Shown: positions 1 through 64,000 of the stretch, piece by piece | Layout of the letters: every line of letters begins with the position of its first letter | Numbering within the stretch: position 1 is the stretch's first letter | Source: a virus | Taxonomy: Duplodnaviria; Caudoviricetes | DNA length: 64,000 nt | IMG/VR virus record: IMGVR_UViG_3300005686_000008 | Direction: 5' to 3' (one strand) | The notes under the pieces: generated by a model | What the model saw: the letters and a program-made list of their open reading frames with translations, nothing else | Database searches by the model: none | Told to the model about the DNA's origin: nothing | Position numbers and translations under genes: made by a program

Positions 1-195
1 GCATCAACCAATCAATCAGATGGCGATACTGTAGAAGAATGGAAAAGTGAACTTTTGTTTAGGATAGAATCTCTGAAAGATATAGCTAGAGATGTTGTTG
101 ACTTCTTTGATAATCACTGTTTAGATTCAGAAGAATATCTAGAAGACGTTACAGTTTTGCGAAAGAAAATAGATATAGTTTCAAGAGATATTTAA
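1..195 (+). CDS. 3' end of hypothetical protein (partial, runs off window start)
   Basis: Frame 1 is open from base 1 to TAA at 193-195 (ASTNQSDG...IVSRDI*). Confidence 0.6.
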   Translation, partial: ASTNQSDGDTVEEWKSELLFRIESLKDIARDVVDFFDNHCLDSEEYLEDVTVLRKKIDIVSRDI

Positions 196-244
196 CCGTT
201 TTGCACCTTAAAAGGCAATGAGGGTTCGAATCCCTTGCTCTCCG
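193..244 (+). pseudogene. Orphan 3' half of a Ser-type tRNA (long variable arm, T arm, G discriminator)
   Basis: ...gcaccttaaaaggcaatGAGGG-TTCGAAT-CCCTTgctctccG; no D arm upstream, directly abuts the preceding stop codon. Confidence 0.6.
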
Positions 245-262
245 CTTTGATTGGATGGAACT

Positions 263-550
263 ATGAACAGATACAGGGTAATTAATCTTGAAACAAAAGA
301 GAAGGTTTGCGGTTTCTATTCAAACGCAACTGATTGGGATGGTTTGCTGTATCATGTTAATGGATGGGCTAAGGGAAATCTCCCTTGGCAATGGGAATTG
401 CAAGAAGAACTATTTGGCGAATGGAAAAGCGTAATAGTTAGTAGATCCTCGCCTGAATATGAGGATTACAAGAAAAACCTTTCGTTCTGGAAAAGGTTTA
501 CTGGAATTGGAGTTGCTTCTTTTGAGGAGTTTTCTTCAAGAGTCCTTTAG
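263..550 (+). CDS. Hypothetical protein flanked by a 17-bp direct repeat
   Basis: ATG 263 directly follows TTTGATTGGATGGAACT (246-262); same 17-mer at 552-568. Confidence 0.7.
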   Translation: MNRYRVINLETKEKVCGFYSNATDWDGLLYHVNGWAKGNLPWQWELQEELFGEWKSVIVSRSSPEYEDYKKNLSFWKRFTGIGVASFEEFSSRVL

Positions 551-558
551 TTTTGATT

Positions 559-650
559 GGATGGAACTCAGATAGCTGGTTTTCTGTACCTGCTTGGAAA
601 GCAGGCGTACACCGCAAGGGGTACTGTGGGTTCGACTCCCTCTCCATCCG
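559..650 (+). tRNA. tRNA-Ser(GGA)
   Basis: GGATGGA/TCCATCC acceptor, cctgc-TT-GGA-AA-gcagg anticodon arm, long variable arm, G73; no encoded CCA. Confidence 0.9.
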
Positions 651-653
651 CTT

Positions 654-1037
654 ATGAAAAATCTCTTAGTAATCATGGCTGCTACTATGATGCTTCTTTG
701 TTCTTGCGAAAGAACATTGCCAGGCACTAATATGAAAACAGCTTATGGTATTGTTGATGGTAAAGAAATAATACCTGGTTACTTCATAACAATTGATGAT
801 TCTCAAACGCTGGATTTTGGCGAAATAACCATAGTTATTCCTGCGAGTCATCAAGAATGGGTTCCTGAAAAGTATAAAGTTTTTGTGGTATATAGAAATG
901 AACAAGATGAAAAGCAAAGAGCATTCTTCTATGTTTCTAAGTTTGAATATGAATGTTTCTTATTTCAAGAAGAAGTAGAAGTTAATGCTGATGGTACAGT
1001 TAGGAAGATGAGCGATATAATTGCTCAAAATAGGTAG
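654..1037 (+). CDS. Putative lipoprotein (start corrected to 654)
   Basis: MKNLLVIMAATMMLLCSC signal/lipobox-like N-terminus; upstream in-frame extension is the tRNA. Confidence 0.7.
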   Translation: MKNLLVIMAATMMLLCSCERTLPGTNMKTAYGIVDGKEIIPGYFITIDDSQTLDFGEITIVIPASHQEWVPEKYKVFVVYRNEQDEKQRAFFYVSKFEYECFLFQEEVEVNADGTVRKMSDIIAQNR

Positions 1038-1184
1038 GAAGTGTAATGATAAGATATTTGCTTTGTTTGATTGTCGGACATGATACTGGAAGAAAGTATT
1101 ACTACGACTTGTGTAGAAATGAATGGTATAGAGATTTTCGTTATTGCGAAAGATGCGGGAATCACCTGTAAAGAGAACTAGGGC

Positions 1185-1532
1185 ATGTTGAACCTCGATA
1201 AAGTACCTAAGAATCTTGAAGAAGCGCTTGAGATACTAGACGGTCTTGCAGAGACTGACAAGAGTTATCTCAAAGCAAACGGAAGCGTTTCAGTCCATTT
1301 TGGATTTGGAGGATGGCTCCGCAATAACTGGAGTCTTTGGGAAAAAGATACTCCATTTGTCTTGTGGTTCAATAAACTTGGCATATATCATGCTGACGAT
1401 ATGAGCGGTATCATACTTGAAGCTTTTATTGCAAGGCTTCGAGGAGAACCGTATGATATGCAGCCAACTATACAGAGATATAGAAATCATTGGTCTTCTA
1501 TCGGACTGGATCCAGATAGGATAATGGAATGA
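1185..1532 (+). CDS. DUF6794-like protein
   Basis: HFGFGGWLRNNWSLW...HADDMS motif. Confidence 0.65.
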   Translation: MLNLDKVPKNLEEALEILDGLAETDKSYLKANGSVSVHFGFGGWLRNNWSLWEKDTPFVLWFNKLGIYHADDMSGIILEAFIARLRGEPYDMQPTIQRYRNHWSSIGLDPDRIME

Positions 1533-2105
1533 ACAACTTAGAGAAATATTCCAAGCAAATAAAGAAAATGGATCGTCTTGCTCTTGGTTATGAGCGAATG
1601 CTAGACTTCTTTTTTGGCTATATCTATGCTTTATATCACTCAGGAAAAATAACCCTAAAAGAGAAGAATGCTCTTCACAAGGTCTATTCTAGTTATGATA
1701 ATGGTAACGAAAGATACCAAATTATAGACGGCAAACTGGTAGATAATAGTAAAGATCCAGAGTGGAGAGAGATGTTTGGAGAAGGCTGATGAACGAGAAA
1801 GACAATAAGCCCAGTTTTGAACTAACGTTTGGCCTAACAAACATATTCATTTCTATTCAAGAACTGATTGGCGAAGTTTGTAATCCTAAAGATTATGAGA
1901 AGTTTGATAGATTGTTTTCACTGCATAGGCTCTATCAAAGAGCCATAGAAGAAGGTTATGAAAAGTTTGATTGGAAGGTAATGCACGAAAATGGTCATTT
2001 GTCTTCAAGAGATTACAAACTCTTTGAAAAAGAACTTAATGGATTAACAGAAGAGATGTACTGGAAAGCGTTGGGATATGATAGTATTCCAGGAAGAAAG
2101 AAATA

Positions 2106-2381
2106 ATGATTACTCAAGCCCCAATTTGGAGTAAGAAAGACTCAAATGGCTACTTCTGTCATAAAGAAGTAATACATGACGACTTGTTGCCATGTCCTTT
2201 TTGCGGTGGCGAGGCGGATATAATGCTAAGCGGAGATGCTTGGCATGCAAGGTGTAGAAAGTGCTTTGCGAAGTCTGGATATCAGAATCTTCCTGCTCGT
2301 TGGAATAGCAATAAGTGTCTTGATACTCACTTGATCAAGAAAGCGGTTAAGGCTTGGAATAAGCGTGTAAAGAAATCTTAG
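2106..2381 (+). CDS. Lar-family restriction-alleviation-like Zn-ribbon protein
   Basis: LLPCPFCGGEA...CxxC...AVKAWNKR. Confidence 0.75.
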   Translation: MITQAPIWSKKDSNGYFCHKEVIHDDLLPCPFCGGEADIMLSGDAWHARCRKCFAKSGYQNLPARWNSNKCLDTHLIKKAVKAWNKRVKKS

Positions 2382-2410
2382 TGTTGGTTGAAAAGCCGAT
2401 AACTAGGTTT

Positions 2411-2554
2411 AGCTAGTCGAATGGAATGGGTTAACATTATAAGTTCAACTCTTATCCCCGCCTCTTAAAACTATGGCGGGGTAGCCTAACGGTAAGGCAA
2501 CTCTCAAAATCGCAAGATTAGAGAGCTAACCCCAGACCAACAAACATACTAGCT
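2411..2554 (+). ncRNA. YrlA-type Y RNA (1)
   Basis: Terminal stem AGCTAGT/ACTAGCT with GTCGAATG motif; permuted tRNA module: T arm, then loop-closed CCCCGCC/GGCGGGG acceptor, then D arm TAGCCTAACGGTAAGGC. Confidence 0.8.
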
Positions 2555-2557
2555 TAT

Positions 2558-2632
2558 GCTCGCTTACCAAAATTGGACAAATGGCTCTGCCTGCAAAGCA
2601 GAAGTGTACAGGTTCGAGTCCTGTAGCGAGCT
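2558..2632 (+). tRNA. tRNA-Cys(GCA)
   Basis: GCTCGCT/AGCGAGC acceptor, CT-GCA-AA loop, U73. Confidence 0.9.
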
Positions 2633-2634
2633 TT

Positions 2635-2769
2635 TTACAATAAGCCGAACGGAATGGATTATCGAAGGTTCGACTCCTCCATCCCTCCCTAAGAGTCATA
2701 GCCTTGGGGGTTCATAGGGATACGCCTAGGTGGTTCAGGCATTCCAAACCAATACCTTGTTTATTGTAA
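2635..2769 (+). ncRNA. YrlA-type Y RNA (2)
   Basis: TTACAATAAGC/GTTTATTGTAA terminal stem, GCCGAACG motif, T arm GGTTCGACTCC, then ATCCCT...AGGGAT and D arm GCCTAGGTGGTTCAGGC. Confidence 0.8.
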
Positions 2770-2772
2770 TAT

Positions 2773-2859
2773 GCTCCTGTGCCAGAGAGGTTGAATGGAC
2801 CTGCCTGCAAAGCAGACTCGCCTTGTTGCGACACGTTGGTTCGAATCCAACTGGGAGCT
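2773..2859 (+). tRNA. tRNA-Cys(GCA) with long variable arm
   Basis: CT-GCA-AA loop, U73, extra arm TCGC-cttgtt-GCGA. Confidence 0.8.
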
Positions 2860-2862
2860 TTT

Positions 2863-3102
2863 ATGAGAAAGATGAAACTGAAAGAAGCTATTGAGATCTT
2901 ACAGGTCTCTGAAGACAAACAACAACAAGCCATTGCAAAGTTACTTGACGATGCAAGAGACAAGATGAATGCATTGTTTGAACTTGCTTCTGGCGAGTAT
3001 CACGGCAACGAAGGTAATGAAGAAAACGAAATAGACGATATACTTGCAAAGGCAGCAGAAGTTCTTGAAAGACCTTATACTAGGCTTGTTCAAGACGAAT
3101 AG
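2863..3102 (+). CDS. Hypothetical protein (start corrected to 2863)
   Basis: ATG 3 nt after tRNA-Cys. Confidence 0.65.
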   Translation: MRKMKLKEAIEILQVSEDKQQQAIAKLLDDARDKMNALFELASGEYHGNEGNEENEIDDILAKAAEVLERPYTRLVQDE

Positions 3103-3111
3103 AATTTTGAT

Positions 3112-3187
3112 CGCGGAGTTGACTGGAATTGGCCCCAGCGTGAGCCTCATAAACTCAACTATACAGGTTCGAATCCTGTCTCCGCTA
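3112..3187 (+). tRNA. tRNA-Met(CAT), initiator-like
   Basis: CT-CAT-AA loop, unpaired C1:U72, CGCGGAG acceptor; anticodon stem imperfect. Confidence 0.8.
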
Positions 3188-3190
3188 TTT

Positions 3191-3472
3191 ATGAAAAACA
3201 TACAGATAAAAGGCACAGACAAGTCTTTGCTTTTGATAGGATTGCTCAACTTTCTGCTTTTTCAGTGGTTCTTTGTGAGATTGGCGTTAAACGTTGATCC
3301 TCCGATAAAGGATTACGTTACGAAAAGAAGGCCGCTATACTTGTTGAAGTGGGTTGTTCCTCTTTCGGGCTGGTTTGGGATTCCTTTTTTTCCTAGAAGC
3401 TACAAAATGGTCTTACTTCTTTCAGGAATAGAAGTGTGTATTGCTCCTTATGTAAGAAAAGGCTTTGACTAA
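3191..3472 (+). CDS. Hypothetical membrane protein (start corrected to 3191)
   Basis: ATG 3 nt after tRNA-Met; hydrophobic segments. Confidence 0.6.
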   Translation: MKNIQIKGTDKSLLLIGLLNFLLFQWFFVRLALNVDPPIKDYVTKRRPLYLLKWVVPLSGWFGIPFFPRSYKMVLLLSGIEVCIAPYVRKGFD

Positions 3473-3528
3473 ACAAGGAGTGTTCTGTTGAAACTTTGAA
3501 AATTGGTTGACGATGATGGTAAAGCAAA

Positions 3529-3600
3529 GCTCCCGAAGCTTTAGTGGATGAGCAGCAGCCTTTTAAGCTGCGGAAGAGGGATCGTTACCCTACGGGGGCA
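3529..3600 (+). tRNA. tRNA-Lys(TTT)
   Basis: gcagc-CT-TTT-AA-gctgc; variant T loop ATCGTTA. Confidence 0.85.
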
Positions 3601-3660
3601 TTTGAAGATAAAATTGAAGTTCTAAACCCAAAAGGTCGATTAAAGGCATAGGAGATATCT

Positions 3661-4041
3661 ATGCCTTACAAAAATATCGAAGACCATAAAGCCTACCAGA
3701 AGAAATATCAAAAAGAATGGTATAAAAGAAACAAGAAACAACACATCAAAAATGCTAATCGACTAAAAATCAAGCATGCTGAAGAGGCTTACAAATACAC
3801 AAATGATTTCAAGAAACAACAAGGATGCTTGAACTGTAAAGAAAATCACATTGCATGCCTTGAATTTCATCATAAAGATGCATCAACAAAAGAATTCGAA
3901 ATAAGCTGGGCGATTAATGCTGGATATGGGTTAGAAAGAATAAAAGCTGAAATAGAAAAATGTAGTGTTTTGTGTTCAAATTGCCATAAAAAACTACATT
4001 GGGAAGAACGAGAATCGAAGAAAGTCAGTTTGAACAAATAG
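3661..4041 (+). CDS. HNH endonuclease
   Basis: CxxC...LEFHH...CSVLCSNCHKKLH. Confidence 0.85.
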   Translation: MPYKNIEDHKAYQKKYQKEWYKRNKKQHIKNANRLKIKHAEEAYKYTNDFKKQQGCLNCKENHIACLEFHHKDASTKEFEISWAINAGYGLERIKAEIEKCSVLCSNCHKKLHWEERESKKVSLNK

Positions 4042-4048
4042 TCGTTTG

Positions 4049-4072
4049 CGGGTTCAAATCCCGCTGGGGGCA
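4049..4072 (+). pseudogene. Orphan tRNA 3' end (T arm plus acceptor strand)
   Basis: GCGGG-TTCAAAT-CCCGC-TGGGGGCA; ends like tRNA-Lys (GGGGGCA). Confidence 0.65.
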
Positions 4073-4134
4073 CTTTGATGGGATACATTTGGAAGTAAAA
4101 ATAGAGGCAATGGAAGGCCGAAAAGAAGAATGAA

Positions 4135-4207
4135 GGGGTCTTAGCTCATTTGGTAGAGCGATTGCTTTGCAAGCAATAGGCGGCGAGTTCGAATCTCGCA
4201 GGCTCCA
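4135..4207 (+). tRNA. tRNA-Ala(TGC)
   Basis: G3:U70, TT-TGC-AA loop. Confidence 0.92.
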
Positions 4208-4210
4208 CTT

Positions 4211-4408
4211 ATGTACTATACAGAAGACGCAATGGATCAGGTCAAAGATATGCGCAAAGTTTTAGCGGAATGTAAAAAGCTTTGCGAAGAAGATAAATCT
4301 GCAACTCCTTTGCAAAAGAAAATCCTAGAATTGTTAGGATTGCTTGAAGATGTTGCCGAAAATACGTTAATGAGCGAATATAGGTTTTTCGATCATGATC
4401 TTGATTAA
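4211..4408 (+). CDS. Hypothetical protein
   Basis: ATG 3 nt after tRNA-Ala; fills the gap between two tRNAs. Confidence 0.65.
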   Translation: MYYTEDAMDQVKDMRKVLAECKKLCEEDKSATPLQKKILELLGLLEDVAENTLMSEYRFFDHDLD

Positions 4409-4409
4409 T

Positions 4410-4483
4410 GGGCTTGAAGTTCAATTTGGTTGAACATTCCCCTCGCACGGGAAAGGCAGGGAGTTCGACTCTCCCCAGGTCCA
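4410..4483 (+). tRNA. tRNA-Ala(CGC)
   Basis: G3:U70, ttccc-CT-CGC-AC-gggaa. Confidence 0.88.
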
Positions 4484-4491
4484 CTTGTTAT

Positions 4492-4562
4492 AGCCTGATA
4501 GTGTAACGGTAGCACTAGTGACTCTGACTCACTCAGTCTAGGTTCGAATCCTAGTCGGGCTA
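4492..4562 (+). tRNA. tRNA-Gln(CTG)
   Basis: agtga-CT-CTG-AC-tcact; canonical T arm. Confidence 0.88.
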
Positions 4563-5179
4563 CTTTCAATAACATCACTTATGATGTCTAAAAACTTTTT
4601 AGCCCTGTCTTCTTTGAAGTAATCAAAACTAGAAGTATCTATGATACAAAGTTCAATACCGTTTTCTAAACAGGCTTGAAACTTTCGTTGGTCATTGTTT
4701 TTGATTGAAGTGAGTTTTTCAGGACCATGAATAGGTTCATAATGGTAAATACCATTGAGTTCGAAGGCAATCTTTAGACTCGGTATGTAAATGTCAAGTT
4801 CTGAATTGATAGCATCTTTCCTGTTAAAATGAAACTCAAGATCAGTAAATTTATCTTTGAGTTTTTCTTCTAACCATTTTTCTAGCTTACTTCTTCTTAT
4901 TCCATGTGTTTTGTGAGCGTTGTTGTATTTGGCAGCACAGGATTTTGAGCAGAAAGCTTTATTTGATTTTCTGTTTTGAGAAGCAAGTCTTTTGAAAGAT
5001 TTTTGACAATTTTGACATGTGAAACATTGGGCTATAGAGTTTTTTGTTCGATAATCAAAATGGCATTTCCTACTGCAAAATCGCAGAATGGGATTGTGTT
5101 TTCTAGATCCTGATTCAAGATGCGGATCGTTTTCGTATTCTTGCAAACAGTTAGCACAAGTGTTTTTGTAAGTTTTCAT
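4538..5179 (-). CDS. Zn-finger plus PD-(D/E)xK (Vsr-like) putative homing endonuclease
   Basis: Repeated CxxC...FCSxxC modules; ELDIYIPSLKIAFELNGIYH; its 3' end overlaps tRNA-Gln antisense. Confidence 0.8.
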   Translation of the reverse strand: MKTYKNTCANCLQEYENDPHLESGSRKHNPILRFCSRKCHFDYRTKNSIAQCFTCQNCQKSFKRLASQNRKSNKAFCSKSCAAKYNNAHKTHGIRRSKLEKWLEEKLKDKFTDLEFHFNRKDAINSELDIYIPSLKIAFELNGIYHYEPIHGPEKLTSIKNNDQRKFQACLENGIELCIIDTSSFDYFKEDRAKKFLDIISDVIESSPTRIRT

Positions 5180-5479
5180 ATAAGGATATTCGACTTGTTT
5201 TCGAAATATCCTTTTCGAATCTTAGTCAGGCTGTTATGAAAAGAACTATACATCCTGCAAATGTTGCAGAAAACGACATAGTTGAGTTTGTGAAATTTGA
5301 TTATCACAAAAAATCGAACACCTTTATACCAAAAGGTACAAAAGCTAGATTTTTGGAATGGATTAAAGATGAAGGAATAGAATTTGCATATGCAAGCATA
5401 GTTCCTATTGATGTTGATACGAAGGGTTGGGTTTGGACAAACCCAGATATTCTTGTAATAGAAGAATCCTAGTCGGGCT
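4543..5479 (+). repeat. Three copies of the tRNA-Gln 3' end (4543-4561, 5214-5232, 5464-5479)
   Basis: TTCGAATCCTAGTCGGGCT / TTCGAATCTTAGTCAGGCT / GAATCCTAGTCGGGCT. Confidence 0.85.
5236..5472 (+). CDS. Hypothetical protein between tRNA-Gln 3'-end copies
   Basis: ORF track; its TAG stop lies inside the third repeat copy. Confidence 0.65.
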   Translation: MKRTIHPANVAENDIVEFVKFDYHKKSNTFIPKGTKARFLEWIKDEGIEFAYASIVPIDVDTKGWVWTNPDILVIEES

Positions 5480-5556
5480 GTTTGGTGATTAGATTACGCA
5501 TTATAATTCGCCTATGAGTTGAATTCCAACGCATAATCTAATCAGAAAGGGTAAAA

Positions 5557-5646
5557 ATGACAAGTAAACAGAAGAACGTAGCAAGAAAGCATCGCAAGAA
5601 TCAGGAAAGACTTCGTAGGAAGAGGCGAGAGGCAAGGACTAAGTAA
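5557..5646 (+). CDS. 29-aa highly basic peptide
   Basis: GAAAGGGT SD, MTSKQKNVARKHRKNQERLRRKRREARTK*; TAATG-coupled to the next gene. Confidence 0.6.
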   Translation: MTSKQKNVARKHRKNQERLRRKRREARTK

Positions 5647-5899
5647 TGTTCACATTTGCAACCGTTTTAAGTGGTTCTAAGATTTCTTGTAATGAAACTT
5701 ACGGAGAGGATTTGCGGCAGGTAAGAGTGAATGCTCATATTCGTCAGTTTCCCTATAAGGGAGTTGACAGGATTGAAGTATATGATGCTGTAACAGGAAA
5801 ACTTATTCCATTAGATTCTTTGAACAAGTTTGAACAAGAGAATCTAATAGATGAGGCAAATGCAGAGTTGAGATATTTGAATTTGCAAGGATGATTTAT

Positions 5900-5971
5900 T
5901 GGCCTATGGTGTAACGGTCAGCACCGGAGACTTTGGATCTTTGTGTCTAGGTTCGAATCCTAGTAGGCCAG
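5900..5971 (+). tRNA. tRNA-Gln(TTG)
   Basis: TGGCCTA/TAGGCCA acceptor, CT-TTG-GA loop, G73. Confidence 0.9.
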
Positions 5972-6329
5972 TTTAGGAATGAGACAAATGAAAAAGAAAC
6001 TAACAGACAGACAGAAGAATCTTGCTAGCGATCAGTTTCCGACTTATGGAGGCTATGCTACATGGCCTGAAGTCAAGAAAGCAAAGATTGCCGCAAGAGG
6101 AAGATATTGGAACAGGGAAGAGTTCGGAGAGTTTGTTGCTTTTACTCCTGATGGTAAAAGAACATATTATGTCTACGATGATGAATGGGTGAACGAAGTA
6201 AGAAAGTGCGCAAGGCTCTGGAGCTTAGGGAAGAGAAAAGAAGCCGATGAGCTTTATGAATCATATTGGGAAGGTTATGAATCATATGGGAAAGGTTGTG
6301 TTTTCAAGAATAAGAAGTGAATAATGCAG

Positions 6330-6455
6330 GTAATCGTAGCTCAGAGGTAGAGCATCCGCCCCAAAATCTTAGGTAATGATCAGGTGAAGTACAAGCTTGG
6401 GAATCTAAGGTCTTGGACAATCGGAAGGTCGGTGGTTCGAATCCATCCTTCTACT
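6330..6455 (+). ncRNA. tRNA-like RNA with a ~55-nt hairpin inserted in the anticodon loop
   Basis: Canonical D arm TAGCTCAGAGGTAGAGC and T arm GGTGGTTCGAATCCATC; weak acceptor stem. Confidence 0.65.
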
Positions 6456-6507
6456 TTTTGATAGAAGACAGTTGGTTAGTGGCGCTTTATTATGAAAGGA
6501 GCTTGCC

Positions 6508-7258
6508 ATGAGTAGGTACAATAACGAATGGAACAAGGGCCTCCAAAATAAGGATCAGGAGTTGCTTTGACCCGTCTTCTATCCTTATTGAGATAAGGGC
6601 AGGCGAAGGCGGCGAAGATGCTAAAAACTTTGTTCATGAACTCGCCTCTATTTATGCGAAATACGCAGTAAGAAAGAACCTAAATGTCACGATAGTTGAT
6701 ATTGATAACGGTTCTTCAACTCTCGAAATCAGCGGTAAAGATTCATTAGCCGCTTTCGAAAACGAATCTGGTAAACACGTTGTTCAAAGATGCCCTCCTT
6801 CCGAAAGAAGCGGACGTAGGCATACATCAACTGTTTCCGTTGGCGTTCTTCCTCTTTTTGCTTTCAAATCAGCAGTTATAAGAGAAGAAGATATCGAAAT
6901 AACGTTTCAAAATGCTTCCGGCCCCGGAGGGCAAGGAGTTAATACATGCAAGAGCGCATGTAGAATGAAACATATTCCAACAGGGATAGCAGTCAAGTCT
7001 CAAGTTCATCGTTCTCCTCAACAGAATAAGTCTCATGCATATGCTTTGTTATGCGGAAGAGTGCAAGAACAGAAGTTTGCAGCGCAGAATAAAGAATATG
7101 CCGCAAGAAGAAAGAAAATTCTTGGAGATACTGGTAGGGGAGGCGCTAGAAGAACCTATTGTTTCTACAAAGGTTTTGTTTCCGACCATGTTACTGGTAA
7201 AAAAACTCACAACATCAAAGAAGTCGTTAAAGGAAACCTCGGCTTATTGTCGAACTAA
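6508..7258 (+). CDS. Class-I peptide chain release factor homolog (~249 aa) expressed via a +1 programmed frameshift at CTT-TGA-C (6565-6571)
   Basis: AAGGAG SD and ATG 6508; 20 codons to AGGAG-TTG-CTT-TGA-C; +1 frame reads DPSSILIEIRAGEGGEDA...FENESGKHVVQRCPPSERSGRRHTS...SGPGGQGVN..., continuous with ORF 6965-7258. Confidence 0.9.
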
Positions 7259-7281
7259 TTAATGTCTGGTCCTTTCATGTC

Positions 7282-7317
7282 GAGATGGACAGGATGGTGT
7301 CCTGTTCATCTCTTTTT
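7282..7317 (+). terminator. Intrinsic terminator
   Basis: GAGATGGACAGGA...TCCTGTTCATCTC-TTTTT. Confidence 0.75.
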
Positions 7318-7392
7318 GGGGTCTTAGCTCAATTTTGGTAGAGCGCGACGCTGGCAGTGTTGAGGTTACGGGTTCGAGTCCCGTAGATTCCA
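7318..7392 (+). tRNA. tRNA-Ala(GGC)
   Basis: G3:U70, CT-GGC-AG loop. Confidence 0.88.
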
Positions 7393-7395
7393 CTT

Positions 7396-7578
7396 ATGAA
7401 AAGAGCAAAGTCGGTTATTACAAAGATCAATGATAAAACAGGCAGGTATGAAAAGCTCTCTATAAAAGCTCCAAAAGGCACCAGAAAGGTCGGAGTGGAC
7501 CAGAATGGTGCTATTATTATCTATGATGACAAAGGGAATGTGGTTGCCTTTCGCAAGGAAGGCAATAAAAAGGAGTGA
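7396..7578 (+). CDS. Small basic hypothetical protein
   Basis: ATG 3 nt after tRNA-Ala. Confidence 0.6.
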   Translation: MKRAKSVITKINDKTGRYEKLSIKAPKGTRKVGVDQNGAIIIYDDKGNVVAFRKEGNKKE

Positions 7579-7617
7579 ATGGTACTGACGGAAGCATTTG
7601 ATTGTCGATGACAAAAT

Positions 7618-7756
7618 AAGACAAGTCGAAGCGTCTTAGGTTAACATTCATGCAAAGGGAAGCTTAAGATGGTTTCTCACTGGATGGAAACCAGCCCATG
7701 CTAGACATGGGAGCAAGTTGTCTGGATCCCTAGGAGCGCAGAACCTAACTTGTCTT
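7618..7756 (+). ncRNA. Y RNA-like RNA (3), degenerate tRNA module
   Basis: AAGACAAGT/ACTTGTCTT terminal stem with GTCGAAG motif; internal CTGG-ATGGAAA-CCAG followed by CCCATG/CATGGG hairpin. Confidence 0.6.
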
Positions 7757-7760
7757 TTCT

Positions 7761-7834
7761 CAGGGTGTAGCTCAGCTTGGTAGAGCGATTGGTTTGGGTC
7801 CAATAGGCCGCAGGTTCGAATCCTGTCTCCCTGA
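7761..7834 (+). tRNA. tRNA-Pro(TGG)
   Basis: CAGGGTG acceptor, TT-TGG-GT loop. Confidence 0.9.
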
Positions 7835-7837
7835 CTT

Positions 7838-8128
7838 ATGTATCAGAATACGCATACTCTTTATTATGGTTCTTTCTATTCTGCTGCTCGTAAATGGATT
7901 AATGAACAAACTTCTAAAGGTAAAACTGTAACAGTTAAAGCCTTCTGCGAACAGCACGATATATGTAAGAAATGTAAAGGTCTTGGTTGCGGAACATGCG
8001 GACGAAAAAGAATGCCATTTGAAGTATTCTCAACTCGTCAAACTAGAAAACAGAAGATAATGAAGAAACGAAGAAAGATGGAAAAGAAGATTCTCGCTAA
8101 ACAAGCCTTTGATAAAATATTCGGATAA
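7838..8128 (+). CDS. Hypothetical Cys-rich basic protein
   Basis: ATG 3 nt after tRNA-Pro; CKKCKGLGCGTC. Confidence 0.6.
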   Translation: MYQNTHTLYYGSFYSAARKWINEQTSKGKTVTVKAFCEQHDICKKCKGLGCGTCGRKRMPFEVFSTRQTRKQKIMKKRRKMEKKILAKQAFDKIFG

Positions 8129-8133
8129 GAAAC

Positions 8134-8454
8134 ATGAACGAGATACTTAATTCCCAATTCAACCCTTCTGATTACGGAATCGCAGTTGTTGATTTTTGGG
8201 CTGACTGGTGTATGCCTTGCAAGATGCTTCTTCCTATCTTAGAAAGATTTACTAGCGAGTTTCCATCAATAACATTCCTCAAGGCGAATGTAGATGAAAA
8301 CTCTGCACTTGCAAGAGACTATGGGATTAGCAATATCCCTACAATGCTTGTTTTCAAGGGCGGAAAACTTGTGGACAAGATTACTGGATTGTCAAGAGAA
8401 AGCTATCTTAGAGAAACTTTTGACAAGCTGATTAGTGAATCAGCTACGTCGTGA
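8134..8454 (+). CDS. trxA: Thioredoxin
   Basis: VDFWADWCMPCK; IPTMLVFKGG. Confidence 0.92.
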   Translation: MNEILNSQFNPSDYGIAVVDFWADWCMPCKMLLPILERFTSEFPSITFLKANVDENSALARDYGISNIPTMLVFKGGKLVDKITGLSRESYLRETFDKLISESATS

Positions 8455-9424
8455 TACCGTAATATCGAGAACCGAAAAGGTCGATGTTTCGGTATGAACA
8501 GTACACAATCTAGCATTGATGCGCAAAAGAGAAAAAAGCTTCTCGGTCTTCAAAAAGAATACCTTGAAAAAACGGTAAGTAAGCTCGATGCTATGATTGA
8601 ACTTTCTCAAGAACTGGAAAAACTTGACGACCCTGAACTAATCAAGGCGTACTGCGATAAGATAGACAGCCTTGATGCTGAGGTTTCGCAAGACTATTTG
8701 ATTGCTGTAAATATAGAAGGGATGTTACAATGAAATGCAAAAAACATCCAAAATATCTTGGAATTTATAAGCCAAGAGCAGAGTGTTCTGTATGTCATGA
8801 AATATACGCCGCCGAATTAAAGGCTAAAGAAATGGCAGAAGAGTTTGAACTAAACAAGACTCGAAATGCTAATAGTTATCTTGAAATAAAGAAGCTTTTT
8901 GACAAGCTTGGCAATCTTGGCCCTTATTGGAAAGACGTAGATATCAAGAAGCAGAAATGGGGTAAATGGAAGATAGAATCTTCTATTAGAGTAGATAATG
9001 GATATGGCGGCACTGTTCAGTCTGTAGTTTCCGAGGGAGACAACTTTATAGAGGTTGTGAAAGACTTCCTTGGGAAAATTGCAGAAAAAGATAGTCTATG
9101 CAAAGAAAGCTATATGTAATATGAGATGGAAAGTAAAGCCATCAAAACCAGAACCTGAACACGGAGATTTGAGAGTAGTCTCTAAGTTTCTATTTTTCCC
9201 ATTACGAATTGATGATAGAGTTCGTTGGTTAGAAAAAACAGAAATTGTGCAAAAGTACGTTAAGTATCGAGTTACGGAATATCCATTGTTATTTGGAAGA
9301 CCTTTTTGCTATATAACGGGACGATGGGAAAATCTCGGATTTGCAGTTCCAGATGAAGCGGATGTTATTGAGATTAAAGTAGATAAAGACGATCCTTACA
9401 ACGAAGTTTATGGTAAGGAATAAT

Positions 9425-9498
9425 CAGGGTGTAGCGCAGCTTGGTAGCGCGTGTTCTTGGGGTGAACAAGGTCGCTGGTTCGAATCCAGTCACTCTGA
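9425..9498 (+). tRNA. tRNA-Pro(GGG)
   Basis: tgttc-TT-GGG-GT-gaaca. Confidence 0.9.
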
Positions 9499-9503
9499 CT
9501 TAA

Positions 9504-9684
9504 AACCTGTTCTGTTTCGCTTCTAAGGCGAAAGTGACTGGGGCTACCGAACCTAGGCCTCGGGTCATAGGGTCCAGCTTATGCCAGGGATCACCCTAAG
9601 TAAAAATAAGGGAGCCGGCTCTGCTAATTACAGGGAACTTCCGAGAGTAATAGGACGTGAGGAAGTTGGCGAAACAGACAGGTT
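9504..9684 (+). ncRNA. Unassigned structured RNA (~180 nt)
   Basis: AACCTGTTCTGTTTCGC pairs with GCGAAACAGACAGGTT; GC-rich interior. Confidence 0.55.
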
Positions 9685-9868
9685 ATTTTATGAAAACAGA
9701 TGAAATAAACAAAGTTCTTGAAGAAGTATTTGGAAAAGGTAACTTTGTCTTGATATCTAGCGGCGGTCCTTCTAAAATGAAGCCTATTAGAATTGTTGGG
9801 AAACTTGTTCCTATCAATCCTAAGCCTAGAGTTCAGATAGTCGATTTTATAGATGAAAGGAGGTAGCA

Positions 9869-10684
9869 ATGACTGATTTTTACAAAAAGCCAGATCTACT
9901 TGTTAGAACTGGTTCTCATTTGTATGGTTGCGCAGTTGCGACCTCAGATGAAGATACGAGAGGTCTTGTTGTTCCTCCTGCTGAGTATTTGCTTGGTAGA
10001 AAGAATTGGGAACAACATGAAACCAAAGACCCGGACTGCGTAATCTGGAACTTTGCGAAGTTCTTTAATTTGCTTGAGAGGTTCAGCCCTAACACCGCTG
10101 AAATCTTATTTGCTCCGCAGGAACATATTATTGAGATTACTGAAGTCGGTCAAATGATGATCGATAACAAGCATCTCTTTGTTTCTAAGCAGCTTATCAA
10201 GCCAATGCAAGGCTTTGCCTTTGGCGAATGGAAGAAGGCTGTAGAATACTTTGAGCAACTAAGGAAACTTGGCGCTCAAAGAAAAGAGCATATTGCGAAG
10301 TTCGGGTACAGCGTTAAGAACGCATATCATGCAGTTCGTTTGCTTGAAGAGTGCATTGAGCTTCTTCAAACAGGCACGATTACGTTCCCCCGTCCAAACG
10401 CAGATTTCTTGCGTCAAATTAGACATGGAGAAATCCCTGTTGAAGTCGTCAAGGAAAGATACGAACAACTTGACAAGAGGGTTCCGCAAGAGGTTGCTAA
10501 CAGCAGCATCCCGGACTCTGTTGAAAAAGATAAGCTAGACAAGCTCTTCTATGATTGTATTAAAATGAAGATGGTCGGTTTTATGGCTGACAATTACAGT
10601 CTAGCATGTTCTGATCTTGGACTTGTTTTCAGTCACAATCACTTGTTCAATCCCAAATGGTACAGGGTTGAACAACCAACATAA
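9869..10684 (+). CDS. Pol-beta-superfamily nucleotidyltransferase (RlaP/YcgL-like)
   Basis: GSHLYG...SDEDTRG; C-terminal KNAYHAVRLL. Confidence 0.85.
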   Translation: MTDFYKKPDLLVRTGSHLYGCAVATSDEDTRGLVVPPAEYLLGRKNWEQHETKDPDCVIWNFAKFFNLLERFSPNTAEILFAPQEHIIEITEVGQMMIDNKHLFVSKQLIKPMQGFAFGEWKKAVEYFEQLRKLGAQRKEHIAKFGYSVKNAYHAVRLLEECIELLQTGTITFPRPNADFLRQIRHGEIPVEVVKERYEQLDKRVPQEVANSSIPDSVEKDKLDKLFYDCIKMKMVGFMADNYSLACSDLGLVFSHNHLFNPKWYRVEQPT

Positions 10685-10685
10685 T

Positions 10686-10713
10686 AAGAAAGGCCTCGAA
10701 AGGGGCCTTCTTT
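10686..10713 (+). terminator. Intrinsic terminator
   Basis: GGCCTC-GAAA-GGGGCC followed by a T-rich tract. Confidence 0.7.
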
Positions 10714-10753
10714 ATTTCTCGATTCAAATTTGGTCGATAAGACCGATATAGAT

Positions 10754-10880
10754 GGTTGCAGAGGCGGAATTGGCAATTTCCTTCTCGATAACTTACTCCT
10801 TACGGAGTCGATGTAGATAGGATTAACACGCAACGGGAGATAATCCTGATTTATGTAGGTTCGAATCCTACCTGCAACCC
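10754..10880 (+). ncRNA. Non-canonical tRNA-like RNA (8-bp acceptor, no anticodon arm)
   Basis: GGTTGCAG/CTGCAACC, T arm GTAGGTTCGAATCCTAC, two unrelated internal hairpins. Confidence 0.65.
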
Positions 10881-10885
10881 TTTTT

Positions 10886-10982
10886 GGCTAGGAGCAAATT
10901 CTTTGCTCACAAACTTGTCTCGCAAGAGGCCGACGAGAAAAGATTAACTGGAAGCGAGTGGGTTCAACCCCCACCCTAGCCG
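10886..10982 (+). ncRNA. Non-canonical tRNA-like RNA
   Basis: GGCTAGG/CCTAGCC-G acceptor, T arm GTGGGTTCAACCCCCAC; GCAA-tetraloop hairpin in place of an anticodon arm. Confidence 0.65.
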
Positions 10983-10985
10983 CTT

Positions 10986-11258
10986 ATGAGAAGATTAGAA
11001 ACGTTTCTTGGTTCTGATGGAAAATATCACCATGATGGTGATTGCTGGATATATGCAATTAACGGCGTTTGTACTTGCGGATTACTACACATTGTTAATA
11101 GAGATGCAGATAATCCAGATTATAAATGCTTGATGGAAAATCTTTGGAAGCATGAAGGGAATCTGCATTATCTTAACAACATAGAGATACCTAAGAGAGA
11201 ACCAATAAGTGATGAAAAATTCAAGGAAATAATGGAAAAGGCTGGTTGGAAAGTTTAG
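10986..11258 (+). CDS. Hypothetical protein
   Basis: ATG 3 nt after the tRNA-like RNA; HHDGDC...CTCGLLH. Confidence 0.65.
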   Translation: MRRLETFLGSDGKYHHDGDCWIYAINGVCTCGLLHIVNRDADNPDYKCLMENLWKHEGNLHYLNNIEIPKREPISDEKFKEIMEKAGWKV

Positions 11259-11322
11259 TGGATAACAACAATTTTGCATAATAACATTACTCATGTTATC
11301 GTGCAAAACGATGTTATGATAA

Positions 11323-11393
11323 GCGGGTATGATGTAATGGTAGCATATGACCTTCCCAAGGTTAGAGTCGGAGTTCGAGTCTCCCTACCCGCA
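11323..11393 (+). tRNA. tRNA-Gly(CCC)
   Basis: tgacc-TT-CCC-AA-ggtta. Confidence 0.9.
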
Positions 11394-11398
11394 TTAAT

Positions 11399-11470
11399 GC
11401 AGACGTAGCTCAGTGGTAGAGCGTCACGTTGCCAACGTGAATGTCGAGGGTTCAAGTCCCTTCGTCTGCT
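11399..11470 (+). tRNA. tRNA-Gly(GCC)
   Basis: tcacg-TT-GCC-AA-cgtga, U73. Confidence 0.93.
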
Positions 11471-11559
11471 TTTTGTGCTTAGAAAATTGCTTCAAAAGTT
11501 TCGTGCAAGGTTTGAGTTTGGCAATGAAGTCTCCGAAATCGCAGTAGGAGATTTCAGAT

Positions 11560-13488
11560 ATGCGCAAAGGTACGGTAATCCATCTTGATTCTGGCGAAAC
11601 ACTTCCTCATCAAGAACTCGCTATGGCCGATTTGGTCATAAACGGTAGTGTAATAGTCAAAAACCGTTACGGCTCAAATGGTGCTAGAATCCTAAACCCC
11701 TGTTCAGGGGCCTCCGGGCCTCTTGACAGGGGTATTTTTCGTGATTGGGAAATAGCAAATCACTTCGCTGCTACATTTGATGAACGAGTGAATAGTCGGA
11801 TTACTGAAATCCTAGACATTGTTCATGCTGTTTTTGGTGAAAATACAGATGACTATAATTGGTACTTCGATGGAGCAGAAGAAGGCCAAATGGGAACCAT
11901 TCATCTTCCAGATGATGATGAATCTCAGATATCTTACGTTTATGAAAACGAAAATAAATATAGCAAAAAGAAGTTCTTAGAAACAACTGAATGGGATTAC
12001 ACTCTTGGCATTCCTAAGAAGTTTTTGTTCATGAATGATGATGAAATTACTAAGTACATAGAAAAACAGATTGAAAGATGTTCCAAGAAGGATGCGCAGA
12101 AAAAAGCCAAGAGAGAGGCATCTAAAAAAGAGAAAGAACAGAAGAAGAAAGAGTTACTAAACCGTCTTTCTAGCGAAGAGAAGAAGCTATTAGGAATCAA
12201 AAAATGAAAAACGAATCAATACATAGGCATGTTTTTGTTTTCAACCCGCAAGATAACGGAGGCGAATCTCTTTCTCTTATAACCGACTTTATTGACAATG
12301 GAGACGGTCCAGAGGCCGGCATCTTTACAAACCAAGAACTCGGTTTGCAATCCTACTGCAACTCCGCATCGCTTCAACTAATGGGAGCCTCTTTTACTCC
12401 TGAAAATCTTCGTAAACTTGCAAATGAGCTTGAAAGTGCCTGGATACAGGCTAAGACAAAATGCGCTAAGAAATAAGAGGTTAATATGGCAAAAAGCATG
12501 ACAAAAAAGAAACCGCAAATGAAAGTTCCTCATAAGACTAATTGCCTTGGTGATTATGAGCTTGATCTAGAAAAGTATCAGTCCGAGGCCATTAAGAATG
12601 TCAATTGGAAACTAGGAGATTGGTGTATTTGCGAAATGGAAATTAAGCAAATAACTCAAATCGACAAGGATACTCTTCTTCCTACTACTGTATCTTGCGG
12701 GTATTTCAACACTGGCTGTAGCGATTGGACTCCTCATCTTTTCCCGCTTACTCTTAGAAACAAGACCATAGCAGCGTTCTATAGACGCTTGTACGATGAA
12801 CTCCATAAGAAGTGCCGCAATCTCAACTTTCCTGACCTTAATAGGTATTTCTGGAGCAAGTGCGACGAATGCTTATCCGCTAAAGAGCCAGATAAGGTTG
12901 GCAAGATGTGCGAAGAGATTCAAAGATTTCAAGAAAGTATTATTTCGGCAACAGATAATGCTCTTTCAACCAGAATTGATGGCGTAGAAATCTTTAGAAG
13001 ATAATGCCATGAAAAACGATCCAAGACTAAAGATGATTCTTGATAGACACGACTATTCGGTTGACACGATAGCGGATAGGAAAATATTTGCCCGGCAAAT
13101 ATTCATGGGCGGCGGGCATCCAACAGACCCAGAAAAAGACTTTACTGGTCAAGAGATGGTTCTTGTTCATCACTTGCTTGATGAAGCCTTTTCTCTTATA
13201 AGCGGAATGCAACAAAATGGCGGCATGGGTACTGAGTTTAACGAAGAAGAGCAATCTCAATCTCAACGAAAACTAAAAGCTATTGCCGATAATATAAGAA
13301 TCGCTTTACTTGGCGAAGAAAAAGAAGAACCTCTTGCCTGGCTCGTATTCTGTCCCAAAAATAATGAATATGACTACAGAGTTTATGCATACAAAGGCGA
13401 AGCAGAAGAAGCAGCAGACGAAAATAATCAATCGTTAGGAACAGACGAAGAACTTTTTGAAGTAATACCGCTGTATAGAAGAGATTGA
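11560..13488 (+). other. Run of four hypothetical phage genes (11560-12207, 12204-12476, 12486-13004, 13009-13488)
   Basis: Tightly packed or overlapping + strand ORFs. Confidence 0.65.
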
Positions 13489-13493
13489 TTTAA

Positions 13494-13575
13494 GCCACCG
13501 TGCCCCGAATGGTAAGGGACCGCTTTTGTAAAGCGGCGTCGAAAGATATTGCAGGTTCAAGTCCTGTCGGTGGCT
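13494..13575 (+). tRNA. tRNA-Thr(TGT) with long variable arm
   Basis: ccgct-TT-TGT-AA-agcgg; GCCACCG/CGGTGGC acceptor; extra arm GTC-GAAA-GAT. Confidence 0.8.
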
Positions 13576-13577
13576 TT

Positions 13578-15005
13578 ATGACTGAAAATAAAACAGAACG
13601 GAAGCCTCTCTATACCGTCGAAAGAGATGACGATTCTTTTCGTATATTTAGAAAAGGCTATGTGGATGCAACAGTGAAGATTGTTGATTCTGTTATTAAA
13701 GTAAGTATTGCTCCACATACGGAAAAAGATATGTTCGTAGGAGACTTCAGAGGATTGAAGAATGTTATTATTTCTGAAGTAAAAGGCAACTGGCTTAGAA
13801 ACGAAAAAGACAAGCATAAGAAGCCTAATAAAAAAGGTGCCGATTTCATTCATAAAGATTTTTCAGAATGGCTTGATAAGGCCTTCTCTAAAGGATTAAC
13901 ATATATTCTTTTCCCAGAATGGAAAAGGCTTGCAGACAAGGCCGATCCTAATATTCTCAAAATATACAAGAAGTTTATTTCTGTACGAGGACCAAAGGTT
14001 CAGATTCCTGATATATTGAAAATTGAGGCAACCTACAAAGACGAAGACTTTGTAAAAGATGCTCTTACTTATAATTCAATACACTTGTGCTTGGAAAAAG
14101 CAAGTATACTGAATGGAAAAGTTTGTTATGAAATAAGAGACCCCGAACACAGAGGGGGATATTTGAATTATGGAAACAGATATCATACAATGAAAACTCG
14201 CAATTGGAGACTTTTGTTTTCCGATTGTCCAACAACCTATAAAGCTCTTAATAAGACTTTAGATAACTGGCCTAGAGGAGTTCCTGCTCATATGGCTTTT
14301 TATCTTGCCAATATTCATCTCTCAGTGCCGGTTAGTGATAGAGTAAAGCTTATTGCCATTTTGCAAGCAGCTCAAACTATAAGGTATGCAAGACAAAATC
14401 ATCTTAACTGCATAATGAAATCAGAACCTGAGCAAATAAGAAAAGCATTCTATATACACAAAAAGAACCATGAAAGACAGCATCCATACAGTAAAGGGAA
14501 ACTTAACTTAAGAGGAAGCAAGTCTATTTGTAACTTTATTAGTACAACGTGCGATTTCCCTGAACCTCATCATGGAGGTTTCATTAAGCTTGCAGAAAAG
14601 TCCGATGAATGGCATCGCACTGCAAGATGGGAATTTGATCTTCCAAAGGATTTGGATACAAAAGACTCTCTAACAAAGAAACCGCTTATTCCGTTACCAG
14701 AACATAAAGAACTAAGATTCCTTGCTTCAATGAAAGAAATAAGAGATGAAGGTAGGGAAATGGGTCATTGTATAGCATCTTATGCCGAATCAGCCGTTTC
14801 TGGATCTTGTTTCCTTTTCCATTGCGATTATGAGGAAGAAAAGGCTTCCATAATGCTTGACAAGTATGGGAATGTTGTTCAATCTTTTGGTCCTAGAAAC
14901 TGTACTAACAAGGCTTCTCAATGGGCTTCGGCAGAACTTGCAAAATGGGGTAAAAAGATTGCTGAAATGTGGAATAGAGTCGAAGAAACTGCGGAGGTTT
15001 TCTAA
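13578..15005 (+). CDS. PcfJ-like domain protein (start corrected to 13578)
   Basis: C-terminal EIRDEGREMGHCIASY...QSFGPRN. Confidence 0.75.
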   Translation: MTENKTERKPLYTVERDDDSFRIFRKGYVDATVKIVDSVIKVSIAPHTEKDMFVGDFRGLKNVIISEVKGNWLRNEKDKHKKPNKKGADFIHKDFSEWLDKAFSKGLTYILFPEWKRLADKADPNILKIYKKFISVRGPKVQIPDILKIEATYKDEDFVKDALTYNSIHLCLEKASILNGKVCYEIRDPEHRGGYLNYGNRYHTMKTRNWRLLFSDCPTTYKALNKTLDNWPRGVPAHMAFYLANIHLSVPVSDRVKLIAILQAAQTIRYARQNHLNCIMKSEPEQIRKAFYIHKKNHERQHPYSKGKLNLRGSKSICNFISTTCDFPEPHHGGFIKLAEKSDEWHRTARWEFDLPKDLDTKDSLTKKPLIPLPEHKELRFLASMKEIRDEGREMGHCIASYAESAVSGSCFLFHCDYEEEKASIMLDKYGNVVQSFGPRNCTNKASQWASAELAKWGKKIAEMWNRVEETAEVF

Positions 15006-15936
15006 ATGGGAACAAACTATTATTTCATAATGAATAAATGCGAATGCTGCGGTAGATTTGACACTTTCCATATTGGTAAGAAGTCATTTGGTTGGCAGTT
15101 TTGTTTTCATGGACCTTCCATAAAAGAGAGCAGAATCCGTTCCTGGGTTGAATGGAAAGAGATCTTGCCTCTTGGAGAGATAATGGACGAATATGACCGT
15201 GCTATAACGCATATTGAGTTTATAGCGATTGTGGAGGGTTCCAGGAAGGAATCTCGTAACCACTTTGACGAGTGTTCTAATAGTTTTGATGACTGGATTG
15301 AAAGAGTAAAAGACGGGATTGATTGGAAAGACGAAGAGGGCTTCTCTTTTTGTTCTGGAGATTTTTGCTAATGCCAATACTAAATATACCGACGATAGGC
15401 ACGTTACTGACCTTGGATAAGGACTGGTTGTTTATACTACATAGCGAGTATAGAAATTTTGCTTTTTGGAATAATTGCCAGAAAACTACCCCAAATCCAG
15501 AAAGTATTGGATATGGAAAGACCATTAGTGTAACTCTTCCAAAAGGGACCGTTTTAAGCGTAAGTAGAATTTATATTAGAAACGGAGCCTCTGATTACGA
15601 CTCTATAACATTCTCTATTAAAGAATGTCCTATCAAGGGAATAAAGGGCCGTTTTTGGGTAAAATTAGAAGACGCAAATAGAATATCATACTTATAAAGG
15701 ATATGTATTAAGTTCCATACCAAATTAAAGGTATGGAACAGAAGCTATCTTATAATCTTGAGAAGCTACTAAGAGAAATAGAGCTTGAGATAGCTAAGTT
15801 TGTGGAAAGTAATGCTTTTTACTTAGAGTTTAGAAACAAGTGTTGGGCGGCAGGCCCAACTGGACAGCAACTCTTATTGCTCCATAGAATCGCTATCAAT
15901 CTAAGATGCGATATAGACAACCTGAAAAGTCTTGGA

Positions 15937-16167
15937 TTATAATCCAGCCTTGTCTAGTTTTGTATAATATTCGGGGTCTTCTGTTAGGTGATCTTTTGCT
16001 ATTTCTTTAGCAACATCTTCCCTTCCAGTATGTTCTTTTTCAACCCCAACCCCTTTACCAAGTTCTTTTTTATTGAAACGAGATGATGGCTTATTGTCTG
16101 CAAGCCCTCCCGGTATAAGGTCTTTTTCCGTAAGCTTTTCAAACGATGACGTTTTGATTGTTTTCAT
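15937..16167 (-). CDS. DUF5661-like protein
   Basis: GVEKEHT...AKEIAKDHLTEDPEYYTKL. Confidence 0.75.
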   Translation of the reverse strand: MKTIKTSSFEKLTEKDLIPGGLADNKPSSRFNKKELGKGVGVEKEHTGREDVAKEIAKDHLTEDPEYYTKLDKAGL

Positions 16168-16601
16168 ATTGCTTACCTACAAATCTAAAGTAGAATATCC
16201 TCCATACGTTGTGGTTTCGTAAGAAAATCTCCGATAAAAGGTGAGCTATGAAAAACGAAACAGAAAGACCAGAAGCAGGTAATATTGGTATTTTTACTCC
16301 AGACGCCTCTATAGGAATTCAAGAGGCTTTTTGTGGCATCTGCGGAGATAAAATGGGTGTCAAGAGAGCTATTTTAGAAGCGACTTCATTTATTGAAGGA
16401 CTTTCTGGCAAAAAACATTTACATGATAGGTTTGAATGTCCGAACTTGGAAGAGATGTGGCATAAACAGGTAAGAGCTATTAAAATAGAAATAGCTCGTA
16501 CATCTAGTAAAAGATTAGAAGACATTCTTACTGATGAAGTTGAACAGATCATAAAAACAAGAAAAGAAACTAAACAAGTTTCAATATTTGGAGTATAAAC
16601 A

Positions 16602-17804
16602 GTGCGCATTCATAAGAGTTTCCGTGATATCGGTATGTCAAAAATTGTTCAGGTTTCAGAAAAGGCTAAGGTAGTAGCCCCTGAATATGAGAAATCAACT
16701 GGTCAGCCATTTATCTATTTTCAGCGAGGAGAGGTTGGTTATCCAACTGCCCCCTTTATTGCTGATGCGTTTAAGGAGGCAATAGAAAAAGGCTTTACAA
16801 AGTATCCTAAGCCGGGCGGAGAAGATTATTTCAAAGATGCCGTTGTAAGCGACTTGTATTTGAACAACAATGTCGTTTTATCTCGCAAGAACATTGTAGC
16901 AACCTATGGCGGTCAAGAAGGCCTTGAGTTGACTTTTTCAATGTTTAGAGGACAAACATGCGCAGCATTTACTCCGTGCTGGTCCTGTATGTTTGATAAC
17001 ATAATTCCGTACACTGAAGTTAATTTTCTTTCTGTTCCTCTTGATGCTGAAAATGGATGGAGCATCCCTTGGGATAAACTTGAGAAGGCGCTTGCTGTTT
17101 CCGAAATATTCTATTTCAACTCTCCGCATAACCCAACTGGCAAGGTTTTTTCTGTTGAGGATATTGTAAAGATTGTATTTCTTTGCGAAAAGTATGGAGT
17201 CACTCTAATTTCTGATGAAGCTTATAAAGGGCTTATCTATAAGGATGTTCATGTAGTTTATAGTCCTCTTCAGACTCACTATCCAAATATCATTTCTGTC
17301 AATACGTTTTCTAAGACGTTTGCTGCTACTGGATTTAGAATAGGGTATGTTGCTTCTCCAAGAGAAGATTTCATTGAATACCTTACAGGCGGAAACTATA
17401 CAGAAACAGCAGGAGTTTCAACTCCAACGCAATATGCGTTTTCTAAAGCATTGTCTCATCCTGACCGTTCTAAATGGGAACAAAGCTATTGGAATGAAAT
17501 GCGCAAAAGACGACAGACTATTATAGAAAGCCTAAGCGATGCTCTTGGAGCAAATGTTCCTGAAGGGGCATTCTACACCTTCTTCAAGGCCGTAGAAATG
17601 CCTTATGAAGAACATCTGGTTGAAAAACTTATGAAAAATGGTATTGCAGTAGTTCCTGGCTCTGCTTTTGGTAGCGAGTTTACTGGATATGTTAGGCTTT
17701 CGTTCTCTACACTGAACGAAAACCTAATACGAGATGGAGCGAAAAGGCTTAGCGGCATAGTCCTTTCTTCTAGGTCTGATATTTGTGAACAGCCGCTTTG
17801 CTAA
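16602..17804 (+). CDS. PLP-dependent class I/II aminotransferase
   Basis: NSPHNPTG, DEAY, SKTFAATGFRIGY, PGSAFG...VRLSF. Confidence 0.92.
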   Translation: MRIHKSFRDIGMSKIVQVSEKAKVVAPEYEKSTGQPFIYFQRGEVGYPTAPFIADAFKEAIEKGFTKYPKPGGEDYFKDAVVSDLYLNNNVVLSRKNIVATYGGQEGLELTFSMFRGQTCAAFTPCWSCMFDNIIPYTEVNFLSVPLDAENGWSIPWDKLEKALAVSEIFYFNSPHNPTGKVFSVEDIVKIVFLCEKYGVTLISDEAYKGLIYKDVHVVYSPLQTHYPNIISVNTFSKTFAATGFRIGYVASPREDFIEYLTGGNYTETAGVSTPTQYAFSKALSHPDRSKWEQSYWNEMRKRRQTIIESLSDALGANVPEGAFYTFFKAVEMPYEEHLVEKLMKNGIAVVPGSAFGSEFTGYVRLSFSTLNENLIRDGAKRLSGIVLSSRSDICEQPLC

Positions 17805-18094
17805 AGCCTAGAGGCGAAGTGGCTTTTTTCTTGCCTATACTTACACTATGGAAGAAGACGAACCAATCGAGTTCAGACTTGCTCCCCAAGATGGTGTCAA
17901 CTGTTTTCCAGATGAAGTTGATGAAATTATGAAAATGCTGGAAATCGAACCGCTATTTATTAGCGACGAGTCGGCTGTCTATGATTTCTACCTGGAAGAT
18001 GAGATTGTTGAAAAGGCATCTAAATCTCTTGGAATACCAATAAATGAAAATGACCTGATAGTTGATATTGCCAGAAGACTTTTCAAACACAGGA

Positions 18095-19384
18095 ATGGAT
18101 AACGAAATGATTGCATTCAACACGAATCAAATGGAAGTTCATCAAAATCTCAAAACAAGTAATCCAATCAAGGCTAATGTTCTTGGGATTGCTTCTACAT
18201 CATGTTTGTATCATGTATATGGCTCGATGAATGCGAGTATTTCTCTATTGGACCCTACAGGAAAGCATGATAGAAACGACTTTGTTTTGTTGAAAGAATG
18301 CGGGAATCTTGTTTTCCATGACTATGACAAGCTAAGAGACAAAGAGATTTCATATGCTGGTTTGAATGGCTCGGGGCCGTTCATTTTTGCCAAAGAAAGT
18401 GATTTGGACGAGAATGGAGAGCCGGTACAGAGAGGGTGCAAAAAGAACGGATACGGTTGCATCCTATTCCAAACCAGAAAAAGCAATCTGCAATATGTAG
18501 TAATCAATACCGAAGGTTATGATAGCGATAGGTATATAGTCGCTCATATTGATGTTGTAGAAAAACTGCTAAGGTATTTTACTTCCCAGAACGAACTTGT
18601 CACCATGTCCCTACTTGTTGATAGGCCTCCTCTTCTTAGAGATGGCTTCATGGATGACATTATCAAAAACTCAATCGAGTTTATTCAGAATCATGATAAG
18701 TTTGCCAAGTACGGAACAAGACCGTCTAGGGGTCTTATTTTCCGCGGAGATCCAGGAAACGGCAAAACCATGACCTGCAAGTGGCTGCAAGTCTTGGCGA
18801 AGAGGGCTGGCTTGTCTGTTTCTACAATCAATTCATCTACTCTTGATTACTACCAAAAGAACAACATGCTTACTAACGCCATGAACAAAACGAATATCAT
18901 CTTCTTCGATGATATTGACATAACGTATCTTACTCGCAGGAAGGGAAATCGCCTTAGCGATTCGCATATGGCTTGTTCTCTTCTGTCCGCGATGGACGGA
19001 ATCTCCGACTTCAAGTGTAGCGTTGTTCGTATCTTTACCACAAACGAAACTATCTTTGATATTGATCCGGCGTTCTTAAGGCCTGGAAGGATTGACAAGG
19101 TTATGTCATTCGACCCGCCTGAAGCTGAACTCAGGCGCAGGTATATTACTGATTATTGGCACAACGATATTAAGAACGGCATAAACACGGAACTTCTTGT
19201 CAAGGAGAGTCATAATTTGTCTTTTGCTGAACTTGAAGAGATCAAGACTCTCCTGGTCCAAGACCTTATTCATAACGGAACTATGAATCTCAATACTGCT
19301 CTTAAGTCTTTCAAGGCTAGGCAGTCGTCTGAAAGAGAAATCCGCAAGATGATTGCTAAGAGCAAAGAGAAAGTAGAAGAATGA
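18095..19384 (+). CDS. AAA+ ATPase
   Basis: GDPGNGKT Walker A, FFDDID Walker B, DPAFLRPGRID second region of homology. Confidence 0.9.
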   Translation: MDNEMIAFNTNQMEVHQNLKTSNPIKANVLGIASTSCLYHVYGSMNASISLLDPTGKHDRNDFVLLKECGNLVFHDYDKLRDKEISYAGLNGSGPFIFAKESDLDENGEPVQRGCKKNGYGCILFQTRKSNLQYVVINTEGYDSDRYIVAHIDVVEKLLRYFTSQNELVTMSLLVDRPPLLRDGFMDDIIKNSIEFIQNHDKFAKYGTRPSRGLIFRGDPGNGKTMTCKWLQVLAKRAGLSVSTINSSTLDYYQKNNMLTNAMNKTNIIFFDDIDITYLTRRKGNRLSDSHMACSLLSAMDGISDFKCSVVRIFTTNETIFDIDPAFLRPGRIDKVMSFDPPEAELRRRYITDYWHNDIKNGINTELLVKESHNLSFAELEEIKTLLVQDLIHNGTMNLNTALKSFKARQSSEREIRKMIAKSKEKVEE

Positions 19385-19848
19385 TAGATTTACTTGACAT
19401 TGCTGCATGGATTGGGGCGTTACAACTCCTTGCTATGTATGCTCTTGTGTCTTCAAACCGCATTAAAGCGAAGAAGCTGTATCACTTTTTCAACTTTACT
19501 GGGGCCGGATTTATTTGCGCTACTTGCGTTATTGGAAAAGTTTGGCAAGCGGCTGCTGTTGAAGGTATTTGGGCTTTAATGGCGTTTGGGTTCTTTGTAA
19601 ATCAATGCATCCCAAGAAAGCTAAGCACAGAAGAACTTCTAATTCGACAGTTCAATGAAGCCAATAAGTCTCTTGAGAAGTATGAAGGCAGACCAGCCTA
19701 CGAAGCTCTGGCAGCAATTAGAAATGAATTTCCTGACTACAAAGTTTATCTTCTTGAGCCGGGAGATGTCATACATTGCGATTTTGATTACGACAGGATA
19801 ACACTGGTCAATCATAACGGTTTTGCTAGGTCAATCGTAGTAGGATAA
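19381..19848 (+). CDS. Membrane protein (CBU_0592-like N-terminus)
   Basis: Three hydrophobic helices, WIGA...Y...N.TGA pattern. Confidence 0.55.
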   Translation: MIDLLDIAAWIGALQLLAMYALVSSNRIKAKKLYHFFNFTGAGFICATCVIGKVWQAAAVEGIWALMAFGFFVNQCIPRKLSTEELLIRQFNEANKSLEKYEGRPAYEALAAIRNEFPDYKVYLLEPGDVIHCDFDYDRITLVNHNGFARSIVVG

Positions 19849-21989
19849 AACTATGTCGCTTTTCAATGTAAATGGACCTGACAATGGGATCAAGGTTGGC
19901 GATATCATTACCGCTTTTCATAAGGGGTACTGGGCTGTAACCTCTATTGAACAGAGAATCGTTACAAAGGATGAAGAAGATAGATTCCAGGGTCGCTACG
20001 GTAAAGCTGGGGATCAAAAGAACTCCATGATTTACTATGAACTTCTATTTGATAGTAACTTCAAACCTTCTGGTAAGAAGAAAAAGAAGAACAGTTGCGA
20101 TGCCTATTATTGCAAGAAGGTTGATGATGCCTTTTTCATTGAGAGGATAAAGGAATTCAATGAACAAATTGATGCCTTCTGTCATTTTGCATCTGCTATA
20201 AAAGCGATAGGGCAAATGACAAAATTCCCAATAAACCTAATGTCTCTTGGGGGATTCCAGTCTATGTTTGCCGCTCATAAGGTTGGAGAGTGGCTTGATA
20301 TCGCTGGAAACACAAAAAGCTCTGCCGATGCAACGCATTCTGCATTGCTGCAAAGACTTCTTTCTGGAAAACCGGCGCTTGAAAAAGCCCCTCCCTGCAA
20401 TATGTCTTATCCTTGGTATGAGCTTGGCGAAGGTAATAAGATAGAACTGGATCCAGAGTTCAATAGGGAAGTTACTGTTAATGGAACCAAGGTTCATTTT
20501 GGTAACACTGGTCCATTCCAGTGGGTAGATCAGCCAAATGGAATCGTTGTATATCCTCCTTCTGGCGAACACTTTAAGGTATGGAAAGAGGGTAAAAAGA
20601 GATTCATACAAAAAGTTGAGTATAAAGTTGAAATCAAACCGGCACCAGAGAGTAAGCCGTATTTCAAACCTCTCGTAGATGAAAATGGCAAATGGACAGG
20701 CTGCGATTATTGCGGTTCTGTAGATTGCGACGGTGAAGAATGCAGAAGATAGAAAAAATCATAACGAACCCGCCGGAAGAACTTATTGTGGAAATCGGAA
20801 AAGAAATTGCAACTAACAGGATGTTAGTGGGCGATGCTGGTGCTTTTATTAAAGCAAACTGTTCCAGAGAACAACTCAGAGAAATGATTGATGTTCTATG
20901 GAATGGCCCGACCGAGATAGATGAAAAACAAAGGAGTCTGTATAGAAAAGATGCAGAAACTGCTTTGAAGGTTCTTACCGAATACTTGAGCAAGGGAGAA
21001 TAACTTATGGGTGTTGATTACACAATCATGGTTACTTCTTATGTCAAGTGTTTCAAAAAGATGGAAACAGAGTCGTTTCCTGAGTTCTTCTGCGGCAACA
21101 GTAGATGCAAAATCCATAATAAAACGTTCTCTGGAGATATGGTTAATTTTTGTCCGGCTTGCGGAATAAAACTTTCTCTAAGAAATGTTGAAGAAGAAAT
21201 AGAATCTGTTGACCCATATAAAATGACACAAAATGGAACTTTTGCTTACTTAGATACAAATGATGATTTTGATTATTACGTTCCTAATAAGCATAAGAAG
21301 AATGAGCCAAAGCTTCCTCCATCTATTGATGTAAAAAGAGAAGAGACTGGTTTCCATGAGATTATTCCTGATTCTGTTTCTTCTCATTTGGAATGGTTCA
21401 AGAAAGAATTTAGCAAAGAAATAGAAAAACTTGAAAAAGCATATGGCAAACAGAATGTAAGCGTTCATTTCGGTATCGTAAACTGGGTGTGTTAATATGG
21501 GCATTTTAGAAGATAAATATAAATATCAAGTAGACTTCGCTGATAAGTTACAGTCAAAATATCCTGAACTCTTCAAAGAAAGAGGCCAACCTCATACTTG
21601 CATGAATGGGGCTATTGGTGTTGATAGAGGGTGGTGGCCTATACTTGAAGAGGTTTGCGAATATTTAGAATCGCAGCGAAAAAATGGAGTTGATGTTTAT
21701 TTTGGTCAAATTAAAGAAAAGTTTGCTGCTCTTACTATTTATCTAGATGGTAATTTTACAAAAGAGCAATCGCTTGAACTTCGCAAAAAGATGGAAGAAG
21801 TTCATAACAGGTCTCTTGCAACTTGCGAAAAGTGCGGTTCAACTGAACAGGTAACTGTTAGCGCTGATGGAGGTTGGTGGCTTAAGGCTCTGTGTCCTTC
21901 TTGTCACAAAGCAGTTGGAAGCAGAGAAGAACGAATTAATGAAGCAAAACAGGTACTTGAAGAAATATATAAAGAAATAAGGAAACAAG

Positions 21990-22592
21990 ATGAATCAGCA
22001 ACTTGAAAAAAGAATACTTGGCAAGAATGCTCCTGTTTTTGGAGAAGCGCCATCTATAGCTTTGGTCAATCCCAAGTTTGCCAGAAATGTAGGAGCGGTT
22101 ATTCGGGTTGCTGCTTGTTTTGGAATGAAGCAGGTATGGTTTAGCGGCAATAGGATCAATCTGGATCCTGCTGGCAAAGAGAGAATCCCTCGCGAAGAGA
22201 GAATGAAGGGATATGCTAACGTACAGTTATGTCAACATGATTTCTTTTTTGATCAGTTTTCAAAAGAAGTCGTTCCTGTTGCTGTTGAGTTAAAGGATGG
22301 AGCAGAACAACTTCATGAGTTTGAGCATCCAGAAAATGCTCTTTATGTCTTTGGTCCAGAAGACGGTAGCCTCAAGAGAGATGATTTGGTAAAATGTCAT
22401 AGGCGAGTTGTTATACCGACTCGCCACTGTTTGAATCTAGCAACCGCTGTTTCTATTGTAATGTATGATAGAATAGTAAAACTTCATAATAGTGGAATTG
22501 ACCGTATTCCTACTCAAAACGAACTCTTAAAGAACGATAGGGCCTGCCTTCGTGATCTTGTTGATGCTGATGATGAATCTATTATTGGGTAA
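21990..22592 (+). CDS. SpoU/TrmH-family RNA 2'-O-methyltransferase
   Basis: NVGAVIR, FGPEDGSL, CLNLATAVSIVMYDR. Confidence 0.9.
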   Translation: MNQQLEKRILGKNAPVFGEAPSIALVNPKFARNVGAVIRVAACFGMKQVWFSGNRINLDPAGKERIPREERMKGYANVQLCQHDFFFDQFSKEVVPVAVELKDGAEQLHEFEHPENALYVFGPEDGSLKRDDLVKCHRRVVIPTRHCLNLATAVSIVMYDRIVKLHNSGIDRIPTQNELLKNDRACLRDLVDADDESIIG

Positions 22593-23571
22593 AACCTGAT
22601 TTATGCCGATAATTAAAGCATGAACAGGGCAACATCGACATTCTCTGCTGTTTTGTTTTGTACATTCCTACTCTCTGTAGTAGGAGTTATTGTATATGCT
22701 CTAGGTTATAAAGCCATGAAAGAGGGTTTTATACAACTAGAAGAAGAGGTAAAGCCTGAAGAAAAAGCAACATCTTTGGAGGTTGCTAAGAAGGCTGCTC
22801 TAACGTATAAAATACATCAAAGCGATGCTTGGGGCAAAATAGAATTGATGAATAATGAATGGGACAGCGAAGATACTAATATCGAAATTAGATATATGTT
22901 CCATGATAAGACTTCTGCATTGTTTTATGTTATTGTTCATCCCAAGGAACAGATTGGCGGTATTTACATATCATCAACTCCAAAAGAATGCATGACTCTT
23001 GTTCTTGGGTCTCATGGAGAAAAACTTCCAACATCTGAAAATGGAGGCTTTTTTCCTGGACAAAGAATCTTATCAACATTTGGAATCGTTCATGTCCTAA
23101 CTGGCGTTTTAGATGGGTACGTTACCGTTGAACCTCCAATAACAAAAGCAGAAATAGAAAATACTTTTCTTCTATTAGATAATCCTAAGTCATCTGTTGA
23201 GCATTTTACCGTGGACCTTGCGAAGAAATAAACCTTATTGCCGATTTCCATATATGCAAACCGAAATTTGGGTTGTCGCCGTAAAAAGAAAAGACGGGAA
23301 CCTTCCTGATCCGAATAAGGTTCTTGGGATGTGTAACCCGAATAAAACCGAAGCGTCTAAATATGGAGAATGCGTCTTTTTTGTAAATGAGCCAGACGCA
23401 AGGCTGTTCTACAGCGCCATAGATGACGAAATGAGGAAATACTTTTCTGTATACAAGGCTTTTATTGAAATTGTTTCTCCAGCGCCGTAGACATTGAAGG
23501 AATTTTCAGTAAAATAGAGTATATAGAATAACGAGCCATATCAAATGCGCTTGATTATTAACATTGAAATA

Positions 23572-23696
23572 TACACGGATAGCTCAAAGGTAGAGCCTTG
23601 ATATGAAATTTGCTATCACTTCGCACTTCGGCGAGAGCCGAAAACCGTAGTAAATAACAATCGAGAGATTGCAGTTTCGACTACTGCACCGTGTAT
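23572..23696 (+). ncRNA. tRNA-like RNA (possibly Phe-GAA) with a ~50-nt hairpin insert or intron in the anticodon loop
   Basis: TACACGG/CCGTGTA acceptor, D arm, CTTGAT/ATCGAG stem, insert ATTTGCTAT...GTAGTAAAT, T arm. Confidence 0.7.
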
Positions 23697-23994
23697 TATT
23701 CTAATATAAGGAGTCATAATGTTAAACTACGAAGAGGTCAATAAGGTATTTATTGCTTTTGATCAAATATGTAAAGATAACCAGCACTCGTTAGTAGATG
23801 CTTTATTTGCAAATGCAAAAGTTGAAGATATGCCTCAACAGGTTATGGAAATCTATCTTGATGCAACTCTTGGTGATAGAAAGAAATTCAATAACAGAAC
23901 CTCATTCTACAATAGATGCATAAAAGAACTGGAAAAAAGGAAAGAGAAGATTAGCAGGAAAATGACCAAACTACTATGAAAGCGTGAAAGTTGC

Positions 23995-24023
23995 TTGACA
24001 GGTGGAGATTTGGTCGATACAAT
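23995..24023 (+). promoter_or_regulatory. Sigma70-type promoter
   Basis: TTGACA-N17-TACAAT. Confidence 0.8.
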
Positions 24024-24058
24024 GTAGTCGCTGATAGGAAATGTTTCCTAACCAGCAA

Positions 24059-24112
24059 CCCATCCGGTTTCAAACAGGTGAGCGGCTAACCGGAACGCTC
24101 AAAATGAATGGG
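24059..24112 (+). promoter_or_regulatory. Pseudoknotted 5' leader overlapping the RBS
   Basis: TCCGGTT/AACCGGA, TGAGCG/CGCTCA, CCCAT/ATGGG. Confidence 0.55.
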
Positions 24113-24120
24113 AGTACACA

Positions 24121-24915
24121 ATGATGTACAAGTCAGGTCTCGTAGCTGTGATAGTGGCGAACGGTAAAATCGTTCGCGAGATGAATTCGGCAGGAACCAG
24201 TACGGTTTATCTGCCCTTTGGATGCGAATACAGCATCCGCCTCAAGAACCAAGAAAATCGTAGGGCCGCTGTCAAAATCTCCATTGATGGAGATGATGTT
24301 TTGTCAGGTCACCAGTTAGTTGTTGAGGCTAACTCTGAAAGCGAAGTCAAAGGCAAGTTAGATTCTTCAGGGGATCTCGCCAAGAACGCTTTCAAGTTCA
24401 TTGAAAAAACAGACAAGATCAGGGAGTTTCGCGGGAACAAGATTGATGACGGGATTGTTCGTATTGAGTTCCAGTTTGAGGAACCAAGACCAGTTTTGAT
24501 TCCTCGTTCGCCAAGACTCAAGAAGAGTAGGCCGGATATCGATCCTTGGGTTCAGCCTTATGCTCCTCCTGTTTGGTATCAGTCTGGCGGCCCACTGAGG
24601 GGTTCATCACTGAAGGGAACCGAGTCGTTCACTGATGGTCAGATTTCCTGCCAAAGCTTCAACTGCGCGATGCCAAATGATGACGGCATTACTGTTGCTG
24701 GTTCTCATGTGAATCAGAAGTTTGGGACTACATATCTTGGAAACCTTGAAAACCAGACTCATGTAATAGTATTCCAGCTCAAGGGCGCAAAAGCTGATGG
24801 ACAGCCTATTGTCCAGCCTGTTCTTGCTCGCAAGAAGGTTCAATGTCCAACCTGCGGAAGAGCCTGCAAGTCTAGTAACAAGTTCTGCCCTGAATGCTCT
24901 ACCTGTTTAGTGTAA
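24121..24915 (+). CDS. Phage-type protein with C-terminal double Zn ribbon
   Basis: YLPFGCEYSIRLKN...; CPTCG...FCPECST. Confidence 0.75.
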   Translation: MMYKSGLVAVIVANGKIVREMNSAGTSTVYLPFGCEYSIRLKNQENRRAAVKISIDGDDVLSGHQLVVEANSESEVKGKLDSSGDLAKNAFKFIEKTDKIREFRGNKIDDGIVRIEFQFEEPRPVLIPRSPRLKKSRPDIDPWVQPYAPPVWYQSGGPLRGSSLKGTESFTDGQISCQSFNCAMPNDDGITVAGSHVNQKFGTTYLGNLENQTHVIVFQLKGAKADGQPIVQPVLARKKVQCPTCGRACKSSNKFCPECSTCLV

Positions 24916-25846
24916 AGGATTAACATGCCCTGTATGGGTCCATCAATGCCAGACGACAAAGAGATTGATCGGGTAACTGATGAAGTCTTGCAGTTCTTAC
25001 GAGAAATGCATAGAATTCAGACAATGCCTATTCCTTTTCCGACTGGCATCAATACCAAAAACAGGGAAGCAGATAGAGCAAAGCTTCGAGAAGCAGTAAA
25101 GATACTTCTTGAAAGCAGAAACTGCGAAGAATTTTGAACCAAGCTGCAAGGTTGAAAGGCCTTGCAGTCTTATTGAAAGGAGAATGTTATGTTCAATGCC
25201 ATTATCCTTGCCATGCATCTTTATCATGGTTGTGCATGTCACTATAAAGAGCCTCCTACTCCCGCTCCAATAAGAGTAGTAGAAGTTGTTGAGCAACCAG
25301 ATTTGATTAAATGGAACTTGCAGTTTTTCTATGATGCGATGCAAAGAGATGACAGACAGGATATGGAAAAATTTGCAAAGAAATCCATTGAACTTCTGAA
25401 TCTTCACAAAAAATATAAGGAATACATTAGGGTTCATGAAAAAGATACTTATTTGAAGCTCATGAACCTCAAAAAAGTGATTCCCGAGCCGCCTAAGATT
25501 GATTACAATGAGTCTCCTTGCCACGACTGCGCCCCTCCGCAGCAAAAAAGATATTCTCCAGCTAGGAAATATATCATTCCAGGGCAGCAATTGCCTCGTA
25601 CAAGAGACCCCTTGCCGGGTAATAATGGGAGGTACAGAAACAGGCATGGGCGGTAAAAGACACCATGATGACTGGTTTCCCGAAGTTGTGAAAACACTTG
25701 CAAGAAGAGAAGCGATTGACGAAATACTAGCGTTAGCAAGAAATAAAAGCGCAGAGGAAATTCTTTTAGATTTTGCAAATGAAGTTATACAAAGAAATCC
25801 AGAAAATGCCGATGCAAGGTATGTTTTGGAAATGTATAGTGAATAA

Positions 25847-26191
25847 GGGGCCGATTTGGTATTCGACCTAGGAGAAATAAAGGAACGTTGCAAGCCGAGG
25901 AACATGCAGGACTCGTAAAAAGTATGTAACAAATCAACTGGCAACAGTTACGCAATGGCTGCTTAAACAAAGCGGCATGCAAACCCTAAGACGCAGATAT
26001 TGGGGCTAGCGAAAAACTTCTGCTGGACCTAACCCAATTTTCTTTCAGTAAGTTAGGTTAAGAATAAGTGAAAGATGCTTTCTGCGAATGGTATCGGTGC
26101 TAGGCGTAGAACTAAGACAAAACATCGAAAAAGCTTGTAGTAACGCCTTGAAAACTTGCTAGACACGCGGGTTCGAATCCCGCCGGCTCCA
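25847..26191 (+). ncRNA. ssrA: tmRNA, tag (A)GNSYAMAA
   Basis: GGGGCCG...TTCGAC 5' end, GCGGGTTCGAATCCCGCCGGCTCCA 3' end with G3:U70, tag ORF 25940-25966. Confidence 0.93.
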
Positions 26192-27081
26192 TTAGGTGAA
26201 TTATGATTTGGGAATATAAAGTAGTAGCATCCGAGACTGGCGCATCCTCAACAAGATGTTACACAGACCAACTAAACTCTTTAGGAGAGCAAGGTTGGGA
26301 AATGTGTGCAGAAACTGCTGGTGAGTTTTTGGTATTCAAAAGACCAAAACTTGAAAACTCATTAGAAGAAGAAATCGCAAAACTTAAAAAAGAAAATGCT
26401 AGACTTCTAAGCGAAATAAAAGAACCAAGATGTCATAGTTGTCACGCCATACTTGGCGATAATTGGTGCGCAGACTGTGCCAGTAATGCAAATAAATAAA
26501 GATAGGAAAATGCTATGTACCACTGGATGAGATTCGCTCCCTTGTAATGTTCCAACATTACAAGGAGAGTTAAATGAACAAAGCAGAACGAAGGTCTCGT
26601 ACAGAGAAGATTGCAAAGAAGCGCTTCCGTAGGTTATATTGCAATTATCACGGAACTCCAGAAAACTGGCTCTTTTATCGCAAAAGTCAAAAAGATAGAG
26701 ATGTTCTGTACGGAAAGTGCAGAAATGGCGTAAACTCTTGGCGTTGTCGCTGCGAATATTGCCTTGGAAGAGTTTTTCGCGCACAAAGCATTGCTGATCT
26801 AAACTTTAGAGAAGGATTACAAGATGCTATGGAACTTAATATAAGTTTCAGCATGGCATTTCCTAATGTTTTAGATCCAAGTAGCACTGGTCCCTATGAT
26901 TGGGGTCATGAAAAATGGCATCTTCAAGTTTGTCCTTGGCCTAGCGCCTGGAATATGGGCAACAGATTCCATAATCAAAAATAAACCAACTATAGACAAT
27001 GCCTTCTTTGAAGGTTAATTGTTAATATGGCTTGAAATATATTCAACAGTAGGTATATTATGTCTACTGAATGGAGATACT

Positions 27082-27441
27082 ATGCAAATTGATAGTTCAG
27101 CTATTTTTGATGCTATTATGTTTCTTACCATGATGGCGCTAATACTAGAAAGATCTTTGGCTCTTATATTTGAACAAAAACATATTAGCAAAATGCTAAG
27201 CGGTAAAGGTATCAAAGAAATATTAGCATTTTGTTTATGCTTTTTTGTTTGTAAAGAGTGGTCGATAGATGTAATATCAATGATGCTTAAAATGGAGCCT
27301 GGTAAAACTCTTGGCTTTATTATTACAGCAGCCGCAATCGCAGGAGGAAGTAAAGCCTCGATAAAGCTATTCCAAGACGTTATAGGAATAGGAAAAATGC
27401 GAAAGGAGATAGTTTCAAATGAGCAGCAAAACTCCATCTAA
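27082..27441 (+). CDS. Small multi-TM protein (holin-like)
   Basis: Three hydrophobic segments, IAGGSK motif. Confidence 0.5.
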   Translation: MQIDSSAIFDAIMFLTMMALILERSLALIFEQKHISKMLSGKGIKEILAFCLCFFVCKEWSIDVISMMLKMEPGKTLGFIITAAAIAGGSKASIKLFQDVIGIGKMRKEIVSNEQQNSI

Positions 27442-28513
27442 CTTTATTGTTCCAAATACAATACTTGGAATTCCTGTTTTATCTTCTGTAAGTGGCCCTC
27501 TTTTCAGACTTATAGGAGATAGTGAGGTTATATTGAACAATCCTCATTTTATACAGATACGATGTCTTATTCCTCAAAAAGACACTCCCATTTGTGAACA
27601 AATGACCATTACGGATACTTGGATTACAGATGGCAAGGTGGAGTTTGTATCAGCTGTTCCAACCAATACTCAAGGAATATCTCAAGTTGCATGGGAGGGA
27701 TTGGATAAAAACGCTATAGACTGGAGAAGCGGAGGAGAGTTCTCTATTAAGTTCCCAAAGGGAGGAGTATTTTGGCTCCAATCAAGAGGGGCCGACTTGA
27801 GACTTCAAACGTTTGTAGTTGATACTCGTTGGGTGCAAATCGAACCACCATCTGATGTTGTTATTGAAAAAGTTGATAGTAAAACTGTTAAAATAAGCTG
27901 GAAAGATAACTCTGAAATAGAAGTCGCTTTCCATGTTTTGATTGAACAATATGTTGGCGGGAAATGGGTAAGAATACCTTATTTAAGAGTTCCAAAGAAT
28001 GTAACCACTGCTACATGGAAAGCTCTTCCTGGTTATTACAGATTTGCAGTTCGAGCTGGAGTTTCTAACCCTGAAGAAACATGGACTTTCAAGAGAGTAG
28101 TTTCTGCTGATATAAATAGCACAACAGAGGAAGTTGCATTCAAAACTGGTTCTATTATTAAATATTCTGCACCTACCAGCTGGTCTTATTTCTTTGTTGA
28201 TGGGTTATTCCAAAAACCATTGGCTCCTACCAATTTTGGCGGAACTATCAAAAATGAAAATACAATCTTCTTCGTATGGCAGGACAATTCAAATGAAGAA
28301 AGCACCTTCCATATTCTTGAAGATAAATGGGTTAATGAAGCTTGGGTTAGACAGCAAACTATAAAAATCCCTGCAAATCGCAGATCGTACACTACAGATT
28401 CTAGAACTTCCGGGAAATATCGCTATGCAATAAGGTCTGCTTATAGTTTTCCAAATACAAACATTGTTAGAACTTCTTCTCTAACAAATTGGATTGAATT
28501 CACAATTCCATAA
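27419..28513 (+). CDS. Fibronectin type III domain protein, paralog A
   Basis: WKDNSEIEVAFH / WQDNSNEESTFH FnIII motifs. Confidence 0.75.
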   Translation: MSSKTPSNFIVPNTILGIPVLSSVSGPLFRLIGDSEVILNNPHFIQIRCLIPQKDTPICEQMTITDTWITDGKVEFVSAVPTNTQGISQVAWEGLDKNAIDWRSGGEFSIKFPKGGVFWLQSRGADLRLQTFVVDTRWVQIEPPSDVVIEKVDSKTVKISWKDNSEIEVAFHVLIEQYVGGKWVRIPYLRVPKNVTTATWKALPGYYRFAVRAGVSNPEETWTFKRVVSADINSTTEEVAFKTGSIIKYSAPTSWSYFFVDGLFQKPLAPTNFGGTIKNENTIFFVWQDNSNEESTFHILEDKWVNEAWVRQQTIKIPANRRSYTTDSRTSGKYRYAIRSAYSFPNTNIVRTSSLTNWIEFTIP

Positions 28514-28628
28514 AGAAGATTTGCACTTGAAAGTTGAATTTTCAAAACGCAACGATATACTTGATTGTTGCGTTTTTGTCCTGAAAGGCGGTCTAGCAGA
28601 CTAAACTTTTGTCGGAAAAAGGAAGAGT

Positions 28629-40179: not shown

Positions 40180-41220
40180 ATGGCTTTAACATCAATAGTT
40201 GGTTCTTTTATTTTTCCAGATACAAATTATGTTCCAGCAAATAATCCTAACTCTTTGATTCTTGATGCAACAAGAGACAAGATTGCTATGCCATATGTTT
40301 GTACTAAAACTGGTAACATATCAAAAGTTAGATTTATGACTTCCAGTGTTACGACTAGTGATACATTGAAAGTTTCATTTCAAGACAGAGACCTTGCTAC
40401 AGGTTATCCAGATGGCATAGTAGACGAATATAGAACATTATCTGTAACTACAGGACAAACATGGTATCAAACAGGAATAATGAGTAGTGACGGAACGGAT
40501 AATGGAACAAAAAGGGCAGTTACAAAAGGAGATAGATTTTGGATTGTATTTGAATTTAATAGTAGAGTTGCAGGTAATATGATTATATACATGACAAATA
40601 CTCCAACTGGAGATACTAACGAAGCATATTGCTCGCTTTCTACATCATCAGTATGGAGTAAAATAACTGGATGCGCTTGTGTAGAAATAGAATATGATGA
40701 TGGTTCAACAGTTTTTTCTCCATTTGCAATTCCAAGCATTAATAATGCAGCAACAATTGCAAGTAATACTAATCCAGATGAAATTGCCCTTAAATTCAAG
40801 TTTCCAGTACAAGTAGAAGTTACGGGAGCTTATGTTTTCATTGACTTAGATGCTAATTGTGATATTGTTTTATATGATAAAGACGGAACAACTGCTTTAG
40901 AAACCGTGTCCTTAGATTCAGATCAAAGAAATGGAACATCAGTATCTGGAACCCAAATAGAATTTGTTTCTTCAAGAACTTTAGAAGCAAATTCATATTA
41001 TTACCTTTCTATTAAACCAACTACTACAACAACTATTGGATACAGAACTTATGATTTTTACAACGCATCAAGTTTAGATATGGCTTGTGGAGGTCAAAAT
41101 TTCCACTTGGCCCAGAGAACTGATGCAGGATCGTGGACTCCTACTACAAATAAAAGACCTAAAATCTTTTTAAGAATCTCTAAGATAACTGCTAATTTTC
41201 CAATAGCATATAGCGGATAA
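40180..41220 (+). CDS. Putative virion-associated beta-rich protein
   Basis: Thr/Ser-rich, two related halves, lies in the fibre module. Confidence 0.55.
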   Translation: MALTSIVGSFIFPDTNYVPANNPNSLILDATRDKIAMPYVCTKTGNISKVRFMTSSVTTSDTLKVSFQDRDLATGYPDGIVDEYRTLSVTTGQTWYQTGIMSSDGTDNGTKRAVTKGDRFWIVFEFNSRVAGNMIIYMTNTPTGDTNEAYCSLSTSSVWSKITGCACVEIEYDDGSTVFSPFAIPSINNAATIASNTNPDEIALKFKFPVQVEVTGAYVFIDLDANCDIVLYDKDGTTALETVSLDSDQRNGTSVSGTQIEFVSSRTLEANSYYYLSIKPTTTTTIGYRTYDFYNASSLDMACGGQNFHLAQRTDAGSWTPTTNKRPKIFLRISKITANFPIAYSG

Positions 41221-41245
41221 TATTTTCAACAATAAAGGATTATAA

Positions 41246-43915
41246 ATGTCAGCAGGAAGACCAAAAGGAAATTTTTCTATTGCTTGGGCTGGTGCGGTTA
41301 CAAATGATGCGGCATCTGGTTCTGTTGCGTGGACAAATCCTTCTAATGCTGGGTTGCAAGATGATTCTTGGGCTACAGCATCTTTAACAAATAATGATAC
41401 TCAATATCTAAAGGCAACAAACTTTAATTTAATTCCAAGCATTCCAGCTACTGCAACTATAATAAGATTGAGTCCTGTTGTAAAAGGAAAAAGGAATGTT
41501 ACTTCTCCTTCTATTACTGATGCAGAAATCAAGTTTATAAAATCTGGAGTAATATCTGGAAATAGCTTTTCCAATGGGTCTGAATTGGGATCTAGTCAGA
41601 ATGTTGGATCTCAAAGAAACACCGTTTATTATGGAAGAGATAATGATGAAACTGGTGGACTTTCCTGGTCTTATTCAGATTTGACAAATGATACAAATTT
41701 TGGATTTGCTTATAGAGTTCAATCAACAGGAACGGCAACTGCAAGCGTGGACGCTCTTGGATTAATGGTATATTGGCAAGACACTCCCTCTGCCGTATGT
41801 ACAGCAAAAAGCCCAACAACAGGACAGCCTTCGGGAACTTTTATTAATGTGGATGCTCATTCTAGTATTATTGGAGATTCTTCATGGGAAAGAGTAGGAT
41901 TTAGATGGACAATAAAAGGTCCAGATGGATGGTCTATGACCACATTAGATCCAAGAAGAGGAACTGATATTAATGGGATTTCTCATAAATGGTCAACAGA
42001 CCTTACTGGAAGAACCATTTCTATTTATGCAGATAGAGCTGGTTCGTATAAATTCTTTTTTGATATGTATTTAGAAAATGGAAGTGTATTACGAAGCAAT
42101 GTTGTAACAGTAATTATAGATGCTAAAGCAACAACAAAAAGATATCTGAAGCCATCTTCAGGAAATAATGGAAATGATGGATTAACTGAAAACACTGCAT
42201 GGCAAACATGGTCTTACGCATTAACAAACACTCCAAATGATTGTACACTAATACTAGTAGATGATGAGACAATAAATGTAACATCAACTTCATCAAAATC
42301 CAATTGGACAAGGGTTTTAGTAACAAGGTCTAATACCGGAACGAATAGGCCTACTTTTAATATATCTGCAAGTCAAGCGCTTGGTACATTTACTGGAGAC
42401 GTTGATCTTGTATTTAAGGATATCAATTTTGGAGATTATACTGCCTATTCTGAATCAACAGTTCCTTATTTGATAAATGGATATAGTCATACTAGGTTAG
42501 GTATTATAAACTGTATTGGAGATAGATTTAACTCGGTTGTAGAAATAACATCTTTAGGGTCTAGTGATGGTATATTCATAATAAATAACAACTTAGGTAA
42601 CTTTAGAAGATACGTTTTATTTGCAGGTGGAGACCGAGTAAAAAACGTAGTCATAGCTGGCAATATAGTAAAGAGCGCAACAACAACAGGAGGAGAAGCC
42701 GCAATACGATTAGCGGCAGCTACTACTATTGATTGTTCTACTGGATATGGAGCTAATATTTTCTGGAATACTGCTCAATATAATCAAGGAGTTGCAAATG
42801 CTCAATCTTTTGTAAGAGTTGGTTGGTCTGGAGTTGATATTTGGGCTAATAGAGTTGATAAAATGGCGTGGGCGTATGCAGAAGGAGCTAACGGGGATAC
42901 TGTAGTTTCTCATATTATGGGAAACAGATTTGACGGAAATGATATAACTCAATCTAACGTATCAATAACAAATCAAAGGAATTCTTTTGGGTCTTTTTTC
43001 TGCAATCAATTTTTTGACGAAATGGATAGACCTTGGATTGCATCAAAAGCACTTGATTCTCTTAATTGGATACAAATTGCAAATACAACATGGAAAACAA
43101 CAACAGGGACAACTAGCATTGTTAATATTGAAAACGCAGATGGGACAACAAATCCTGGAGATATTTGGGGATTAGAGTTCAAAAATAGTTTATTCATTGC
43201 TGGATCAAGTTGGAACAGTACATGGTTTAGAGACCCTTCTTCACAAGGAACATTTGGATCAAGAAGTGCTAATATATCAAGAAATGTTTATAATAAAGCG
43301 GCTTCTACTAACTGGAGAAATGCCGGAACTTCTTTGAATCTTTCTAGCTGGAATGCGCTAAGCACTGTTGCCAATGAAGCGGCTGAATCTACTTTAACTT
43401 TAGCAGATATAGATGCTTCTACAAACTGGCTTCCTTCATCTGGGTTTACTACGGCAAGAACAAATGCATCTCCAGAACCTGGAGTATATTGGGATTATAG
43501 ATTTGTAAATAGAGATAATTCCGCAATAACATGGTCAACTGGATGTACTGGAACAGAAAGCGTTCCGTCCGCTCCATCTTTTACTATTACTCCTGGTTCA
43601 AGTCAAAATACTTTAGTATTAGGAAGTATAGGTAGCCTATTGAAAAGATCCATTTTTAGGTCTCTTACTTTTAGCGGACCTTACAATTGGATAGCAGAAA
43701 CAACCTCAAGTAATTTTGTTGATAATTTAGATGACAATTTAGTTGCTAATGGATTGACAAATGGAGTGACTTACTATTATGTTGTAGTAAATATTGATTC
43801 AATAAGGAATGTTTCTCCTTTTAGTTCAGAAATGAGTGGAACTCCAAGTTCAGAAGGAAAAACTTTGTTTATAGGGAATAGAAGTGGAACTCCATATTTC
43901 ATTTTTAACTCATAA
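41246..43915 (+). CDS. Large virion/depolymerase-like protein (PKD-like, beta-helix, FnIII-like C-terminus)
   Basis: GNNGNDGLTENTAWQT beta-helix entry motif; GLTNGVTYYYVV. Confidence 0.6.
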   Translation: MSAGRPKGNFSIAWAGAVTNDAASGSVAWTNPSNAGLQDDSWATASLTNNDTQYLKATNFNLIPSIPATATIIRLSPVVKGKRNVTSPSITDAEIKFIKSGVISGNSFSNGSELGSSQNVGSQRNTVYYGRDNDETGGLSWSYSDLTNDTNFGFAYRVQSTGTATASVDALGLMVYWQDTPSAVCTAKSPTTGQPSGTFINVDAHSSIIGDSSWERVGFRWTIKGPDGWSMTTLDPRRGTDINGISHKWSTDLTGRTISIYADRAGSYKFFFDMYLENGSVLRSNVVTVIIDAKATTKRYLKPSSGNNGNDGLTENTAWQTWSYALTNTPNDCTLILVDDETINVTSTSSKSNWTRVLVTRSNTGTNRPTFNISASQALGTFTGDVDLVFKDINFGDYTAYSESTVPYLINGYSHTRLGIINCIGDRFNSVVEITSLGSSDGIFIINNNLGNFRRYVLFAGGDRVKNVVIAGNIVKSATTTGGEAAIRLAAATTIDCSTGYGANIFWNTAQYNQGVANAQSFVRVGWSGVDIWANRVDKMAWAYAEGANGDTVVSHIMGNRFDGNDITQSNVSITNQRNSFGSFFCNQFFDEMDRPWIASKALDSLNWIQIANTTWKTTTGTTSIVNIENADGTTNPGDIWGLEFKNSLFIAGSSWNSTWFRDPSSQGTFGSRSANISRNVYNKAASTNWRNAGTSLNLSSWNALSTVANEAAESTLTLADIDASTNWLPSSGFTTARTNASPEPGVYWDYRFVNRDNSAITWSTGCTGTESVPSAPSFTITPGSSQNTLVLGSIGSLLKRSIFRSLTFSGPYNWIAETTSSNFVDNLDDNLVANGLTNGVTYYYVVVNIDSIRNVSPFSSEMSGTPSSEGKTLFIGNRSGTPYFIFNS

Positions 43916-44241
43916 GGATATTTTATGCCAATTATAGATGGTGGAAATGCAAATGATTCTTTTACTCAAAGCGTTAACGGAGGGTCTGCTAATTCAAGAT
44001 TTAATGATAATCTTGTTGGAGGTAATGCTAACTATAATTATGCAACATCTAATGCAGATTTAATATTTTTTATGAACCTAAAATTAGATACAACAGATTG
44101 TTGGTCTAGCTTTAATAAAAAATATAAATATTATCAGTTTTTAGTTCAAAATTCTCAAATTAAAAGCTTTTATAGACCAGATAATTTACCAGAAGAACCA
44201 ATTCCATCCGATAACCCAATATTAACATGTTAGGATATAAA

Positions 44242-44589
44242 ATGATTAAAATACTGTTAGCAATTATTGCAATATTGATGGCTGGTCCAGAACAAGAAAA
44301 ACCATACGTCGTTATTTATCCTATACAAGATTTAGAAATGGTCCTTCCAAACTATACAGAGGCTCCTCAACTAGATTTGAGCGCTATTCTAAGCGGGAAT
44401 AATCAGGGAAGCATATTTAGAGATGGTCAACCTCAGAATATAGTTACTGAGAAAAACTCTCAAGCCATTATTGAACTCATAGAAAATATTGTTGAACCTG
44501 AAGTTTGGGGAACGGAGGCTACTATCCGTTATTGGAAAGGAAATCTTATAATAAACGCCCCAAAAAGAATTCATGACAAAATCTACTGA
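44242..44589 (+). CDS. Secreted protein resembling a secretin N-domain fragment
   Basis: Signal peptide, IYPIQDL...IIELIENIVEPEVW...GNLIINAPKRIHDKI. Confidence 0.5.
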   Translation: MIKILLAIIAILMAGPEQEKPYVVIYPIQDLEMVLPNYTEAPQLDLSAILSGNNQGSIFRDGQPQNIVTEKNSQAIIELIENIVEPEVWGTEATIRYWKGNLIINAPKRIHDKIY

Positions 44590-44658
44590 TTCATTGTAGG
44601 AATATTGCTCGTTTGTCGTTAATCTATCTTGAGTCCCCAAACACAGGAGAAACGATAA

Positions 44659-45717
44659 ATGGCAATACTTGAATATTTGTGGTTAGATGGTTACGCTCAT
44701 AATGAAGAACATCCTCAAGATGTAGCAAACATTCGTTCCAAAGTAAAAGTTATTGAAGGCAATAAGATAGGAAGTATTGAGGATCTTCCTCTTTGGAGTT
44801 TTGACGGTTCTAGTACCATGCAGGCTTCTGGCAATAAAAGCGATTGCCTATTGAAGCCTGTTTTTGTTTGTAATAATCCTTTGCGTTTTTCTTCTAGTCA
44901 CTCAACTCATATTGTGATGTGCGAAGTTTTAAATGCGGATGGAACTCCGCATAAAAGCAATGCTAGAGCAAAACTGACTGAAGTATGGAATAAGCATAAA
45001 AAACATAAGATGTGGTTTGCTCTAGAACAAGAATATGCAATCTACGATCAATATGGAGAGAATCCTTATATGTGGCCAGATAATGGTTATCCCTCTCCGC
45101 AGGGTCGTTATTATTGCGGCGTTGGCTCTGATGTTGCTTGGGGACGACAAATAAGCGATGAACATCTTGAGGCTTGCATTGATGCCGGACTGCCAATATC
45201 AGGCACGAACGCAGAAGTTATGCCTTCTCAGTGGGAATATCAAATTGGACCTAGCGAGGCTCCAACAATCGCAGACCAACATTGGGTTTCTAGGTTCTTG
45301 TTAAATCGTATTGCTGAAAAATATAAGGCTACTATCAAGCTTGACCCAAAGCCAGTCAAGGGGGATTGGAATGGAACTGGTTGTCATATTAATTTCAGCA
45401 CTGAAGAGATGAGAAAAAATCTCAACATTCAAGATGTTGAAATCATTTGCAAGGCATTGGAAAACAATATTCCAAAACATCTTTCAATGTATGGCAAATG
45501 CAATGAACAAAGACTGACTGGCAAGCATGAAACCTGTTCTATTCATCAGTTTAGATACGGAGATGCAGATAGAGGCGCTTCTATTCGTATTCCGCCAGGC
45601 GTCCTAAAGGCTGGCAAGGGGTATTTGGAGGATAGAAGACCTGCCGCAAATATAGACCCATACGAGGCTTGCATGGTTCTTATGGATACTGTTTGCGGAG
45701 TGTATCAGCCTTCTTGA
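44659..45717 (+). CDS. glnII: Glutamine synthetase type II
   Basis: EYLWLDG, WSFDGSST, NAEVMPSQWEYQIGP, GDWNGTGCH, RLTGKHET, GYLEDRRPAANIDPY. Confidence 0.95.
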   Translation: MAILEYLWLDGYAHNEEHPQDVANIRSKVKVIEGNKIGSIEDLPLWSFDGSSTMQASGNKSDCLLKPVFVCNNPLRFSSSHSTHIVMCEVLNADGTPHKSNARAKLTEVWNKHKKHKMWFALEQEYAIYDQYGENPYMWPDNGYPSPQGRYYCGVGSDVAWGRQISDEHLEACIDAGLPISGTNAEVMPSQWEYQIGPSEAPTIADQHWVSRFLLNRIAEKYKATIKLDPKPVKGDWNGTGCHINFSTEEMRKNLNIQDVEIICKALENNIPKHLSMYGKCNEQRLTGKHETCSIHQFRYGDADRGASIRIPPGVLKAGKGYLEDRRPAANIDPYEACMVLMDTVCGVYQPS

Positions 45718-45741
45718 CTTGTGAAATTTACCGACTACAAT
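45714..45741 (+). promoter_or_regulatory. Sigma70-type promoter for the RNase P RNA
   Basis: TTGACT-N16-TACAAT, 8 nt before the RNA. Confidence 0.65.
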
Positions 45742-45749
45742 AGATAAGA

Positions 45750-45957
45750 CAACAAGGTTCGATCTATCGCTCTACCCCGTAAGGGATGAGAGGAAGTTCG
45801 CGACTGCACCACCTACCGTTGGAGGCCTAAACAGCCGTTCGGACAACGTAAGCAGCAACTCAAACAGTCTGAGAGCGTCGGTGGCTCTATGAGGACGGGT
45901 TGAGGCCATTAGAGAAATGATAGAATAGAACAGAATCGCGGCTACGGAATCTTGTTG
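45750..45957 (+). ncRNA. rnpB: Minimal RNase P RNA
   Basis: P1 CAACAAGGTTC/GAATCTTGTTG; CR-I GAGGAAGTTCGCG; CR-IV AGAAATGAT; CR-V AACAGAATCGCGGCTA. Confidence 0.85.
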
Positions 45958-46036
45958 TTTTTTATTTCATTGTGAAGGAATTGGCGATGCTCCGATAGAA
46001 ATACGAAATAACCCATGTTAACGCAGGAGACCGATA

Positions 46037-46354
46037 ATGAGCGCCATACTTTACATTGACACAACAGATAAAAACGTTTACTCTTTCCTTCCAGATGTTA
46101 CTGGTAAGGCAGTTATCGGTCTCGATTTGCCGCCTGGCGTTCCTGTTCAACTGCTTATAACTCAAGTTCAAGCCTTTATAGCAGGAATAACTCGATTCCC
46201 TATTCCTGTCATAATTAAGGCAACGTTTGCAGATCCTCCGATGCCTCCTCCGCCAAGCCCATCTCCAAGTCCGGCTCCTGAACCTTCCCCATCTCCAAGC
46301 CCGGCTCCTGAGCCATCACCATCTCCGTCTCCTTCCCCAAGTCCTGCTCCATAA
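46037..46354 (+). CDS. Small protein with Pro-Ser repeat tail
   Basis: (PS)n/PAPE repeats with varied synonymous codons; AGGAG SD. Confidence 0.7.
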   Translation: MSAILYIDTTDKNVYSFLPDVTGKAVIGLDLPPGVPVQLLITQVQAFIAGITRFPIPVIIKATFADPPMPPPPSPSPSPAPEPSPSPSPAPEPSPSPSPSPSPAP

Positions 46355-47258
46355 CATAGATTGAATATAAATTGAACGCAGGATATTATGATAGAAATGA
46401 ATCGCTAGAACTCTTCTTAGAAAGACAGAGAAGATATGCCCTTATAATGAAGGGAACTCCTGAAGAACAGTCCAAACTGAAAAAGTTATGGATAGAAGCT
46501 AGTAGGCTCGCTGGTAGTGATTGGTGCGAATATTCTAATGAAGAAACAACCGATAAGGGTATAGAGGAGTCTGCTAAATTATTGGGCGAGTTTAGGATTC
46601 TCCTTGCAAACATTCTTCATCGTGAGGAAACAAAATGGCAAAGCGAGAATCAAACAAAAAGCAGTTTGGAAGTATAGACACTGTTATATCTTTTTTACAA
46701 ACTAGACCTGATGTTGGCGGGTTTATCATACAAAAGAACGAAGATACCATAGAGTTTGATGGTTATTTTTCAGACGAGTTTTTGGGCAAAACACCAGAAG
46801 AGGCCTTTGGCACGCTTACCGTAGTCATAGCATCTATGAGAAACATGGCCGATACTCTTACGAAAAGACTCATAGCCTTATCTGGTGTGCCAGAAAATGA
46901 TGTCAAAAAAGGTATATCAGAAATGTATTATGAGATTTCTAAGACAGAACCAAACAAGAAAGATGACGACTAAATAAAAGGCTGTTATATGATAAAGGGA
47001 CTCGCTGCAACGATGGATACCTTTATGACTCTGATGATGTCGTTTGTTCTTTTTGTGACTTTTGGATTTCTTGGAACATTTGTAAATGGCTGGTTCTTTT
47101 TTGCGAACGCATTTCTGATTGTTTACTTGCTGTTTTTTATTCCGGCAAGAAATAAAGCTCTTCAAATGGAAGAAATCTTTGAAAGCGACTCCAAGAATAG
47201 CGGTCCCAAGCCCTCCCATTGATGAAGAAAGCGGCTAGACTAAACTTTTGCCGCAGAG

Positions 47259-48305
47259 ATGAAGGATACTATGGAAGCGAAAGCGATCCTGTCAATACCT
47301 GAAAATCAACCTGAGAGAATCTTCCCGAATTCGGAAGATGAAGCAAAGAGTGTTTTCCGGAAGTTGATAAAAGAGTGGCATCCAGACCACAATAAGAGCA
47401 GCGAAGCTCAGCAGGTAACATCTCACTTGCAAAAACTCTATGACGAGGTAATCGGTCGTATTCAAAAAGGAACCTGGTCTCTTCCTAACACCCTAACTTT
47501 TAAGGGTGTTGATGGTAAAGTTAGAACGGTCAAGTATCGTCGTAAGCGCAGTTTTGAACTGGGAGATTTTGCATACGGCGATAGAGTTGTATGCTATGTA
47601 GTAAAACCTGATTGCAAAGACTTGTTTGGCAGGGGACTTGAAACTATCAAGCATGGATTCAAGTACGAAAACAAGGAAATGGAAGAGGAAATTTCCAGGT
47701 ATCTTCCTAATCCTCTTGATTCTTTCGAGACTCAAGACGGTCATATGGTTCTTGTTCTTTCAAAGACTCCTGACGTTTTCCTGCTTCAAGATGTGTTAGA
47801 CCATTTCGGCGGAACTATTGATCCGAAGCATGTGGCATGGATTGTAAGCTGCATGCTTAATCTTGCATGCTACATGAGATACGCCGGAATAACCCATAAC
47901 GCGCTGTCAACAACCAATCTCTTCATTTCTCCACAATTTCATAGCATGGTCATACTCGGAGGTTGGTGGTATTCACAAAAAGTAGGGAAAAAGCTTGAGG
48001 CACTTCCTAGAATGTCGGCAGATATCGCTCCTATGGAGATGTTGGCCGATAAGATTGCAGACCACAAACTAGACCTTATGCTTGTCAGGGATATTGGGCT
48101 GGAACTTCTTGGTGATTCTTCTGGTTCTACTTTGCTACATGATGGCAAGACTCCTCAACCGTTAGTCAATTTCTTTAGAAGCATTACTGATGGTAACGCT
48201 TTTCAAGAGTATGAACGTTGGACGAAAAAGATTCTGATTGACAGTTTCGGCAAACGTCGCTTTGTCGAAATGAAAATTGAAGCAAGCGACATTTATAAGG
48301 ATTGA
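47259..48305 (+). CDS. J-domain plus kinase-like protein
   Basis: KEWHPD; C-terminal HVAWI...GITHNAL...GGWWY. Confidence 0.75.
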   Translation: MKDTMEAKAILSIPENQPERIFPNSEDEAKSVFRKLIKEWHPDHNKSSEAQQVTSHLQKLYDEVIGRIQKGTWSLPNTLTFKGVDGKVRTVKYRRKRSFELGDFAYGDRVVCYVVKPDCKDLFGRGLETIKHGFKYENKEMEEEISRYLPNPLDSFETQDGHMVLVLSKTPDVFLLQDVLDHFGGTIDPKHVAWIVSCMLNLACYMRYAGITHNALSTTNLFISPQFHSMVILGGWWYSQKVGKKLEALPRMSADIAPMEMLADKIADHKLDLMLVRDIGLELLGDSSGSTLLHDGKTPQPLVNFFRSITDGNAFQEYERWTKKILIDSFGKRRFVEMKIEASDIYKD

Positions 48306-48308
48306 ATA

Positions 48309-49217
48309 ATGGGAAATTCACGTTGGGATAGCGATAGTTGGACGAGTTATAGCGCTTCTGTTTCTTCGGCCCCTCGCGCAGCCATTTTTACCAGTAATGG
48401 AATGGATGATTCCCTTGATCCCAAGAAGATCAAGTTCCGTGAATCTGTTGATTCGGCTGCAAATCCGAATTCAACTCCCATTATGATTGGGGTTGATGAA
48501 ACTGGTTCAATGGGCGCTCTTGCTGAACAGATTATCAAGGAAGGCCTTGGAATCGTTATGAAGGAGATTTACGAGCGCAAGCCCGTTACTGATCCTCATT
48601 GCCTTTTGGCCGGCGTTGGCGATGCTGCTGCTGACCAGTCTCCTCTTCAGGTGACTCAGTTTGAGGCGGCTGTTGAGCCTTTGACAAAGCAGATTGAGAA
48701 GATTTACCTTGAAGGTAATGGCGGCGGCAACAACGGCGAGTCTTACAATCTCCTCTGGTACTTCGCTGCTCATAAGACGAAGTGCGATGCGATTAGCAAG
48801 CGCAAGCGCAAGGGGTATCTCTTCACTGTTGGTGACGAGAGGGTTCTTCCTAGCCTTACGAAGAGCCAGATCCAGAGGATTTTCGGCGATGATGTAGAGT
48901 CTGATATCAAGACCAAGGATCTTCTCAATCAGGTGAAGAAGCACTGGGAAGTCTTCCATATCATCGTTGAAACCAGCGCAACAAGGGATCAGGGCGCTAT
49001 TGAAAACTGGCGCGAGATTCTTGGCGAACGTGCTATCGTTATCCCCAACAAGGATAGTCTCGCAGAGATTATTGTTTCAACCATTCAGGTCAACGAAGGC
49101 GCTGACGCTGATAAGGTTGCTGATTCTTGGGACGGTTCAACTGCTGTTGTTGTTCGCGATGCTCTCAAGAACCTGAGTAAGTCATCCAGCGGTTCGAGCG
49201 ACCTGGTTCGCATGTAA
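48309..49217 (+). CDS. vWA-domain protein
   Basis: DETGSMG MIDAS-like motif, EGNGGGNNGESY, FTVGDE. Confidence 0.8.
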   Translation: MGNSRWDSDSWTSYSASVSSAPRAAIFTSNGMDDSLDPKKIKFRESVDSAANPNSTPIMIGVDETGSMGALAEQIIKEGLGIVMKEIYERKPVTDPHCLLAGVGDAAADQSPLQVTQFEAAVEPLTKQIEKIYLEGNGGGNNGESYNLLWYFAAHKTKCDAISKRKRKGYLFTVGDERVLPSLTKSQIQRIFGDDVESDIKTKDLLNQVKKHWEVFHIIVETSATRDQGAIENWREILGERAIVIPNKDSLAEIIVSTIQVNEGADADKVADSWDGSTAVVVRDALKNLSKSSSGSSDLVRM

Positions 49218-49242
49218 TCTCGCTTCAACAGGAGAATGTTAG

Positions 49243-50502
49243 ATGAACGTCACGGCAGTCATTGGCGCTAACTTCGGAGATGAAGGCAAGGGCCTAATGA
49301 CCGATTATTTCAGCGATAAAAAGACTGTCGTGGTACGACATAATGGCGGAGCGCAGGCTGGACACACTGTTGTTACTCCTGATGGTATTCGCCATGTATT
49401 TAGTCATTTTGGTAGCGGTACTCTTGCGGGTGCCGCTACCTTTCTTGGCCCTCGCTTTATTATCAATCCTCTTCTCTGGAAGAAAGAATTGGGGATTCTA
49501 AAGAAGATGGGTTTTGACCCAAAGGTTTTCTATGCTGGCGGGCTTGTAACCACTCCGTATGACATGCTAATTAACGAAGAGATCGAACGGTCTCGCGGAG
49601 ATGGTCGTCATGGCTCTTGCGGCGTTGGGATTAATGAGACAGTAACCCGTCATTATTCGGAAAAGTTTGCTTTTCCTCGTCTTAGGATTGACTCTAAGTG
49701 TAATATCCTGACTCGCAATAAAATTGTCAATACCGTAAAAAATATTCGCGACGAATATTGCGCTGCTCGCATCAAGGAGATTGGACTTTCTCCCAAGGCT
49801 TCATTCTACAGTATTTTCAATTCCGAAGCCTTACTTGAACGTTATGTTGACAATGTTATTGAGTTTGCCGAGCATTGCATCGAAATCAACACGGATGCCC
49901 AGGGTCTTAGAACTATGGGCATTCATCTTGGCGGCGAAGTCAATAACCTTGTGTTTGAAGGAGCGCAAGGTCTCCTTCTTGATGAAGAGCATTATTTCTT
50001 CCCTCATGTAACTAGAAGCAAGACTGGCCTAAATAACGTTCTTGATATTTGTCGCCAGTTTGAAATTAAAGAGGCTGATGCAACTTATGTTACTAGAGCG
50101 TATATGACCCGTCATGGACAAGGCCCATTTCCTAGCGAAGAAAAAGAACTCAAGTACGAAGATAAGACAAATGTTACTAATGAGTTTCAGGGAAGCCTTC
50201 GTTTTGGCTCTCTTGATGTTGACCTTACAAGCAAGGCTATTAGGAACGATCTTATCCTAGCTAGCGATAGGTTCTTTGAGCATACTGGTTGGGAACCCAT
50301 CAAGGTAAATCCTTCAATAGCTATTACCTGTCTTGATCAGGTCGGAAAAGAGATTTGTGTTTATGATGATGGAGAGAGATTTACTCTCAATGATGTTAAT
50401 GATCTGGTAGATATTTTTGTTGATAAGTGTAATATCCATGATTTTTATACAAGTTATGGCCCAACAAGAGCAAAAATATCTCCTCTATGCGTTGGAAAGT
50501 AA
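49243..50502 (+). CDS. purA: Adenylosuccinate synthetase-like protein
   Basis: GANFGDEGKG, GGAQAGHT, FEGAQGLLLD, TRHGQGP. Confidence 0.88.
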   Translation: MNVTAVIGANFGDEGKGLMTDYFSDKKTVVVRHNGGAQAGHTVVTPDGIRHVFSHFGSGTLAGAATFLGPRFIINPLLWKKELGILKKMGFDPKVFYAGGLVTTPYDMLINEEIERSRGDGRHGSCGVGINETVTRHYSEKFAFPRLRIDSKCNILTRNKIVNTVKNIRDEYCAARIKEIGLSPKASFYSIFNSEALLERYVDNVIEFAEHCIEINTDAQGLRTMGIHLGGEVNNLVFEGAQGLLLDEEHYFFPHVTRSKTGLNNVLDICRQFEIKEADATYVTRAYMTRHGQGPFPSEEKELKYEDKTNVTNEFQGSLRFGSLDVDLTSKAIRNDLILASDRFFEHTGWEPIKVNPSIAITCLDQVGKEICVYDDGERFTLNDVNDLVDIFVDKCNIHDFYTSYGPTRAKISPLCVGK

Positions 50503-51336
50503 TAAATGGATAACATACTGTTTGACATTCGAGGCGATAAAGGGCAGTTCAAAGCCGCAATGGATTATATCAAATCTATTGCTCCAGGCGGCAAAGCCGT
50601 TCGCTATGCTATTGTTCCCACAAAAGGATTGGTTCTTTTCTGGCATGAACAAGATGATAAAATTGTTAAACTAGACTTCCCGTATATAACAGATCCTAAA
50701 TGGAATAAGGATACTGCCAAATCTTTTAATGTTGAACTTAAAAAGTTTGATATTCCTTGGGAGAAGTTTGTAGAGGCGTGGGTTTTTTCTACAGATCCTA
50801 CTCAGTTTGAACTTGATGAATGGGAAAGAGACCTAGAAGATTTTGATGGTAGCACTGGTAATGGTTTTAGAATAACTTGCGATACATGGGGTCATGTTGG
50901 TGGAAACCATTATGCATTTGCTATCATAAAGCCGATTTTTGCATGGTATGGCAAATAAAAGGAATTGAAATATGAGTATTGGAACCTCAGAAGCAAAGAG
51001 TATGCTCAAGAAATGGAACAGCCTTCAAAAGGTTGCTGATAAGCTAGGTCTTTACATTTCTGATGAATATTCAGATCAAGACTATGAATATGTAGTTGTC
51101 CCAAAGAATATGAAGAGGCATCTTCCTGTCCTTATTGGTCTTCATGATCAAAATGGGTTCCGCAACAATTTCCCAATTTGGTATCTTGAAAATATGGATA
51201 GCATTTTAGACTTCCTTGGAGGCATTGCGCTTTCTCAAGGGAAAGTCTTGACTGTAGAAGATAACGATCATGACAAATGGATTCTTGCAGATCCTGAAAA
51301 GTTTAGCGCTAAAGACCTGAACAGGGATTGATATAA

Positions 51337-51410
51337 GCCCCCGTAAGCTCAATGGTAGAGTTAGGAGTCTCTAAAACTCTTTGTTGCAGGTTCGAGTCCT
51401 GCCGGGGGCG
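51337..51410 (+). tRNA. Amber suppressor tRNA (anticodon CTA)
   Basis: ggagt-CT-CTA-AA-actct; GCCCCCG/CGGGGGC acceptor; canonical D and T arms; G73. Confidence 0.85.
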
Positions 51411-51413
51411 TTT

Positions 51414-51626
51414 ATGGATTTCAAGTATTTAGAACGAAAGCATGGGAGGGCTTTTGTTGTTCAATTGAGAAAAGATTTCAAGGATTTTGAAACTCATATT
51501 AACAATGGAGGCTTTGTTCCCGGCGGAGGCTGGTGCAGCTGTCACGAAAGATATGACTGTCCATGCTGGAAAGAAAGATGGCCTGACCTTGCAAACGAAC
51601 CTTATCCAAGAAAGAAACAATTATGA
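51414..51626 (+). CDS. Hypothetical protein (start corrected to 51414)
   Basis: ATG 3 nt after the suppressor tRNA. Confidence 0.6.
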   Translation: MDFKYLERKHGRAFVVQLRKDFKDFETHINNGGFVPGGGWCSCHERYDCPCWKERWPDLANEPYPRKKQL

Positions 51627-52947
51627 TTTATGCATTTGCATGGGATTGCTATTCTAATCAGCCTTGGCTCTTTGTAGCTAAAGACGAACAAGAAATGCTT
51701 GAAAAGCTAAAGAGAGAGTTCAAAGAGATAGGTAATACTCTCAAAGAACTAAAAGAAAATCTTCGCAAGTCTGATTTTGGGCAGGGGTCTAGGGGTGGAA
51801 ATTTTGAAATCGTAACCCCAAGAGAACCAAAATGAAATTTGAGATAGAAGGTAAAGTTCTTATTGCAAATCAACGGCAAGTAAACGGCCCGGATACTTGT
51901 CGGGAGTTAGATATTACTTACCTGTGTTCCATGCAAGATGCTGATGGCGATTTTATTGGAAATGATAATATCCATATTTCTCTTCCTTATAATATGAAGT
52001 TCAAAGAATCTGCTTTGATGAATATGGAAGGTAAAAGGATTAAAATAACAGTTGAATTGGAGACAGCGTAAATGTACACAACTCTTTCTCTCAAACAAGT
52101 TGACGAAGTTTTCAAGAACGATGGTCTTATTTTAATCATTCTTCATGAAAAACATGGGACTCGTAACGTTGTATCTGAATCTTCTGATGGTTTTTTCAAG
52201 TTCTTTCTTGAACTTCTTAAGGACCGCAAAGATTTTGGCTACTTCCATGAGCCTGATGAACCTCAGAGTCCAAGCATGTCAGAAGATGCTGCTAATGCAT
52301 TACCAGCTGGACCTGTCAAGAAAATGGCTTTGGCAGAAATTGAAAACTACAAGCAAAGTCTCAGGTTCTACAAAAATGATAGAAACGAGTTCTTGACTGT
52401 CAATAAGGCGCTGGAAGAGGGAAATGGTCGTCTTGCTTATTCTATACTTAAATCTCGTTCCGATATGGGAGCTGAGTACGAAGAAATGACAGTTGAAGAG
52501 CCGGAGTATGCCTAATGGTTAAGACAACTATTGTTGAAGTGAGTCAGTTTCTTCCTCCGAATGGTAGAAGGATTGTGGCTCAAGTGGAACTCCCGTCTCA
52601 TATTAAAGAAAAATACGAATCTATTATAAGTAGCGGATGTAGACTGACTTATGAGGTTCTTGGCAATGGCGTGGCTTCTATGACAATAGAAGAACCCGCT
52701 CTTGGCGATTTCGTGATTAGGCTATCTCCGTCTGGTCAAAAAGCCGATTTGGTTCTTACCAAAATGATTGAGTCCTTTAACCAAGAGGAATTCGATAAAT
52801 GGAAGAACCAAAGAAAACAATTCATGTAAAAGATTCCAAATCCGCCAGCGAACAAAAAACTCCGCAAGGCGGCAAATATCACAAGTATATCTTTAAGAAA
52901 ACTCGCCCAAATAGGTTTTCTGCTGCCAAAAATAATAGGCGAGATCA

Positions 52948-53895
52948 ATGACAAAATATGATCTTTACAAAAGAAATGAAAAAATGATAAGGGAAGAATG
53001 GTTCAAAAACCATATTCCTGAGCTTGTCATTTTTCAAGATGATTTTATCAAAATCAAATGGAAAGAACCCGGTACATGGAATATGGCCGTTGTTTACTAC
53101 ATTGACTGTAAGATGGCTTATCTTATGGTTGCTGGTGATCTTGGAGAAGCAACTTATCAATGGTCAGCCCCGATTAGTCTTGATTTCGTCGGCGGATGCA
53201 ACTTAGATTACTTCAATGGCAAATGCAGAGCGAGTTCATGCGGAGAACGAGGCCAAGAGTGGAGTCAGGAAGTTGCAGAAGATTGGGTTCGTTCCTATAT
53301 TGAAGATCATACTCTTGGAGAAGATCAAGGCGATTCTATTTTCGAGTCTTTGTTTTCAGATGGATATGTTGAAGGTCTTCTCAAAGAAAAAGACCCAGAG
53401 ATTGCTCGCTTCTATACAGAAGAAGACTACAAGAGTTGGCGAGAGATTTCTAGAGAAGAAAAAAACAGGTTTATTGCGATTGCCAAAGAATATCTAAGCA
53501 ATCTTGCTAAGACTTCTGAGTGGAAGAAGTTTAGTAAGGTTGATTATCGCAGAGAACTCATTGAAAAGCAAGAAAAGTTTGAGGATTTAGGCCCTGACGC
53601 TATTGGCGCTTGCGAATCTGAGTTTTCTTGGCTTAGGTGGATAGGTGATAATGGATACGAGTTCTTTGGTGATGACTACTACGAGTTTGGAGATATTGGA
53701 CGCACCATATCTCTTCGGGTTCAATCTCACCTAATTGGACTAAAAATGATTCGCGAAGGTATACTTGCCGGCAAGTATATGAATCCTAGTACCAGATGTC
53801 CCTGGCTAAAGTTTTCGAATTGGTTCAGGGGGAAGTTCAAAAAAATCACAAAAATCCGTGGTCCCAGGCTAAACTTTCTGCGGAAAAGCCGATAG
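52948..53895 (+). CDS. Hypothetical phage protein
   Basis: 315-aa ORF with LMVAGDLGEA motif. Confidence 0.65.
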   Translation: MTKYDLYKRNEKMIREEWFKNHIPELVIFQDDFIKIKWKEPGTWNMAVVYYIDCKMAYLMVAGDLGEATYQWSAPISLDFVGGCNLDYFNGKCRASSCGERGQEWSQEVAEDWVRSYIEDHTLGEDQGDSIFESLFSDGYVEGLLKEKDPEIARFYTEEDYKSWREISREEKNRFIAIAKEYLSNLAKTSEWKKFSKVDYRRELIEKQEKFEDLGPDAIGACESEFSWLRWIGDNGYEFFGDDYYEFGDIGRTISLRVQSHLIGLKMIREGILAGKYMNPSTRCPWLKFSNWFRGKFKKITKIRGPRLNFLRKSR

Positions 53896-53904
53896 AGTAA
53901 GAGT

Positions 53905-54063
53905 AGAGTTGTTCGGAAAGTCTGGTATATGTCTCGTATAAACCCTTTTGAAGGCGGGGCAAGCCGCCGCCCGTAAGAGGGGTAGGGTGTAAAAGTACAC
54001 CACCTATGATCAGGGTGGAAGTTGGCTCCCAACCAGCGTTTACCAGATTTTTCGAACAACTCT
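53905..54063 (+). ncRNA. Unassigned structured RNA or leader upstream of the Pth gene
   Basis: ~23-bp closing stem AGAGTTGTTCGGAAAGTCTGGTA/TACCAGATTTTTCGAACAACTCT. Confidence 0.65.
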
Positions 54064-54081
54064 GCATAAAAGGAGTTCAAA

Positions 54082-55281
54082 ATGACGTAGGTACAAACAC
54101 AACCCGTATACTTGTATGTTCTCGTAAGGGAAGACCTTACACCCGTTTCTCAAGTCGCCGTTCAATCGGCGCATGCGGTTATTGAGGCCATTCGAACCTT
54201 TGCTCCCGGCTAGAACCAGGAACATCCGCATCTTGTTCTTCTTTCCGTGAAAAACGAAGAAGAGCTACTGAAGGCCCATGATCGCCTTCAGTATTTTGGC
54301 ATTCAGGTCGCCAAGTTCCAAGAACCTGATTTACTTCGCAAAATTGATACAAAACTTCTTGTAGACCGAAGTAATCCAGTTTCTAAACTGATCAATGGTC
54401 ATCGAGAGTTTAGCAATGTTGCAAGTTTTGCAACATGGAACACAATTTTCTTTGGTATACCCCAAAGAATTGTCAGTTCTATCAATTCCATTATAAACAA
54501 ACCCTCTTTTGCTAAATGGCTTAAGTATTGTTGCTGGTTTTTGACCACAGTATATGCAATCGCTTTGTGTAAGCCTCTTAATATCTTCAAAAGACAAATT
54601 AAAAGATTTGTTTCGTTCTTTTGCACTCTTCTTGTAACTAGCAAACAAAATATTGAAAGGTCCATCAGGATTCCTGATCGAAGTTTTCCAACTACATCCG
54701 CAATTATCGGAAATTCCGCTTCTGAGATTGTGTCCAGAAACAATTTTTTGAGTTCCGCAGGAACATTTACAAAGAAAATACCTACCTCTTCCAGTTATAT
54801 GAGAGGGGCGAGGAACTACAGAAATGACCTTCCATTTCCCGTAAACTTTGCCTGTTTCATCTTTTCCAGTGTTTTGAGTTTGACCAAGGCAGCCACAACT
54901 TTTACTTGTTCCATTGCGAAGACTCTTGCCCATTACCATACGTTGTGTTTTATTAGGACATTGGCATTCGCAAAAGAAAAACTTTGCACTAGAAACAATC
55001 CCTTCAGGTTTTTTGCCTTCAGAAATAACCTTCCATCTACCAAAGATACTACCAATAGGAATTTCAATTTTCATATCCCCTCCAATAAAGTAGTATCGAC
55101 TGTTTCTTCAATAAACAATAATTGCGATAGTTACGAAATAACAGCTATCGCTACGGAACCGCTTCCTGCGGACTCCAAGCTGCGCCGCAAGTTTAGTTGC
55201 TACAACCTTCTCAATTTAGATCCTGGCGAAACCTCTCAAAAAGAGACTGAGCTATCCCCTGCGCGAAAGGAAACTATATGA
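54082..55281 (+). CDS. PTH2-like peptidyl-tRNA hydrolase with in-frame TAG at codons 3 and 44 and an ~800-bp in-frame insertion
   Basis: AAGGAG SD; MT*VQTQPVYLYVLVREDL...QVAVQSAHAV...G*NQEHPHLVLLSVKNEEEL...FQEPDL [insert] YEITAIATEP. Confidence 0.8.
54331..55074 (-). CDS. HNH-type homing endonuclease inserted antisense in the Pth gene
   Basis: Two FGRWKV...CxCxC...SCGC modules; CIYCG...NGIDRTDNSLGYTKENCVPCCKTCNIAK; GGAGGGG SD. Confidence 0.9.
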   Translation of the reverse strand: MKIEIPIGSIFGRWKVISEGKKPEGIVSSAKFFFCECQCPNKTQRMVMGKSLRNGTSKSCGCLGQTQNTGKDETGKVYGKWKVISVVPRPSHITGRGRYFLCKCSCGTQKIVSGHNLRSGISDNCGCSWKTSIRNPDGPFNILFASYKKSAKERNKSFNLSFEDIKRLTQSDCIYCGQKPATILKPFSKRGFVYNGIDRTDNSLGYTKENCVPCCKTCNIAKLSMTIDQFRNWITSVYKKFCINFAK

Positions 55282-56327
55282 ACAGTTTTCCCGTCATTGT
55301 TATCAGCCATATTCAAGATTGCGAACTTGGAAGTTATTTCAGAGGCGAATGCGATTGGAGGCACTGCAAAAGCGCCAACATGGAAACGGGCATTTTCAAC
55401 TCTCTTGAAGATATTGCCAATCATATCGTAAAGCTTGACAGACAATTCTTTGATGAAGTTCAAAGAACTAACTTCTATAGCGAGTTTGAAGAAAAGATCG
55501 CCAGGAACATTACCAAAGAACACGACCCAAAGTTTGAATATTCTCACTTGATTATTTCCAAGAACAGTTTTTCTGATGATAACTTCGGTATCAGCGGAGA
55601 AAACGGGACCATTAATACTCCGACAGACTGGGAATACACGGATGAACTTCTGAAACTCGTTGTTCAGAAAAAGAAAACCGCAACAGCAAATAGGCTTGCA
55701 AATGAGGAGAAACAAAAGATAGAAAAGGAGCAAAAGCAAAAACAACAAGAACAGCAAGAGCAAGAAAGAATGCGTTTGTTAAATGAGGAGCATGATAAAC
55801 AAGAATATGCTCGTCTCAAGGAAAAGTACGAAAACAAGTAACCATTTTTAGAAAGGAAAACAGTTTATGACTACGACTCAGAATATTCAGAAGAACAAGT
55901 TCAATCAGGACGCTTATCAAAGCCGTTGGGGTTTCCATGCTTGCGATTACCAGACTTTCCTCAAGATTAAGAAGCTTTATGGCTTCTATTGGAAGGCTCT
56001 TCGTCGTAATGGCGAATGGAATCGCTGGAATAGGAAGGAGCCTCAAAATAGGATTCTTCGCAAGTGGTATCGTAATGCTCAGGGACAAAAGACTGGATAC
56101 GAGATTGTTGGGCCTAAGCCTGAACCTAAGCTGTATCCTGTTTTCGGTGCTTTGAATTATGTTCTTCAGGGAGACCATGCTCTGAAGGCTATGGGAGTTG
56201 TTGATGCTTACTTGACTGCAAGGCATCCTTATCCAACTGCCGAAGAGGTTCCTCAACTTGGATTGACAATTGAGCAGATCAACAATATGCTCGCTCATCT
56301 TGAAGAGTTTGAGGCTCAATAAATATA

Positions 56328-56360
56328 AGCCACCTAGGAGAAATCTTAGGTGGTTGTTTG
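56328..56360 (+). terminator. Intrinsic terminator
   Basis: AGCCACCTAGGA-GAAA-TCTTAGGTGGTT followed by GTTT. Confidence 0.65.
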
Positions 56361-56706
56361 GTGAAAAGTTACAGGAAACCGTAAAAAGTGAAAAACGATT
56401 GCCTATGCTTGATAGGTCTTTGGCGATTTCCTAGTTCCCCATGATGGCGATATCCCTCCAGAAATGCGTTTTTAGGCCCCACAAGGGCTAAAAATCGAGT
56501 TTTCTCATATTTGCGACGTATAGACGCAAGTTTTAGATGAAACGAAATTACAGAAATAGAACGGCTTTAGACGATGGGTTATTGGTGAAACTCAAATGGT
56601 TAGCATCTACTACCTACCGATAAGGGTAGTTCATAGATAGGGTCAATGGCTAAGAAGCGGGTCATGACTCAAAACAGGTTCGCTTCATTCGAAAAGGATC
56701 GATGAA

Positions 56707-57897
56707 ATGTTGAAGATTAACACAATGCTTGCAGTTCTGGGTATGGCGCTCGCTACAACGAGCTATGGCCAGACGGCGGTTTCTAATGAAGACCGCTCTT
56801 TGACTACGGCTCTTATTGCTGATGCTCAGACCAGAACTGGCTGCGACAGCAATGGTGTAACCGGACATGATTCGTCCGGTTTCTTTCTTTCCGGCAATGA
56901 CGGTTTTAGGATGAATATTGGCGGCGACTTCCAGTTCCGCTATACCTATAACAACAGCGATGATGCTGATGCAGAGTATGGGTTTAATATTCCTCTTACC
57001 CGTCTTCGTTTCAACGGAACGATTCATAACAGTCTTGACTTTATGATCGAGCCGGGCTTTAACGATGACAGCGGCGACGTAGACCTGTATAATGCCTTCA
57101 TTGGTTGGCAGGCTATGGATAATGGAAGGTTGCAGTTTGGTCAGTTCCAGCTTCCTTTCTTGAGGGAAGATAGCACTCCCGACCGCTTCCAGCTTGCTGC
57201 TGATAAGTCCATCATGTCTTACATCTTTGGTCAGGGATACTCCCAGGGCGTTCAGTTTGCATATGACGCTGGCGATTTCCGCATGATTGGAGCCTTCTCT
57301 GACGGATTCAATTCTGCCAATACGGATTACACAGATCCTGCTGAGGCTGATTATTCCCTGACTGCAAGGGCTGAGTATCTTGTTGCTGGATCTAGGTCTG
57401 ATTTCTCAGACTTTACTGCTCAACAGAATCAGCAGAACTCCCTGCTCTTGGGCGGCGCTGTAAACTACCAGGACAGCGACCTTCAGAGTAATGTATTCTC
57501 CTATACGGGAGATGTTTCTTGGGAGAACAGCGGATGGAATGCCTATCTTGCTGGCGTAGGTCGTAATATGGACGATCTTGGCGAGAGCTTCAACGATTAC
57601 GGCGTTGAGCTTCAGGGCGGATATAGGGTTACTGAACAGATTGAGCCGTTCGTTCGTTACGATGCAATCTTTGCTGATAGCGCAAGGAATCTTGCGAACG
57701 ACGACATGAACTTCCTTACCGCTGGCGTAAACTATTACCTTTACGGTCATGCGGCCAAGTTTACTGCTGATGCGGTCTGGTCTCTGGATGACACTTCTGG
57801 TCTTAGCTCTTTGGGCGATTTCTCTCATACGGGAGTCCTCGGTTCACCTGAAGACAATGAGATCACTCTCCGTCTCCAGTTCCAAGTTCTCTTCTAA
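56707..57897 (+). CDS. Outer-membrane porin (OprO/P-like, Phycisphaerae-like)
   Basis: Signal peptide, ADAQTRT, QFRYTYN, GQFQLPFLRE, GVNYYLYGHAAKFTAD, C-terminal LRLQFQVLF. Confidence 0.85.
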   Translation: MLKINTMLAVLGMALATTSYGQTAVSNEDRSLTTALIADAQTRTGCDSNGVTGHDSSGFFLSGNDGFRMNIGGDFQFRYTYNNSDDADAEYGFNIPLTRLRFNGTIHNSLDFMIEPGFNDDSGDVDLYNAFIGWQAMDNGRLQFGQFQLPFLREDSTPDRFQLAADKSIMSYIFGQGYSQGVQFAYDAGDFRMIGAFSDGFNSANTDYTDPAEADYSLTARAEYLVAGSRSDFSDFTAQQNQQNSLLLGGAVNYQDSDLQSNVFSYTGDVSWENSGWNAYLAGVGRNMDDLGESFNDYGVELQGGYRVTEQIEPFVRYDAIFADSARNLANDDMNFLTAGVNYYLYGHAAKFTADAVWSLDDTSGLSSLGDFSHTGVLGSPEDNEITLRLQFQVLF

Positions 57898-57922
57898 ATC
57901 TACTTGAAGTTTGCACAAGTTC

Positions 57923-57951
57923 AAGGGCCGTCCACTCGGGCGGCCCTTTTT
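57923..57951 (+). terminator. Intrinsic terminator
   Basis: AAGGGCCGTCC-ACTC-GGGCGGCCCTTTTT. Confidence 0.85.
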
Positions 57952-57971
57952 GCTTGATGCTATAATGTCTT

Positions 57972-58595
57972 ATGTCTATCTTTCAATATCAATGCACTAT
58001 TTGCAAGAAGTTTCACGATTCCATATCTGAGGCGTCCTCTTGTAAAGAAAACTGTCTCAAGAACAAAGACAGCAGGAATGTCATTGATATATACAAGTAT
58101 TGGAAAACAGAGGCAATAAAGGCAGACCTTGACAAGAAGCGCCACAATTTTTCTGTTTTGATTACAAATCACTTCCATGACTTCAATATTGGGGCTGTTA
58201 TTCGTAACGCAAACGCCTTTCTCGCTTCCAAGGTTTATATATTGGGCAAGAAAAAGTTTGACGCAAGAGGGGCGGTTGGAACAAACCACTATGAGAATCT
58301 GGTGAATATTGATTCGATGGACGATTTACCTCTTGGGAGCGTTATTATTGGATTTGATGATGTTCCTAAAGCAAAGCCGATAGATAGCTATTTGTGGAAT
58401 AAATCTCAACATATTATCATGTGTTTTGGGCAAGAAAGCGTTGGTCTTACCGAAAATGTCCTAAGTCGATGCAATGAAGTCTTGTATATAAGACAGTATG
58501 GCTCAGTAAGAAGCCTAAATGTTGGTTGCGCAAGCGCTATTGCAATGTTCTCGTATTGCCAGCAACTTATCGGAGGACAAAGGCTTGAAAAATAG
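57972..58595 (+). CDS. SpoU/TrmH-family RNA methyltransferase
   Basis: FNIGAVIRNANAF, FGQESVGL, GSVRSLNVGCAS. Confidence 0.9.
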   Translation: MSIFQYQCTICKKFHDSISEASSCKENCLKNKDSRNVIDIYKYWKTEAIKADLDKKRHNFSVLITNHFHDFNIGAVIRNANAFLASKVYILGKKKFDARGAVGTNHYENLVNIDSMDDLPLGSVIIGFDDVPKAKPIDSYLWNKSQHIIMCFGQESVGLTENVLSRCNEVLYIRQYGSVRSLNVGCASAIAMFSYCQQLIGGQRLEK

Positions 58596-59947
58596 TAGGT
58601 AAGTAGAAAGAGAAACTTCATATGACAGATAACCTACCTTCCTTTGGTAAACCATTCAAACCTGTCGTTTTTGCAAGGTTCATGTTAGAAAACGGCGATT
58701 CGATATCAATAGAAGGAAACTCGATAACTCAAGTGTTTTTTGAAATGCACAAGAGATTTCCGGAAAACTTCAAATATAAGTCGATAGAGTTTTCTGGGAA
58801 AGACCATGAAGAAGCAAAAAAGAACATGGAAGAATTTTTCTTCCTTGTAAAGAAATATGGATAGTAAACATGGAAAAGCACAGTAAAGCAGCATTGGATT
58901 CTATTTCATGTCCGTTCGCAGTAAACTTTGCTGATTTCAATTTTGGCAGCATACGGTCTGTTATTTCTGTAGACGATTATGCATGTTCCATAATCGTTGA
59001 AACAGAAGATAATCAAAGATTCCTTATTGAAATTCCGAAGAATATTTTTTCTGCAATATGGAGTGCAGGAGAGAAGAATGTTATCGAGCAGGATCCTGGA
59101 TTCAATGATATGTACTAAACGAGGGAGGAGCTATGAAAAGGATGGCGGCATTTGATTTTGAAATAGTTAGATTACTAGGACCGCCAAGAATAAGCTGTAA
59201 GTTTATAACAGACACAAATGATTCTATTACTTTTTATGGCGATACCGTTGAAGACATATTTGAACAATGCAAAAACAAGTTTCCAGAAGGCATGAAAACT
59301 AAAGGCATTATACTAAGCGGAGCAAATCCGATAGATGCCAAATATAACTTCTGCGCTTTAATAAGTCTTGGCCTAAGTAGCGGTTATTTCAAAGATACCG
59401 ATTTCAATGGACAAGATGAAGAACAAGAAAACGAAGATGAGCAATAGCGACCAGCTAAGTTCTGAGCCTGAATTTTCTCAAGAATATGGATGTATTCCTA
59501 ACAATTATACTCTTTACGCTCATTCGTGGACATCAGAAATTCATGTAAGTAAAAGGGTTGAAGAAATGACATTCCCATCAGATATTTTTGCTCGTATATT
59601 CGAATATGATAAAGAGTCTGCTCTTACTCTTCTGTTTATGCAATCTTGTATAGATAGCAGAACCAATAAAGAGGTAACTCCAGAATTCCTAGAAAAAACC
59701 TACACAAAGGTTTCCGCTATAGCTAAAAAACTTGCCAGTCAGATGGAAGAGGCTCAGAGAAAGAAAAACCGAGATGTACTATCTACGCCTCAGCCCTGTT
59801 CTCCTCTTGAAAAAAATCCATGCAAGTCTTTGGAGATGAGAGTCCCAATGTGACTCTTTTGGTGCTTTGCTTTTTAGTAGACGCCGACTAAACTTTCTAT
59901 CTCTAACTGAATGGTGTCTCAGCAGACAAACATTGAGGATATACCAA

Positions 59948-61525
59948 ATGGCAACCAAACTTGGCAGAGGCGTCCTTCCTGACAGTCATTCAATCAGCGA
60001 TTTTGAATGCTTTGGGCCTCCTGCAACGCAGGATGGAAACTTTTCAGGCACGAAACTTGCCGATATGGGCTGTTTTACTCAGGATGGTAAAGATAGCAAC
60101 AAGTATTACCACGGCGCTGTAGTAAAGTCGAAGAAGAACGGTCAGTGGTTTGCTTACTTTGAATGGGGCCGGACCGGCGCTTCCAAAGCCGATTTCAACT
60201 TCATTGAATGCGGTAGCGAAGATGAAGCGCAGCGCGAATACGAAAAACAGCTTCATTCCAAGAATGATAAGCGCGGAGAATGGACAACTCTTGCTGGTAA
60301 GCGGATTCTTCAAGCAAAGGCAGGAGAAGATTGCTATCTCGTCCGTCCTCTTGCAACTCGTACAACCGGACTTCCTGACGCCAAGAAGATTGCTTTCAAT
60401 GATGGCGCAAAGAAGACCGCAGTTGTAAACACAACTACCGCCAAGATTACCAGCAAGCCCAAGTGGGATGCTCAAACCATCAAACTCATGAAAGACATGA
60501 ATGTTGGTACTGTGGCTTATGCTAAGACCGCCGTTCAGGGAGGCAATATCCCTACCCAGTCTTCAATTGATGAAGCAAGAGACATTCTTATTGAGGCCAA
60601 GAAGCAGGTCAAGAAGGTCGGAGATGACGAACAGGATCAGATGAACGATACGATTCTGAAGTCATTGACTAATACGTTGTATTCTCGTATTCCTAAGATT
60701 AAGAGAGTCGGAGACGTTAACTGGATCCTGAATAAGGGCAATATCGCCGTATGGGATCAAGACTTGGATGCGTTTGAATCAGCTCTTTATGCTGTTGATA
60801 TGAGCGCCGCAAATGATGTTGACCCTCTTGCTGGCTTCAATATTGACATGAGCTGGATTGATACCAAGTCTGAACTTGGTAAGTTCATTATTAGTTGGAT
60901 GCCTAGCGCAAGCCGCAATAAGCATCGCGACGTTGGCCCCATGAAGATTCATAACATTTGGTCAGTCAGTCAGCTCGCTCACGTTAATGAATGGCGCAAG
61001 AAAGTGAAGGACATTGCAGAAGGCAAATTCCGCATTACTGAGCGCGCTCTTCACCAGCCTCGTTCTCGTACTGATATTAGCAAGGAAGATTCCGCCTCGT
61101 ATGATAAGGCGAATGTTTCTATGCTCTTCCACGGTACTCGTTCAGTCAATGTTCCTGGTATTCTTAGGGAAAATCTTCGTCTTCCAAAGCAATTGGTCGG
61201 CGTTGTAATTACTGGCGCTATGTTCGGCGGCGGGCTGTATTGGGCTGATGACTGGCGCAAGAGCGCAGGTTATACGTCTGGCTATAACCGTTGGGGCGGC
61301 TACAACAGCGGAGCGGTTGCCGGTCGGCACGCTTTCATGTTTGTTGCTGACGTTGCGATTGGCAATCCATTTGTCGCTCCCGGTCCCAGAGGCTATACCG
61401 AGCCTCCGAAGGGTCATCACTGCGTCTTTGGCAAGGCTGATGTAAGTCAGGTTATGAACAACGAGTTTATTACCTTTGACCGCGCACAGCATAGTCTCCG
61501 TTACCTTGTTGAGTTCTCTGCATGA
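59948..61525 (+). CDS. WGR-domain PARP-like ADP-ribosyltransferase (start corrected to 59948)
   Basis: SNKYY...EWGRTG; FHGTRS, GAMFGGGLYWAD, NNEFI (H-Y-E triad). Confidence 0.88.
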   Translation: MATKLGRGVLPDSHSISDFECFGPPATQDGNFSGTKLADMGCFTQDGKDSNKYYHGAVVKSKKNGQWFAYFEWGRTGASKADFNFIECGSEDEAQREYEKQLHSKNDKRGEWTTLAGKRILQAKAGEDCYLVRPLATRTTGLPDAKKIAFNDGAKKTAVVNTTTAKITSKPKWDAQTIKLMKDMNVGTVAYAKTAVQGGNIPTQSSIDEARDILIEAKKQVKKVGDDEQDQMNDTILKSLTNTLYSRIPKIKRVGDVNWILNKGNIAVWDQDLDAFESALYAVDMSAANDVDPLAGFNIDMSWIDTKSELGKFIISWMPSASRNKHRDVGPMKIHNIWSVSQLAHVNEWRKKVKDIAEGKFRITERALHQPRSRTDISKEDSASYDKANVSMLFHGTRSVNVPGILRENLRLPKQLVGVVITGAMFGGGLYWADDWRKSAGYTSGYNRWGGYNSGAVAGRHAFMFVADVAIGNPFVAPGPRGYTEPPKGHHCVFGKADVSQVMNNEFITFDRAQHSLRYLVEFSA

Positions 61526-63020
61526 AATGTTCTAATCAATGTCTTCTTTGCAAGTATGATATTCCTCGTTCGGTTATGATTCCTGTAAAAGAATCAAAAA
61601 CCGGAGAGACAAAGATGCTGCTTGTAAAAGAAGGTTCAAAACTTCACAAGTTTTGTATGGAAGTCTTGAAAAATAAGATGCAATGAAAATATCTCTTTCC
61701 ATAGAGTTTGATTTAGATAAAGAACTCAAAGCATTTTCCGATGCTGAATTGAGAGATGCTTTTTGGACAGAGCTACTTAATTACGCTGTATGTAGCCACC
61801 TTCAAGACTCTTTACGCTGGCAATTAAAAGCAAAAGATAAGAAAAAGAACGCTTCTGAACAGACAATTGCAAACGTTCATAGGCTATGGGCTGACCGTTT
61901 GAAAATCGGTAAGATAACGACATTTAAGGTGGAGAGATAGTATGGGAATACGGATAAAGAAGGCTCTCTGCTTTGCTTTAGGCGATGTAAAAACAGAAGG
62001 TTACGTCTTGGCCGATGATCGTTTTCAAGATTGGATGCTTGATAGAGAATCTGACGAATGTTATGAACGTGTAGAGAGGATGAAGCGTCCATTCCTCGAA
62101 TGGATAAACGATCTTAAAAATAGCGAAGAACATCGTCGTATACTTGAAGAAGCAAACGGCCCATCTGCAACAGATGTATATGGAATACAGTTTGGAATAG
62201 GAGTTGCGGCTTCTAGGTTCTTTAATCTACCAGAAGACCAAAGAAAGATTGATTCCGAGTTTCATTTTCATTTTTTGAGAGATTTTGAATATGGGGAAGA
62301 TTATATGTTCGGAATCATTCCTCCAGAACAAAAAGATTTTTATAGATATGACGATATTATAGATTATTATTCGCATAGGAAAAACCTAAGAAATACGGTT
62401 GAATGGCTAGATCAAAGAACTGGCAATAGCGGCGTATATCCTCATACCATGATGGTTCGTATTCCGCATGAACCTCCTATTGAAATTACTCCAGAAGATA
62501 TCGTTTCTCTTGATTTACCGCCTTCTATAAAGAAATCAAAACCTAGCGCCTTGCCAGACAGGCTTGATTGTGGGATTTTTAATAGACTTGTTGGCCTCTG
62601 GGATGAAAGGTCTTGCCCTGTTCTAAAAGATGAAGTTGTAGCAAGATGCAAACAAATCTATAGACCAGAAATCTTTGCTTCGGTTCTTCTTTGGACTCAC
62701 TATGTCGGTGTATTCAAGGATTGGGCAAAGACTGTAAACCAGCTTCGTCCGTGCATCTATACTTACTGGAGCTAAACAATGAATAGAACCTGTCATGGAG
62801 TCTTTTTTCCAGTAATCAAGAAGTATAGATGCTTGCTTAGCGGCGATTTTATTGATATGGAATCGCCGCAAGAGAGATGCCCTGTATGTAACAGGAAGTT
62901 TACTATGACTATTGATCATGCAAAAGAAATTACAAAAGTTATTGTAACGTATATCAAGTCGGAAAGCCTTGGGTGGTTAGAAGTGAAACGAGAAGAATGT
63001 AAATAAATTCTTGTGAGTGT

Positions 63021-63049
63021 TTGACTTTTTCCTTTCTGTTGCCGATAAT
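63021..63049 (+). promoter_or_regulatory. Sigma70-type promoter
   Basis: TTGACT-N17-GATAAT. Confidence 0.6.
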
Positions 63050-63110
63050 TAGGCATAACAAATAGTTAGAGGGTCGGACAAAAGAGGAAACCGACCACAG
63101 AAAGGAAAGA

Positions 63111-63734
63111 ATGGATTGGTTTACTAGTGATACTCATTTTGGGCATGCAAACATTATAAAGTATTGCAAACGACCGTTCTCTTCTGCGGAAGAGATGAAC
63201 GAAGTCCTGCTTGAAAACATCAATAAAAGAGTAAAGCCTAATGATAGGCTTTTTCATCTTGGCGATTTTGCAAATCGTGATGTTGAGCTGATGCGAGGCA
63301 GGATTAACTGCAAGAATATAATCCTTATTCTTGGCAACCACGACAGAATCAGATATAACTCTCCGTTGTTCTCGGGAGTTTATGACATGCTCAATCTCAA
63401 GACTGAGATTGACGGTCAAAGAAAGAACATCGTTCTCTGTCATTATGCCCTAAAGGTATGGAACAAGTCTCATTATGGGGCTTGGCATCTTTATGGGCAT
63501 TCCCACGGAGGCCTTCCAGATGACGAGGCGGCGCTAGCTATTGATGCTGGCGTTGATTGTCACAATTTCTGTCCTATAAACATAGACGAAATTAAGGCAA
63601 TCATGGCGAAGAAGAAATGGGTTGACCCAAGAACGAAGTGGGCGGCTGATGGAACTTTATGGAAACCTTATGACCATCATAGGCCAGAAGTAATCCATGA
63701 AGAATCTGAGTGGGAAAGTGATGCTTCCCCATAA
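63111..63734 (+). CDS. Calcineurin-like metallophosphoesterase
   Basis: SDTHFGH, LGDF, GNHD, CHY, GHSH. Confidence 0.9.
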   Translation: MDWFTSDTHFGHANIIKYCKRPFSSAEEMNEVLLENINKRVKPNDRLFHLGDFANRDVELMRGRINCKNIILILGNHDRIRYNSPLFSGVYDMLNLKTEIDGQRKNIVLCHYALKVWNKSHYGAWHLYGHSHGGLPDDEAALAIDAGVDCHNFCPINIDEIKAIMAKKKWVDPRTKWAADGTLWKPYDHHRPEVIHEESEWESDASP

Positions 63735-63754
63735 AAGTTGTCGATCCATGAAGT

Positions 63755-63967
63755 GTGATAAATAGCCGCTTCCTGATCAAATCTCTTAGTTACCGAATAT
63801 TTGGAAGTATTGCTACTTCCGTTATTGCTTTTCTTATTACAGGAAGCATTACGGTTGGCGCTGTCGTTGGAGTAATTGATACTTTTTCTAAGATTTGGTT
63901 ATACTATGTTCATGAACTGCTATGGCAAAAACTAGAGAAGATATACGATAGCAGAAAGAACTCATGA
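63755..63967 (+). CDS. DUF2061-family membrane protein
   Basis: KSLSYR...KIWLYYVHELLW. Confidence 0.75.
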   Translation: MINSRFLIKSLSYRIFGSIATSVIAFLITGSITVGAVVGVIDTFSKIWLYYVHELLWQKLEKIYDSRKNS

Positions 63968-64000
63968 TTACTTCCGTTGTCAATAGATATAAAGAGCCAT

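Follow-up and report, generated by a model that had tools for sequence, protein, structure and literature searches.

How are genes translated whose start codon lies two to four nucleotides behind a tRNA gene, where any Shine-Dalgarno (SD) sequence would fall inside the folded tRNA? The question is raised by a 64,000-nt stretch of DNA (the window) from a phage genome of 494 kb with 71 tRNA genes, + strand throughout. A first-pass annotation had listed ten such tight junctions, hereafter called flush, and had proposed that tRNA 3' processing releases near-leaderless mRNAs there. All ten listed discriminator/ATG junctions were found in the sequence as letters, and three of them (3187, 10982 and 5233) need qualification. 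The features concerned are as follows.

559..650, + strand: tRNA-Ser(GGA), by ARAGORN; no CCA; trailer CTT at 651-653
654..1037, + strand: flush ORF, 127 aa, lipoprotein-like N-terminus; no SD; codon LLR +38
2773..2859, + strand: tRNA-Cys(GCA), by ARAGORN and Rfam; trailer TTT
2863..3102, + strand: flush ORF, 79 aa; codon LLR +24
3111..3187, + strand: tRNA-Met(CAT), by ARAGORN and Rfam; discriminator 3186 or 3187; trailer (A)TTT
3191..3472, + strand: flush ORF, 93 aa, hydrophobic; codon LLR +7, the lowest positive value among flush ORFs of the window
4135..4207, + strand: tRNA-Ala(UGC), by ARAGORN and Rfam; trailer CTT
4211..4408, + strand: flush ORF, 65 aa; codon LLR +12; stop 1 nt before tRNA-Ala(CGC) at 4410
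5215..5233, + strand: tRNA-Gln 3' remnant (repeat family D6), then TT and ATG; T-loop and acceptor 3' strand only, weak fold
5236..5472, + strand: ORF, 78 aa, flush to the tRNA-Gln remnant; runs at its 3' end into another tRNA-Gln 3' remnant, 5461-5483
7318..7392, + strand: tRNA-Ala(GGC), by ARAGORN and Rfam; trailer CTT
7396..7578, + strand: flush ORF, 60 aa, small basic protein; junction conserved in relatives
7761..7834, + strand: tRNA-Pro(UGG), by ARAGORN and Rfam; trailer CTT
7838..8128, + strand: flush ORF, 96 aa; relatives have no ORF at the same position
10886..10982, + strand: tRNA-like element by its fold (7-bp acceptor stem, T arm); discriminator G; trailer CTT
10986..11258, + strand: flush ORF, 90 aa, behind the tRNA-like element; called as a gene in L138, a public assembly of the same phage
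13493..13575, + strand: tRNA-Thr(UGU), by ARAGORN and Rfam; trailer TT
13578..15005, + strand: flush ORF, 475 aa, PcfJ-like (Pfam PF14284)
51337..51410, + strand: amber-suppressor-type tRNA (CUA), by ARAGORN; trailer TTT
51414..51626, + strand: flush ORF, 70 aa; codon LLR +10.7

ARAGORN and Rfam placed the discriminators at 650, 2859, 4207, 7392, 7834, 13575 and 51410; the ATGs at 654, 2863, 4211, 7396, 7838 and 51414 follow after a 3-nt spacer, and that at 13578 after a 2-nt spacer. At 3187/3191, the junction of tRNA-Met with an ATG stands and only its exact 3-nt spacing is uncertain: the Rfam model ends at 3186, so that the spacer is 3 or 4 nt. Position 5233, taken for a tRNA discriminator, proved to be the end of a tRNA-Gln 3' remnant, with no intact tRNA.

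None of the 71 phage tRNA genes encodes CCA after the discriminator, and CTT (26/71), TTT (21/71), TTA (14/71) or similar nucleotides are found instead. This agrees with the first-pass view that YTT occupies the place of a non-encoded CCA, and the trailer is a general trait of the phage's tRNAs, not peculiar to the flush ones. Half of the window tRNAs (8/16) start at most 9 nt after the preceding stop codon; with tRNA and small genes on one strand and almost spacer-free, long precursor transcripts are probable. A strong terminator-like hairpin (7282-7312) adjoins the tRNA-Ala(GGC) unit, where simple co-transcription is harder to uphold. TAG recoding was rejected as a cause of the ORF structure, since code 11 already gives high coding density.

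The genome-wide distribution of tRNA-end-to-start distances, a check proposed with the original claim, was compared with two nulls. Behind 14 of the 71 tRNAs (8 of the 16 in the window), an ATG at offset 1-4 nt past the discriminator starts an ORF of 55 aa or more, against 1.75 expected both from the mean of the remaining 4-nt bins out to offset 116 and from random positions (Poisson P=5.7e-9, binomial P=2.0e-9). Spacers between tRNAs and starts are bimodal: those of 1-4 nt come without an SD, those of about 19-30 nt with one. We also scanned IMG/VR with the pattern T-loop + N12 + YTTATG: among the matches listed, ORFs of 50 aa or more begin at 22 of the 59 junctions where a tRNA was confirmed, and for 461 unselected tRNAs from these loci, again among the matches listed, the only excess is a weak one, at offsets 2 and 4, so that the strong flush effect is lineage-specific. 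A search for close relatives in INPHARED returned a single 66-nt tRNA match, in Agrobacterium phage Atu_ph07. Scanning IMG/VR with the single PcfJ-like protein gave no match, and an alignment-based scan succeeded.

Flush ORFs might be chance open frames in tRNA spacers rather than genes. They are short, automatic gene finders disagree on them across identical assemblies, and compared with Pfam and PHROGs they have no family above cut-off, except PcfJ in Pfam. However, their reading frame has a positive codon LLR and the two alternative frames strongly negative ones, their pN/pS against relatives is below 1 (0.30-0.75, at pS up to 0.85), the 475-aa PcfJ-like protein carries a Pfam domain, nearly all N-termini of its homologues align on the flush ATG 13578, and the enrichment itself has a P of about 2e-9. 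Judged by these comparisons, the flush ORFs are genuine genes under purifying selection; codon scores, pN/pS and homologue N-termini likewise support the flush ATGs as true starts. Chance frames are already contradicted by the codon scores, the homologue alignment and pN/pS, and we give them hardly any credence. The P0001 public call prolongs the PcfJ-like ORF by 23 codons into the tRNA.

In related phages the flush arrangement recurs and is conserved, as the first-pass annotation had anticipated, with exact spacing at the same junctions in syntenic relatives. Four further assemblies match the window at 100% identity and hence say nothing on junction variation. A tRNA-Ala followed by CTT, ATG and the small basic ORF is found in five lineages (the window, L001, L003, L005 and L126), the relatives' pS at this junction (7396) being 0.6-0.85 against the window. 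ORF 2863 has flush orthologues in L126 and L003 (pN/pS 0.31-0.46), an identical protein to that of ORF 3191 is flush to tRNA-Met in L126, tRNA(CUA) is flush to an AAA ATPase gene in four relatives, and the tRNA-Ser(GCU) and tRNA-Ser(GGA) junctions keep their spacing in G001.

The genes behind the tRNAs also change context. Behind the same tRNA-Thr, the PcfJ-like ORF of relatives is SD-led (TTAGAGG...ATG); relatives' homologues of ORF 654 are overlap-coupled with no tRNA nearby, and the ORF flush to tRNA-Ser(GGA) in L126 is another lipoprotein-like one. Relatives lack ORF 7838 at its position behind tRNA-Pro(UGG), and a 22-26-nt spacer there leads to the thioredoxin gene. Conserved genes of 475 and roughly 410 aa alternate between flush and SD-led positions, and PcfJ-like, AAA ATPase and lipoprotein-like genes lie flush in certain genomes but are led by an SD or coupled by overlap elsewhere. 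Such swapping of three conserved genes makes flush placement look like a working expression context, and fits the earlier idea that these tRNAs act as expression cassettes.

The tRNA cluster bears many marks of turnover. Two homing-endonuclease genes (3661-4041 and 4538-5179), both matched by PHROGs and not by Pfam, lie within it, and the second, on the minus strand, adjoins the tRNA-Gln remnant 5215-5233. Five orphan tRNA 3' remnants were found, ORF 263-550 is flanked by a 17-bp direct repeat, and ORF 5236 is bracketed by tRNA-Gln remnants (5215-5233 and 5461-5483). Flush junctions could then be footprints of DNA entry into tRNA clusters, by recombination or homing at tRNA ends and subsequent spacer deletion, with no role in expression and with small ORFs weakly or incidentally expressed. 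So dynamic a cluster, with its endonuclease genes, repeat and remnants, agrees with this scenario, as do the gain of ORF 7838 exactly at the tRNA-Pro trailer and the want of Pfam (PcfJ excepted) or PHROGs families among flush ORFs. Yet the spacing has stayed exact despite nearly saturated synonymous sites, purifying selection acts on the ORFs, flush positions are taken in some lineages by large conserved genes (PcfJ-like, AAA ATPase), and the starts carry the ATG-only, A-rich signature described below; we hold that DNA entry is an unlikely explanation of the junctions.

As had been claimed, the SD position of flush genes lies within the paired acceptor/T stems, and SD-like words occur there at background rate: 4-mer SD words precede 4 of 16 flush ATGs, compared with 18% of internal ATGs and 60% of first ATGs. 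All 14 flush genes start with ATG, against 80% of 192 SD-led genes, and their codons 2-5 contain 57% A against 37% (P=3e-5). Such ATG-only, A-rich starts point to selection on initiation. A promoter inside the tRNA, yielding a leaderless transcript directly, was considered and rejected, as no -10-like hexamer was found at the right distance from flush starts, positions -12 to -7 being tRNA acceptor stem. Promoter-like sites were at chance level in a sigma-70-like search; of the five strong sites in the whole genome, four precede a tRNA gene or cluster. In the uncut precursor, the predicted cost of opening positions -12 to +13 has a median of 9.3 kcal/mol, compared with 6.9 for SD-led genes (P=3e-4), and it is 3.6 kcal/mol after cutting.

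Since flush ATGs have no ribosome-binding site, tRNA excision would probably create the translatable mRNA end. The best reading, to which we assign a probability of about 0.55, is that tRNA processing makes short-leader mRNAs for the flush genes; what we infer here is that the genes are co-transcribed, where the cut falls and how translation starts. In this scheme, long precursors would carry the tRNAs together with the small genes between them. Host enzymes of tRNA maturation would then cut these precursors, RNase P on the 5' side of the tRNA and, on the 3' side, an endonuclease that is either RNase Z-like or RNase E with subsequent exonucleolytic trimming; the 3' cut would fall at the discriminator or just past it, within the conserved Y-U(-U) trailer. 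A phage-encoded CCA-adding enzyme would complete the tRNA. The released downstream RNA would begin 5'-P-YU(U)AUG, with its start codon freed from the folded tRNA, and would be translated by an SD-independent, 5'-end-dependent (leaderless-type) route, presumably aided by AUG and the A-rich, unstructured early codons.

Flush ORFs could instead be translated from precursors that are uncut or cut on the 5' side only, the 30S subunit (with S1) loading on the A-rich start; the tRNA would then be a neighbouring structure whose 3' processing competes with translation. A-rich codons 2-5 would also favour such SD-independent loading, and the leader is a further point on this side. A cut after N73 would leave 2-4 nt, so that AUG does not come first as in strictly leaderless mRNAs, and transcription would not start at AUG either, the upstream sequence being acceptor stem. 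In Caulobacter reporters, expression was roughly halved per added 5' nucleotide, with TIE = 0.45 x i^-0.91, i.e. about 17% at 3 nt or an about six-fold loss (PMC8459731). Optimisation for leaderless initiation would predict an ATG directly at N73+1, and the 2-3-nt spacer seen counts against it, although a cut immediately 5' of AUG may be an alternative. ORF 5236, which retains its junction behind a remnant unable to form a tRNA, also counts against processing. Against translation of uncut RNA, a stable tRNA occupies everything from -4 upstream with its acceptor/T helix, the 30S footprint is predicted to cost more to open than in SD-led genes with no SD to compensate, and the tRNAs, all of them CCA-less, have to be cleaved at the junction or close to it before they can function. 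We consider it about as improbable as DNA entry, and retain the processing scheme.

Which enzymes could do this? An 898-aa phage protein combines PolyA_pol, PolyA_pol_RNAbd and HD domains and is predicted to be of the CCA-adding type. The phage genome has no match to Lactamase_B_2 (RNase Z fold). The host clade is likely Phycisphaerae, on the basis of porin similarity (35-43%) and a shared trailer: none of 31 tRNA genes sampled from two genomes had, when inspected, a CCA behind the discriminator, and the nucleotides there were T or C and next T in about 28/31, despite 66% GC. The phage trailer appears to copy the signature of its presumed host. Five Phycisphaerae genomes gave at best 82 bits against an RNase Z model with a cut-off of 293; their divergent RNase Z-like protein reached 74-83 bits against RNase Z models with cut-offs of 250-500 bits, and its listed NCBIfam matches (7 and 6) are all RNase Z models, all below cut-off. 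RNase E/G is above cut-off in 5/5 genomes. RNase Z as the particular 3' enzyme is therefore uncertain.

The element at 10886-10982, described in the first pass as a tRNA mimic, received no tRNA call from ARAGORN, nor from Rfam at E<=1. Folding did confirm a tRNA-like shape that includes a T arm and an acceptor stem of 7 bp. L001 and L126 both retain the element, there with a TTT trailer and a compensatory change in the T stem; it may be a mimic or an odd tRNA. In plant mitochondria, t-elements act as tRNA-like processing signals. In Haloferax, tRNA-like elements are cut by tRNase Z (PMC4946936). Like t-elements, 10886-10982 has retained no tRNA features beyond those of acceptor and T arm required by tRNA-processing enzymes, with an ORF flush behind; it differs in being either a non-functional mimic or an odd tRNA, and two relatives have no ORF behind it.

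Animal mitochondrial transcripts are reportedly punctuated by tRNAs (Ojala, Montoya and Attardi, 1981). This punctuation is reviewed in PMC8601606 and PMC4394434. As there, mRNAs and tRNAs of the phage abut on the same strand with few intergenic nucleotides (0-9-nt spacers on both sides; 2-4 nt on the 3' side at 14 junctions), the downstream mRNAs lack an SD and would be almost leaderless, and tRNA excision is the presumed source of their ends. Unlike mitochondria, the phage is a bacterial dsDNA virus with a fixed 2-3-nt Y-U(-U) trailer between discriminator and AUG; about a fifth of its tRNAs are involved, and only the first gene after the tRNA is flush, later ones relying on SD or overlap coupling. 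With bacterial leaderless mRNAs (lambda cI type; Caulobacter, mycobacteria; PMC8459731, PMC4633059), flush genes share the lack of SD, strict AUG and low predicted start folding, but their 5' end would be processed (5'-monophosphate) rather than a transcription start at AUG, and they keep a 2-4-nt leader that lowers efficiency in tested species. The phage resembles T4 in its homing endonucleases within the tRNA cluster (SegB in T4). CCA-less genes of the T4 tRNA cluster are matured by host RNase BN/Z and a CCA-adding enzyme. The role of RNase BN/Z in maturation of CCA-less tRNAs has been described (PMC4014445). The phage tRNAs are likewise CCA-less, with three other nucleotides instead, and a CCA-adding-type enzyme is encoded by this phage, whose trailer, unlike that of T4-type clusters, mirrors the signature of the presumed Phycisphaerae host. 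To our knowledge, start codons flush behind the trailer have not been described for T4-type clusters, and a literature search found no phage or bacterial precedent for flush tRNA-gene punctuation.

We propose tentatively, at somewhat less than even odds, that in this megaphage lineage tRNA genes serve as portable, SD-free translation-start modules, in which cleavage in the Y-U trailer sets the 5' end and ties the output of captured or relocated genes to tRNA maturation. With the 5' end set by host cleavage, such genes (PcfJ-like, AAA ATPase, lipoprotein-like, orphan ORFs) would be expressed without signals of their own. The shared Y-U trailer provides a simple host-prediction signal. If true, punctuation would explain why automatic annotation misses or mis-starts flush genes, and would offer a natural model for the tRNA-processed polycistrons used in synthetic biology. 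It would link accessory-gene expression to tRNA maturation, and would extend tRNA punctuation beyond organelles, as an expression strategy of large phages in an otherwise SD-using host.

The window spans positions 155170-219169 of one phage contig of 494,120 bp, in which ARAGORN predicted 71 tRNA genes, all on the + strand and 16 of them inside the window. The standard code fits this genome, table 11 being sufficient for a high coding density. None of the 71 tRNA genes encodes CCA, and the three bases 3' of the discriminator are CTT (26), TTT (21) or TTA (14) in 61 of 71 cases, irrespective of the downstream feature. The first-pass annotation had pointed to ten junctions where an ATG lies a few nucleotides after the discriminator, an arrangement hereafter named “flush”. 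All ten were found in the sequence, and the ends of the Rfam tRNA model agree with the discriminators proposed at 2859, 4207, 7392, 7834 and 13575. For tRNA-Met, the model ends at 3186, one base before the proposed 3187. The junctions at 10982 and 5233 are also present, but the former closes a tRNA-like element (10886-10982) that received no tRNA call, and the latter marks where a tRNA-Gln 3' remnant ends.

Genome-wide, an ATG that starts an ORF of 55 aa or longer was found 1-4 nt after the discriminator for 14/71 tRNAs (8/16 in the window). The proposed crowding of starts at tRNA ends is borne out by the distances from tRNA end to start, with 14 at 1-4 nt versus a mean of 1.75 in the other 4-nt bins out to offset 116; at random genome positions, 1.75 are likewise expected (P=5.7e-9 and 2.0e-9). 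The gaps from a tRNA to the following gene form two classes, either 1-4 nt without SD, or about 19-30 nt with a recognisable SD (e.g. AAGGAG, CAGGAG). A tRNA called by ARAGORN elsewhere on the contig (genome 149451-149532, outside the window) has the four-base anticodon aggt, and the gene behind it is a classical SD-led one. The window also encodes thioredoxin, an RlaP nucleotidyltransferase, an NAD-dependent ligase, a PARP-like protein and a phosphate-type porin, together with the following features.

6330-6455: 126-nt tRNA match (Rfam, 34.8 bits) carrying about 50 nt of inserted sequence, with trailer TTTTT and without an ARAGORN call; it may be a tRNA with an intron.
6508-7258: RF2-like gene (PCRF and RF-1 domains), at the same position in relatives; its in-frame TGA (CTT TGA C, 6565-6571) with AGGAG upstream is a classic prfB +1 frameshift site.
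7579-7760 and 9500-9680: non-coding stretches of about 180 nt, before tRNA-Pro(UGG) and after tRNA-Pro(GGG) respectively, without Rfam match at E<=1; the start of the second is kept in the related contig L001.

All flush ORFs of the window have a codon log-likelihood above 0 in frame, strongly negative in the other two frames, and the four families with orthologues on related contigs have pN/pS between 0.30 and 0.75, with pS reaching 0.85. Among 14 homologues (36-41% identity) of the 475-aa PcfJ-like protein (Pfam PF14284; ORF 13578-15005), nearly all N-termini line up with the flush ATG. Two public records, P0001 and P0010, are longer at the N-terminus only through an upstream extension (13500-13577) that reads into the tRNA, the extra residues, e.g. 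AGSSPVGGF, being translated T arm and acceptor. In the ORF starting at 654, the first ATG is required for a lipoprotein-like N-terminus. Flush ORFs are called inconsistently between identical public assemblies.

SD words of at least 4 nt precede 60% of first-ATG starts and 18% of internal ATGs in the phage genome. In the flush set they are at background level (4/16), and these words sit in the acceptor stem. The start codon is ATG in 14/14 flush cases versus 80% of 192 SD-led starts, and A content over codons 2-5 is 57% versus 37% (P=3e-5). Promoter-like hexamer pairs in the 1-15 kb region are at chance level (41 versus 34 +/- 7), and in no case does a -10 box fall 7 nt upstream of a flush ATG. 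Strong TTGACW-N16-18-TAKART sites number 5 on the + strand and 0 on the - strand, and 4/5 precede a tRNA gene or cluster.

The most economical reading of these sequences is that tRNA excision would release mRNAs starting YU(U)AUG, which would be translated without SD. A main rival is SD-independent initiation on the uncut RNA. In the uncut precursor, the predicted cost of opening positions -12 to +13 has a median of 9.3 kcal/mol for flush starts versus 6.9 for SD-led ones (P=3e-4); once the mRNA is cut, opening its first 25 nt would cost 3.6 kcal/mol. Release by excision has several main weaknesses, an uncertain nuclease among them. Short leaders are known to be costly: in Caulobacter, each added leader nucleotide carries a roughly two-fold penalty, leaving about 17% at 3 nt (PMC8459731). 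Moreover, a strong 14-bp terminator-like hairpin followed by TTTTT (7282-7312) lies 5 nt before tRNA-Ala(GGC), directly ahead of one tRNA-ORF unit; it may be either a leaky terminator or a processing or stability element. The junction at 5236, preceded by a remnant only, does not fit excision either.

As for tRNA maturation, an 898-aa phage protein combines PolyA_pol, RNA-binding and HD domains, as CCA-adding enzymes do, and the phage has no match to the RNase Z fold (Lactamase_B_2). Among named cellular proteins, those most similar to the porin (56707-57897) come almost all from Phycisphaerales/Phycisphaeraceae (Planctomycetota; 35-43% identity), which suggests a Planctomycetota host, despite a GC content of 40% for the phage versus 66% for those genomes. 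Among 31 tRNA genes sampled from two such genomes (66% GC), inspection revealed no encoded CCA, and about 28/31 have T or C, then T, after the discriminator. The phage trailer therefore appears to copy a host-type processing signature, which would explain why the ATG is never closer than 2 nt. Five of five Phycisphaerae genomes have RNase E/G above cut-off; for RNase Z, they offer only a metallo-beta-lactamase protein (307-393 aa; in one case at L252:404-1327, minus strand) that scores 74-83 bits against RNase Z cut-offs of 250-500, its listed NCBIfam hits all being RNase Z models and all below cut-off. A host 3' endonuclease acting on the trailer is therefore plausible, with these two proteins as candidates.

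The element at 10886-10982 is predicted to fold into a 7-bp acceptor stem stacked on a GUGGG/CCCAC T arm. In the related contigs L001 and L126, the same element follows RlaP with a compensatory change (GTCGG/CCGAC) and a TTT trailer, and without flush ORF. It retains the features recognised by tRNA-processing enzymes and may be either a mimic or an unusual tRNA.

The other main rival is that flush junctions are a non-adaptive footprint of insertion. The tRNA cluster is certainly a hot spot of recombination: it contains 2 homing-endonuclease genes, 5 orphan tRNA 3' remnants and direct repeats flanking ORFs. Individual rearranged loci are listed below.

220-245: orphan tRNA 3' end.
246-262 and 552-568: exact 17-bp direct repeat (trailer TTT, GATT, first 10 nt of tRNA-Ser) flanking ORF 263-550, whose ATG is directly 3' of the 10-nt tRNA 5' fragment.
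3529-4075: odd-T-arm tRNA-Lys (3529-3600), HNH endonuclease gene (3661-4041, PHROGs E=5e-28) and orphan canonical tRNA-Lys 3' end (4048-4072), whose equivalent is carried by an intact tRNA-Lys in L126; apparently a homing insertion has supplied a replacement tRNA-Lys 3' half.
L126, about 3900-4090 and 5100-6100: two tRNA-Pro genes apparently interrupted by insertions with Cys/His-rich endonuclease-like ORFs, the 5' and 3' halves being several hundred bases apart.

Syntenic contigs were reached via the PcfJ-like protein and share the order RF2, thioredoxin, RlaP, PcfJ. They share the flush habit, at frequencies that vary by locus.

Flush tRNAs in related contigs
L003 (with L130, part of G001): 6/13 at offset 2-3, a seventh at +5; 2 more in L130
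L126: 5-6/9
L001: 2/13
L127: 1/6
L005: 1/6

Several junctions are conserved: tRNA-Ala, CTT, ATG and a small basic protein in five lineages; tRNA(CUA), TT, ATG and an AAA ATPase (406-411 aa) in L001, L126, L127 and L128; those at tRNA-Cys, tRNA-Met and tRNA-Ser(GGA) in the window and L126, the tRNA-Cys one also in L003; and those at tRNA-Ser(GCU) and tRNA-Ser(GGA) in G001. The most informative result of this comparison is the swapping of contexts. PcfJ is flush in the window; several relatives have TTAGAGG-N7-ATG at this point, behind the same tRNA-Thr. Conversely, four relatives have a flush AAA ATPase, which in the window starts conventionally after AGGA. The lipoprotein-like gene, flush in the window, is overlap-coupled to an aminotransferase gene in L001, L126, L127 and L128, and lies in a context without tRNA in L005. 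Finally, ORF 7838 sits precisely where the tRNA-Pro trailer would otherwise meet the thioredoxin gene; in relatives, thioredoxin comes directly after that tRNA.

Our literature search found tRNA punctuation only in organelles, with no phage case. New here are the fixed host-type Y-U(-U) trailer, the flush arrangement within an SD-using genome, the likely Planctomycetota host and the context swaps of conserved genes. Because these genes swap contexts between relatives, flush placement appears to be one functional expression context among several that can replace each other.

Follow-up and report, generated by a model that had tools for sequence, protein, structure and literature searches.

The classic case of a gene that gauges its own product is programmed +1 frameshifting at CUU-UGA-C, which to our knowledge has been considered exclusive to RF2. 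In the bacterial prfB gene the frameshift cassette consists of a Shine-Dalgarno (SD) element, a 3-nt spacer and CUU UGA C, located early in the gene behind a short zero-frame leader. A second point of comparison is offered by the recoded phages (Lak, crAss-like, Jade and Agate), in which a suppressor tRNA and a release factor are both phage-encoded, and where in-frame stops have been proposed to make gene expression depend on the tRNA. For the suppressor tRNAs of phages that keep the standard code, we know of no clear client gene hitherto. A 2025 survey of 12,753 bacterial genomes reported no programmed frameshift in prfA and never encountered TAG in the prfB motif (PMC12421855), while TAG-recoded phages were found to carry RF2 (10.1101/2021.08.26.457843). 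PTH2 enzymes have been described from jumbo phages, in an account that mentions neither in-frame UAGs nor a linkage to CUA tRNAs (PMC7824862).

Here we consider a 64,000-nt stretch (hereafter the window) of IMGVR_UViG_3300005686_000008, a phage genome of 494 kb with 602 genes. We judge it somewhat probable that this huge standard-code phage encodes, within the window, two distinct and conserved recoding devices, a frameshift-gated release factor (RF) and a UAG-gated PTH2-like hydrolase accompanied by an amber-suppressor type tRNA, operating by the mechanisms proposed below. No published description of either device was found in the literature.

TAG serves as the terminal codon of 85 of the 602 genes (14%), and reading either TAG or TGA as sense produced no excess of merged ORFs in the window or in the genome. 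Genome-wide recoding was rejected on both counts. The many genes with in-frame TAG and the low code-11 coding density that mark TAG-recoded (code 15) phages were likewise not found. A scan across seven phage genomes, covering the genes common to this genome and six other records, yielded no further conserved in-frame TAG or TGA in this genome. This upholds the sequence-only reading, in which the code was standard elsewhere, gating was gene-specific and early internal stops were noticed in two genes only. A codon-usage scan for other TAG-extended genes gave weak candidates only, mostly within tRNA regions; it overlooked the PTH2-like gene itself, is thus insensitive, and was superseded by the cross-genome scan. 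The base following natural TAG stops (T 35, A 29, G 11, C 10), compared with the G or A that follows the gating TAGs, is not decisive. In contrast to the recoded phages, a standard code is combined here with an RF1-type factor and the gating of one small gene family.

The first device lies on the plus strand. An SD sequence, GAAAGGAG (6494-6501), read from the sequence and kept in three relatives (L001-L003), precedes a zero-frame leader ORF that starts at ATG 6508 and runs for 20 codons to a UGA (6508-6570); among RF relatives the leader spans 5-60 codons. At its end is a prfB-type +1 frameshift cassette (6556-6571), made up of an SD-like CAGGAG (6556-6561), the 3-nt spacer TTG, CTT (6565-6567), TGA (6568-6570) and C (6571). 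The RF body follows in the +1 frame (6569-7258, 229 aa), with GGQ, the loop QRCPPSE and no domain 1, as assigned by HMMs, alignment and a tree. This frame contains no ATG, GTG or TTG start between 6512 and 6965. A terminator-like hairpin with a 14-bp stem and a T run (7282-7312, plus strand), picked out by pattern matching only, lies 3' of the gene. The cassette and the GGQ-bearing +1 frame can be read directly, as had been claimed for a release-factor homologue behind CTT-TGA-C at 6565-6571. Parts, spacing and early position behind a short leader are those of prfB. The phage gene differs from prfB in encoding an RF1-type factor without domain 1, in placing the cassette directly before domain 2, and in the use of UAG by its relatives.

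The cassette is invariant in three relatives with 81-86% protein identity, while its flanks vary. Among 58 distinct RF family members, 45 retain CTT followed by TGA or TAG in register (CTT-TGA in 32, CTT-TAG in 13, CTT-TAA in none), and an SD-like element, judged by eye, is present in approximately 70% of the cassettes. The conservation of the early stop that the sequence-only reading had proposed to check is thereby established for the RF, and further examples were found on MAG contigs. Mapped onto the tree, the cassette stop has been exchanged between UGA and UAG at least 3-5 times among relatives; no correlation between the stop and the decoding tripeptide was seen across the 58 members.

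The RF body scores 199 bits against the NCBIfam RF1 model, below its equivalog cut-off of 400, compared with 158 bits for RF2, 74 for PrfH and 34 for ArfB. Pfam matches are limited to PCRF (positions 98-194) and the RF-1 domain. Positions 1-102 of the NCBIfam RF1 model are unmatched and domain 1 is therefore absent; the four-domain architecture of RF1 (prfA) was not found. The body contains GGQ as well as the Gln of VQR, which lies two residues before the Pro and is presumably equivalent to T. thermophilus Q181; its decoding tripeptide is PPS, as elsewhere in the window's clade, whereas most relatives have PPT. The SPF tripeptide of RF2 was not found. The nearest cellular homologues are all RF1, and the phage sequences form a monophyletic clade. 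As the tree was built without RF2 reference sequences, it is HMM scores, nearest cellular hits and motifs that make the short RF look RF1-type. PrfH and ArfB resemble it in retaining the GGQ domain and lacking the N-terminal domain, but score far lower than RF1, and unlike them the short RF keeps the codon-reading domain 2 with a PxT-like loop.

An RF1-type product is predicted not to read UGA. Simple prfB-style self-regulation through the UGA cassette is thus argued against by the type of the factor (PPS, Gln, and the RF1 score above that for RF2), as well as by the UGA/UAG swaps. We propose instead that the prfB mechanism has been transplanted to a class-I release factor of RF1 type that lacks domain 1. 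A ribosome initiating at ATG 6508 would pause on the weak stop UGA-C, and a +1 slip on CUU, aided by the SD-like CAGGAG 3 nt upstream, would be the sole route to the RF, a predicted product of 249 aa. Output should rise with slow decoding of the cassette stop. Since the product looks RF1-type, the UGA version is probably not self-regulating; it probably either reports host RF2 activity or simply fixes the yield.

The second device begins with a tRNA on the plus strand (51337-51410), of amber-suppressor type and identified by ARAGORN and Rfam (54.8 bits). It folds as a cloverleaf with CUA in a 7-nt anticodon loop, and three compensatory stem changes distinguish it from its orthologue in a related phage (G001). 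The CUA-anticodon tRNA reported at 51337 is thus genuine by both tools. It stands alone, apart from the genome's large tRNA arrays, and the nearest non-suppressor tRNAs to it are Lys-CUU and Arg-CCU/UCU. In all seven large phage records the PTH2-like gene has a CUA tRNA upstream on the same strand, these seven tRNAs being each other's best matches, and in 38 of 55 IMG/VR loci the two lie within 4 kb. The co-occurrence of the TAG-bearing gene with a suppressor tRNA that the sequence-only reading had put forward for checking is thus supported.

The PTH2-like gene spans 54082-55281 on the plus strand, and its interrupted product, if made, would be 399 aa long. Among public runs, no RNA data set was listed for 53900-55400. 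Its ATG at 54082 is preceded by AAGGAG, and the N-terminal part (54082-54330, 83 codons; Pfam PTH2, E=4e-6) carries TAG at codon 3 (54088-54090) and at codon 44 (54211-54213), precisely as first noticed. The C-terminal part (55125-55281, start approximate) ends in TGA and aligns to the C-termini of uninterrupted homologues. The ATG of a downstream gene (55278-55841, plus strand, 187 aa, no family match) overlaps this stop as ATGA, an arrangement also present in two homologous loci (L075 and L080). The interruption between the two parts extends from 54331 to ~55124 and contains an antisense HNH homing-endonuclease gene of 247 aa (54331-55074, minus strand; PHROG 374 HNH endonuclease, E=1.5e-21), inserted in codon alignment. 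The same insert occurs in G001 with 66% identity, and the PTH2 frame is open through it in both interrupted copies. An uninterrupted allele also exists (L076), with an exon 1 that is 97.7% identical. An intron around the HNH gene was rejected, as no Rfam intron was detected at E<=1 and the HNH gene is on the opposite strand; intein-like junction residues flanking the insert were not found on reading the sequence.

Neither TAG varies in any of the close homologues examined (L075-L083 and L185-L190), amid codons with near-saturated synonymous change (pS about 0.6), and dN/dS for the gene is 0.04-0.2. The early TAG is retained in the PTH2-like genes of distant huge phages. Neighbour genes on the homologue contigs contain no in-frame TAG, and the residue at the second TAG site is not consistent among homologues. 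Decay of the Pth gene, which had been named as an outcome that would undo the original proposal, is contradicted by the dN/dS values and the invariant TAGs; the TAGs reflect selection. The PTH2-like copy in the record G005, which has an internal deletion and has changed frame, looks degraded, its early TAG still being kept. This record had suggested a reciprocal pattern, in which the RF cassette uses UAG and the PTH2-like gene carries a TGA; the pattern was rejected given the deletion, the frame change and the retained early TAG.

That the RF and PTH2-like genes are pseudogenes, or that their stops are assembly errors, is a reading we consider highly implausible. The interruption by the HNH gene and the state of the G005 copy speak for it. 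Against it, dozens of independent assemblies share these stops at identical codons, dN/dS lies well under 1 (0.07 even between the two HNH-interrupted copies), and the frame is open through both inserts. The comparative evidence instead supports the view that the early stops in both genes are selected recoding signals, neither errors nor decay.

The match to Pfam PF01981 reaches 27.4 bits, above the cut-off of 23. In an AF2 model residues 1-85 and 350-380 are joined into a PTH2 core, and the top Foldseek hits to this model are all Pth2 (probability 0.99-1.0), so that a PTH2 fold is confirmed at the level of the model. In canonical Pth2 a Gly-Lys motif before helix 1 contains the lysine proposed as the catalytic residue. 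The phage family lacks this motif, having a gap or Ser-Gln at the aligned position, and has invariant residues of its own (His31, EHPH and Asp83) in place of that lysine. As the Gly-Lys motif is missing, the predicted substrate is uncertain. The PTH2 enzymes of jumbo phages (PMC7824862) and archaea (PDB 3erj, 2zv3 and 1xty) share the Pfam PTH2 match and the modelled fold, and differ in the Gly-Lys motif and in the invariant His/EHPH/Asp set. A PTH2-like domain is also present in the cultured phages XacN1, Xoo-sp13, CM1 and RAS14; according to the annotation, it forms the C-terminal part of a longer protein in XacN1 and RAS14.

We propose that the second device comprises the amber-suppressor tRNA(CUA) followed by the gene for a divergent hydrolase of PTH2 fold with two selected in-frame UAGs. 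Synthesis of the hydrolase would require the phage tRNA to win over RF1 at each of the two UAGs; since both must be read, hydrolase output should scale roughly with the square of read-through. A strong suppressor should be costly, because the 85 genes ending in TAG show no enrichment of back-up stops behind them. By making an RF1-type factor, the phage would also oppose its own suppressor, which we count against our preferred explanation.

The solitary position of the CUA tRNA, off the large tRNA arrays, would also suit a timing switch or a nascent code change as understood by Borges et al., in which the tRNA accumulates, the UAG-bearing gene is delayed to a late stage, and a standard-code lineage has just set out towards TAG recoding. 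Stop gating of late genes, and suppressor tRNAs carried by standard-code relatives of recoded phages, have indeed been described (10.1101/2021.08.26.457843). However, a single gene family is gated across a very deep divergence (RF identity about 40%) and TAG has not spread; the arrangement therefore looks like a stable end state rather than a transition. The RF1-type factor moreover contrasts with TAG-recoded phages, which carry RF2. We regard this reading as quite unlikely.

In one group of homologues (group B), many PTH2-like genes beside a CUA tRNA carry no TAG, with the tRNA 40-100 nt past the stop codon. Because these genes adjoin the tRNA without being gated by it, the partnership between tRNA and hydrolase is more than that of lock and key. 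One explanation would be a self-limiting loop, in which the PTH2-like enzyme acts on the acylated or peptidyl form of the suppressor tRNA, damping or cleaning up suppression, and the RF1-type factor provides a second brake. The residues that replace the canonical Pth2 lysine fit such a role, as does the cost of unrestrained suppression where 14% of genes end in TAG. Its substrate is putative, however, and adjacency could equally represent co-transcription or co-transfer; we consider such a loop very unlikely.

The sequence-only reading had joined the two genes as paired sensors: the UGA cassette would report weak host RF2 and the UAGs weak host RF1, upon which the phage would make its own termination and drop-off rescue enzymes. 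Several observations are in line with this proposal. Both gated genes are predicted to act on peptidyl-tRNA, and UAA never serves as the cassette stop, which is always one of the two codons that a single host factor reads, UGA or UAG. A tmRNA gene, another ribosome-rescue component (25847-26194, plus strand; Rfam RF00023, 108.9 bits), sits between the RF and PTH2-like genes; an SmpB gene was not found in the genome. All seven records chosen for the RF also carry the tRNA/PTH2 module with a TAG-bearing gene, which leaves room for a functional link. Of the proposed pairing, this co-occurrence stood; an obligate one did not, as the modules are found apart in both directions. The RF is absent from six of the ten large records chosen for PTH2, and PTH2 from two of three RF-bearing MAGs, so that their pairing is not obligate; in the window 47 kb separate the genes. 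Synteny ties the UAG gate to a dedicated suppressor tRNA, and read-through would therefore be supplied by the phage rather than sensed from the host, contrary to a gate that reports host RF1. Furthermore, an RF2 shortage would not be cured by an RF1-type product, and the UGA/UAG swaps among close relatives argue against a fixed assignment of channels. Paired sensing of the host is thus an unlikely account of the locus, and we retain the reading of two separate devices.

Separate devices can nonetheless interact, because the RF1-type factor and the CUA tRNA compete for one codon. A single viral circuit that controls how UAG is decoded in the infected cell, built from the short RF, the CUA tRNA and the UAG-gated PTH2-like enzyme, is conceivable, if doubtful. 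Here the tRNA and the RF would oppose each other at UAG, the hydrolase would read the balance and correct it, and the cassette would feed termination capacity back onto RF synthesis. If true, this single circuit would constitute a stop-codon homeostat in phages with an unchanged genetic code. As two devices, the locus places a prfB-type cassette on what looks like an RF1-type factor, with a UAG version among relatives, and its conserved tRNA(CUA)/PTH2-like module with selected UAGs would provide a client gene for the suppressor tRNAs of standard-code phages. Both devices could thus show how viruses tune termination and read-through under an unchanged code.

Seven records were translated with X in place of TAG (or TGA) and searched all against all, and an X position was retained only in the frame free of overlap with any longer standard-code gene. 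Among the genes common to the seven records, none in this genome has a conserved in-frame TGA, and the PTH2-like gene is the only one with a conserved in-frame TAG; the remaining matches correspond to tRNA sequences or stretches of N. The sequence-only reading had found just two genes with early stops, the PTH2-like gene and a short release factor gene (RF), and this holds for the genes common to the seven records. The gating is real and gene-specific. In another phage genome (G005, IMGVR_UViG_3300017388_000001), a homologue of G000:260491-261109 (G000 being the window's own virus genome) near 333987 on the minus strand starts M-K-T-Y-W-TAG, with Ser in three other phages. It may be a second early-UAG gene of that phage, whose RF cassette is of the UAG type.

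The virus record is a single sequence of 494,120 bp (40% G+C), of which the window spans bases 155170-219169; public runs containing the window sequence are bioreactor-sludge metagenomes. Under the standard code, the + strand of the window is tightly packed with genes. Reading a stop codon as sense gave 10 (TAG), 32 (TGA) and 50 (TAA) merged long frames, which is no excess and tracks ordinary stop usage. Stop usage over a crude set of 602 genes is TAA 317, TGA 200 and TAG 85, with no excess of back-up stops near the TAG ends. Given the lack of excess merges and the 85 TAG-ending genes without back-up stops, the genome is on the standard code and TAG functions as a stop codon, as had been proposed for the rest of the window. 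ARAGORN finds 71 tRNA genes genome-wide, 16 of them within the window. It does not call a tmRNA gene at 25847-26194 (Rfam, 108.9 bits), and a PF01668 search found no SmpB gene in the genome. In the main tRNA array, outside the window (G000:C1:149451-149532), ARAGORN also calls a tRNA whose loop is enlarged and whose anticodon has four bases (aggt); it could be of frameshift-suppressor type or a miscall.

The PTH2-like gene (54082-55281, + strand) begins at ATG 54082, preceded by AAGGAG, and has TAG at codons 3 and 44. Residues 11-81 of its protein exceed the gathering score for Pfam PTH2, a family profile matched archaeal Pth2 structures, and all top Foldseek matches of an AlphaFold model are Pth2 structures. 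The Gly-Lys motif of canonical Pth2 is missing from the phage family, which instead shares an invariant set of its own (Arg16, Asp18, Gln28, His31, Glu35, the EHPH motif and Asp83); it is therefore named PTH2-like, with no substrate assigned. Conservation of both TAGs was confirmed in the DNA of every close homologue read (loci L075-L083 and L185-L190, about 67-99% protein identity), all containing ATG-ACN-TAG and CCN-GGN-TAG-RAC-CAR-GAA-CAY with flanking codons that differ synonymously. Over 82 codons spanning both TAGs, dN/dS is 0.04-0.2 with synonymous sites near saturation, which speaks against pseudogene decay. None of the other genes on the contigs of these homologues has an in-frame TAG. 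The early TAG before the first strand, M-x(1-4)-TAG, is kept in much more distant huge phages, and the second, before the EHPH motif, is also kept in several distant huge phages. Both TAGs are thus under selection, and read-through is the parsimonious explanation. Re-initiation was considered and rejected: after the first TAG it cannot account for the second, which invariant residues flank on both sides, and no start codon comes in time to retain the EHPH motif.

A PTH2-like copy in the 436-kb phage G005 (G005:C1:216500-217500, locus L090) keeps the early TAG, shows an internal deletion and a frame change, and lies ~2 kb from the RF gene. In Xanthomonas phage XacN1 (L240, AP018399.1 243756-244595) and RAS14, the domain forms the C-terminal part of a ~260-280 aa protein annotated as hypothetical; as these are cultured jumbo phages, cultured systems exist for enzyme tests.

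The CUA tRNA (51337-51410, + strand) scores as a normal tRNA (Rfam) with a cloverleaf fold, and in the window's genome it is isolated, away from three large tRNA arrays. Its orthologue in a close relative (G001) lies 2 kb upstream of the PTH2-like gene there; the anticodon loops of the two are identical, and their stems differ by three compensatory changes. Six further phage records (123-488 kb) were fetched in full, and in 6/6 a CUA tRNA is found 0.2-6 kb upstream of the PTH2-like gene on the same strand; when all tRNAs of the seven records are compared, the CUA tRNAs match one another best. An IMG/VR scan with the PTH2-like profile placed a CUA tRNA within 4 kb of the gene in 38 of 55 loci. 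It is mostly upstream at TAG-bearing loci, and usually 40-100 nt past the stop codon of TAG-free genes (start M-K-L-Y-V...). Since the tRNA adjoins TAG-free genes too, the hydrolase-suppressor tRNA partnership is broader than gating, which is a feature of one sub-group.

PTH2 homology ends after codon 83 (...FQEPD) and returns ~795 bases later. The insert (54331-55124) contains a minus-strand gene (54331-55074, 247 codons) with its own SD that matches HNH endonuclease families. The same insert occupies the same site in G001 (66% protein identity), and a nearly identical insert-free allele from another metagenome is 97.7% identical in exon 1. Codons just past the insertion site differ synonymously in that allele, a pattern expected in the neighbourhood of a homing site. 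The HNH and PTH2-like genes are codon-aligned, and in both phages the PTH2 frame runs through the whole insert without a stop (399 and 389 codons). Given the HNH protein sequences and genome codon usage, this has a chance of ~1e-3 and 4e-4, and among 115 other genes of similar length just one has a stop-free aligned antisense frame. Exon 1 shows strong purifying selection when the two interrupted copies are compared (dN/dS 0.07). In the AlphaFold model, residues 1-85 and 350-380 form a confident PTH2 core, with the insert at low confidence. No intron family matched the insert. Translation straight through the antisense endonuclease gene is the likeliest reading, and could either yield a hydrolase carrying a large loop or maintain translational coupling to the next gene, whose ATG overlaps the PTH2-like stop. 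With neither intron nor intein, this looks like a homing endonuclease tolerated by translation through its antisense strand. A phage gene at 56707-57897 has a Porin_O_P Pfam match (E=1.8e-13); the same family was called adjoining the PTH2-like gene in homologue locus L077.

The RF gene is located within a tRNA array. A 20-codon leader ORF starts at ATG 6508, with GAAAGGAG before it, and closes with CTT TGA C (6565-6571), where the CTT has an SD-like CAGGAG three bases upstream of it. The body (6569-7258, +1 frame, 229 residues) comprises Pfam PCRF (positions 98-194 of 194 only) and RF-1 domains with a GGQ motif. Since the +1 frame has no ATG, GTG or TTG from the upstream stop to 6965, far beyond GGQ, a +1 shift from the leader is the sole evident route to the protein. 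NCBIfam scores are 199 bits for RF1, 158 for RF2, 74 for PrfH and 34 for ArfB, each under its equivalog cut-off because model positions 1-102 (domain 1) are absent. The nearest cellular matches are RF1 of Nitrospirota and other phyla (~43% identity), and the decoding loop QRCPPSE is the RF1 pattern Q-R-x-P-x-T-E with Ser for Thr; most relatives have PPT. By these features the factor is classed as RF1-type, not RF2. RF1/RF2 constructs without domain 1 were reported to retain codon-dependent release in vitro and to lose the RF3 response. Directly 5' of the gene, a 126-nt tRNA-like gene (6330-6455; Rfam tRNA, 34.8 bits; no ARAGORN call) with a ~50-nt insertion may be an intron-bearing tRNA.

CAGGAGTNNCTTTGACCC is identical in three IMG/VR relatives (81-86% identity), with variable flanking positions. 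From 74 loci fetched from viral and metagenome collections, 58 distinct members were classified by script, and the early stop proved to be widely kept: CTT TGA is in register into the RF frame in 32/58 and CTT TAG is present in 13/58, with CTT TAA in none. The cassette is absent in the other 13, several of which have a plain SD and ATG. It was found in all eight further loci on MAG contigs (Obscuribacterales, Melainabacteria, a cyanobacterium, Pirellulaceae and Parcubacteria), mostly as CTT TAG C. In a tree, short factors of the phage type group as a single clade (SH-aLRT 100) apart from bacterial RF1, and at least 3-5 switches of the cassette stop between TGA and TAG have occurred, some of them separating close sisters; no link between stop and decoding tripeptide was seen among the 58 members. 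According to a survey from 2025 that covered 12,753 bacterial genomes, programmed frameshifting is known for prfB but not prfA, and the prfB motif never has TAG (PMC12421855). The phage cassette differs in residing on an RF1-type gene and in having a TAG version too, and is therefore a real variant of the prfB device. Provided that its product is restricted to UAA and UAG, the logic of the cassette cannot be plain self-regulation.

RF1, RF2, tmRNA and other translation factors are known in huge phages (PMC7162821), as is PTH2 in jumbo phages (PMC7824862). Suppressor tRNAs are known in recoded phages, with RF2 if TAG-recoded and RF1 if TGA-recoded, and also in their standard-code relatives (10.1101/2021.08.26.457843). 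In the literature searched, we found neither the cassette described on an RF1-type gene, nor its UAG version, nor any PTH2 gene that is UAG-gated and linked to a CUA tRNA.

The sequence-only reading had joined RF, the PTH2-like gene and the CUA tRNA as paired sensors of weak host UGA and UAG termination. Its observation is confirmed and its interpretation supported in part: gene-specific gating stands, and the co-occurrence it proposed to test is seen in 7/7 large records chosen through RF, all with a TAG-bearing PTH2-like gene and a CUA tRNA, although these are not independent samples. That an RF1-type factor and the CUA tRNA would act on the same codon also counts for one system. However, no RF match is present in 6 of 10 large records chosen through the PTH2-like gene (two of the six rated 100% complete), and 2/3 RF-carrying MAGs have no PTH2-like match. 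The two genes are moreover 47 kb apart in the window, RF within a tRNA array and the hydrolase gene behind its own tRNA. An obligate paired sensing system is thus not shown. We conclude that the RF device and the tRNA/PTH2 device are two modules, often in the same kind of phage, which may interact.

Follow-up and report, generated by a model that had tools for sequence, protein, structure and literature searches.

Amber suppressor tRNAs are encoded by many jumbo and huge phages whose genetic code is the standard one, and their targets had not been identified. In the case of Xanthomonas phage XacN1, the authors read through 18 annotated amber stops, found no target, and stated this explicitly (PMC5852040). 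The Lak megaphages have been described as TAG-recoded, and relatives of the Pth2-like protein considered here also occur there; no hydrolase is named in the paper on recoding, in which the word occurs 0 times (bioRxiv 10.1101/2021.08.26.457843). Proteins of the PTH2 family are found across the group 2 and group 3 jumbo phages, where hydrolysis of peptidyl-tRNA in ribosome rescue has been proposed, and the paper describing them mentions neither in-frame ambers nor any connection with suppressor tRNAs, the word "suppressor" not occurring in it (PMC7824862). When minigenes are shrunk to two codons, drop-off increases and termination becomes slower (PMC2490762).

The locus described here lies in a window of 64,000 nt (IMG/VR record IMGVR_UViG_3300005686_000008) from a phage with a genome of 494 kb. 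As the first-pass annotation had noted, a strong Shine-Dalgarno (SD) sequence, AAGGAG (54070-54075), is followed, after a 6-nt spacer, by ATG ACG TAG, the whole element being evident by direct reading at 54070-54090 on the + strand. The two-codon "minigene" that results (ATG at 54082, ACG, TAG at 54088-54090) continues in frame, with GTA CAA immediately after the TAG in the window, into an open reading frame for a Pth2-like protein. This frame contains a second TAG at codon 44 (54211-54213, + strand), which is kept in every clade member for which DNA was read, and which the AF2 model places, as had been predicted from the sequence, in the loop that joins helix 1 to strand 2. Codons 3 and 44 thus both lie where the predicted fold is unstructured, namely in the tail at the N terminus (residues 1-8) and in the loop formed by residues 41-49. 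Every sampled word of the stretch was present in four sequencing runs of one study, from which it probably derives, and a contig from one of those four runs had zero differences from it; none of the runs listed was of RNA.

The assignment to PTH2, made at first from a motif, held in an HMM search with the readthrough translation of the N-terminal 90 aa: residues 11-81 matched Pfam PTH2 (PF01981) over profile positions 3-81 of 115, with a score of 27.3 bits (cut-off 23; E = 4.4e-6). A profile of the phage family matched Pth2 chains in the PDB from end to end (24bt_A, E = 1e-9; 2zv3_A, E = 3e-7). An AF2 model of P0002, an uninterrupted homolog that is 99% identical to the N-terminal part in the window over the aligned part, had a pLDDT of 89.2 and a pTM of 0.82. 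When this model was compared with the PDB using Foldseek, the top 11 matches were solved Pth2 structures or structural-genomics homologs of the Pth2 fold, and 14 of the 15 best matches had that fold, with TM scores mostly of 0.6-0.7. By Pfam, by the PDB profile search and by predicted fold, the readthrough frame is therefore that of a Pth2-family protein. Its product is a putative hydrolase.

We take the Pth2 active site to comprise the Asp of the D-A-G motif, the Q..HA motif and a preceding Gly-Lys, with roles as in Sulfolobus solfataricus Pth2. In the phage family D83, Q28 and H31 are invariant or nearly so, and align with the Asp and with Q..HA; the Gly-Lys found ahead of Q..HA in solved Pth2 structures is missing, leaving a 2-residue gap in the alignment, so that hydrolase activity and substrate are presumptive. 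In the window the gene is in two parts that share one frame. The N-terminal part (codons 1-83; 54082-54330, + strand), which carries the PF01981 match, ends at the invariant Asp83 of an "EPD" motif. The C-terminal part (55133-55281, + strand), which contains EITAIATEPLPADSKLRRKFSCYNLLNL and ends with a TGA at 55279-55281, was located by alignment to uninterrupted homologs and by a tblastn search of the phage's own genome with P0002. In XacN1, L043 and L045 (numbers of this kind denote related lineages) the Pth2 domain is fused to an additional N-terminal domain, for which a Pfam search gave no match, although it may contain an HD-like motif.

The conservation of the TAG codons was examined in eleven relatives within the window clade whose DNA was read, and which are ~58-99% identical. 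Both TAGs are present at the same alignment columns in ten of these, and at the same codon numbers in the eleventh, L010. Pairwise dN/dS ratios within the clade were 0.07-0.31, with dS values of 0.1-2.3 that were mostly around 1. Synonymous variation occurs right beside the TAGs (GGC, GGT or GGA before the second; ACG, ACT or ACC at codon 2), and changes in the stretch from the first TAG to the conserved strand Y-V-L-V-R, which contains no start codon, are also mostly synonymous. The first-pass annotation had regarded the two ambers as selected rather than as products of decay, and these results bear it out: neither a dN/dS ratio indicating a pseudogene nor a lack of the early TAG in homologs was found, and TAG at codon 3 was present even in deep lineages.

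Met-x-TAG behind AAGGAG-like SD sequences occurs in the deep lineages L012, L014, L015, L016, L025 and L039, in four cultured phages (ME3 of Acinetobacter, RsoM2USA of Ralstonia, XacN1 and Stenotrophomonas phage CM1) and in a 735-kb phage (LR756501); in L018 and the cultured Yersinia phage fHe-Yen9-03 the TAG is at codon 4 (Met-x-x-TAG). In the family tree the early-TAG lineages lie on many separate deep branches, which agrees with the earlier suggestion that the two-codon position behind a strong SD is special. The related suggestion, that two ambers make the response steep, could apply only to L016, the 735-kb phage and the clade of the window, most other lineages having one TAG. The base after every TAG in the family is a purine (background 0.61; P ~1e-3 for 14 lineages). 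Aligning the TAG columns with TAG-free homologs revealed no consistent residue. Many members of the family, of an "MK-LYVLVRKDL" type, adjoin a CTA tRNA yet have no in-frame TAG, so that gating belongs to some members of the family rather than to the module as such.

Ten variants of codon 2 were found among the carriers (ACG, ACT, ACC, CAG, TCA, TCC, AGT, TTG, CAT and AAG), which makes it unlikely that a single tRNA species is sequestered in the manner of lambda bar. We dropped the idea of a special role for ACG, read by a rare tRNA-Thr, because clade members have ACT, ACC or CAG at this position. A toxic minigene of the lambda bar type does not fit either, since the reading frame continues into a conserved protein and codon 2 may be any of these ten. 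The early TAG also accounts for the state of several jumbo-phage records in GenBank, where the gene is truncated or absent in ME3, RsoM2USA, fHe-Yen9-03 and probably XacN1. In XacN1 an SD followed by ATG AAG TAG lies in frame 21 nt upstream of the annotated start of ORF364, and is conserved in CM1.

What the first-pass annotation had missed is the linkage of the gene to a suppressor tRNA across the whole family. In the window, ARAGORN identified an amber suppressor tRNA with anticodon CUA at 51337-51410 on the + strand (54.8 bits and E = 7e-11 with the Rfam tRNA model), and the Rfam search of 50900-51900 gave tRNA only. It has a canonical cloverleaf with discriminator base G73, and is the sole CTA tRNA among the 71 tRNAs of the genome. 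Among phage tRNAs it most resembles Lys(CTT) and Trp(CCA), each 76% identical, from which no amino acid could be assigned; the suppressor tRNAs of relatives are diverse, with A73 in most, and no GlnRS/GluRS or PylS is encoded. Of 45 distinct loci, about 30 have a tRNA(CTA) no more than ~3 kb from the gene. Usually no other tRNA is closer; the distance is 0-30 nt past the stop codon at many loci, whereas in Met-x-TAG lineages the tRNA is 36-450 nt upstream. A tRNA(CTA) was found in every clade locus whose upstream flank was 2 kb or longer, and in five of five cultured early-TAG phages. A narrow pattern search, weak as to absence, gave no match in the records of L014 and L047, and the L025 record is 13% complete. 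The linkage supports the earlier proposal that the CTA tRNA is the natural reader of the ambers, and we infer that it reads both TAGs.

Upstream of the gene, an alignment revealed a promoter-like motif at 53866-53897 (+ strand), i.e., CTAAAC, 18 nt, then TAGAGT, whose role as a promoter is suggested by sequence; it was not among the promoters listed by a generic scan. In relatives the SD is immediately preceded by CTTGAC or CTAAAC and then GATATACT or GATAGACT. Between the motif and the SD in the window is a predicted structured element of ~160 nt (53903-54065, + strand; minimum free energy -80.8 kcal/mol) with a closing helix of ~25 bp. It is single copy in the genome and had no Rfam match. 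The window shares it with L007 and L011, and L002, L003, L006, L008 and L010 lack it. The sequence of the closing helix differs between the window and L007, complementarity being kept in both. A folding alignment of eight upstream regions gave no consensus structure, because the element is held by just three of them.

The phage uses the standard genetic code. Under table 11, open reading frames of at least 100 aa cover 92% of the genome, and freeing TAG adds no more coding than freeing TGA or TAA. TAG terminates 58 of 472 long open reading frames (about 12%), and there was no genome-wide enrichment of in-frame TAG. Scans based on coding potential either side of stops, and on early-stop starts, found no other amber-bearing genes, the best candidates being ordinary gene boundaries or antisense frames; these scans were insensitive, in that they missed the Pth2 gene itself. 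None of 14 neighboring called genes in L002 and L003 had an in-frame TAG, and the flanks of the relatives look standard-code. TAG thus remains in use as a terminator, and the many genes with in-frame TAG that mark its reassignment were not seen.

The end of the gene proved to be different from that first proposed. The start at 54082 holds, but 54333, where the first-pass annotation had ended the feature, is not a gene end: the frame appears to stop there because a cassette of 802 nt (54331-55132, - strand) has been inserted after codon 83 (54330), that of the catalytic Asp. It consists of an HNH homing-endonuclease gene (54331-55074; phrog_374, E = 1.5e-21) and a 5' leader with the SD sequence GGAGG. 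The cassette displaces 7 nt of the host gene, for a net gain of 795 nt or 265 codons, and the Pth2 frame resumes at 55133. The exact empty joint (54330-CGCAACA-55133) was found in HNH-free contigs from other metagenomes, with an identical 5' flank and a diverged 3' flank. The HNH protein, together with this presence/absence polymorphism at one precise site, identifies the cassette as a free-standing HNH homing endonuclease. Among HNH relatives in IMG/VR the context is shared in L006 only, L059 and L060 having in common just Cys-rich repeats elsewhere.

The cassette is in frame with the host gene and free of stops on the + strand across all 802 nt, 744 of which are antisense to the HNH reading frame. 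The HNH gene specifies 10 Leu and 24 Ser residues without once using TTA, CTA or TCA (P ~6e-4, given local codon usage), and a copy in L006 that is 66% identical, and inserted at the same site, likewise has no such codons (P ~3e-4). A full product would have 399 aa. Inteins usually start with Cys or Ser, and the first residue of the peptide encoded by the host strand of the cassette is Leu (Arg in L006). This, the lack of any intron, riboswitch or other family in an Rfam search of 53700-55600 at E values up to 1, and a low-confidence model, all argue against a group I or group II intron or an intein.

The TAGs, their conservation under purifying selection, the predicted Pth2 fold, the linkage to tRNA(CTA) and the standard-code background are consistent with a module in which synthesis of a Pth2-like hydrolase is gated by the activity of a suppressor tRNA(CUA), a reading to which we give a probability of about 0.8. 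A ribosome starting from the strong SD would make fMet-Thr and then meet UAG. Without charged suppressor tRNA, the dipeptide would be released or dropped; with it, the ribosome would read on, a second read-through being needed at codon 44. Because two read-throughs (codons 3 and 44) would be required, hydrolase output in the window clade would track the suppressor activity of the phage roughly as its square. Codon 3 may be favored since termination by RF1 would be slowest on a two-codon reading frame, and an aborted attempt would cost one dipeptide. The purpose may be to match the level of hydrolase to suppressor activity, either clearing by-products of suppression or restraining the suppressor.

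Three other readings of the TAG codons can be set against this one. If the whole phage read TAG as sense (code 15) the gene would be unremarkable, and both the presence of a CTA tRNA and a phage-encoded release factor, and the translation of small contigs of relatives with TAG = Q by public gene callers, would fit; however, the coding density already reached under table 11, with no special gain from freeing TAG, the 58 long reading frames that end in TAG, and the failure to find another credible in-frame TAG make this highly improbable. It is also very unlikely that the two-codon reading frame is a separate leader, i.e., a minigene or a start-stop-like upstream frame, with the TAG at codon 3 a true stop and the hydrolase starting downstream. 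In ME3, RsoM2USA, L025 and L073 the rare start codon ATT comes directly after the TAG, and GenBank starts have been placed downstream in ME3 and XacN1, but in most lineages the codon after the TAG is not a start codon (GTA, GTT, GTC, GGT, GGC, AAC, AAT, ACT or ACC), the sole SD precedes the ATG, and a leader would leave the second TAG, at codon 43 or 44, unexplained; moreover, CM1 shares MK-TAG with XacN1 but not the start annotated there. That two nonsense mutations have accumulated in a decaying gene might be suspected because so small a gene has two stops as well as an insertion, and because table 11 gives short fragments of it only. With the same two TAGs in eleven relatives at dS ~1 and dN/dS of 0.07-0.31, and an early TAG conserved across a deep family tree, we regard this as exceedingly improbable.

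A different matter is whether the amber gate, if real for the family, still serves a live enzyme in this phage, or whether the HNH insertion has destroyed the copy in the window, the open frame across the insert then having nothing to do with hydrolase function. The insert comes directly after D83 and adds 265 antisense-derived codons, which AF2 models with a pLDDT of 30-78; HNH-free alleles with an identical 5' flank in other samples mean that the insertion can be recent; and the genome contains no second Pth2-like copy and no Pth1. Against a dead copy, the + frame is stop-free over the 802 nt both in the window and in L006, despite the divergence of their HNH genes and with the low probabilities given above; both retain an intact C-terminal part; comparison of their Pth2 parts gives a dN/dS of 0.12; and AF2 still assembles both halves, with a pLDDT of ~90. 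Destruction of the enzyme is a possibility to be taken seriously, which on this evidence we doubt, although the 399-aa product of this phage may be inactive. As to what a live module would do, a feedback device had been proposed in the first-pass annotation. We think it unlikely that the Pth2-like enzyme exerts negative feedback of the prfB kind by hydrolyzing aminoacyl- or short peptidyl-suppressor tRNA, a more active suppressor yielding more of its antagonist and suppression so being held at a set point. The gene tightly linked to the suppressor tRNA is indeed also the one that needs it, a divergent Pth2 without Gly-Lys could have changed its substrate, and the phage release-factor gene has a prfB-type frameshift site (CTT TGA C), so that autoregulation by stop-codon sensing exists in the genome; in addition, as 12% of long reading frames end in TAG, unlimited suppression should be costly. 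Canonical Pth2, however, acts on N-blocked aminoacyl-tRNA and not on aminoacyl-tRNA, and the TAG-free members of the family, in which no translational loop is possible, also adjoin the tRNA.

Returning to the suppressor-gated module, we offer tentatively the broader idea that it is a self-measuring controller and a dedicated partner of phage suppressor tRNAs, i.e., a tRNA-based analogue of prfB autoregulation. Synthesis would read suppressor activity where RF1 is weakest, and the product would tune the suppressor or clean up after it. If this is true, the Pth2-like protein is an unrecognized part of the phage "code-change" toolkit. The neighboring Pth2-like gene would provide a specific, conserved and testable target for such suppressor tRNAs, and the presence of the module in several cultured phage-host pairs opens it to direct tests. 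The start, Met-x-TAG following a strong SD, is a fixed architecture that standard gene callers miss. The module links peptidyl-tRNA recycling, minigene kinetics and stop-codon recoding by phages, which are mostly considered separately, and may represent an early, gene-specific stage of TAG reassignment.

Several described systems resemble this one in part. The PTH2 proteins of jumbo phages belong to the same protein family (Iyer et al., 2021; PMC7824862), and XacN1 likewise encodes amber suppressor tRNAs while using TAG to terminate genes (PMC5852040). In the recoded gut phages (Lak, crAss-like and others), as here, the phage's own suppressor tRNA allows genes with in-frame stops to be translated in a host with the standard code, and recoding has been proposed to act as a post-transcriptional gate (bioRxiv 10.1101/2021.08.26.457843). 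In those phages, however, many late, structural and lysis genes have scattered stops and TAG is depleted as a terminator, whereas here TAG is kept as a stop and the ambers are at fixed positions in one small, translation-factor-like gene linked to the tRNA. Lambda bar and other two-codon minigenes share with this locus an SD followed by AUG-NNN-stop, and the dipeptidyl-tRNA that they drop is the classical substrate of Pth (PMC2490762); the bar minigenes stand alone and rely on a particular rare tRNA, whereas here the frame runs on and codon 2 varies freely. The prfB gene, encoding RF2, is similar in being a gene for a translation-termination or recycling factor whose early in-frame stop sets its own synthesis. 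There, the stop is bypassed by a +1 frameshift and the product acts directly on the gating codon, whereas here it would be read through in frame by a tRNA.

The Pth2-like gene of the window begins with a Shine-Dalgarno (SD) sequence, AAGGAG, a 6-base gap and ATG ACG TAG (54070-54090, + strand), and the frame is then open up to a second in-frame TAG at 54211 (+ strand), just as the first-pass annotation had described. With each TAG written as X, the N-terminus of the read-through product is MT-X-VQTQPVYLYVLVREDL..QVAVQSAHAV..PG-X-NQEHPHLVLLSV..KFQEPD. The PTH2 identity proposed earlier held when this translation was searched: Pfam PTH2 matched residues 11-81 with 27.3 bits (curated cut-off 23), spanning profile positions 3-81 of 115. 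The C-terminal third of the domain (..EITAIATEPLPADSKLRRKFSCYNLLNL..) was found at 55133-55281, in the same frame as the N-terminal part; the feature breaks at 54333 because an HNH-bearing insertion separates the two Pth2 parts. Every sampled word of the window was present in four sequencing runs from one study, its likely source, and a contig from one of these runs showed zero differences from it.

The assignment to the Pth2 fold and family is secure. A profile of 42 family members matched solved Pth2 chains from end to end (24bt_A, 1e-9; 2zv3_A, 3e-7; also 1rzw and 1rlk). An AF2 model of an uninterrupted homolog (pLDDT 89, pTM 0.82) retrieved with Foldseek, mostly at TM 0.6-0.7, solved Pth2 structures or structural-genomics homologs of the Pth2 fold as its top 11 matches and as 14 of the 15 best. 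In this model codon 3 maps to the N-terminal tail, which is disordered, and codon 44 to the loop at 41-49. The Asp of "EPD" is invariant and aligns with that of the Pth2 D-A-G motif; the phage family also retains Q..HA, but not the Gly-Lys found ahead of it in solved Pth2s. The product is a hydrolase homolog with putative hydrolase activity and substrate. No bacterial-type Pth1, GlnRS/GluRS or PylS was found in the phage genome. Pth2 has already been noted in jumbo phages (PMC7824862); the family is the same, but ambers and suppressors are not mentioned there.

A protein search returned ten relatives, nine of them full-length, with alignments at 58-86% across their first 100 residues; the nearest showed 99% identity across the aligned N-terminal part. 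The relatives' contigs yielded the database proteins only when TAG was read as Q. At the DNA level, eleven related phage loci (L001, L002, L003, L006, L007, L008, L010, L011, L070, L071 and L073) carried TAG at codon 3 and at codon 43/44. Codon 2 varied synonymously in this clade (ACG/ACT/ACC), as did the codon before the second TAG (GGC/GGT/GGA), and gene-wide pairwise dN/dS was 0.07-0.31, with dS mostly ~1 or higher. The segment that leads from the first TAG to the initial conserved strand showed mostly synonymous changes and had no start codon; the ATG behind the SD is therefore the start, and the first TAG lies inside the translated frame. Neither of the two outcomes that the first-pass annotation had named as refuting its reading was thus seen: the early TAG is present in homologs, and the dN/dS is not that of a pseudogene. 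The two ambers are conserved, which bears out the earlier remark that the pattern is unlike random decay.

We also scanned IMG/VR, obtaining 50 loci (32-77% identity) whose frames were each read through TAG and whose nucleotide contexts were inspected. Met-x-TAG after an AAGGAG-like SD was found in L012 (ATG TCA TAG), L014, L015, L016, L025 and L039 (codon 2 being TTG, TCA, AGT, TCC and CAT, respectively, in the last five), and Met-x-x-TAG in L018. Among named phages, Acinetobacter phage vB_AbaM_ME3 (KU935715) has ATG ACT TAG, and its CDS ME3_195 is annotated as starting at an internal Val; Ralstonia phage RsoM2USA (MG752970) has ATG TTG TAG and Yersinia phage fHe-Yen9-03 (LT960552) has Met-Ser-His-TAG, neither with an annotated CDS. 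ORF364 of Xanthomonas phage XacN1 (AP018399) has ATG AAG TAG, and Stenotrophomonas phage CM1 (L078) has Met-Lys-TAG, in both cases preceding an additional N-terminal domain; ORF364 is annotated to start at a Met 21 nt downstream of SD-ATG-AAG-TAG, and this Met is not kept in CM1. It is because of the early TAG that the GenBank annotations of ME3, RsoM2USA, fHe-Yen9-03 and probably XacN1 miss or shorten the gene. The fused domain (XacN1, L056 964-1500; CM1, L078 2440-2990) is conserved, comprises ~180 aa, had no Pfam match and contains a putative H-D-I-G-K-like motif. The loop after helix 1 is a second recurrent TAG site, occupied in the window clade, L016, L019, L026, L031 and the 735-kb phage LR756501, which also starts Met-Ser-TAG. 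In a maximum-likelihood tree, early-TAG genes fell on many separate deep branches, and TAG was missing from two derived clades. The base following TAG was A or G in every case (P ~1e-3 for 14 lineages, given a purine background of 0.61). TAG followed by a purine is reported as a context that favors amber suppression.

Of the 71 tRNAs in the window phage genome exactly one has the anticodon CTA. It lies at 51337-51410, 2.7 kb upstream of the Pth2-like gene and apart from the main tRNA arrays, and Rfam scored it as a canonical tRNA (54.8 bits). A tRNA(CTA) was found within ~3 kb of the Pth2-like gene in ~30 of 45 distinct loci, and was usually the nearest tRNA. It lay 2-3 kb upstream in the window clade and 36-450 nt upstream in Met-x-TAG lineages, and began 0-30 nt past the stop codon of many genes of the TAG-free "MK-LYVLVRKDL" type. 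Every cultured phage with an early TAG encodes a CTA tRNA: 0.4 kb upstream in ME3, 3 kb downstream in fHe-Yen9-03, 13 kb away in RsoM2USA, ~100 kb away in CM1 and in the terminal repeats of XacN1. The only subfamily without nearby tRNAs, "EEKPPAQYVLVRKDLPV..", is also TAG-free. Opal-suppressor tRNA(TCA) genes directly follow the Pth2-like gene in L055 (4478-4550), where TCA replaces CTA, and in L043 (4525-4596), where both are present; tmRNA genes occur near it in L038 (1219-1594) and L053 (1852-2183). Lak megaphages, described as TAG-recoded (bioRxiv 10.1101/2021.08.26.457843), encode a TAG-free relative; in Prevotella phage Lak-A2 (MK250019; L076 2234-3297), this gene has a TTA-anticodon tRNA 0.7 kb upstream.

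The genetic code of the phage is standard. Table 11 ORFs of at least 100 aa account for 92% of the 494-kb genome, coverage rose no more on freeing TAG than on freeing TGA or TAA, and TAG terminates 58 of 472 long ORFs. TAG was not in excess in a two-sided coding-potential scan around stops or in a scan for early stops after starts, the best candidates being ordinary gene boundaries. On the evidence of these scans, which are insensitive, no gene other than the Pth2-like one carries an amber. The flanks of relatives likewise behaved as standard-code, and the remaining 14 called genes of L002 and L003 had no in-frame TAG.

Other features were also seen. A class-1 release-factor gene (6509-7258) has PCRF and RF-1 domains, a GGQ motif, a prfB-type frameshift site (AGGAG..CTT TGA C, 6559-6571), the codon-recognition tripeptide P-P-S (P-x-T in RF1) and a strongly shortened N-terminal domain. 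A tRNA-like sequence at 6330-6450 (GTAGCTCAGAGGTAGAGC ... GGTTCGAATCC), not called by ARAGORN, has ~50 extra nt mid-sequence and could be an intron-containing or disrupted tRNA. ARAGORN called a tRNA with a four-base anticodon (aggt) between tRNA-Thr and tRNA-Asn, ~5.7 kb before the window start (G000:C1:149451-149532 in the phage genome), which may be a miscall or resemble a frameshift suppressor. A ~160-nt structured element (53903-54065; MFE -80.8 kcal/mol), located after a promoter-like motif and before the SD of the Pth2-like gene, was found only in the window, L007 and L011; it has no Rfam family and is present once in the window phage genome. The sequence of its ~25-bp closing helix is not the same in the window as in L007, but complementarity is kept. 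Downstream of the gene lie a phosphate-selective porin homolog (56707-57897; Porin_O_P in L002) and a SpoU-type RNA methylase (57966-58592), an order also kept in L002.

The insertion carries a gene for a 247-aa HNH endonuclease (54331-55074, - strand; phrog_374, E 1.5e-21). Contigs from two other metagenomes have an empty site, identical to the window up to 54330, followed by CGCAACA and rejoining at 55133 (translation ..D R N N E I T A I..), so that the insert (54331-55132) substitutes 802 nt for 7 nt and adds a net 265 codons immediately after the invariant Asp83. The 5' flank of the empty-site alleles is identical to that of the window and the 3' flank shows 17 differences over 83 nt, the pattern that homing with co-conversion would leave. 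No intron signature or intein-like feature was found. The HNH gene is antisense to the host frame and codon-aligned, and it ends directly beside the Asp83 codon, its stop (54331-54333) reading TTA on the + strand. The host strand is stop-free because TTA, CTA and TCA are all absent from the 10 Leu and 24 Ser codons of the HNH gene (P ~6e-4 by phage codon usage); other long genes have 1-20 of these per 247 codons. An HNH protein at the same site and in the same arrangement in L006 is only 66% identical, and that insert likewise has no stops on the host strand (P ~3e-4, with 16 Leu and 21 Ser codons). Between these two interrupted genes, the Pth2 parts showed dS 1.6 and dN/dS 0.12. In an AF2 model of the 399-aa product the two Pth2 halves assembled (pLDDT ~90), with the insert at low confidence. 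We conclude that the insert represents a mobile endonuclease cassette that has adapted so as not to close the host frame; this may serve either usability of the hydrolase or merely avoidance of polarity on downstream genes.

The hydrolase homolog ORF thus requires one or two amber read-throughs, its cognate tRNA is encoded nearby, and purifying selection acts on both, in a standard-code background. In the mechanism we propose, the host synthetase would charge the phage tRNA(CUA), which would decode the TAGs; hydrolase synthesis would then report suppressor activity, with a roughly quadratic dependence in the window clade. Shortening minigenes to two codons slows release-factor termination and increases drop-off (PMC2490762), kinetics with which the fixed position at codon 3 agrees. 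As termination on two-codon ORFs is slow, the suppressor would compete best with RF1 at codon 3, where a failed attempt would cost no more than a dipeptide. The tRNA neighbors the gene in the same orientation, and co-expression of the two is probable, in which case the gate would be a sensor of functional suppressor rather than a timer.

The first-pass annotation had combined a Met-Thr-stop minigene with read-through into a feedback device. Amber gating and the special two-codon start survive, the latter through the recurrence of Met-x-TAG and the minigene kinetics; the feedback is hypothetical, and the free variation of codon 2 makes sequestration of tRNA by the Met-Thr minigene less likely. 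As to what the gated product might do, one option is feed-forward, the hydrolase removing peptidyl-tRNA that arises as a by-product of suppression. That it instead acts on the suppressor tRNA itself, giving negative feedback in the way that RF2 acts on its own UGA, seems to us rather unlikely. Gating by read-through with phage suppressor tRNAs is of a known kind. The features that are new here, none of which we found in the literature searched, are the confinement of gating to a single gene, the fixed positions of the TAGs, the physical linkage of the gated gene to the tRNA, and its identity as a Pth2-like gene.

What the first reader, a model, noticed from the sequence alone, without database searches (positions are those of the whole stretch)
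54331..55130. Antisense HNH gene inserted inside Pth yet leaving the Pth frame open for ~800 bp
Seen: the insert splits FQEPDL from YEITAIATEP. The HNH stop is the antisense of the Leu codon at 54331. The frames are codon-aligned and the + frame has no stop through 55281. By my count this means none of ~10 Leu and ~24 Ser codons of the HNH gene is TTA, CTA or TCA, which is unexpected in AT-rich DNA, and the promoter segment is also open. I see no group I/II or intein motifs. Inference: the element is tolerated as a translated ~265-aa loop, or is removed by unrecognised splicing or ribosomal bypassing. This would be a homing element that survives by double-strand coding.
Basis: partly seen in the sequence, partly recalled or inferred. 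Interest (0 to 1): 0.78.

Follow-up and report, generated by a model that had tools for sequence, protein, structure and literature searches.

The report
Backwards endonuclease gene read through by PTH2
A selfish HNH nuclease gene lies backwards, codon for codon, inside a huge phage's peptidyl-tRNA hydrolase gene. In seven related phages it avoids every codon that would put a stop into the host frame, so the host protein is most likely translated straight through it without an intron or an intein.

Summary
A PTH2-type peptidyl-tRNA hydrolase gene (54082-55281, +) is interrupted after EPDL by about 795 nt. This insert carries a complete HNH endonuclease gene on the minus strand (54331-55074), in codon register with the host frame, and the host frame has no stop across it.

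This is not chance. All 7 PTH2-embedded copies (50-87% identical, synonymous sites saturated) have no TTA, TCA or CTA codon. All 31 other HNH-homologue loci have 4-31 of them.

The HNH gene is under purifying selection. The sense-frame insert peptide is not; only stops are excluded. Both PTH2 exons are under purifying selection. Spacer indels keep multiples of 3. No intron or intein signature was found.

The insert is 83-91% identical between two phages whose flanks are about 50% identical, which indicates homing.

Best reading: the host translates through the element as a loop of about 265 aa in a surface turn. Translation itself is inferred, not shown.

The closest published case is the same-strand "ShiLan" hidden HNH. 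The antisense form appears unpublished, although this scan has noted the same layout in other phage genes (AI notes, unchecked).

The gene also needs two conserved TAG codons to be read, and a CTA-anticodon tRNA lies nearby.

The parts
51337..51410 (+). tRNA with CTA anticodon (amber suppressor). It is context only, but it is needed to read the host gene's two TAG codons.
   Evidence: ARAGORN and Rfam. A CTA-anticodon tRNA also lies about 2 kb upstream of the same gene in L001 and L014.
54070..54075 (+). Shine-Dalgarno sequence AAGGAG of the PTH2-like gene, 6 nt before the ATG at 54082.
   Evidence: Read directly from the sequence.
54082..54333 (+). PTH2 N-terminal part (84 codons, ending ...FQEPDL), with in-frame TAG codons at 54088-54090 and 54211-54213.
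   Evidence: Pfam PTH2 at E=4e-6. Both TAGs are conserved at the same positions in L001, L005, L007 and L014, and the second also in L006, whose contig starts after the first. pS 0.61-0.90 against pN 0.09-0.42.
54334..55128 (+). Inserted element as read in the host frame: about 265 sense codons with no TAA, TGA or TAG. The right-hand limit is uncertain by about 3 codons.
   Evidence: Insert-free relatives read REPDxNNE(L/I)TAIATEP. The sense-frame dN/dS is 0.9-1.8. AF2 pLDDT block means are mostly below 60 across residues 91-349.
54331..55074 (-). HNH homing-endonuclease gene (247 aa), codon-aligned with the host frame. Its stop TAA is the complement of the host Leu codon TTA.
   Evidence: PHROG HNH at 1.5e-21. 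PacI-like beta-beta-alpha-metal motif with the CxxC...CxxC cysteines conserved. dN/dS 0.15-0.28. No TTA, TCA or CTA codon.
55075..55140 (-). Leader of the HNH gene. The GGAGG Shine-Dalgarno sequence is the complement of 55079-55083. A conserved stretch (complement of GTAGTATCGACTGTTTCTTCAAT) may be its promoter. On the + strand this spacer is read as part of the loop and the start of exon 2.
   Evidence: The Shine-Dalgarno complement (CCTCC, or CTCC in L006) is clear in 6 of the 7 loci and weaker in L007. Spacer lengths are 66, 69, 66, 66, 87, 81 and 66 nt, all multiples of 3. No sigma-70 consensus was found, so the promoter is only inferred.
55129..55281 (+). PTH2 C-terminal part (..SYEITAIATEPLPADSKLRRKFSCYNLL..), in the same frame as the N-terminal part, with stop TGA at 55279-55281.
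   Evidence: It aligns to the C-terminus of insert-free relatives and of solved PTH2 structures. Purifying selection: L005-L006 pS 0.92 and pN 0.20; L001-L004 omega 0.15. AF2 pLDDT 89-96, packed onto the N-terminal part.
55278..55841 (+). Downstream gene (187 aa). Its ATG overlaps the PTH2 stop (ATATGA), which suggests translational coupling.
   Evidence: The same ATGA overlap occurs in L001. In L004 the start lies about 20-30 nt downstream instead.

Best explanation
A mobile HNH homing-endonuclease gene has inserted, in reverse orientation and in codon register, between the two most conserved motifs (REPD and TAIATEP) of the phage's only PTH2-type peptidyl-tRNA hydrolase gene. The element has its own Shine-Dalgarno sequence and, presumably, its own promoter, and is expressed from the minus strand. 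It is not removed from the host mRNA or protein. Ribosomes translating the PTH2 mRNA read straight through its complement, producing a 399-aa PTH2 that carries a basic, unstructured loop of about 265 aa. The loop sits in the turn between the last two beta-strands, a place where canonical PTH2 proteins already have extra residues. In the codon-aligned antisense register, host-frame stops can arise only from the HNH codons TTA, CTA and TCA, and all three have synonyms. The element can therefore stay stop-free at no cost to its own protein, and selection on PTH2 function purges any copy that acquires one. Shown here: the layout, the stop avoidance specific to this clade, purifying selection on the HNH gene and on both exons, the absence of amino-acid constraint on the loop, and horizontal movement of the element. 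Inferred: actual read-through translation, activity of the loop-bearing enzyme, and cleavage of insert-free alleles by the HNH.
For: (1) Seven loci carry the same layout: the window, L001, L004, L005, L006, L014 and the rearranged L007. Their HNH proteins are 50-87% identical, and none has a TTA, TCA or CTA codon among 93 Leu and 134 Ser codons. All 31 other HNH-homologue loci (28 distinct) have 4-31 such codons. The probability per lineage is about 1e-3, and about 1e-14 over five lineages whose synonymous sites are saturated. (2) HNH dN/dS is 0.15-0.28. The sense frame across the insert has dN/dS 0.9-1.8, so only stops are excluded there. (3) The exons are under purifying selection in interrupted alleles: PthN pS 0.61-0.90 against pN 0.09-0.42, and PthC in L005-L006 pS 0.92 against pN 0.20. 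(4) Length changes in the spacer, which does not code for the HNH, are all multiples of 3. (5) No intron family was found in the window or in five relatives. No Hint or intein domain was found, and the junction residues are not intein-like. The HNH ORF fills 744 of about 795 nt, which leaves no room for a ribozyme. (6) The AF2 model of the 399-aa product packs residues 1-85 and about 350-380 (pLDDT 74-97) into the PTH2 fold, with the insert looped out at low confidence. The insert-free relative matches solved PTH2 structures (TM 0.76). The insertion point aligns to a loop that varies in length. (7) This is the only PTH2 in the genome. (8) The insert is 83-91% identical between the window and L014, while their flanks are 45-60% identical, which indicates a mobile element. 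(9) A published precedent exists for a stop-free HNH insertion read in the host frame: ShiLan, PMC11855218.
Against: There is no direct evidence of transcription, translation or enzyme activity, because the phage is known only from metagenomes. The insertion lies one residue after the Asp of EPD, which aligns with the DAG aspartate of canonical PTH2. I recall that aspartate as catalytic in Sulfolobus Pth2; this is from memory and was not checked. A 265-aa loop at that position might impair the enzyme. In L007 an intact, insert-free PTH2 precedes the HNH, yet the leftover antisense frame plus a second PthC copy is still open. Either that rearrangement is recent or something other than PTH2 function keeps the frame open. 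L005 has a 1-nt frameshift in the N-terminal part (contig coverage is about 7x, so it may be an error). The host frame also needs two TAG codons to be suppressed. Exon conservation could partly reflect time spent in insert-free genomes between homing events.
Confidence: 0.68

Rival explanations
1. The frame is kept open not for PTH2 function but to keep ribosomes on the mRNA. This would prevent polarity or Rho termination and allow translational coupling to the downstream gene, whose ATG overlaps the PTH2 stop. On this reading the loop-bearing PTH2 itself is inactive.
For: The stop and start overlap as ATATGA at 55278-55281, and the same overlap is seen in L001 and at the end of the L007 leftover frame. 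In L007 the leftover frame is still open although an intact PTH2 lies upstream. The insertion abuts the putative catalytic Asp.
Against: The PthC exon is under clear amino-acid-level purifying selection among interrupted alleles, while its synonymous sites are saturated. That would not be expected if only ribosome transit mattered. In L004 the downstream start is not overlapped. This is the only PTH2 in the genome, and its exons keep all residues that are invariant in the family.
Confidence: 0.14
2. The insert is removed before or during translation, either by an unrecognised self-splicing RNA or by long-range ribosomal bypassing. Mature PTH2 would then lack the loop.
For: A GAT codon occurs at both junctions in the window and in L001, and these could serve as take-off and landing codons. 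Unorthodox phage introns exist, for example the phage BAKA intron cited in PMC11855218.
Against: Neither mechanism needs an open frame, so neither explains the avoidance of TTA, TCA and CTA specific to this clade, or the multiple-of-3 indels. There is no Rfam intron hit, even at E<=10, in the window or the relatives. Only about 50 nt of the insert lie outside the HNH ORF. The paired GAT codon is absent in L005. A bypass of about 790 nt has no precedent known to me; the T4 gene 60 gap is 50 nt (from my own knowledge).
Confidence: 0.06
3. Chance or general codon bias: the HNH gene merely happens to lack the three codons, and PTH2 is a dead gene.
For: 2.3% of 247-codon windows in this genome's genes lack TTA and TCA, and some genes lack them entirely. 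The gene has two in-frame TAGs, and L005 has a frameshift.
Against: All 7 embedded copies are clean against none of 31 other HNH-homologue loci, with saturated synonymous divergence. The joint probability is about 1e-14. The TAGs are conserved at identical positions, and a linked CTA-anticodon tRNA is present in three phages. Both exons are under purifying selection.
Confidence: 0.01

Closest known systems
ShiLan domain: hidden out-of-frame HNH insertion in the mycobacteriophage DNA methylase gp65 (Arsenault, Gosselin and Gogarten 2025, PMC11855218; Gosselin et al. 2023, PMC9957025)
   Same: An HNH endonuclease ORF fills almost the whole of an insertion that sits between conserved residues of a phage gene. 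The host frame has no stops across it. No intron or intein features are found. The distribution is patchy and homing-like. The predicted product loops out of the host fold. In both cases all the evidence is computational.
   Different: In ShiLan the HNH is on the same strand in another frame and lacks a recognisable ribosome-binding site. Here it is on the opposite strand, codon-aligned, with its own Shine-Dalgarno sequence. The host gene differs (PTH2 instead of a methylase), and so does the phage type (a 494-kb phage instead of actinophages). The paper does not mention any antisense case.
Inteins with nested homing endonucleases
   Same: In-frame insertion at a highly conserved site close to the active site. 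The host frame is open across the element. The element spreads by homing.
   Different: No Hint domain. The first insert residue is L, R or P, not C, S or T, and there is no conserved HN before a C, S or T. The endonuclease is encoded on the other strand. The in-frame peptide is not conserved (dN/dS about 1 or higher), so it cannot be a splicing enzyme.
Group I introns carrying HNH endonuclease genes in phage genes (for example I-HmuI in SPO1 DNA polymerase and I-PfoP3I, PMC3428280)
   Same: An HNH homing endonuclease sits inside a conserved phage gene and moves horizontally with co-conversion of flanking DNA.
   Different: No ribozyme was detected, and there is no space for one. The ORF is antisense. 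An open host frame is not a feature of introns.
Free-standing homing endonucleases that split genes into pieces
   Same: An HNH-family homing endonuclease inserted in a coding gene without an intron or an intein, while the host function is retained.
   Different: In that case the host gene becomes two separately translated polypeptides with a stop and a restart. Here there is no stop and no restart, and the product is one continuous polypeptide.
PacI-type HNH nucleases (PDB 3ldy)
   Same: The C-terminal 56 residues align to the PacI beta-beta-alpha-metal core (CxYCG ... G(I/V)DRxD..GY..N...C..CN..K) at E=0.004.
   Different: PacI is a restriction enzyme, whereas this protein has two N-terminal zinc-ribbon-like repeats (GKWKV...YFLCECxC...SCGC) and a homing-type context. 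The similarity is weak and confined to the core.

Membership tests
PTH2 peptidyl-tRNA hydrolase (Pfam PF01981) | Sequence match to the family profile above the curated cut-off | tested here: met
   27.4 bits against a cut-off of 23, E=4e-6, for residues 11-81 against profile positions 3-81 of 115. The whole-genome search scored 24.8 bits. The profile of insert-free relatives hits the solved PTH2 structures 24bt (E=5e-6) and 2zv3.
PTH2 peptidyl-tRNA hydrolase (Pfam PF01981) | Complete PTH2 alpha/beta fold, including the C-terminal strand and helix | tested here: met
   The insert-free relative L007 gives a model with pLDDT 91 that matches 3erj, 2zv3, 1wn2 and 1xty at TM 0.72-0.76 with probability 1.0. 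In the window's 399-aa model the N-terminal part (1-85) and the C-terminal part (about 350-380) give the same strand and helix order at high pLDDT.
PTH2 peptidyl-tRNA hydrolase (Pfam PF01981) | Peptidyl-tRNA hydrolase activity, with catalytic residues in place | not testable with these tools
   The family-invariant Q, H, A, E-P-D and T..AT residues are present. Activity of this divergent phage clade, with or without the loop, has not been tested.
HNH (His-Me finger) homing endonuclease | HNH / beta-beta-alpha-metal core with its zinc-binding cysteines | tested here: met
   PHROG HNH endonuclease at 1.5e-21 and endonuclease VII at 7e-16. Alignment to the PacI core at E=0.004. CxxC...CxxC, GIDR.D, GY and N are invariant in 6 sequences. 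There was no Pfam hit at E<=0.1.
HNH (His-Me finger) homing endonuclease | Mobility: horizontal spread into a specific conserved site, with insert-free alleles in existence | tested here: met
   The insert is 83-91% identical between the window and L014 while the flanks are 45-60% identical, and PthC shows a mosaic pattern. About 20 insert-free alleles exist with an intact REPDxNNExTAIATEP site.
HNH (His-Me finger) homing endonuclease | Site-specific cleavage of the empty allele | not testable with these tools
   This needs an enzyme assay.
Intein | Hint splicing domain, with a C/S/T at the first residue of the insert and HN followed by C/S/T at the downstream junction | tested here: not met
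   There is no Pfam domain other than PTH2 in the 399-aa product, even at E<=1. The first insert residues are L, R, L, P and P. The C-terminal junction is not conserved (NNNCDSYE, SQEQNVYQ, FRNNEA). The sense-frame dN/dS is about 1 or higher.
Group I / group II self-splicing intron | Ribozyme core detectable by a covariance model | tested here: not met
   There is no Intron_gpI or Intron_gpII hit at E<=10 in 53850-55400, nor at E<=0.1 in five related loci. Only about 50 nt of the insert lie outside the HNH ORF.
ShiLan-type stop-free HNH insertion (PMC11855218) | An HNH ORF within an insertion that the host frame reads without stops, and that is neither an intron nor an intein | tested here: met
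ShiLan-type stop-free HNH insertion (PMC11855218) | HNH encoded on the same strand in an alternative frame, with sequence relatedness to the ShiLan HNH | tested here: not met
   Here the HNH is on the opposite strand and codon-aligned.

The most novel reading that the evidence does not exclude
Antisense, codon-aligned homing endonuclease genes form a distinct class of mobile element that needs neither RNA splicing nor protein splicing. The host enzyme is made with the element's complement as a junk loop of about 265 aa beside its active site, and it still works. The genetic code makes this register free of cost to the nuclease, because only TTA, CTA and TCA must be avoided. In this case the host is an amber-gated PTH2 that also depends on a linked phage suppressor tRNA.
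Probability: 0.6. Interest if true: 0.82.

Novelty: new variant of a known kind. Interest (0 to 1): 0.72.

Why it matters
Homing endonuclease genes are thought to survive inside essential or conserved genes only when an intron or an intein removes them, or when they split the gene into working pieces. This locus gives strong comparative evidence for another solution. The nuclease gene lies on the opposite strand in codon register, and the host simply translates through it. Selection is visible as the complete loss of three synonymous codons.

If confirmed, three things follow. It would widen the catalogue of ways in which selfish elements coexist with host genes. It would add a natural case of long antisense overlapping coding, 247 codons under two different constraints. 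It would also show how large an unstructured insertion a small enzyme can tolerate.

There is a practical consequence for annotation. Gene callers report the HNH gene and lose the host gene: no fused product was found in a database of 5.8 billion proteins. Such interrupted genes are therefore systematically annotated as absent or broken.

Tried and rejected
- **Intron search.** The Rfam scan of the window at gathering thresholds and of 53850-55400 at E<=10 gave no intron or other relevant RNA. The same was true of five related loci.
- **Pfam on the HNH protein and on the 344-aa standard-code ORF.** Nothing was found. PHROGs and the TAG=Q reading were needed.
- **Genome-wide TAG recoding.** Rejected. 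TAG terminates 88 of 658 long ORFs, and the extensions beyond it are no longer than after TAA or TGA. The two TAGs in this gene are therefore a local feature.
- **HNH paralogues in the same genome.** None, so the codon test had to rely on relatives from other sources.
- **The phage GenBank collection.** No relative of the 6-kb region, apart from an 87-nt match to a 595-kb uncultured phage.
- **Search for the fused 399-aa product among called proteins.** None was found.
- **Other antisense nested genes in this genome.** A scan found 20 candidates with an open codon-aligned antisense frame. The six tested had no PHROG hit and look like spurious antisense ORFs of long genes.
- **Transmembrane segments in the loop.** None are convincing or conserved. 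The loop is rich in S, F, N, T and I, with a net charge of +12 to +32.
- **Sigma-70 promoter for the HNH gene.** None was found. A hairpin on the minus strand at 54293-54266 scored as terminator-like, but its tail is weak.
- **Ribosomal bypass with matched GAT codons.** The pairing is not conserved in L005.

Full report
**Context.** The window is part of a 494-kb phage genome with 40% G+C. It carries many tRNA genes, a tmRNA and one tRNA with a CTA anticodon at 51337-51410. The genome uses the standard code overall. TAG ends 88 of 658 long ORFs, and the frames are no more open beyond TAG than beyond TAA or TGA.

**The observation.** Under table 11 the + strand has a 344-codon ORF (54247-55281). 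The minus strand has a 247-codon ORF (54331-55074) that lies wholly inside it.

When TAG is read as a residue, the + ORF starts at an ATG at 54082, six bases after an AAGGAG Shine-Dalgarno sequence, and runs for 399 codons. It contains TAG at codon 3 (54088) and at codon 44 (54211). Residues 11-81 match Pfam PTH2 above the curated cut-off (E=4e-6).

The minus-strand protein matches PHROG HNH endonuclease families (E=1.5e-21). Its C-terminal core aligns to the beta-beta-alpha-metal motif of PacI.

The two frames are in codon register. The HNH stop TAA is the complement of the host Leu codon TTA at 54331-54333. The HNH gene has 10 Leu and 24 Ser codons, none of them TTA, CTA or TCA. The other two antisense frames contain 10 and 18 stops.

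**Is it more than chance?** On its own, only moderately. With this genome's codon use (TTA 13% and CTA 10% of Leu, TCA 16% of Ser) the probability is about 1e-3. Empirically, 2.3% of 247-codon windows in the genome's genes lack TTA and TCA.

The comparative data are decisive. Protein and contig searches recovered six further loci in which a relative of this HNH (50-87% identical) lies antisense in or at a PTH2-like gene: L001, L004, L005, L006, L007 and L014. In all seven, the HNH gene has no TTA, TCA or CTA codon, and the host frame is open across the whole insert and the spacer.

All 31 other HNH-homologue loci retrieved (28 distinct, 26-48% identical) lie in other contexts and carry 4-31 such codons.

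Synonymous sites of the HNH gene are saturated between most lineages (pS 0.6-0.9), so codon choices are effectively independent. The joint probability over five lineages is about 1e-14 with the genome's own codon use. CTA is avoided as well, so additional TAGs are not tolerated even though the gene contains two.

**What is under selection?**
- The HNH frame has dN/dS 0.15-0.28, so it is a working gene.
- The sense frame across the insert has dN/dS 0.9-1.8. Its amino-acid sequence is unconstrained, and only stops are excluded.
- Both PTH2 parts evolve under purifying selection among interrupted alleles. PthN has pS 0.61-0.90 against pN 0.09-0.42. PthC in L005-L006 has pS 0.92 against pN 0.20, and L001-L004 gives omega 0.15.
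- The spacer between the HNH start and TAIATEP does not code for the HNH. It measures 66, 69, 66, 66, 87, 81 and 66 nt in the seven loci, always a multiple of 3.
- This is the only PTH2 gene in the genome.

**Where is the insertion?** About 20 insert-free relatives (99-133 aa) read ...REPDxNNE(L/I)TAIATEP.... The element sits between REPD(L) and (NN)E-TAIATEP, the two most conserved motifs of the family, as is typical of homing targets.

The profile of the family aligns to solved PTH2 structures. At exactly this point canonical PTH2 proteins have four extra residues. A model of the insert-free relative (pLDDT 91) matches archaeal PTH2 structures at TM 0.72-0.76, and the site is the turn between the last two strands.

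In the AF2 model of the window's 399-aa product, residues 1-85 and about 350-380 have pLDDT 74-97 and form the same fold. Residues 86-349 are low-confidence. The loop is rich in S, F, N, T and I, strongly basic, and without convincing transmembrane segments.

**Not an intron or an intein.** No Rfam intron family is detected in the window (E<=10) or in five relatives. The HNH ORF occupies 744 of about 795 inserted bases. No Hint domain is found. The junction residues are not intein-like, and the in-frame peptide is not conserved. Splicing or ribosomal bypassing would not explain why the frame must stay open.

**Mobility.** Across the HNH insert (54324-55109) the window is 83-91% identical to L014, a 465-kb contig whose flanking genes are only 45-60% identical to the window. 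L001 is the closer phage in the flanks (65-87%) but is only 65-74% identical in the insert. The PthC segment is nearly shared by L001 and L014 (84-89%). This mosaic pattern is what homing with co-conversion would produce.

L007 shows a rearranged state. An intact, insert-free PTH2 is followed by a truncated antisense HNH and a second, diverged copy of the PthC segment, and the leftover frame is still open.

**Mechanism proposed.** The HNH gene is expressed from the minus strand. A Shine-Dalgarno sequence is clear in six of the seven loci. No consensus promoter was found. By inference, the enzyme cuts insert-free PTH2 alleles of co-infecting relatives.

The host gene is translated through the complement of the element into a loop-bearing PTH2. 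In the codon-aligned antisense register, host-frame stops correspond only to TTA, CTA and TCA. All three have synonyms, so the nuclease pays nothing in protein sequence for keeping the host frame open. This follows from the genetic code. I put this reading at about 0.68.

The main rival (0.14) is that the frame is kept open for ribosome transit and coupling to the downstream gene, whose ATG overlaps the PTH2 stop. The open leftover frame in L007 and the closeness of the insertion to the EPD aspartate speak for this rival. Amino-acid-level selection on PthC speaks against it. Translation and enzyme activity have not been shown.

**Known relatives of the idea.** The closest published case is the ShiLan domain of mycobacteriophage DNA methylases (PMC11855218). 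It is an HNH ORF hidden in another frame of the same strand, inside an insertion that the host frame reads without stops, and it too is supported only computationally. That paper does not mention antisense cases.

The present case differs in three respects: strand (antisense, codon-aligned, with its own Shine-Dalgarno sequence), host gene and phage type. It also adds quantitative evidence of selection and of horizontal movement.

Earlier notes of this scan (AI notes, not checked by me) report the same antisense layout in cca, methyltransferase and virion-protein genes of other phages. None of them shares sequence with this HNH. I therefore class this as a new variant of a known kind.

Noticed in passing
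window 54088-54090 and 54211-54213; 51337-51410; L001 1973-2049; L014 5133-5205: The PTH2-like gene has two in-frame TAG codons, at about codons 3-5 and in the P-TAG-xxEHPH loop. Both are at the same positions in the window, L001, L005, L007 and L014, and the second also in L006, whose contig starts after the first. A CTA-anticodon tRNA lies 2-2.7 kb upstream in three of these phages, although the genome otherwise uses TAG as a stop. This looks like an amber-gated gene linked to its own suppressor. Several insert-free relatives read Q at both positions and may also carry TAG there.
   Followed up: partly
L007 (ena:ERZ27271245:k119_1237434) 1650-2683: A rearranged allele. An intact insert-free PTH2 (2339-2683, minus strand) overlaps by 22 nt the 3' end of a truncated 179-aa HNH gene. 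Beyond that gene lies a second, diverged copy of the PTH2 C-terminal segment (about 1650-1745), still in frame with the open antisense-HNH frame. The two PthC copies differ by about 35% at non-synonymous sites, so one was probably imported by recombination.
   Followed up: partly
L005 (ena:ERZ2854929 NODE_40) reverse strand, about 2800-2830 in PTH2 orientation: A single extra base shifts the frame within the PTH2 N-terminal part (..PQQA / VQSGHALIEA..). The rest of the gene, including the insert, remains open. This may be an assembly error (coverage about 7x) or an early step of decay.
   Followed up: no
window 53900-54065: A G+C-rich, apparently structured stretch of about 160 nt lies directly upstream of the PTH2 Shine-Dalgarno sequence. 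It has no Rfam match, even at E<=10. Another note of this scan also flags it.
   Followed up: no
window 55075-55125 (and L001, L004, L005, L014): A stretch of about 25 nt in the HNH leader (complement of GTAGTATCGACTGTTTCTTCAAT) is conserved from the window to L005, although synonymous sites are saturated. It is absent from L006 and L007. It may be the element's promoter or a regulatory site.
   Followed up: no
L008 (logan SRR13727527_75720) 757-2432: A 39%-identical HNH relative lies convergent to an RlaP-family gene, and their 3' ends overlap by about 105 nt. This HNH copy has 17 antisense stops, so it is not read through.
   Followed up: no
window 55816-56319 (-) versus 55867-56322 (+): A 167-codon antisense ORF mirrors the 151-codon + gene. 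It has no database support and is probably a chance open antisense frame. It shows that short codon-aligned open frames occur by chance in this genome.
   Followed up: partly
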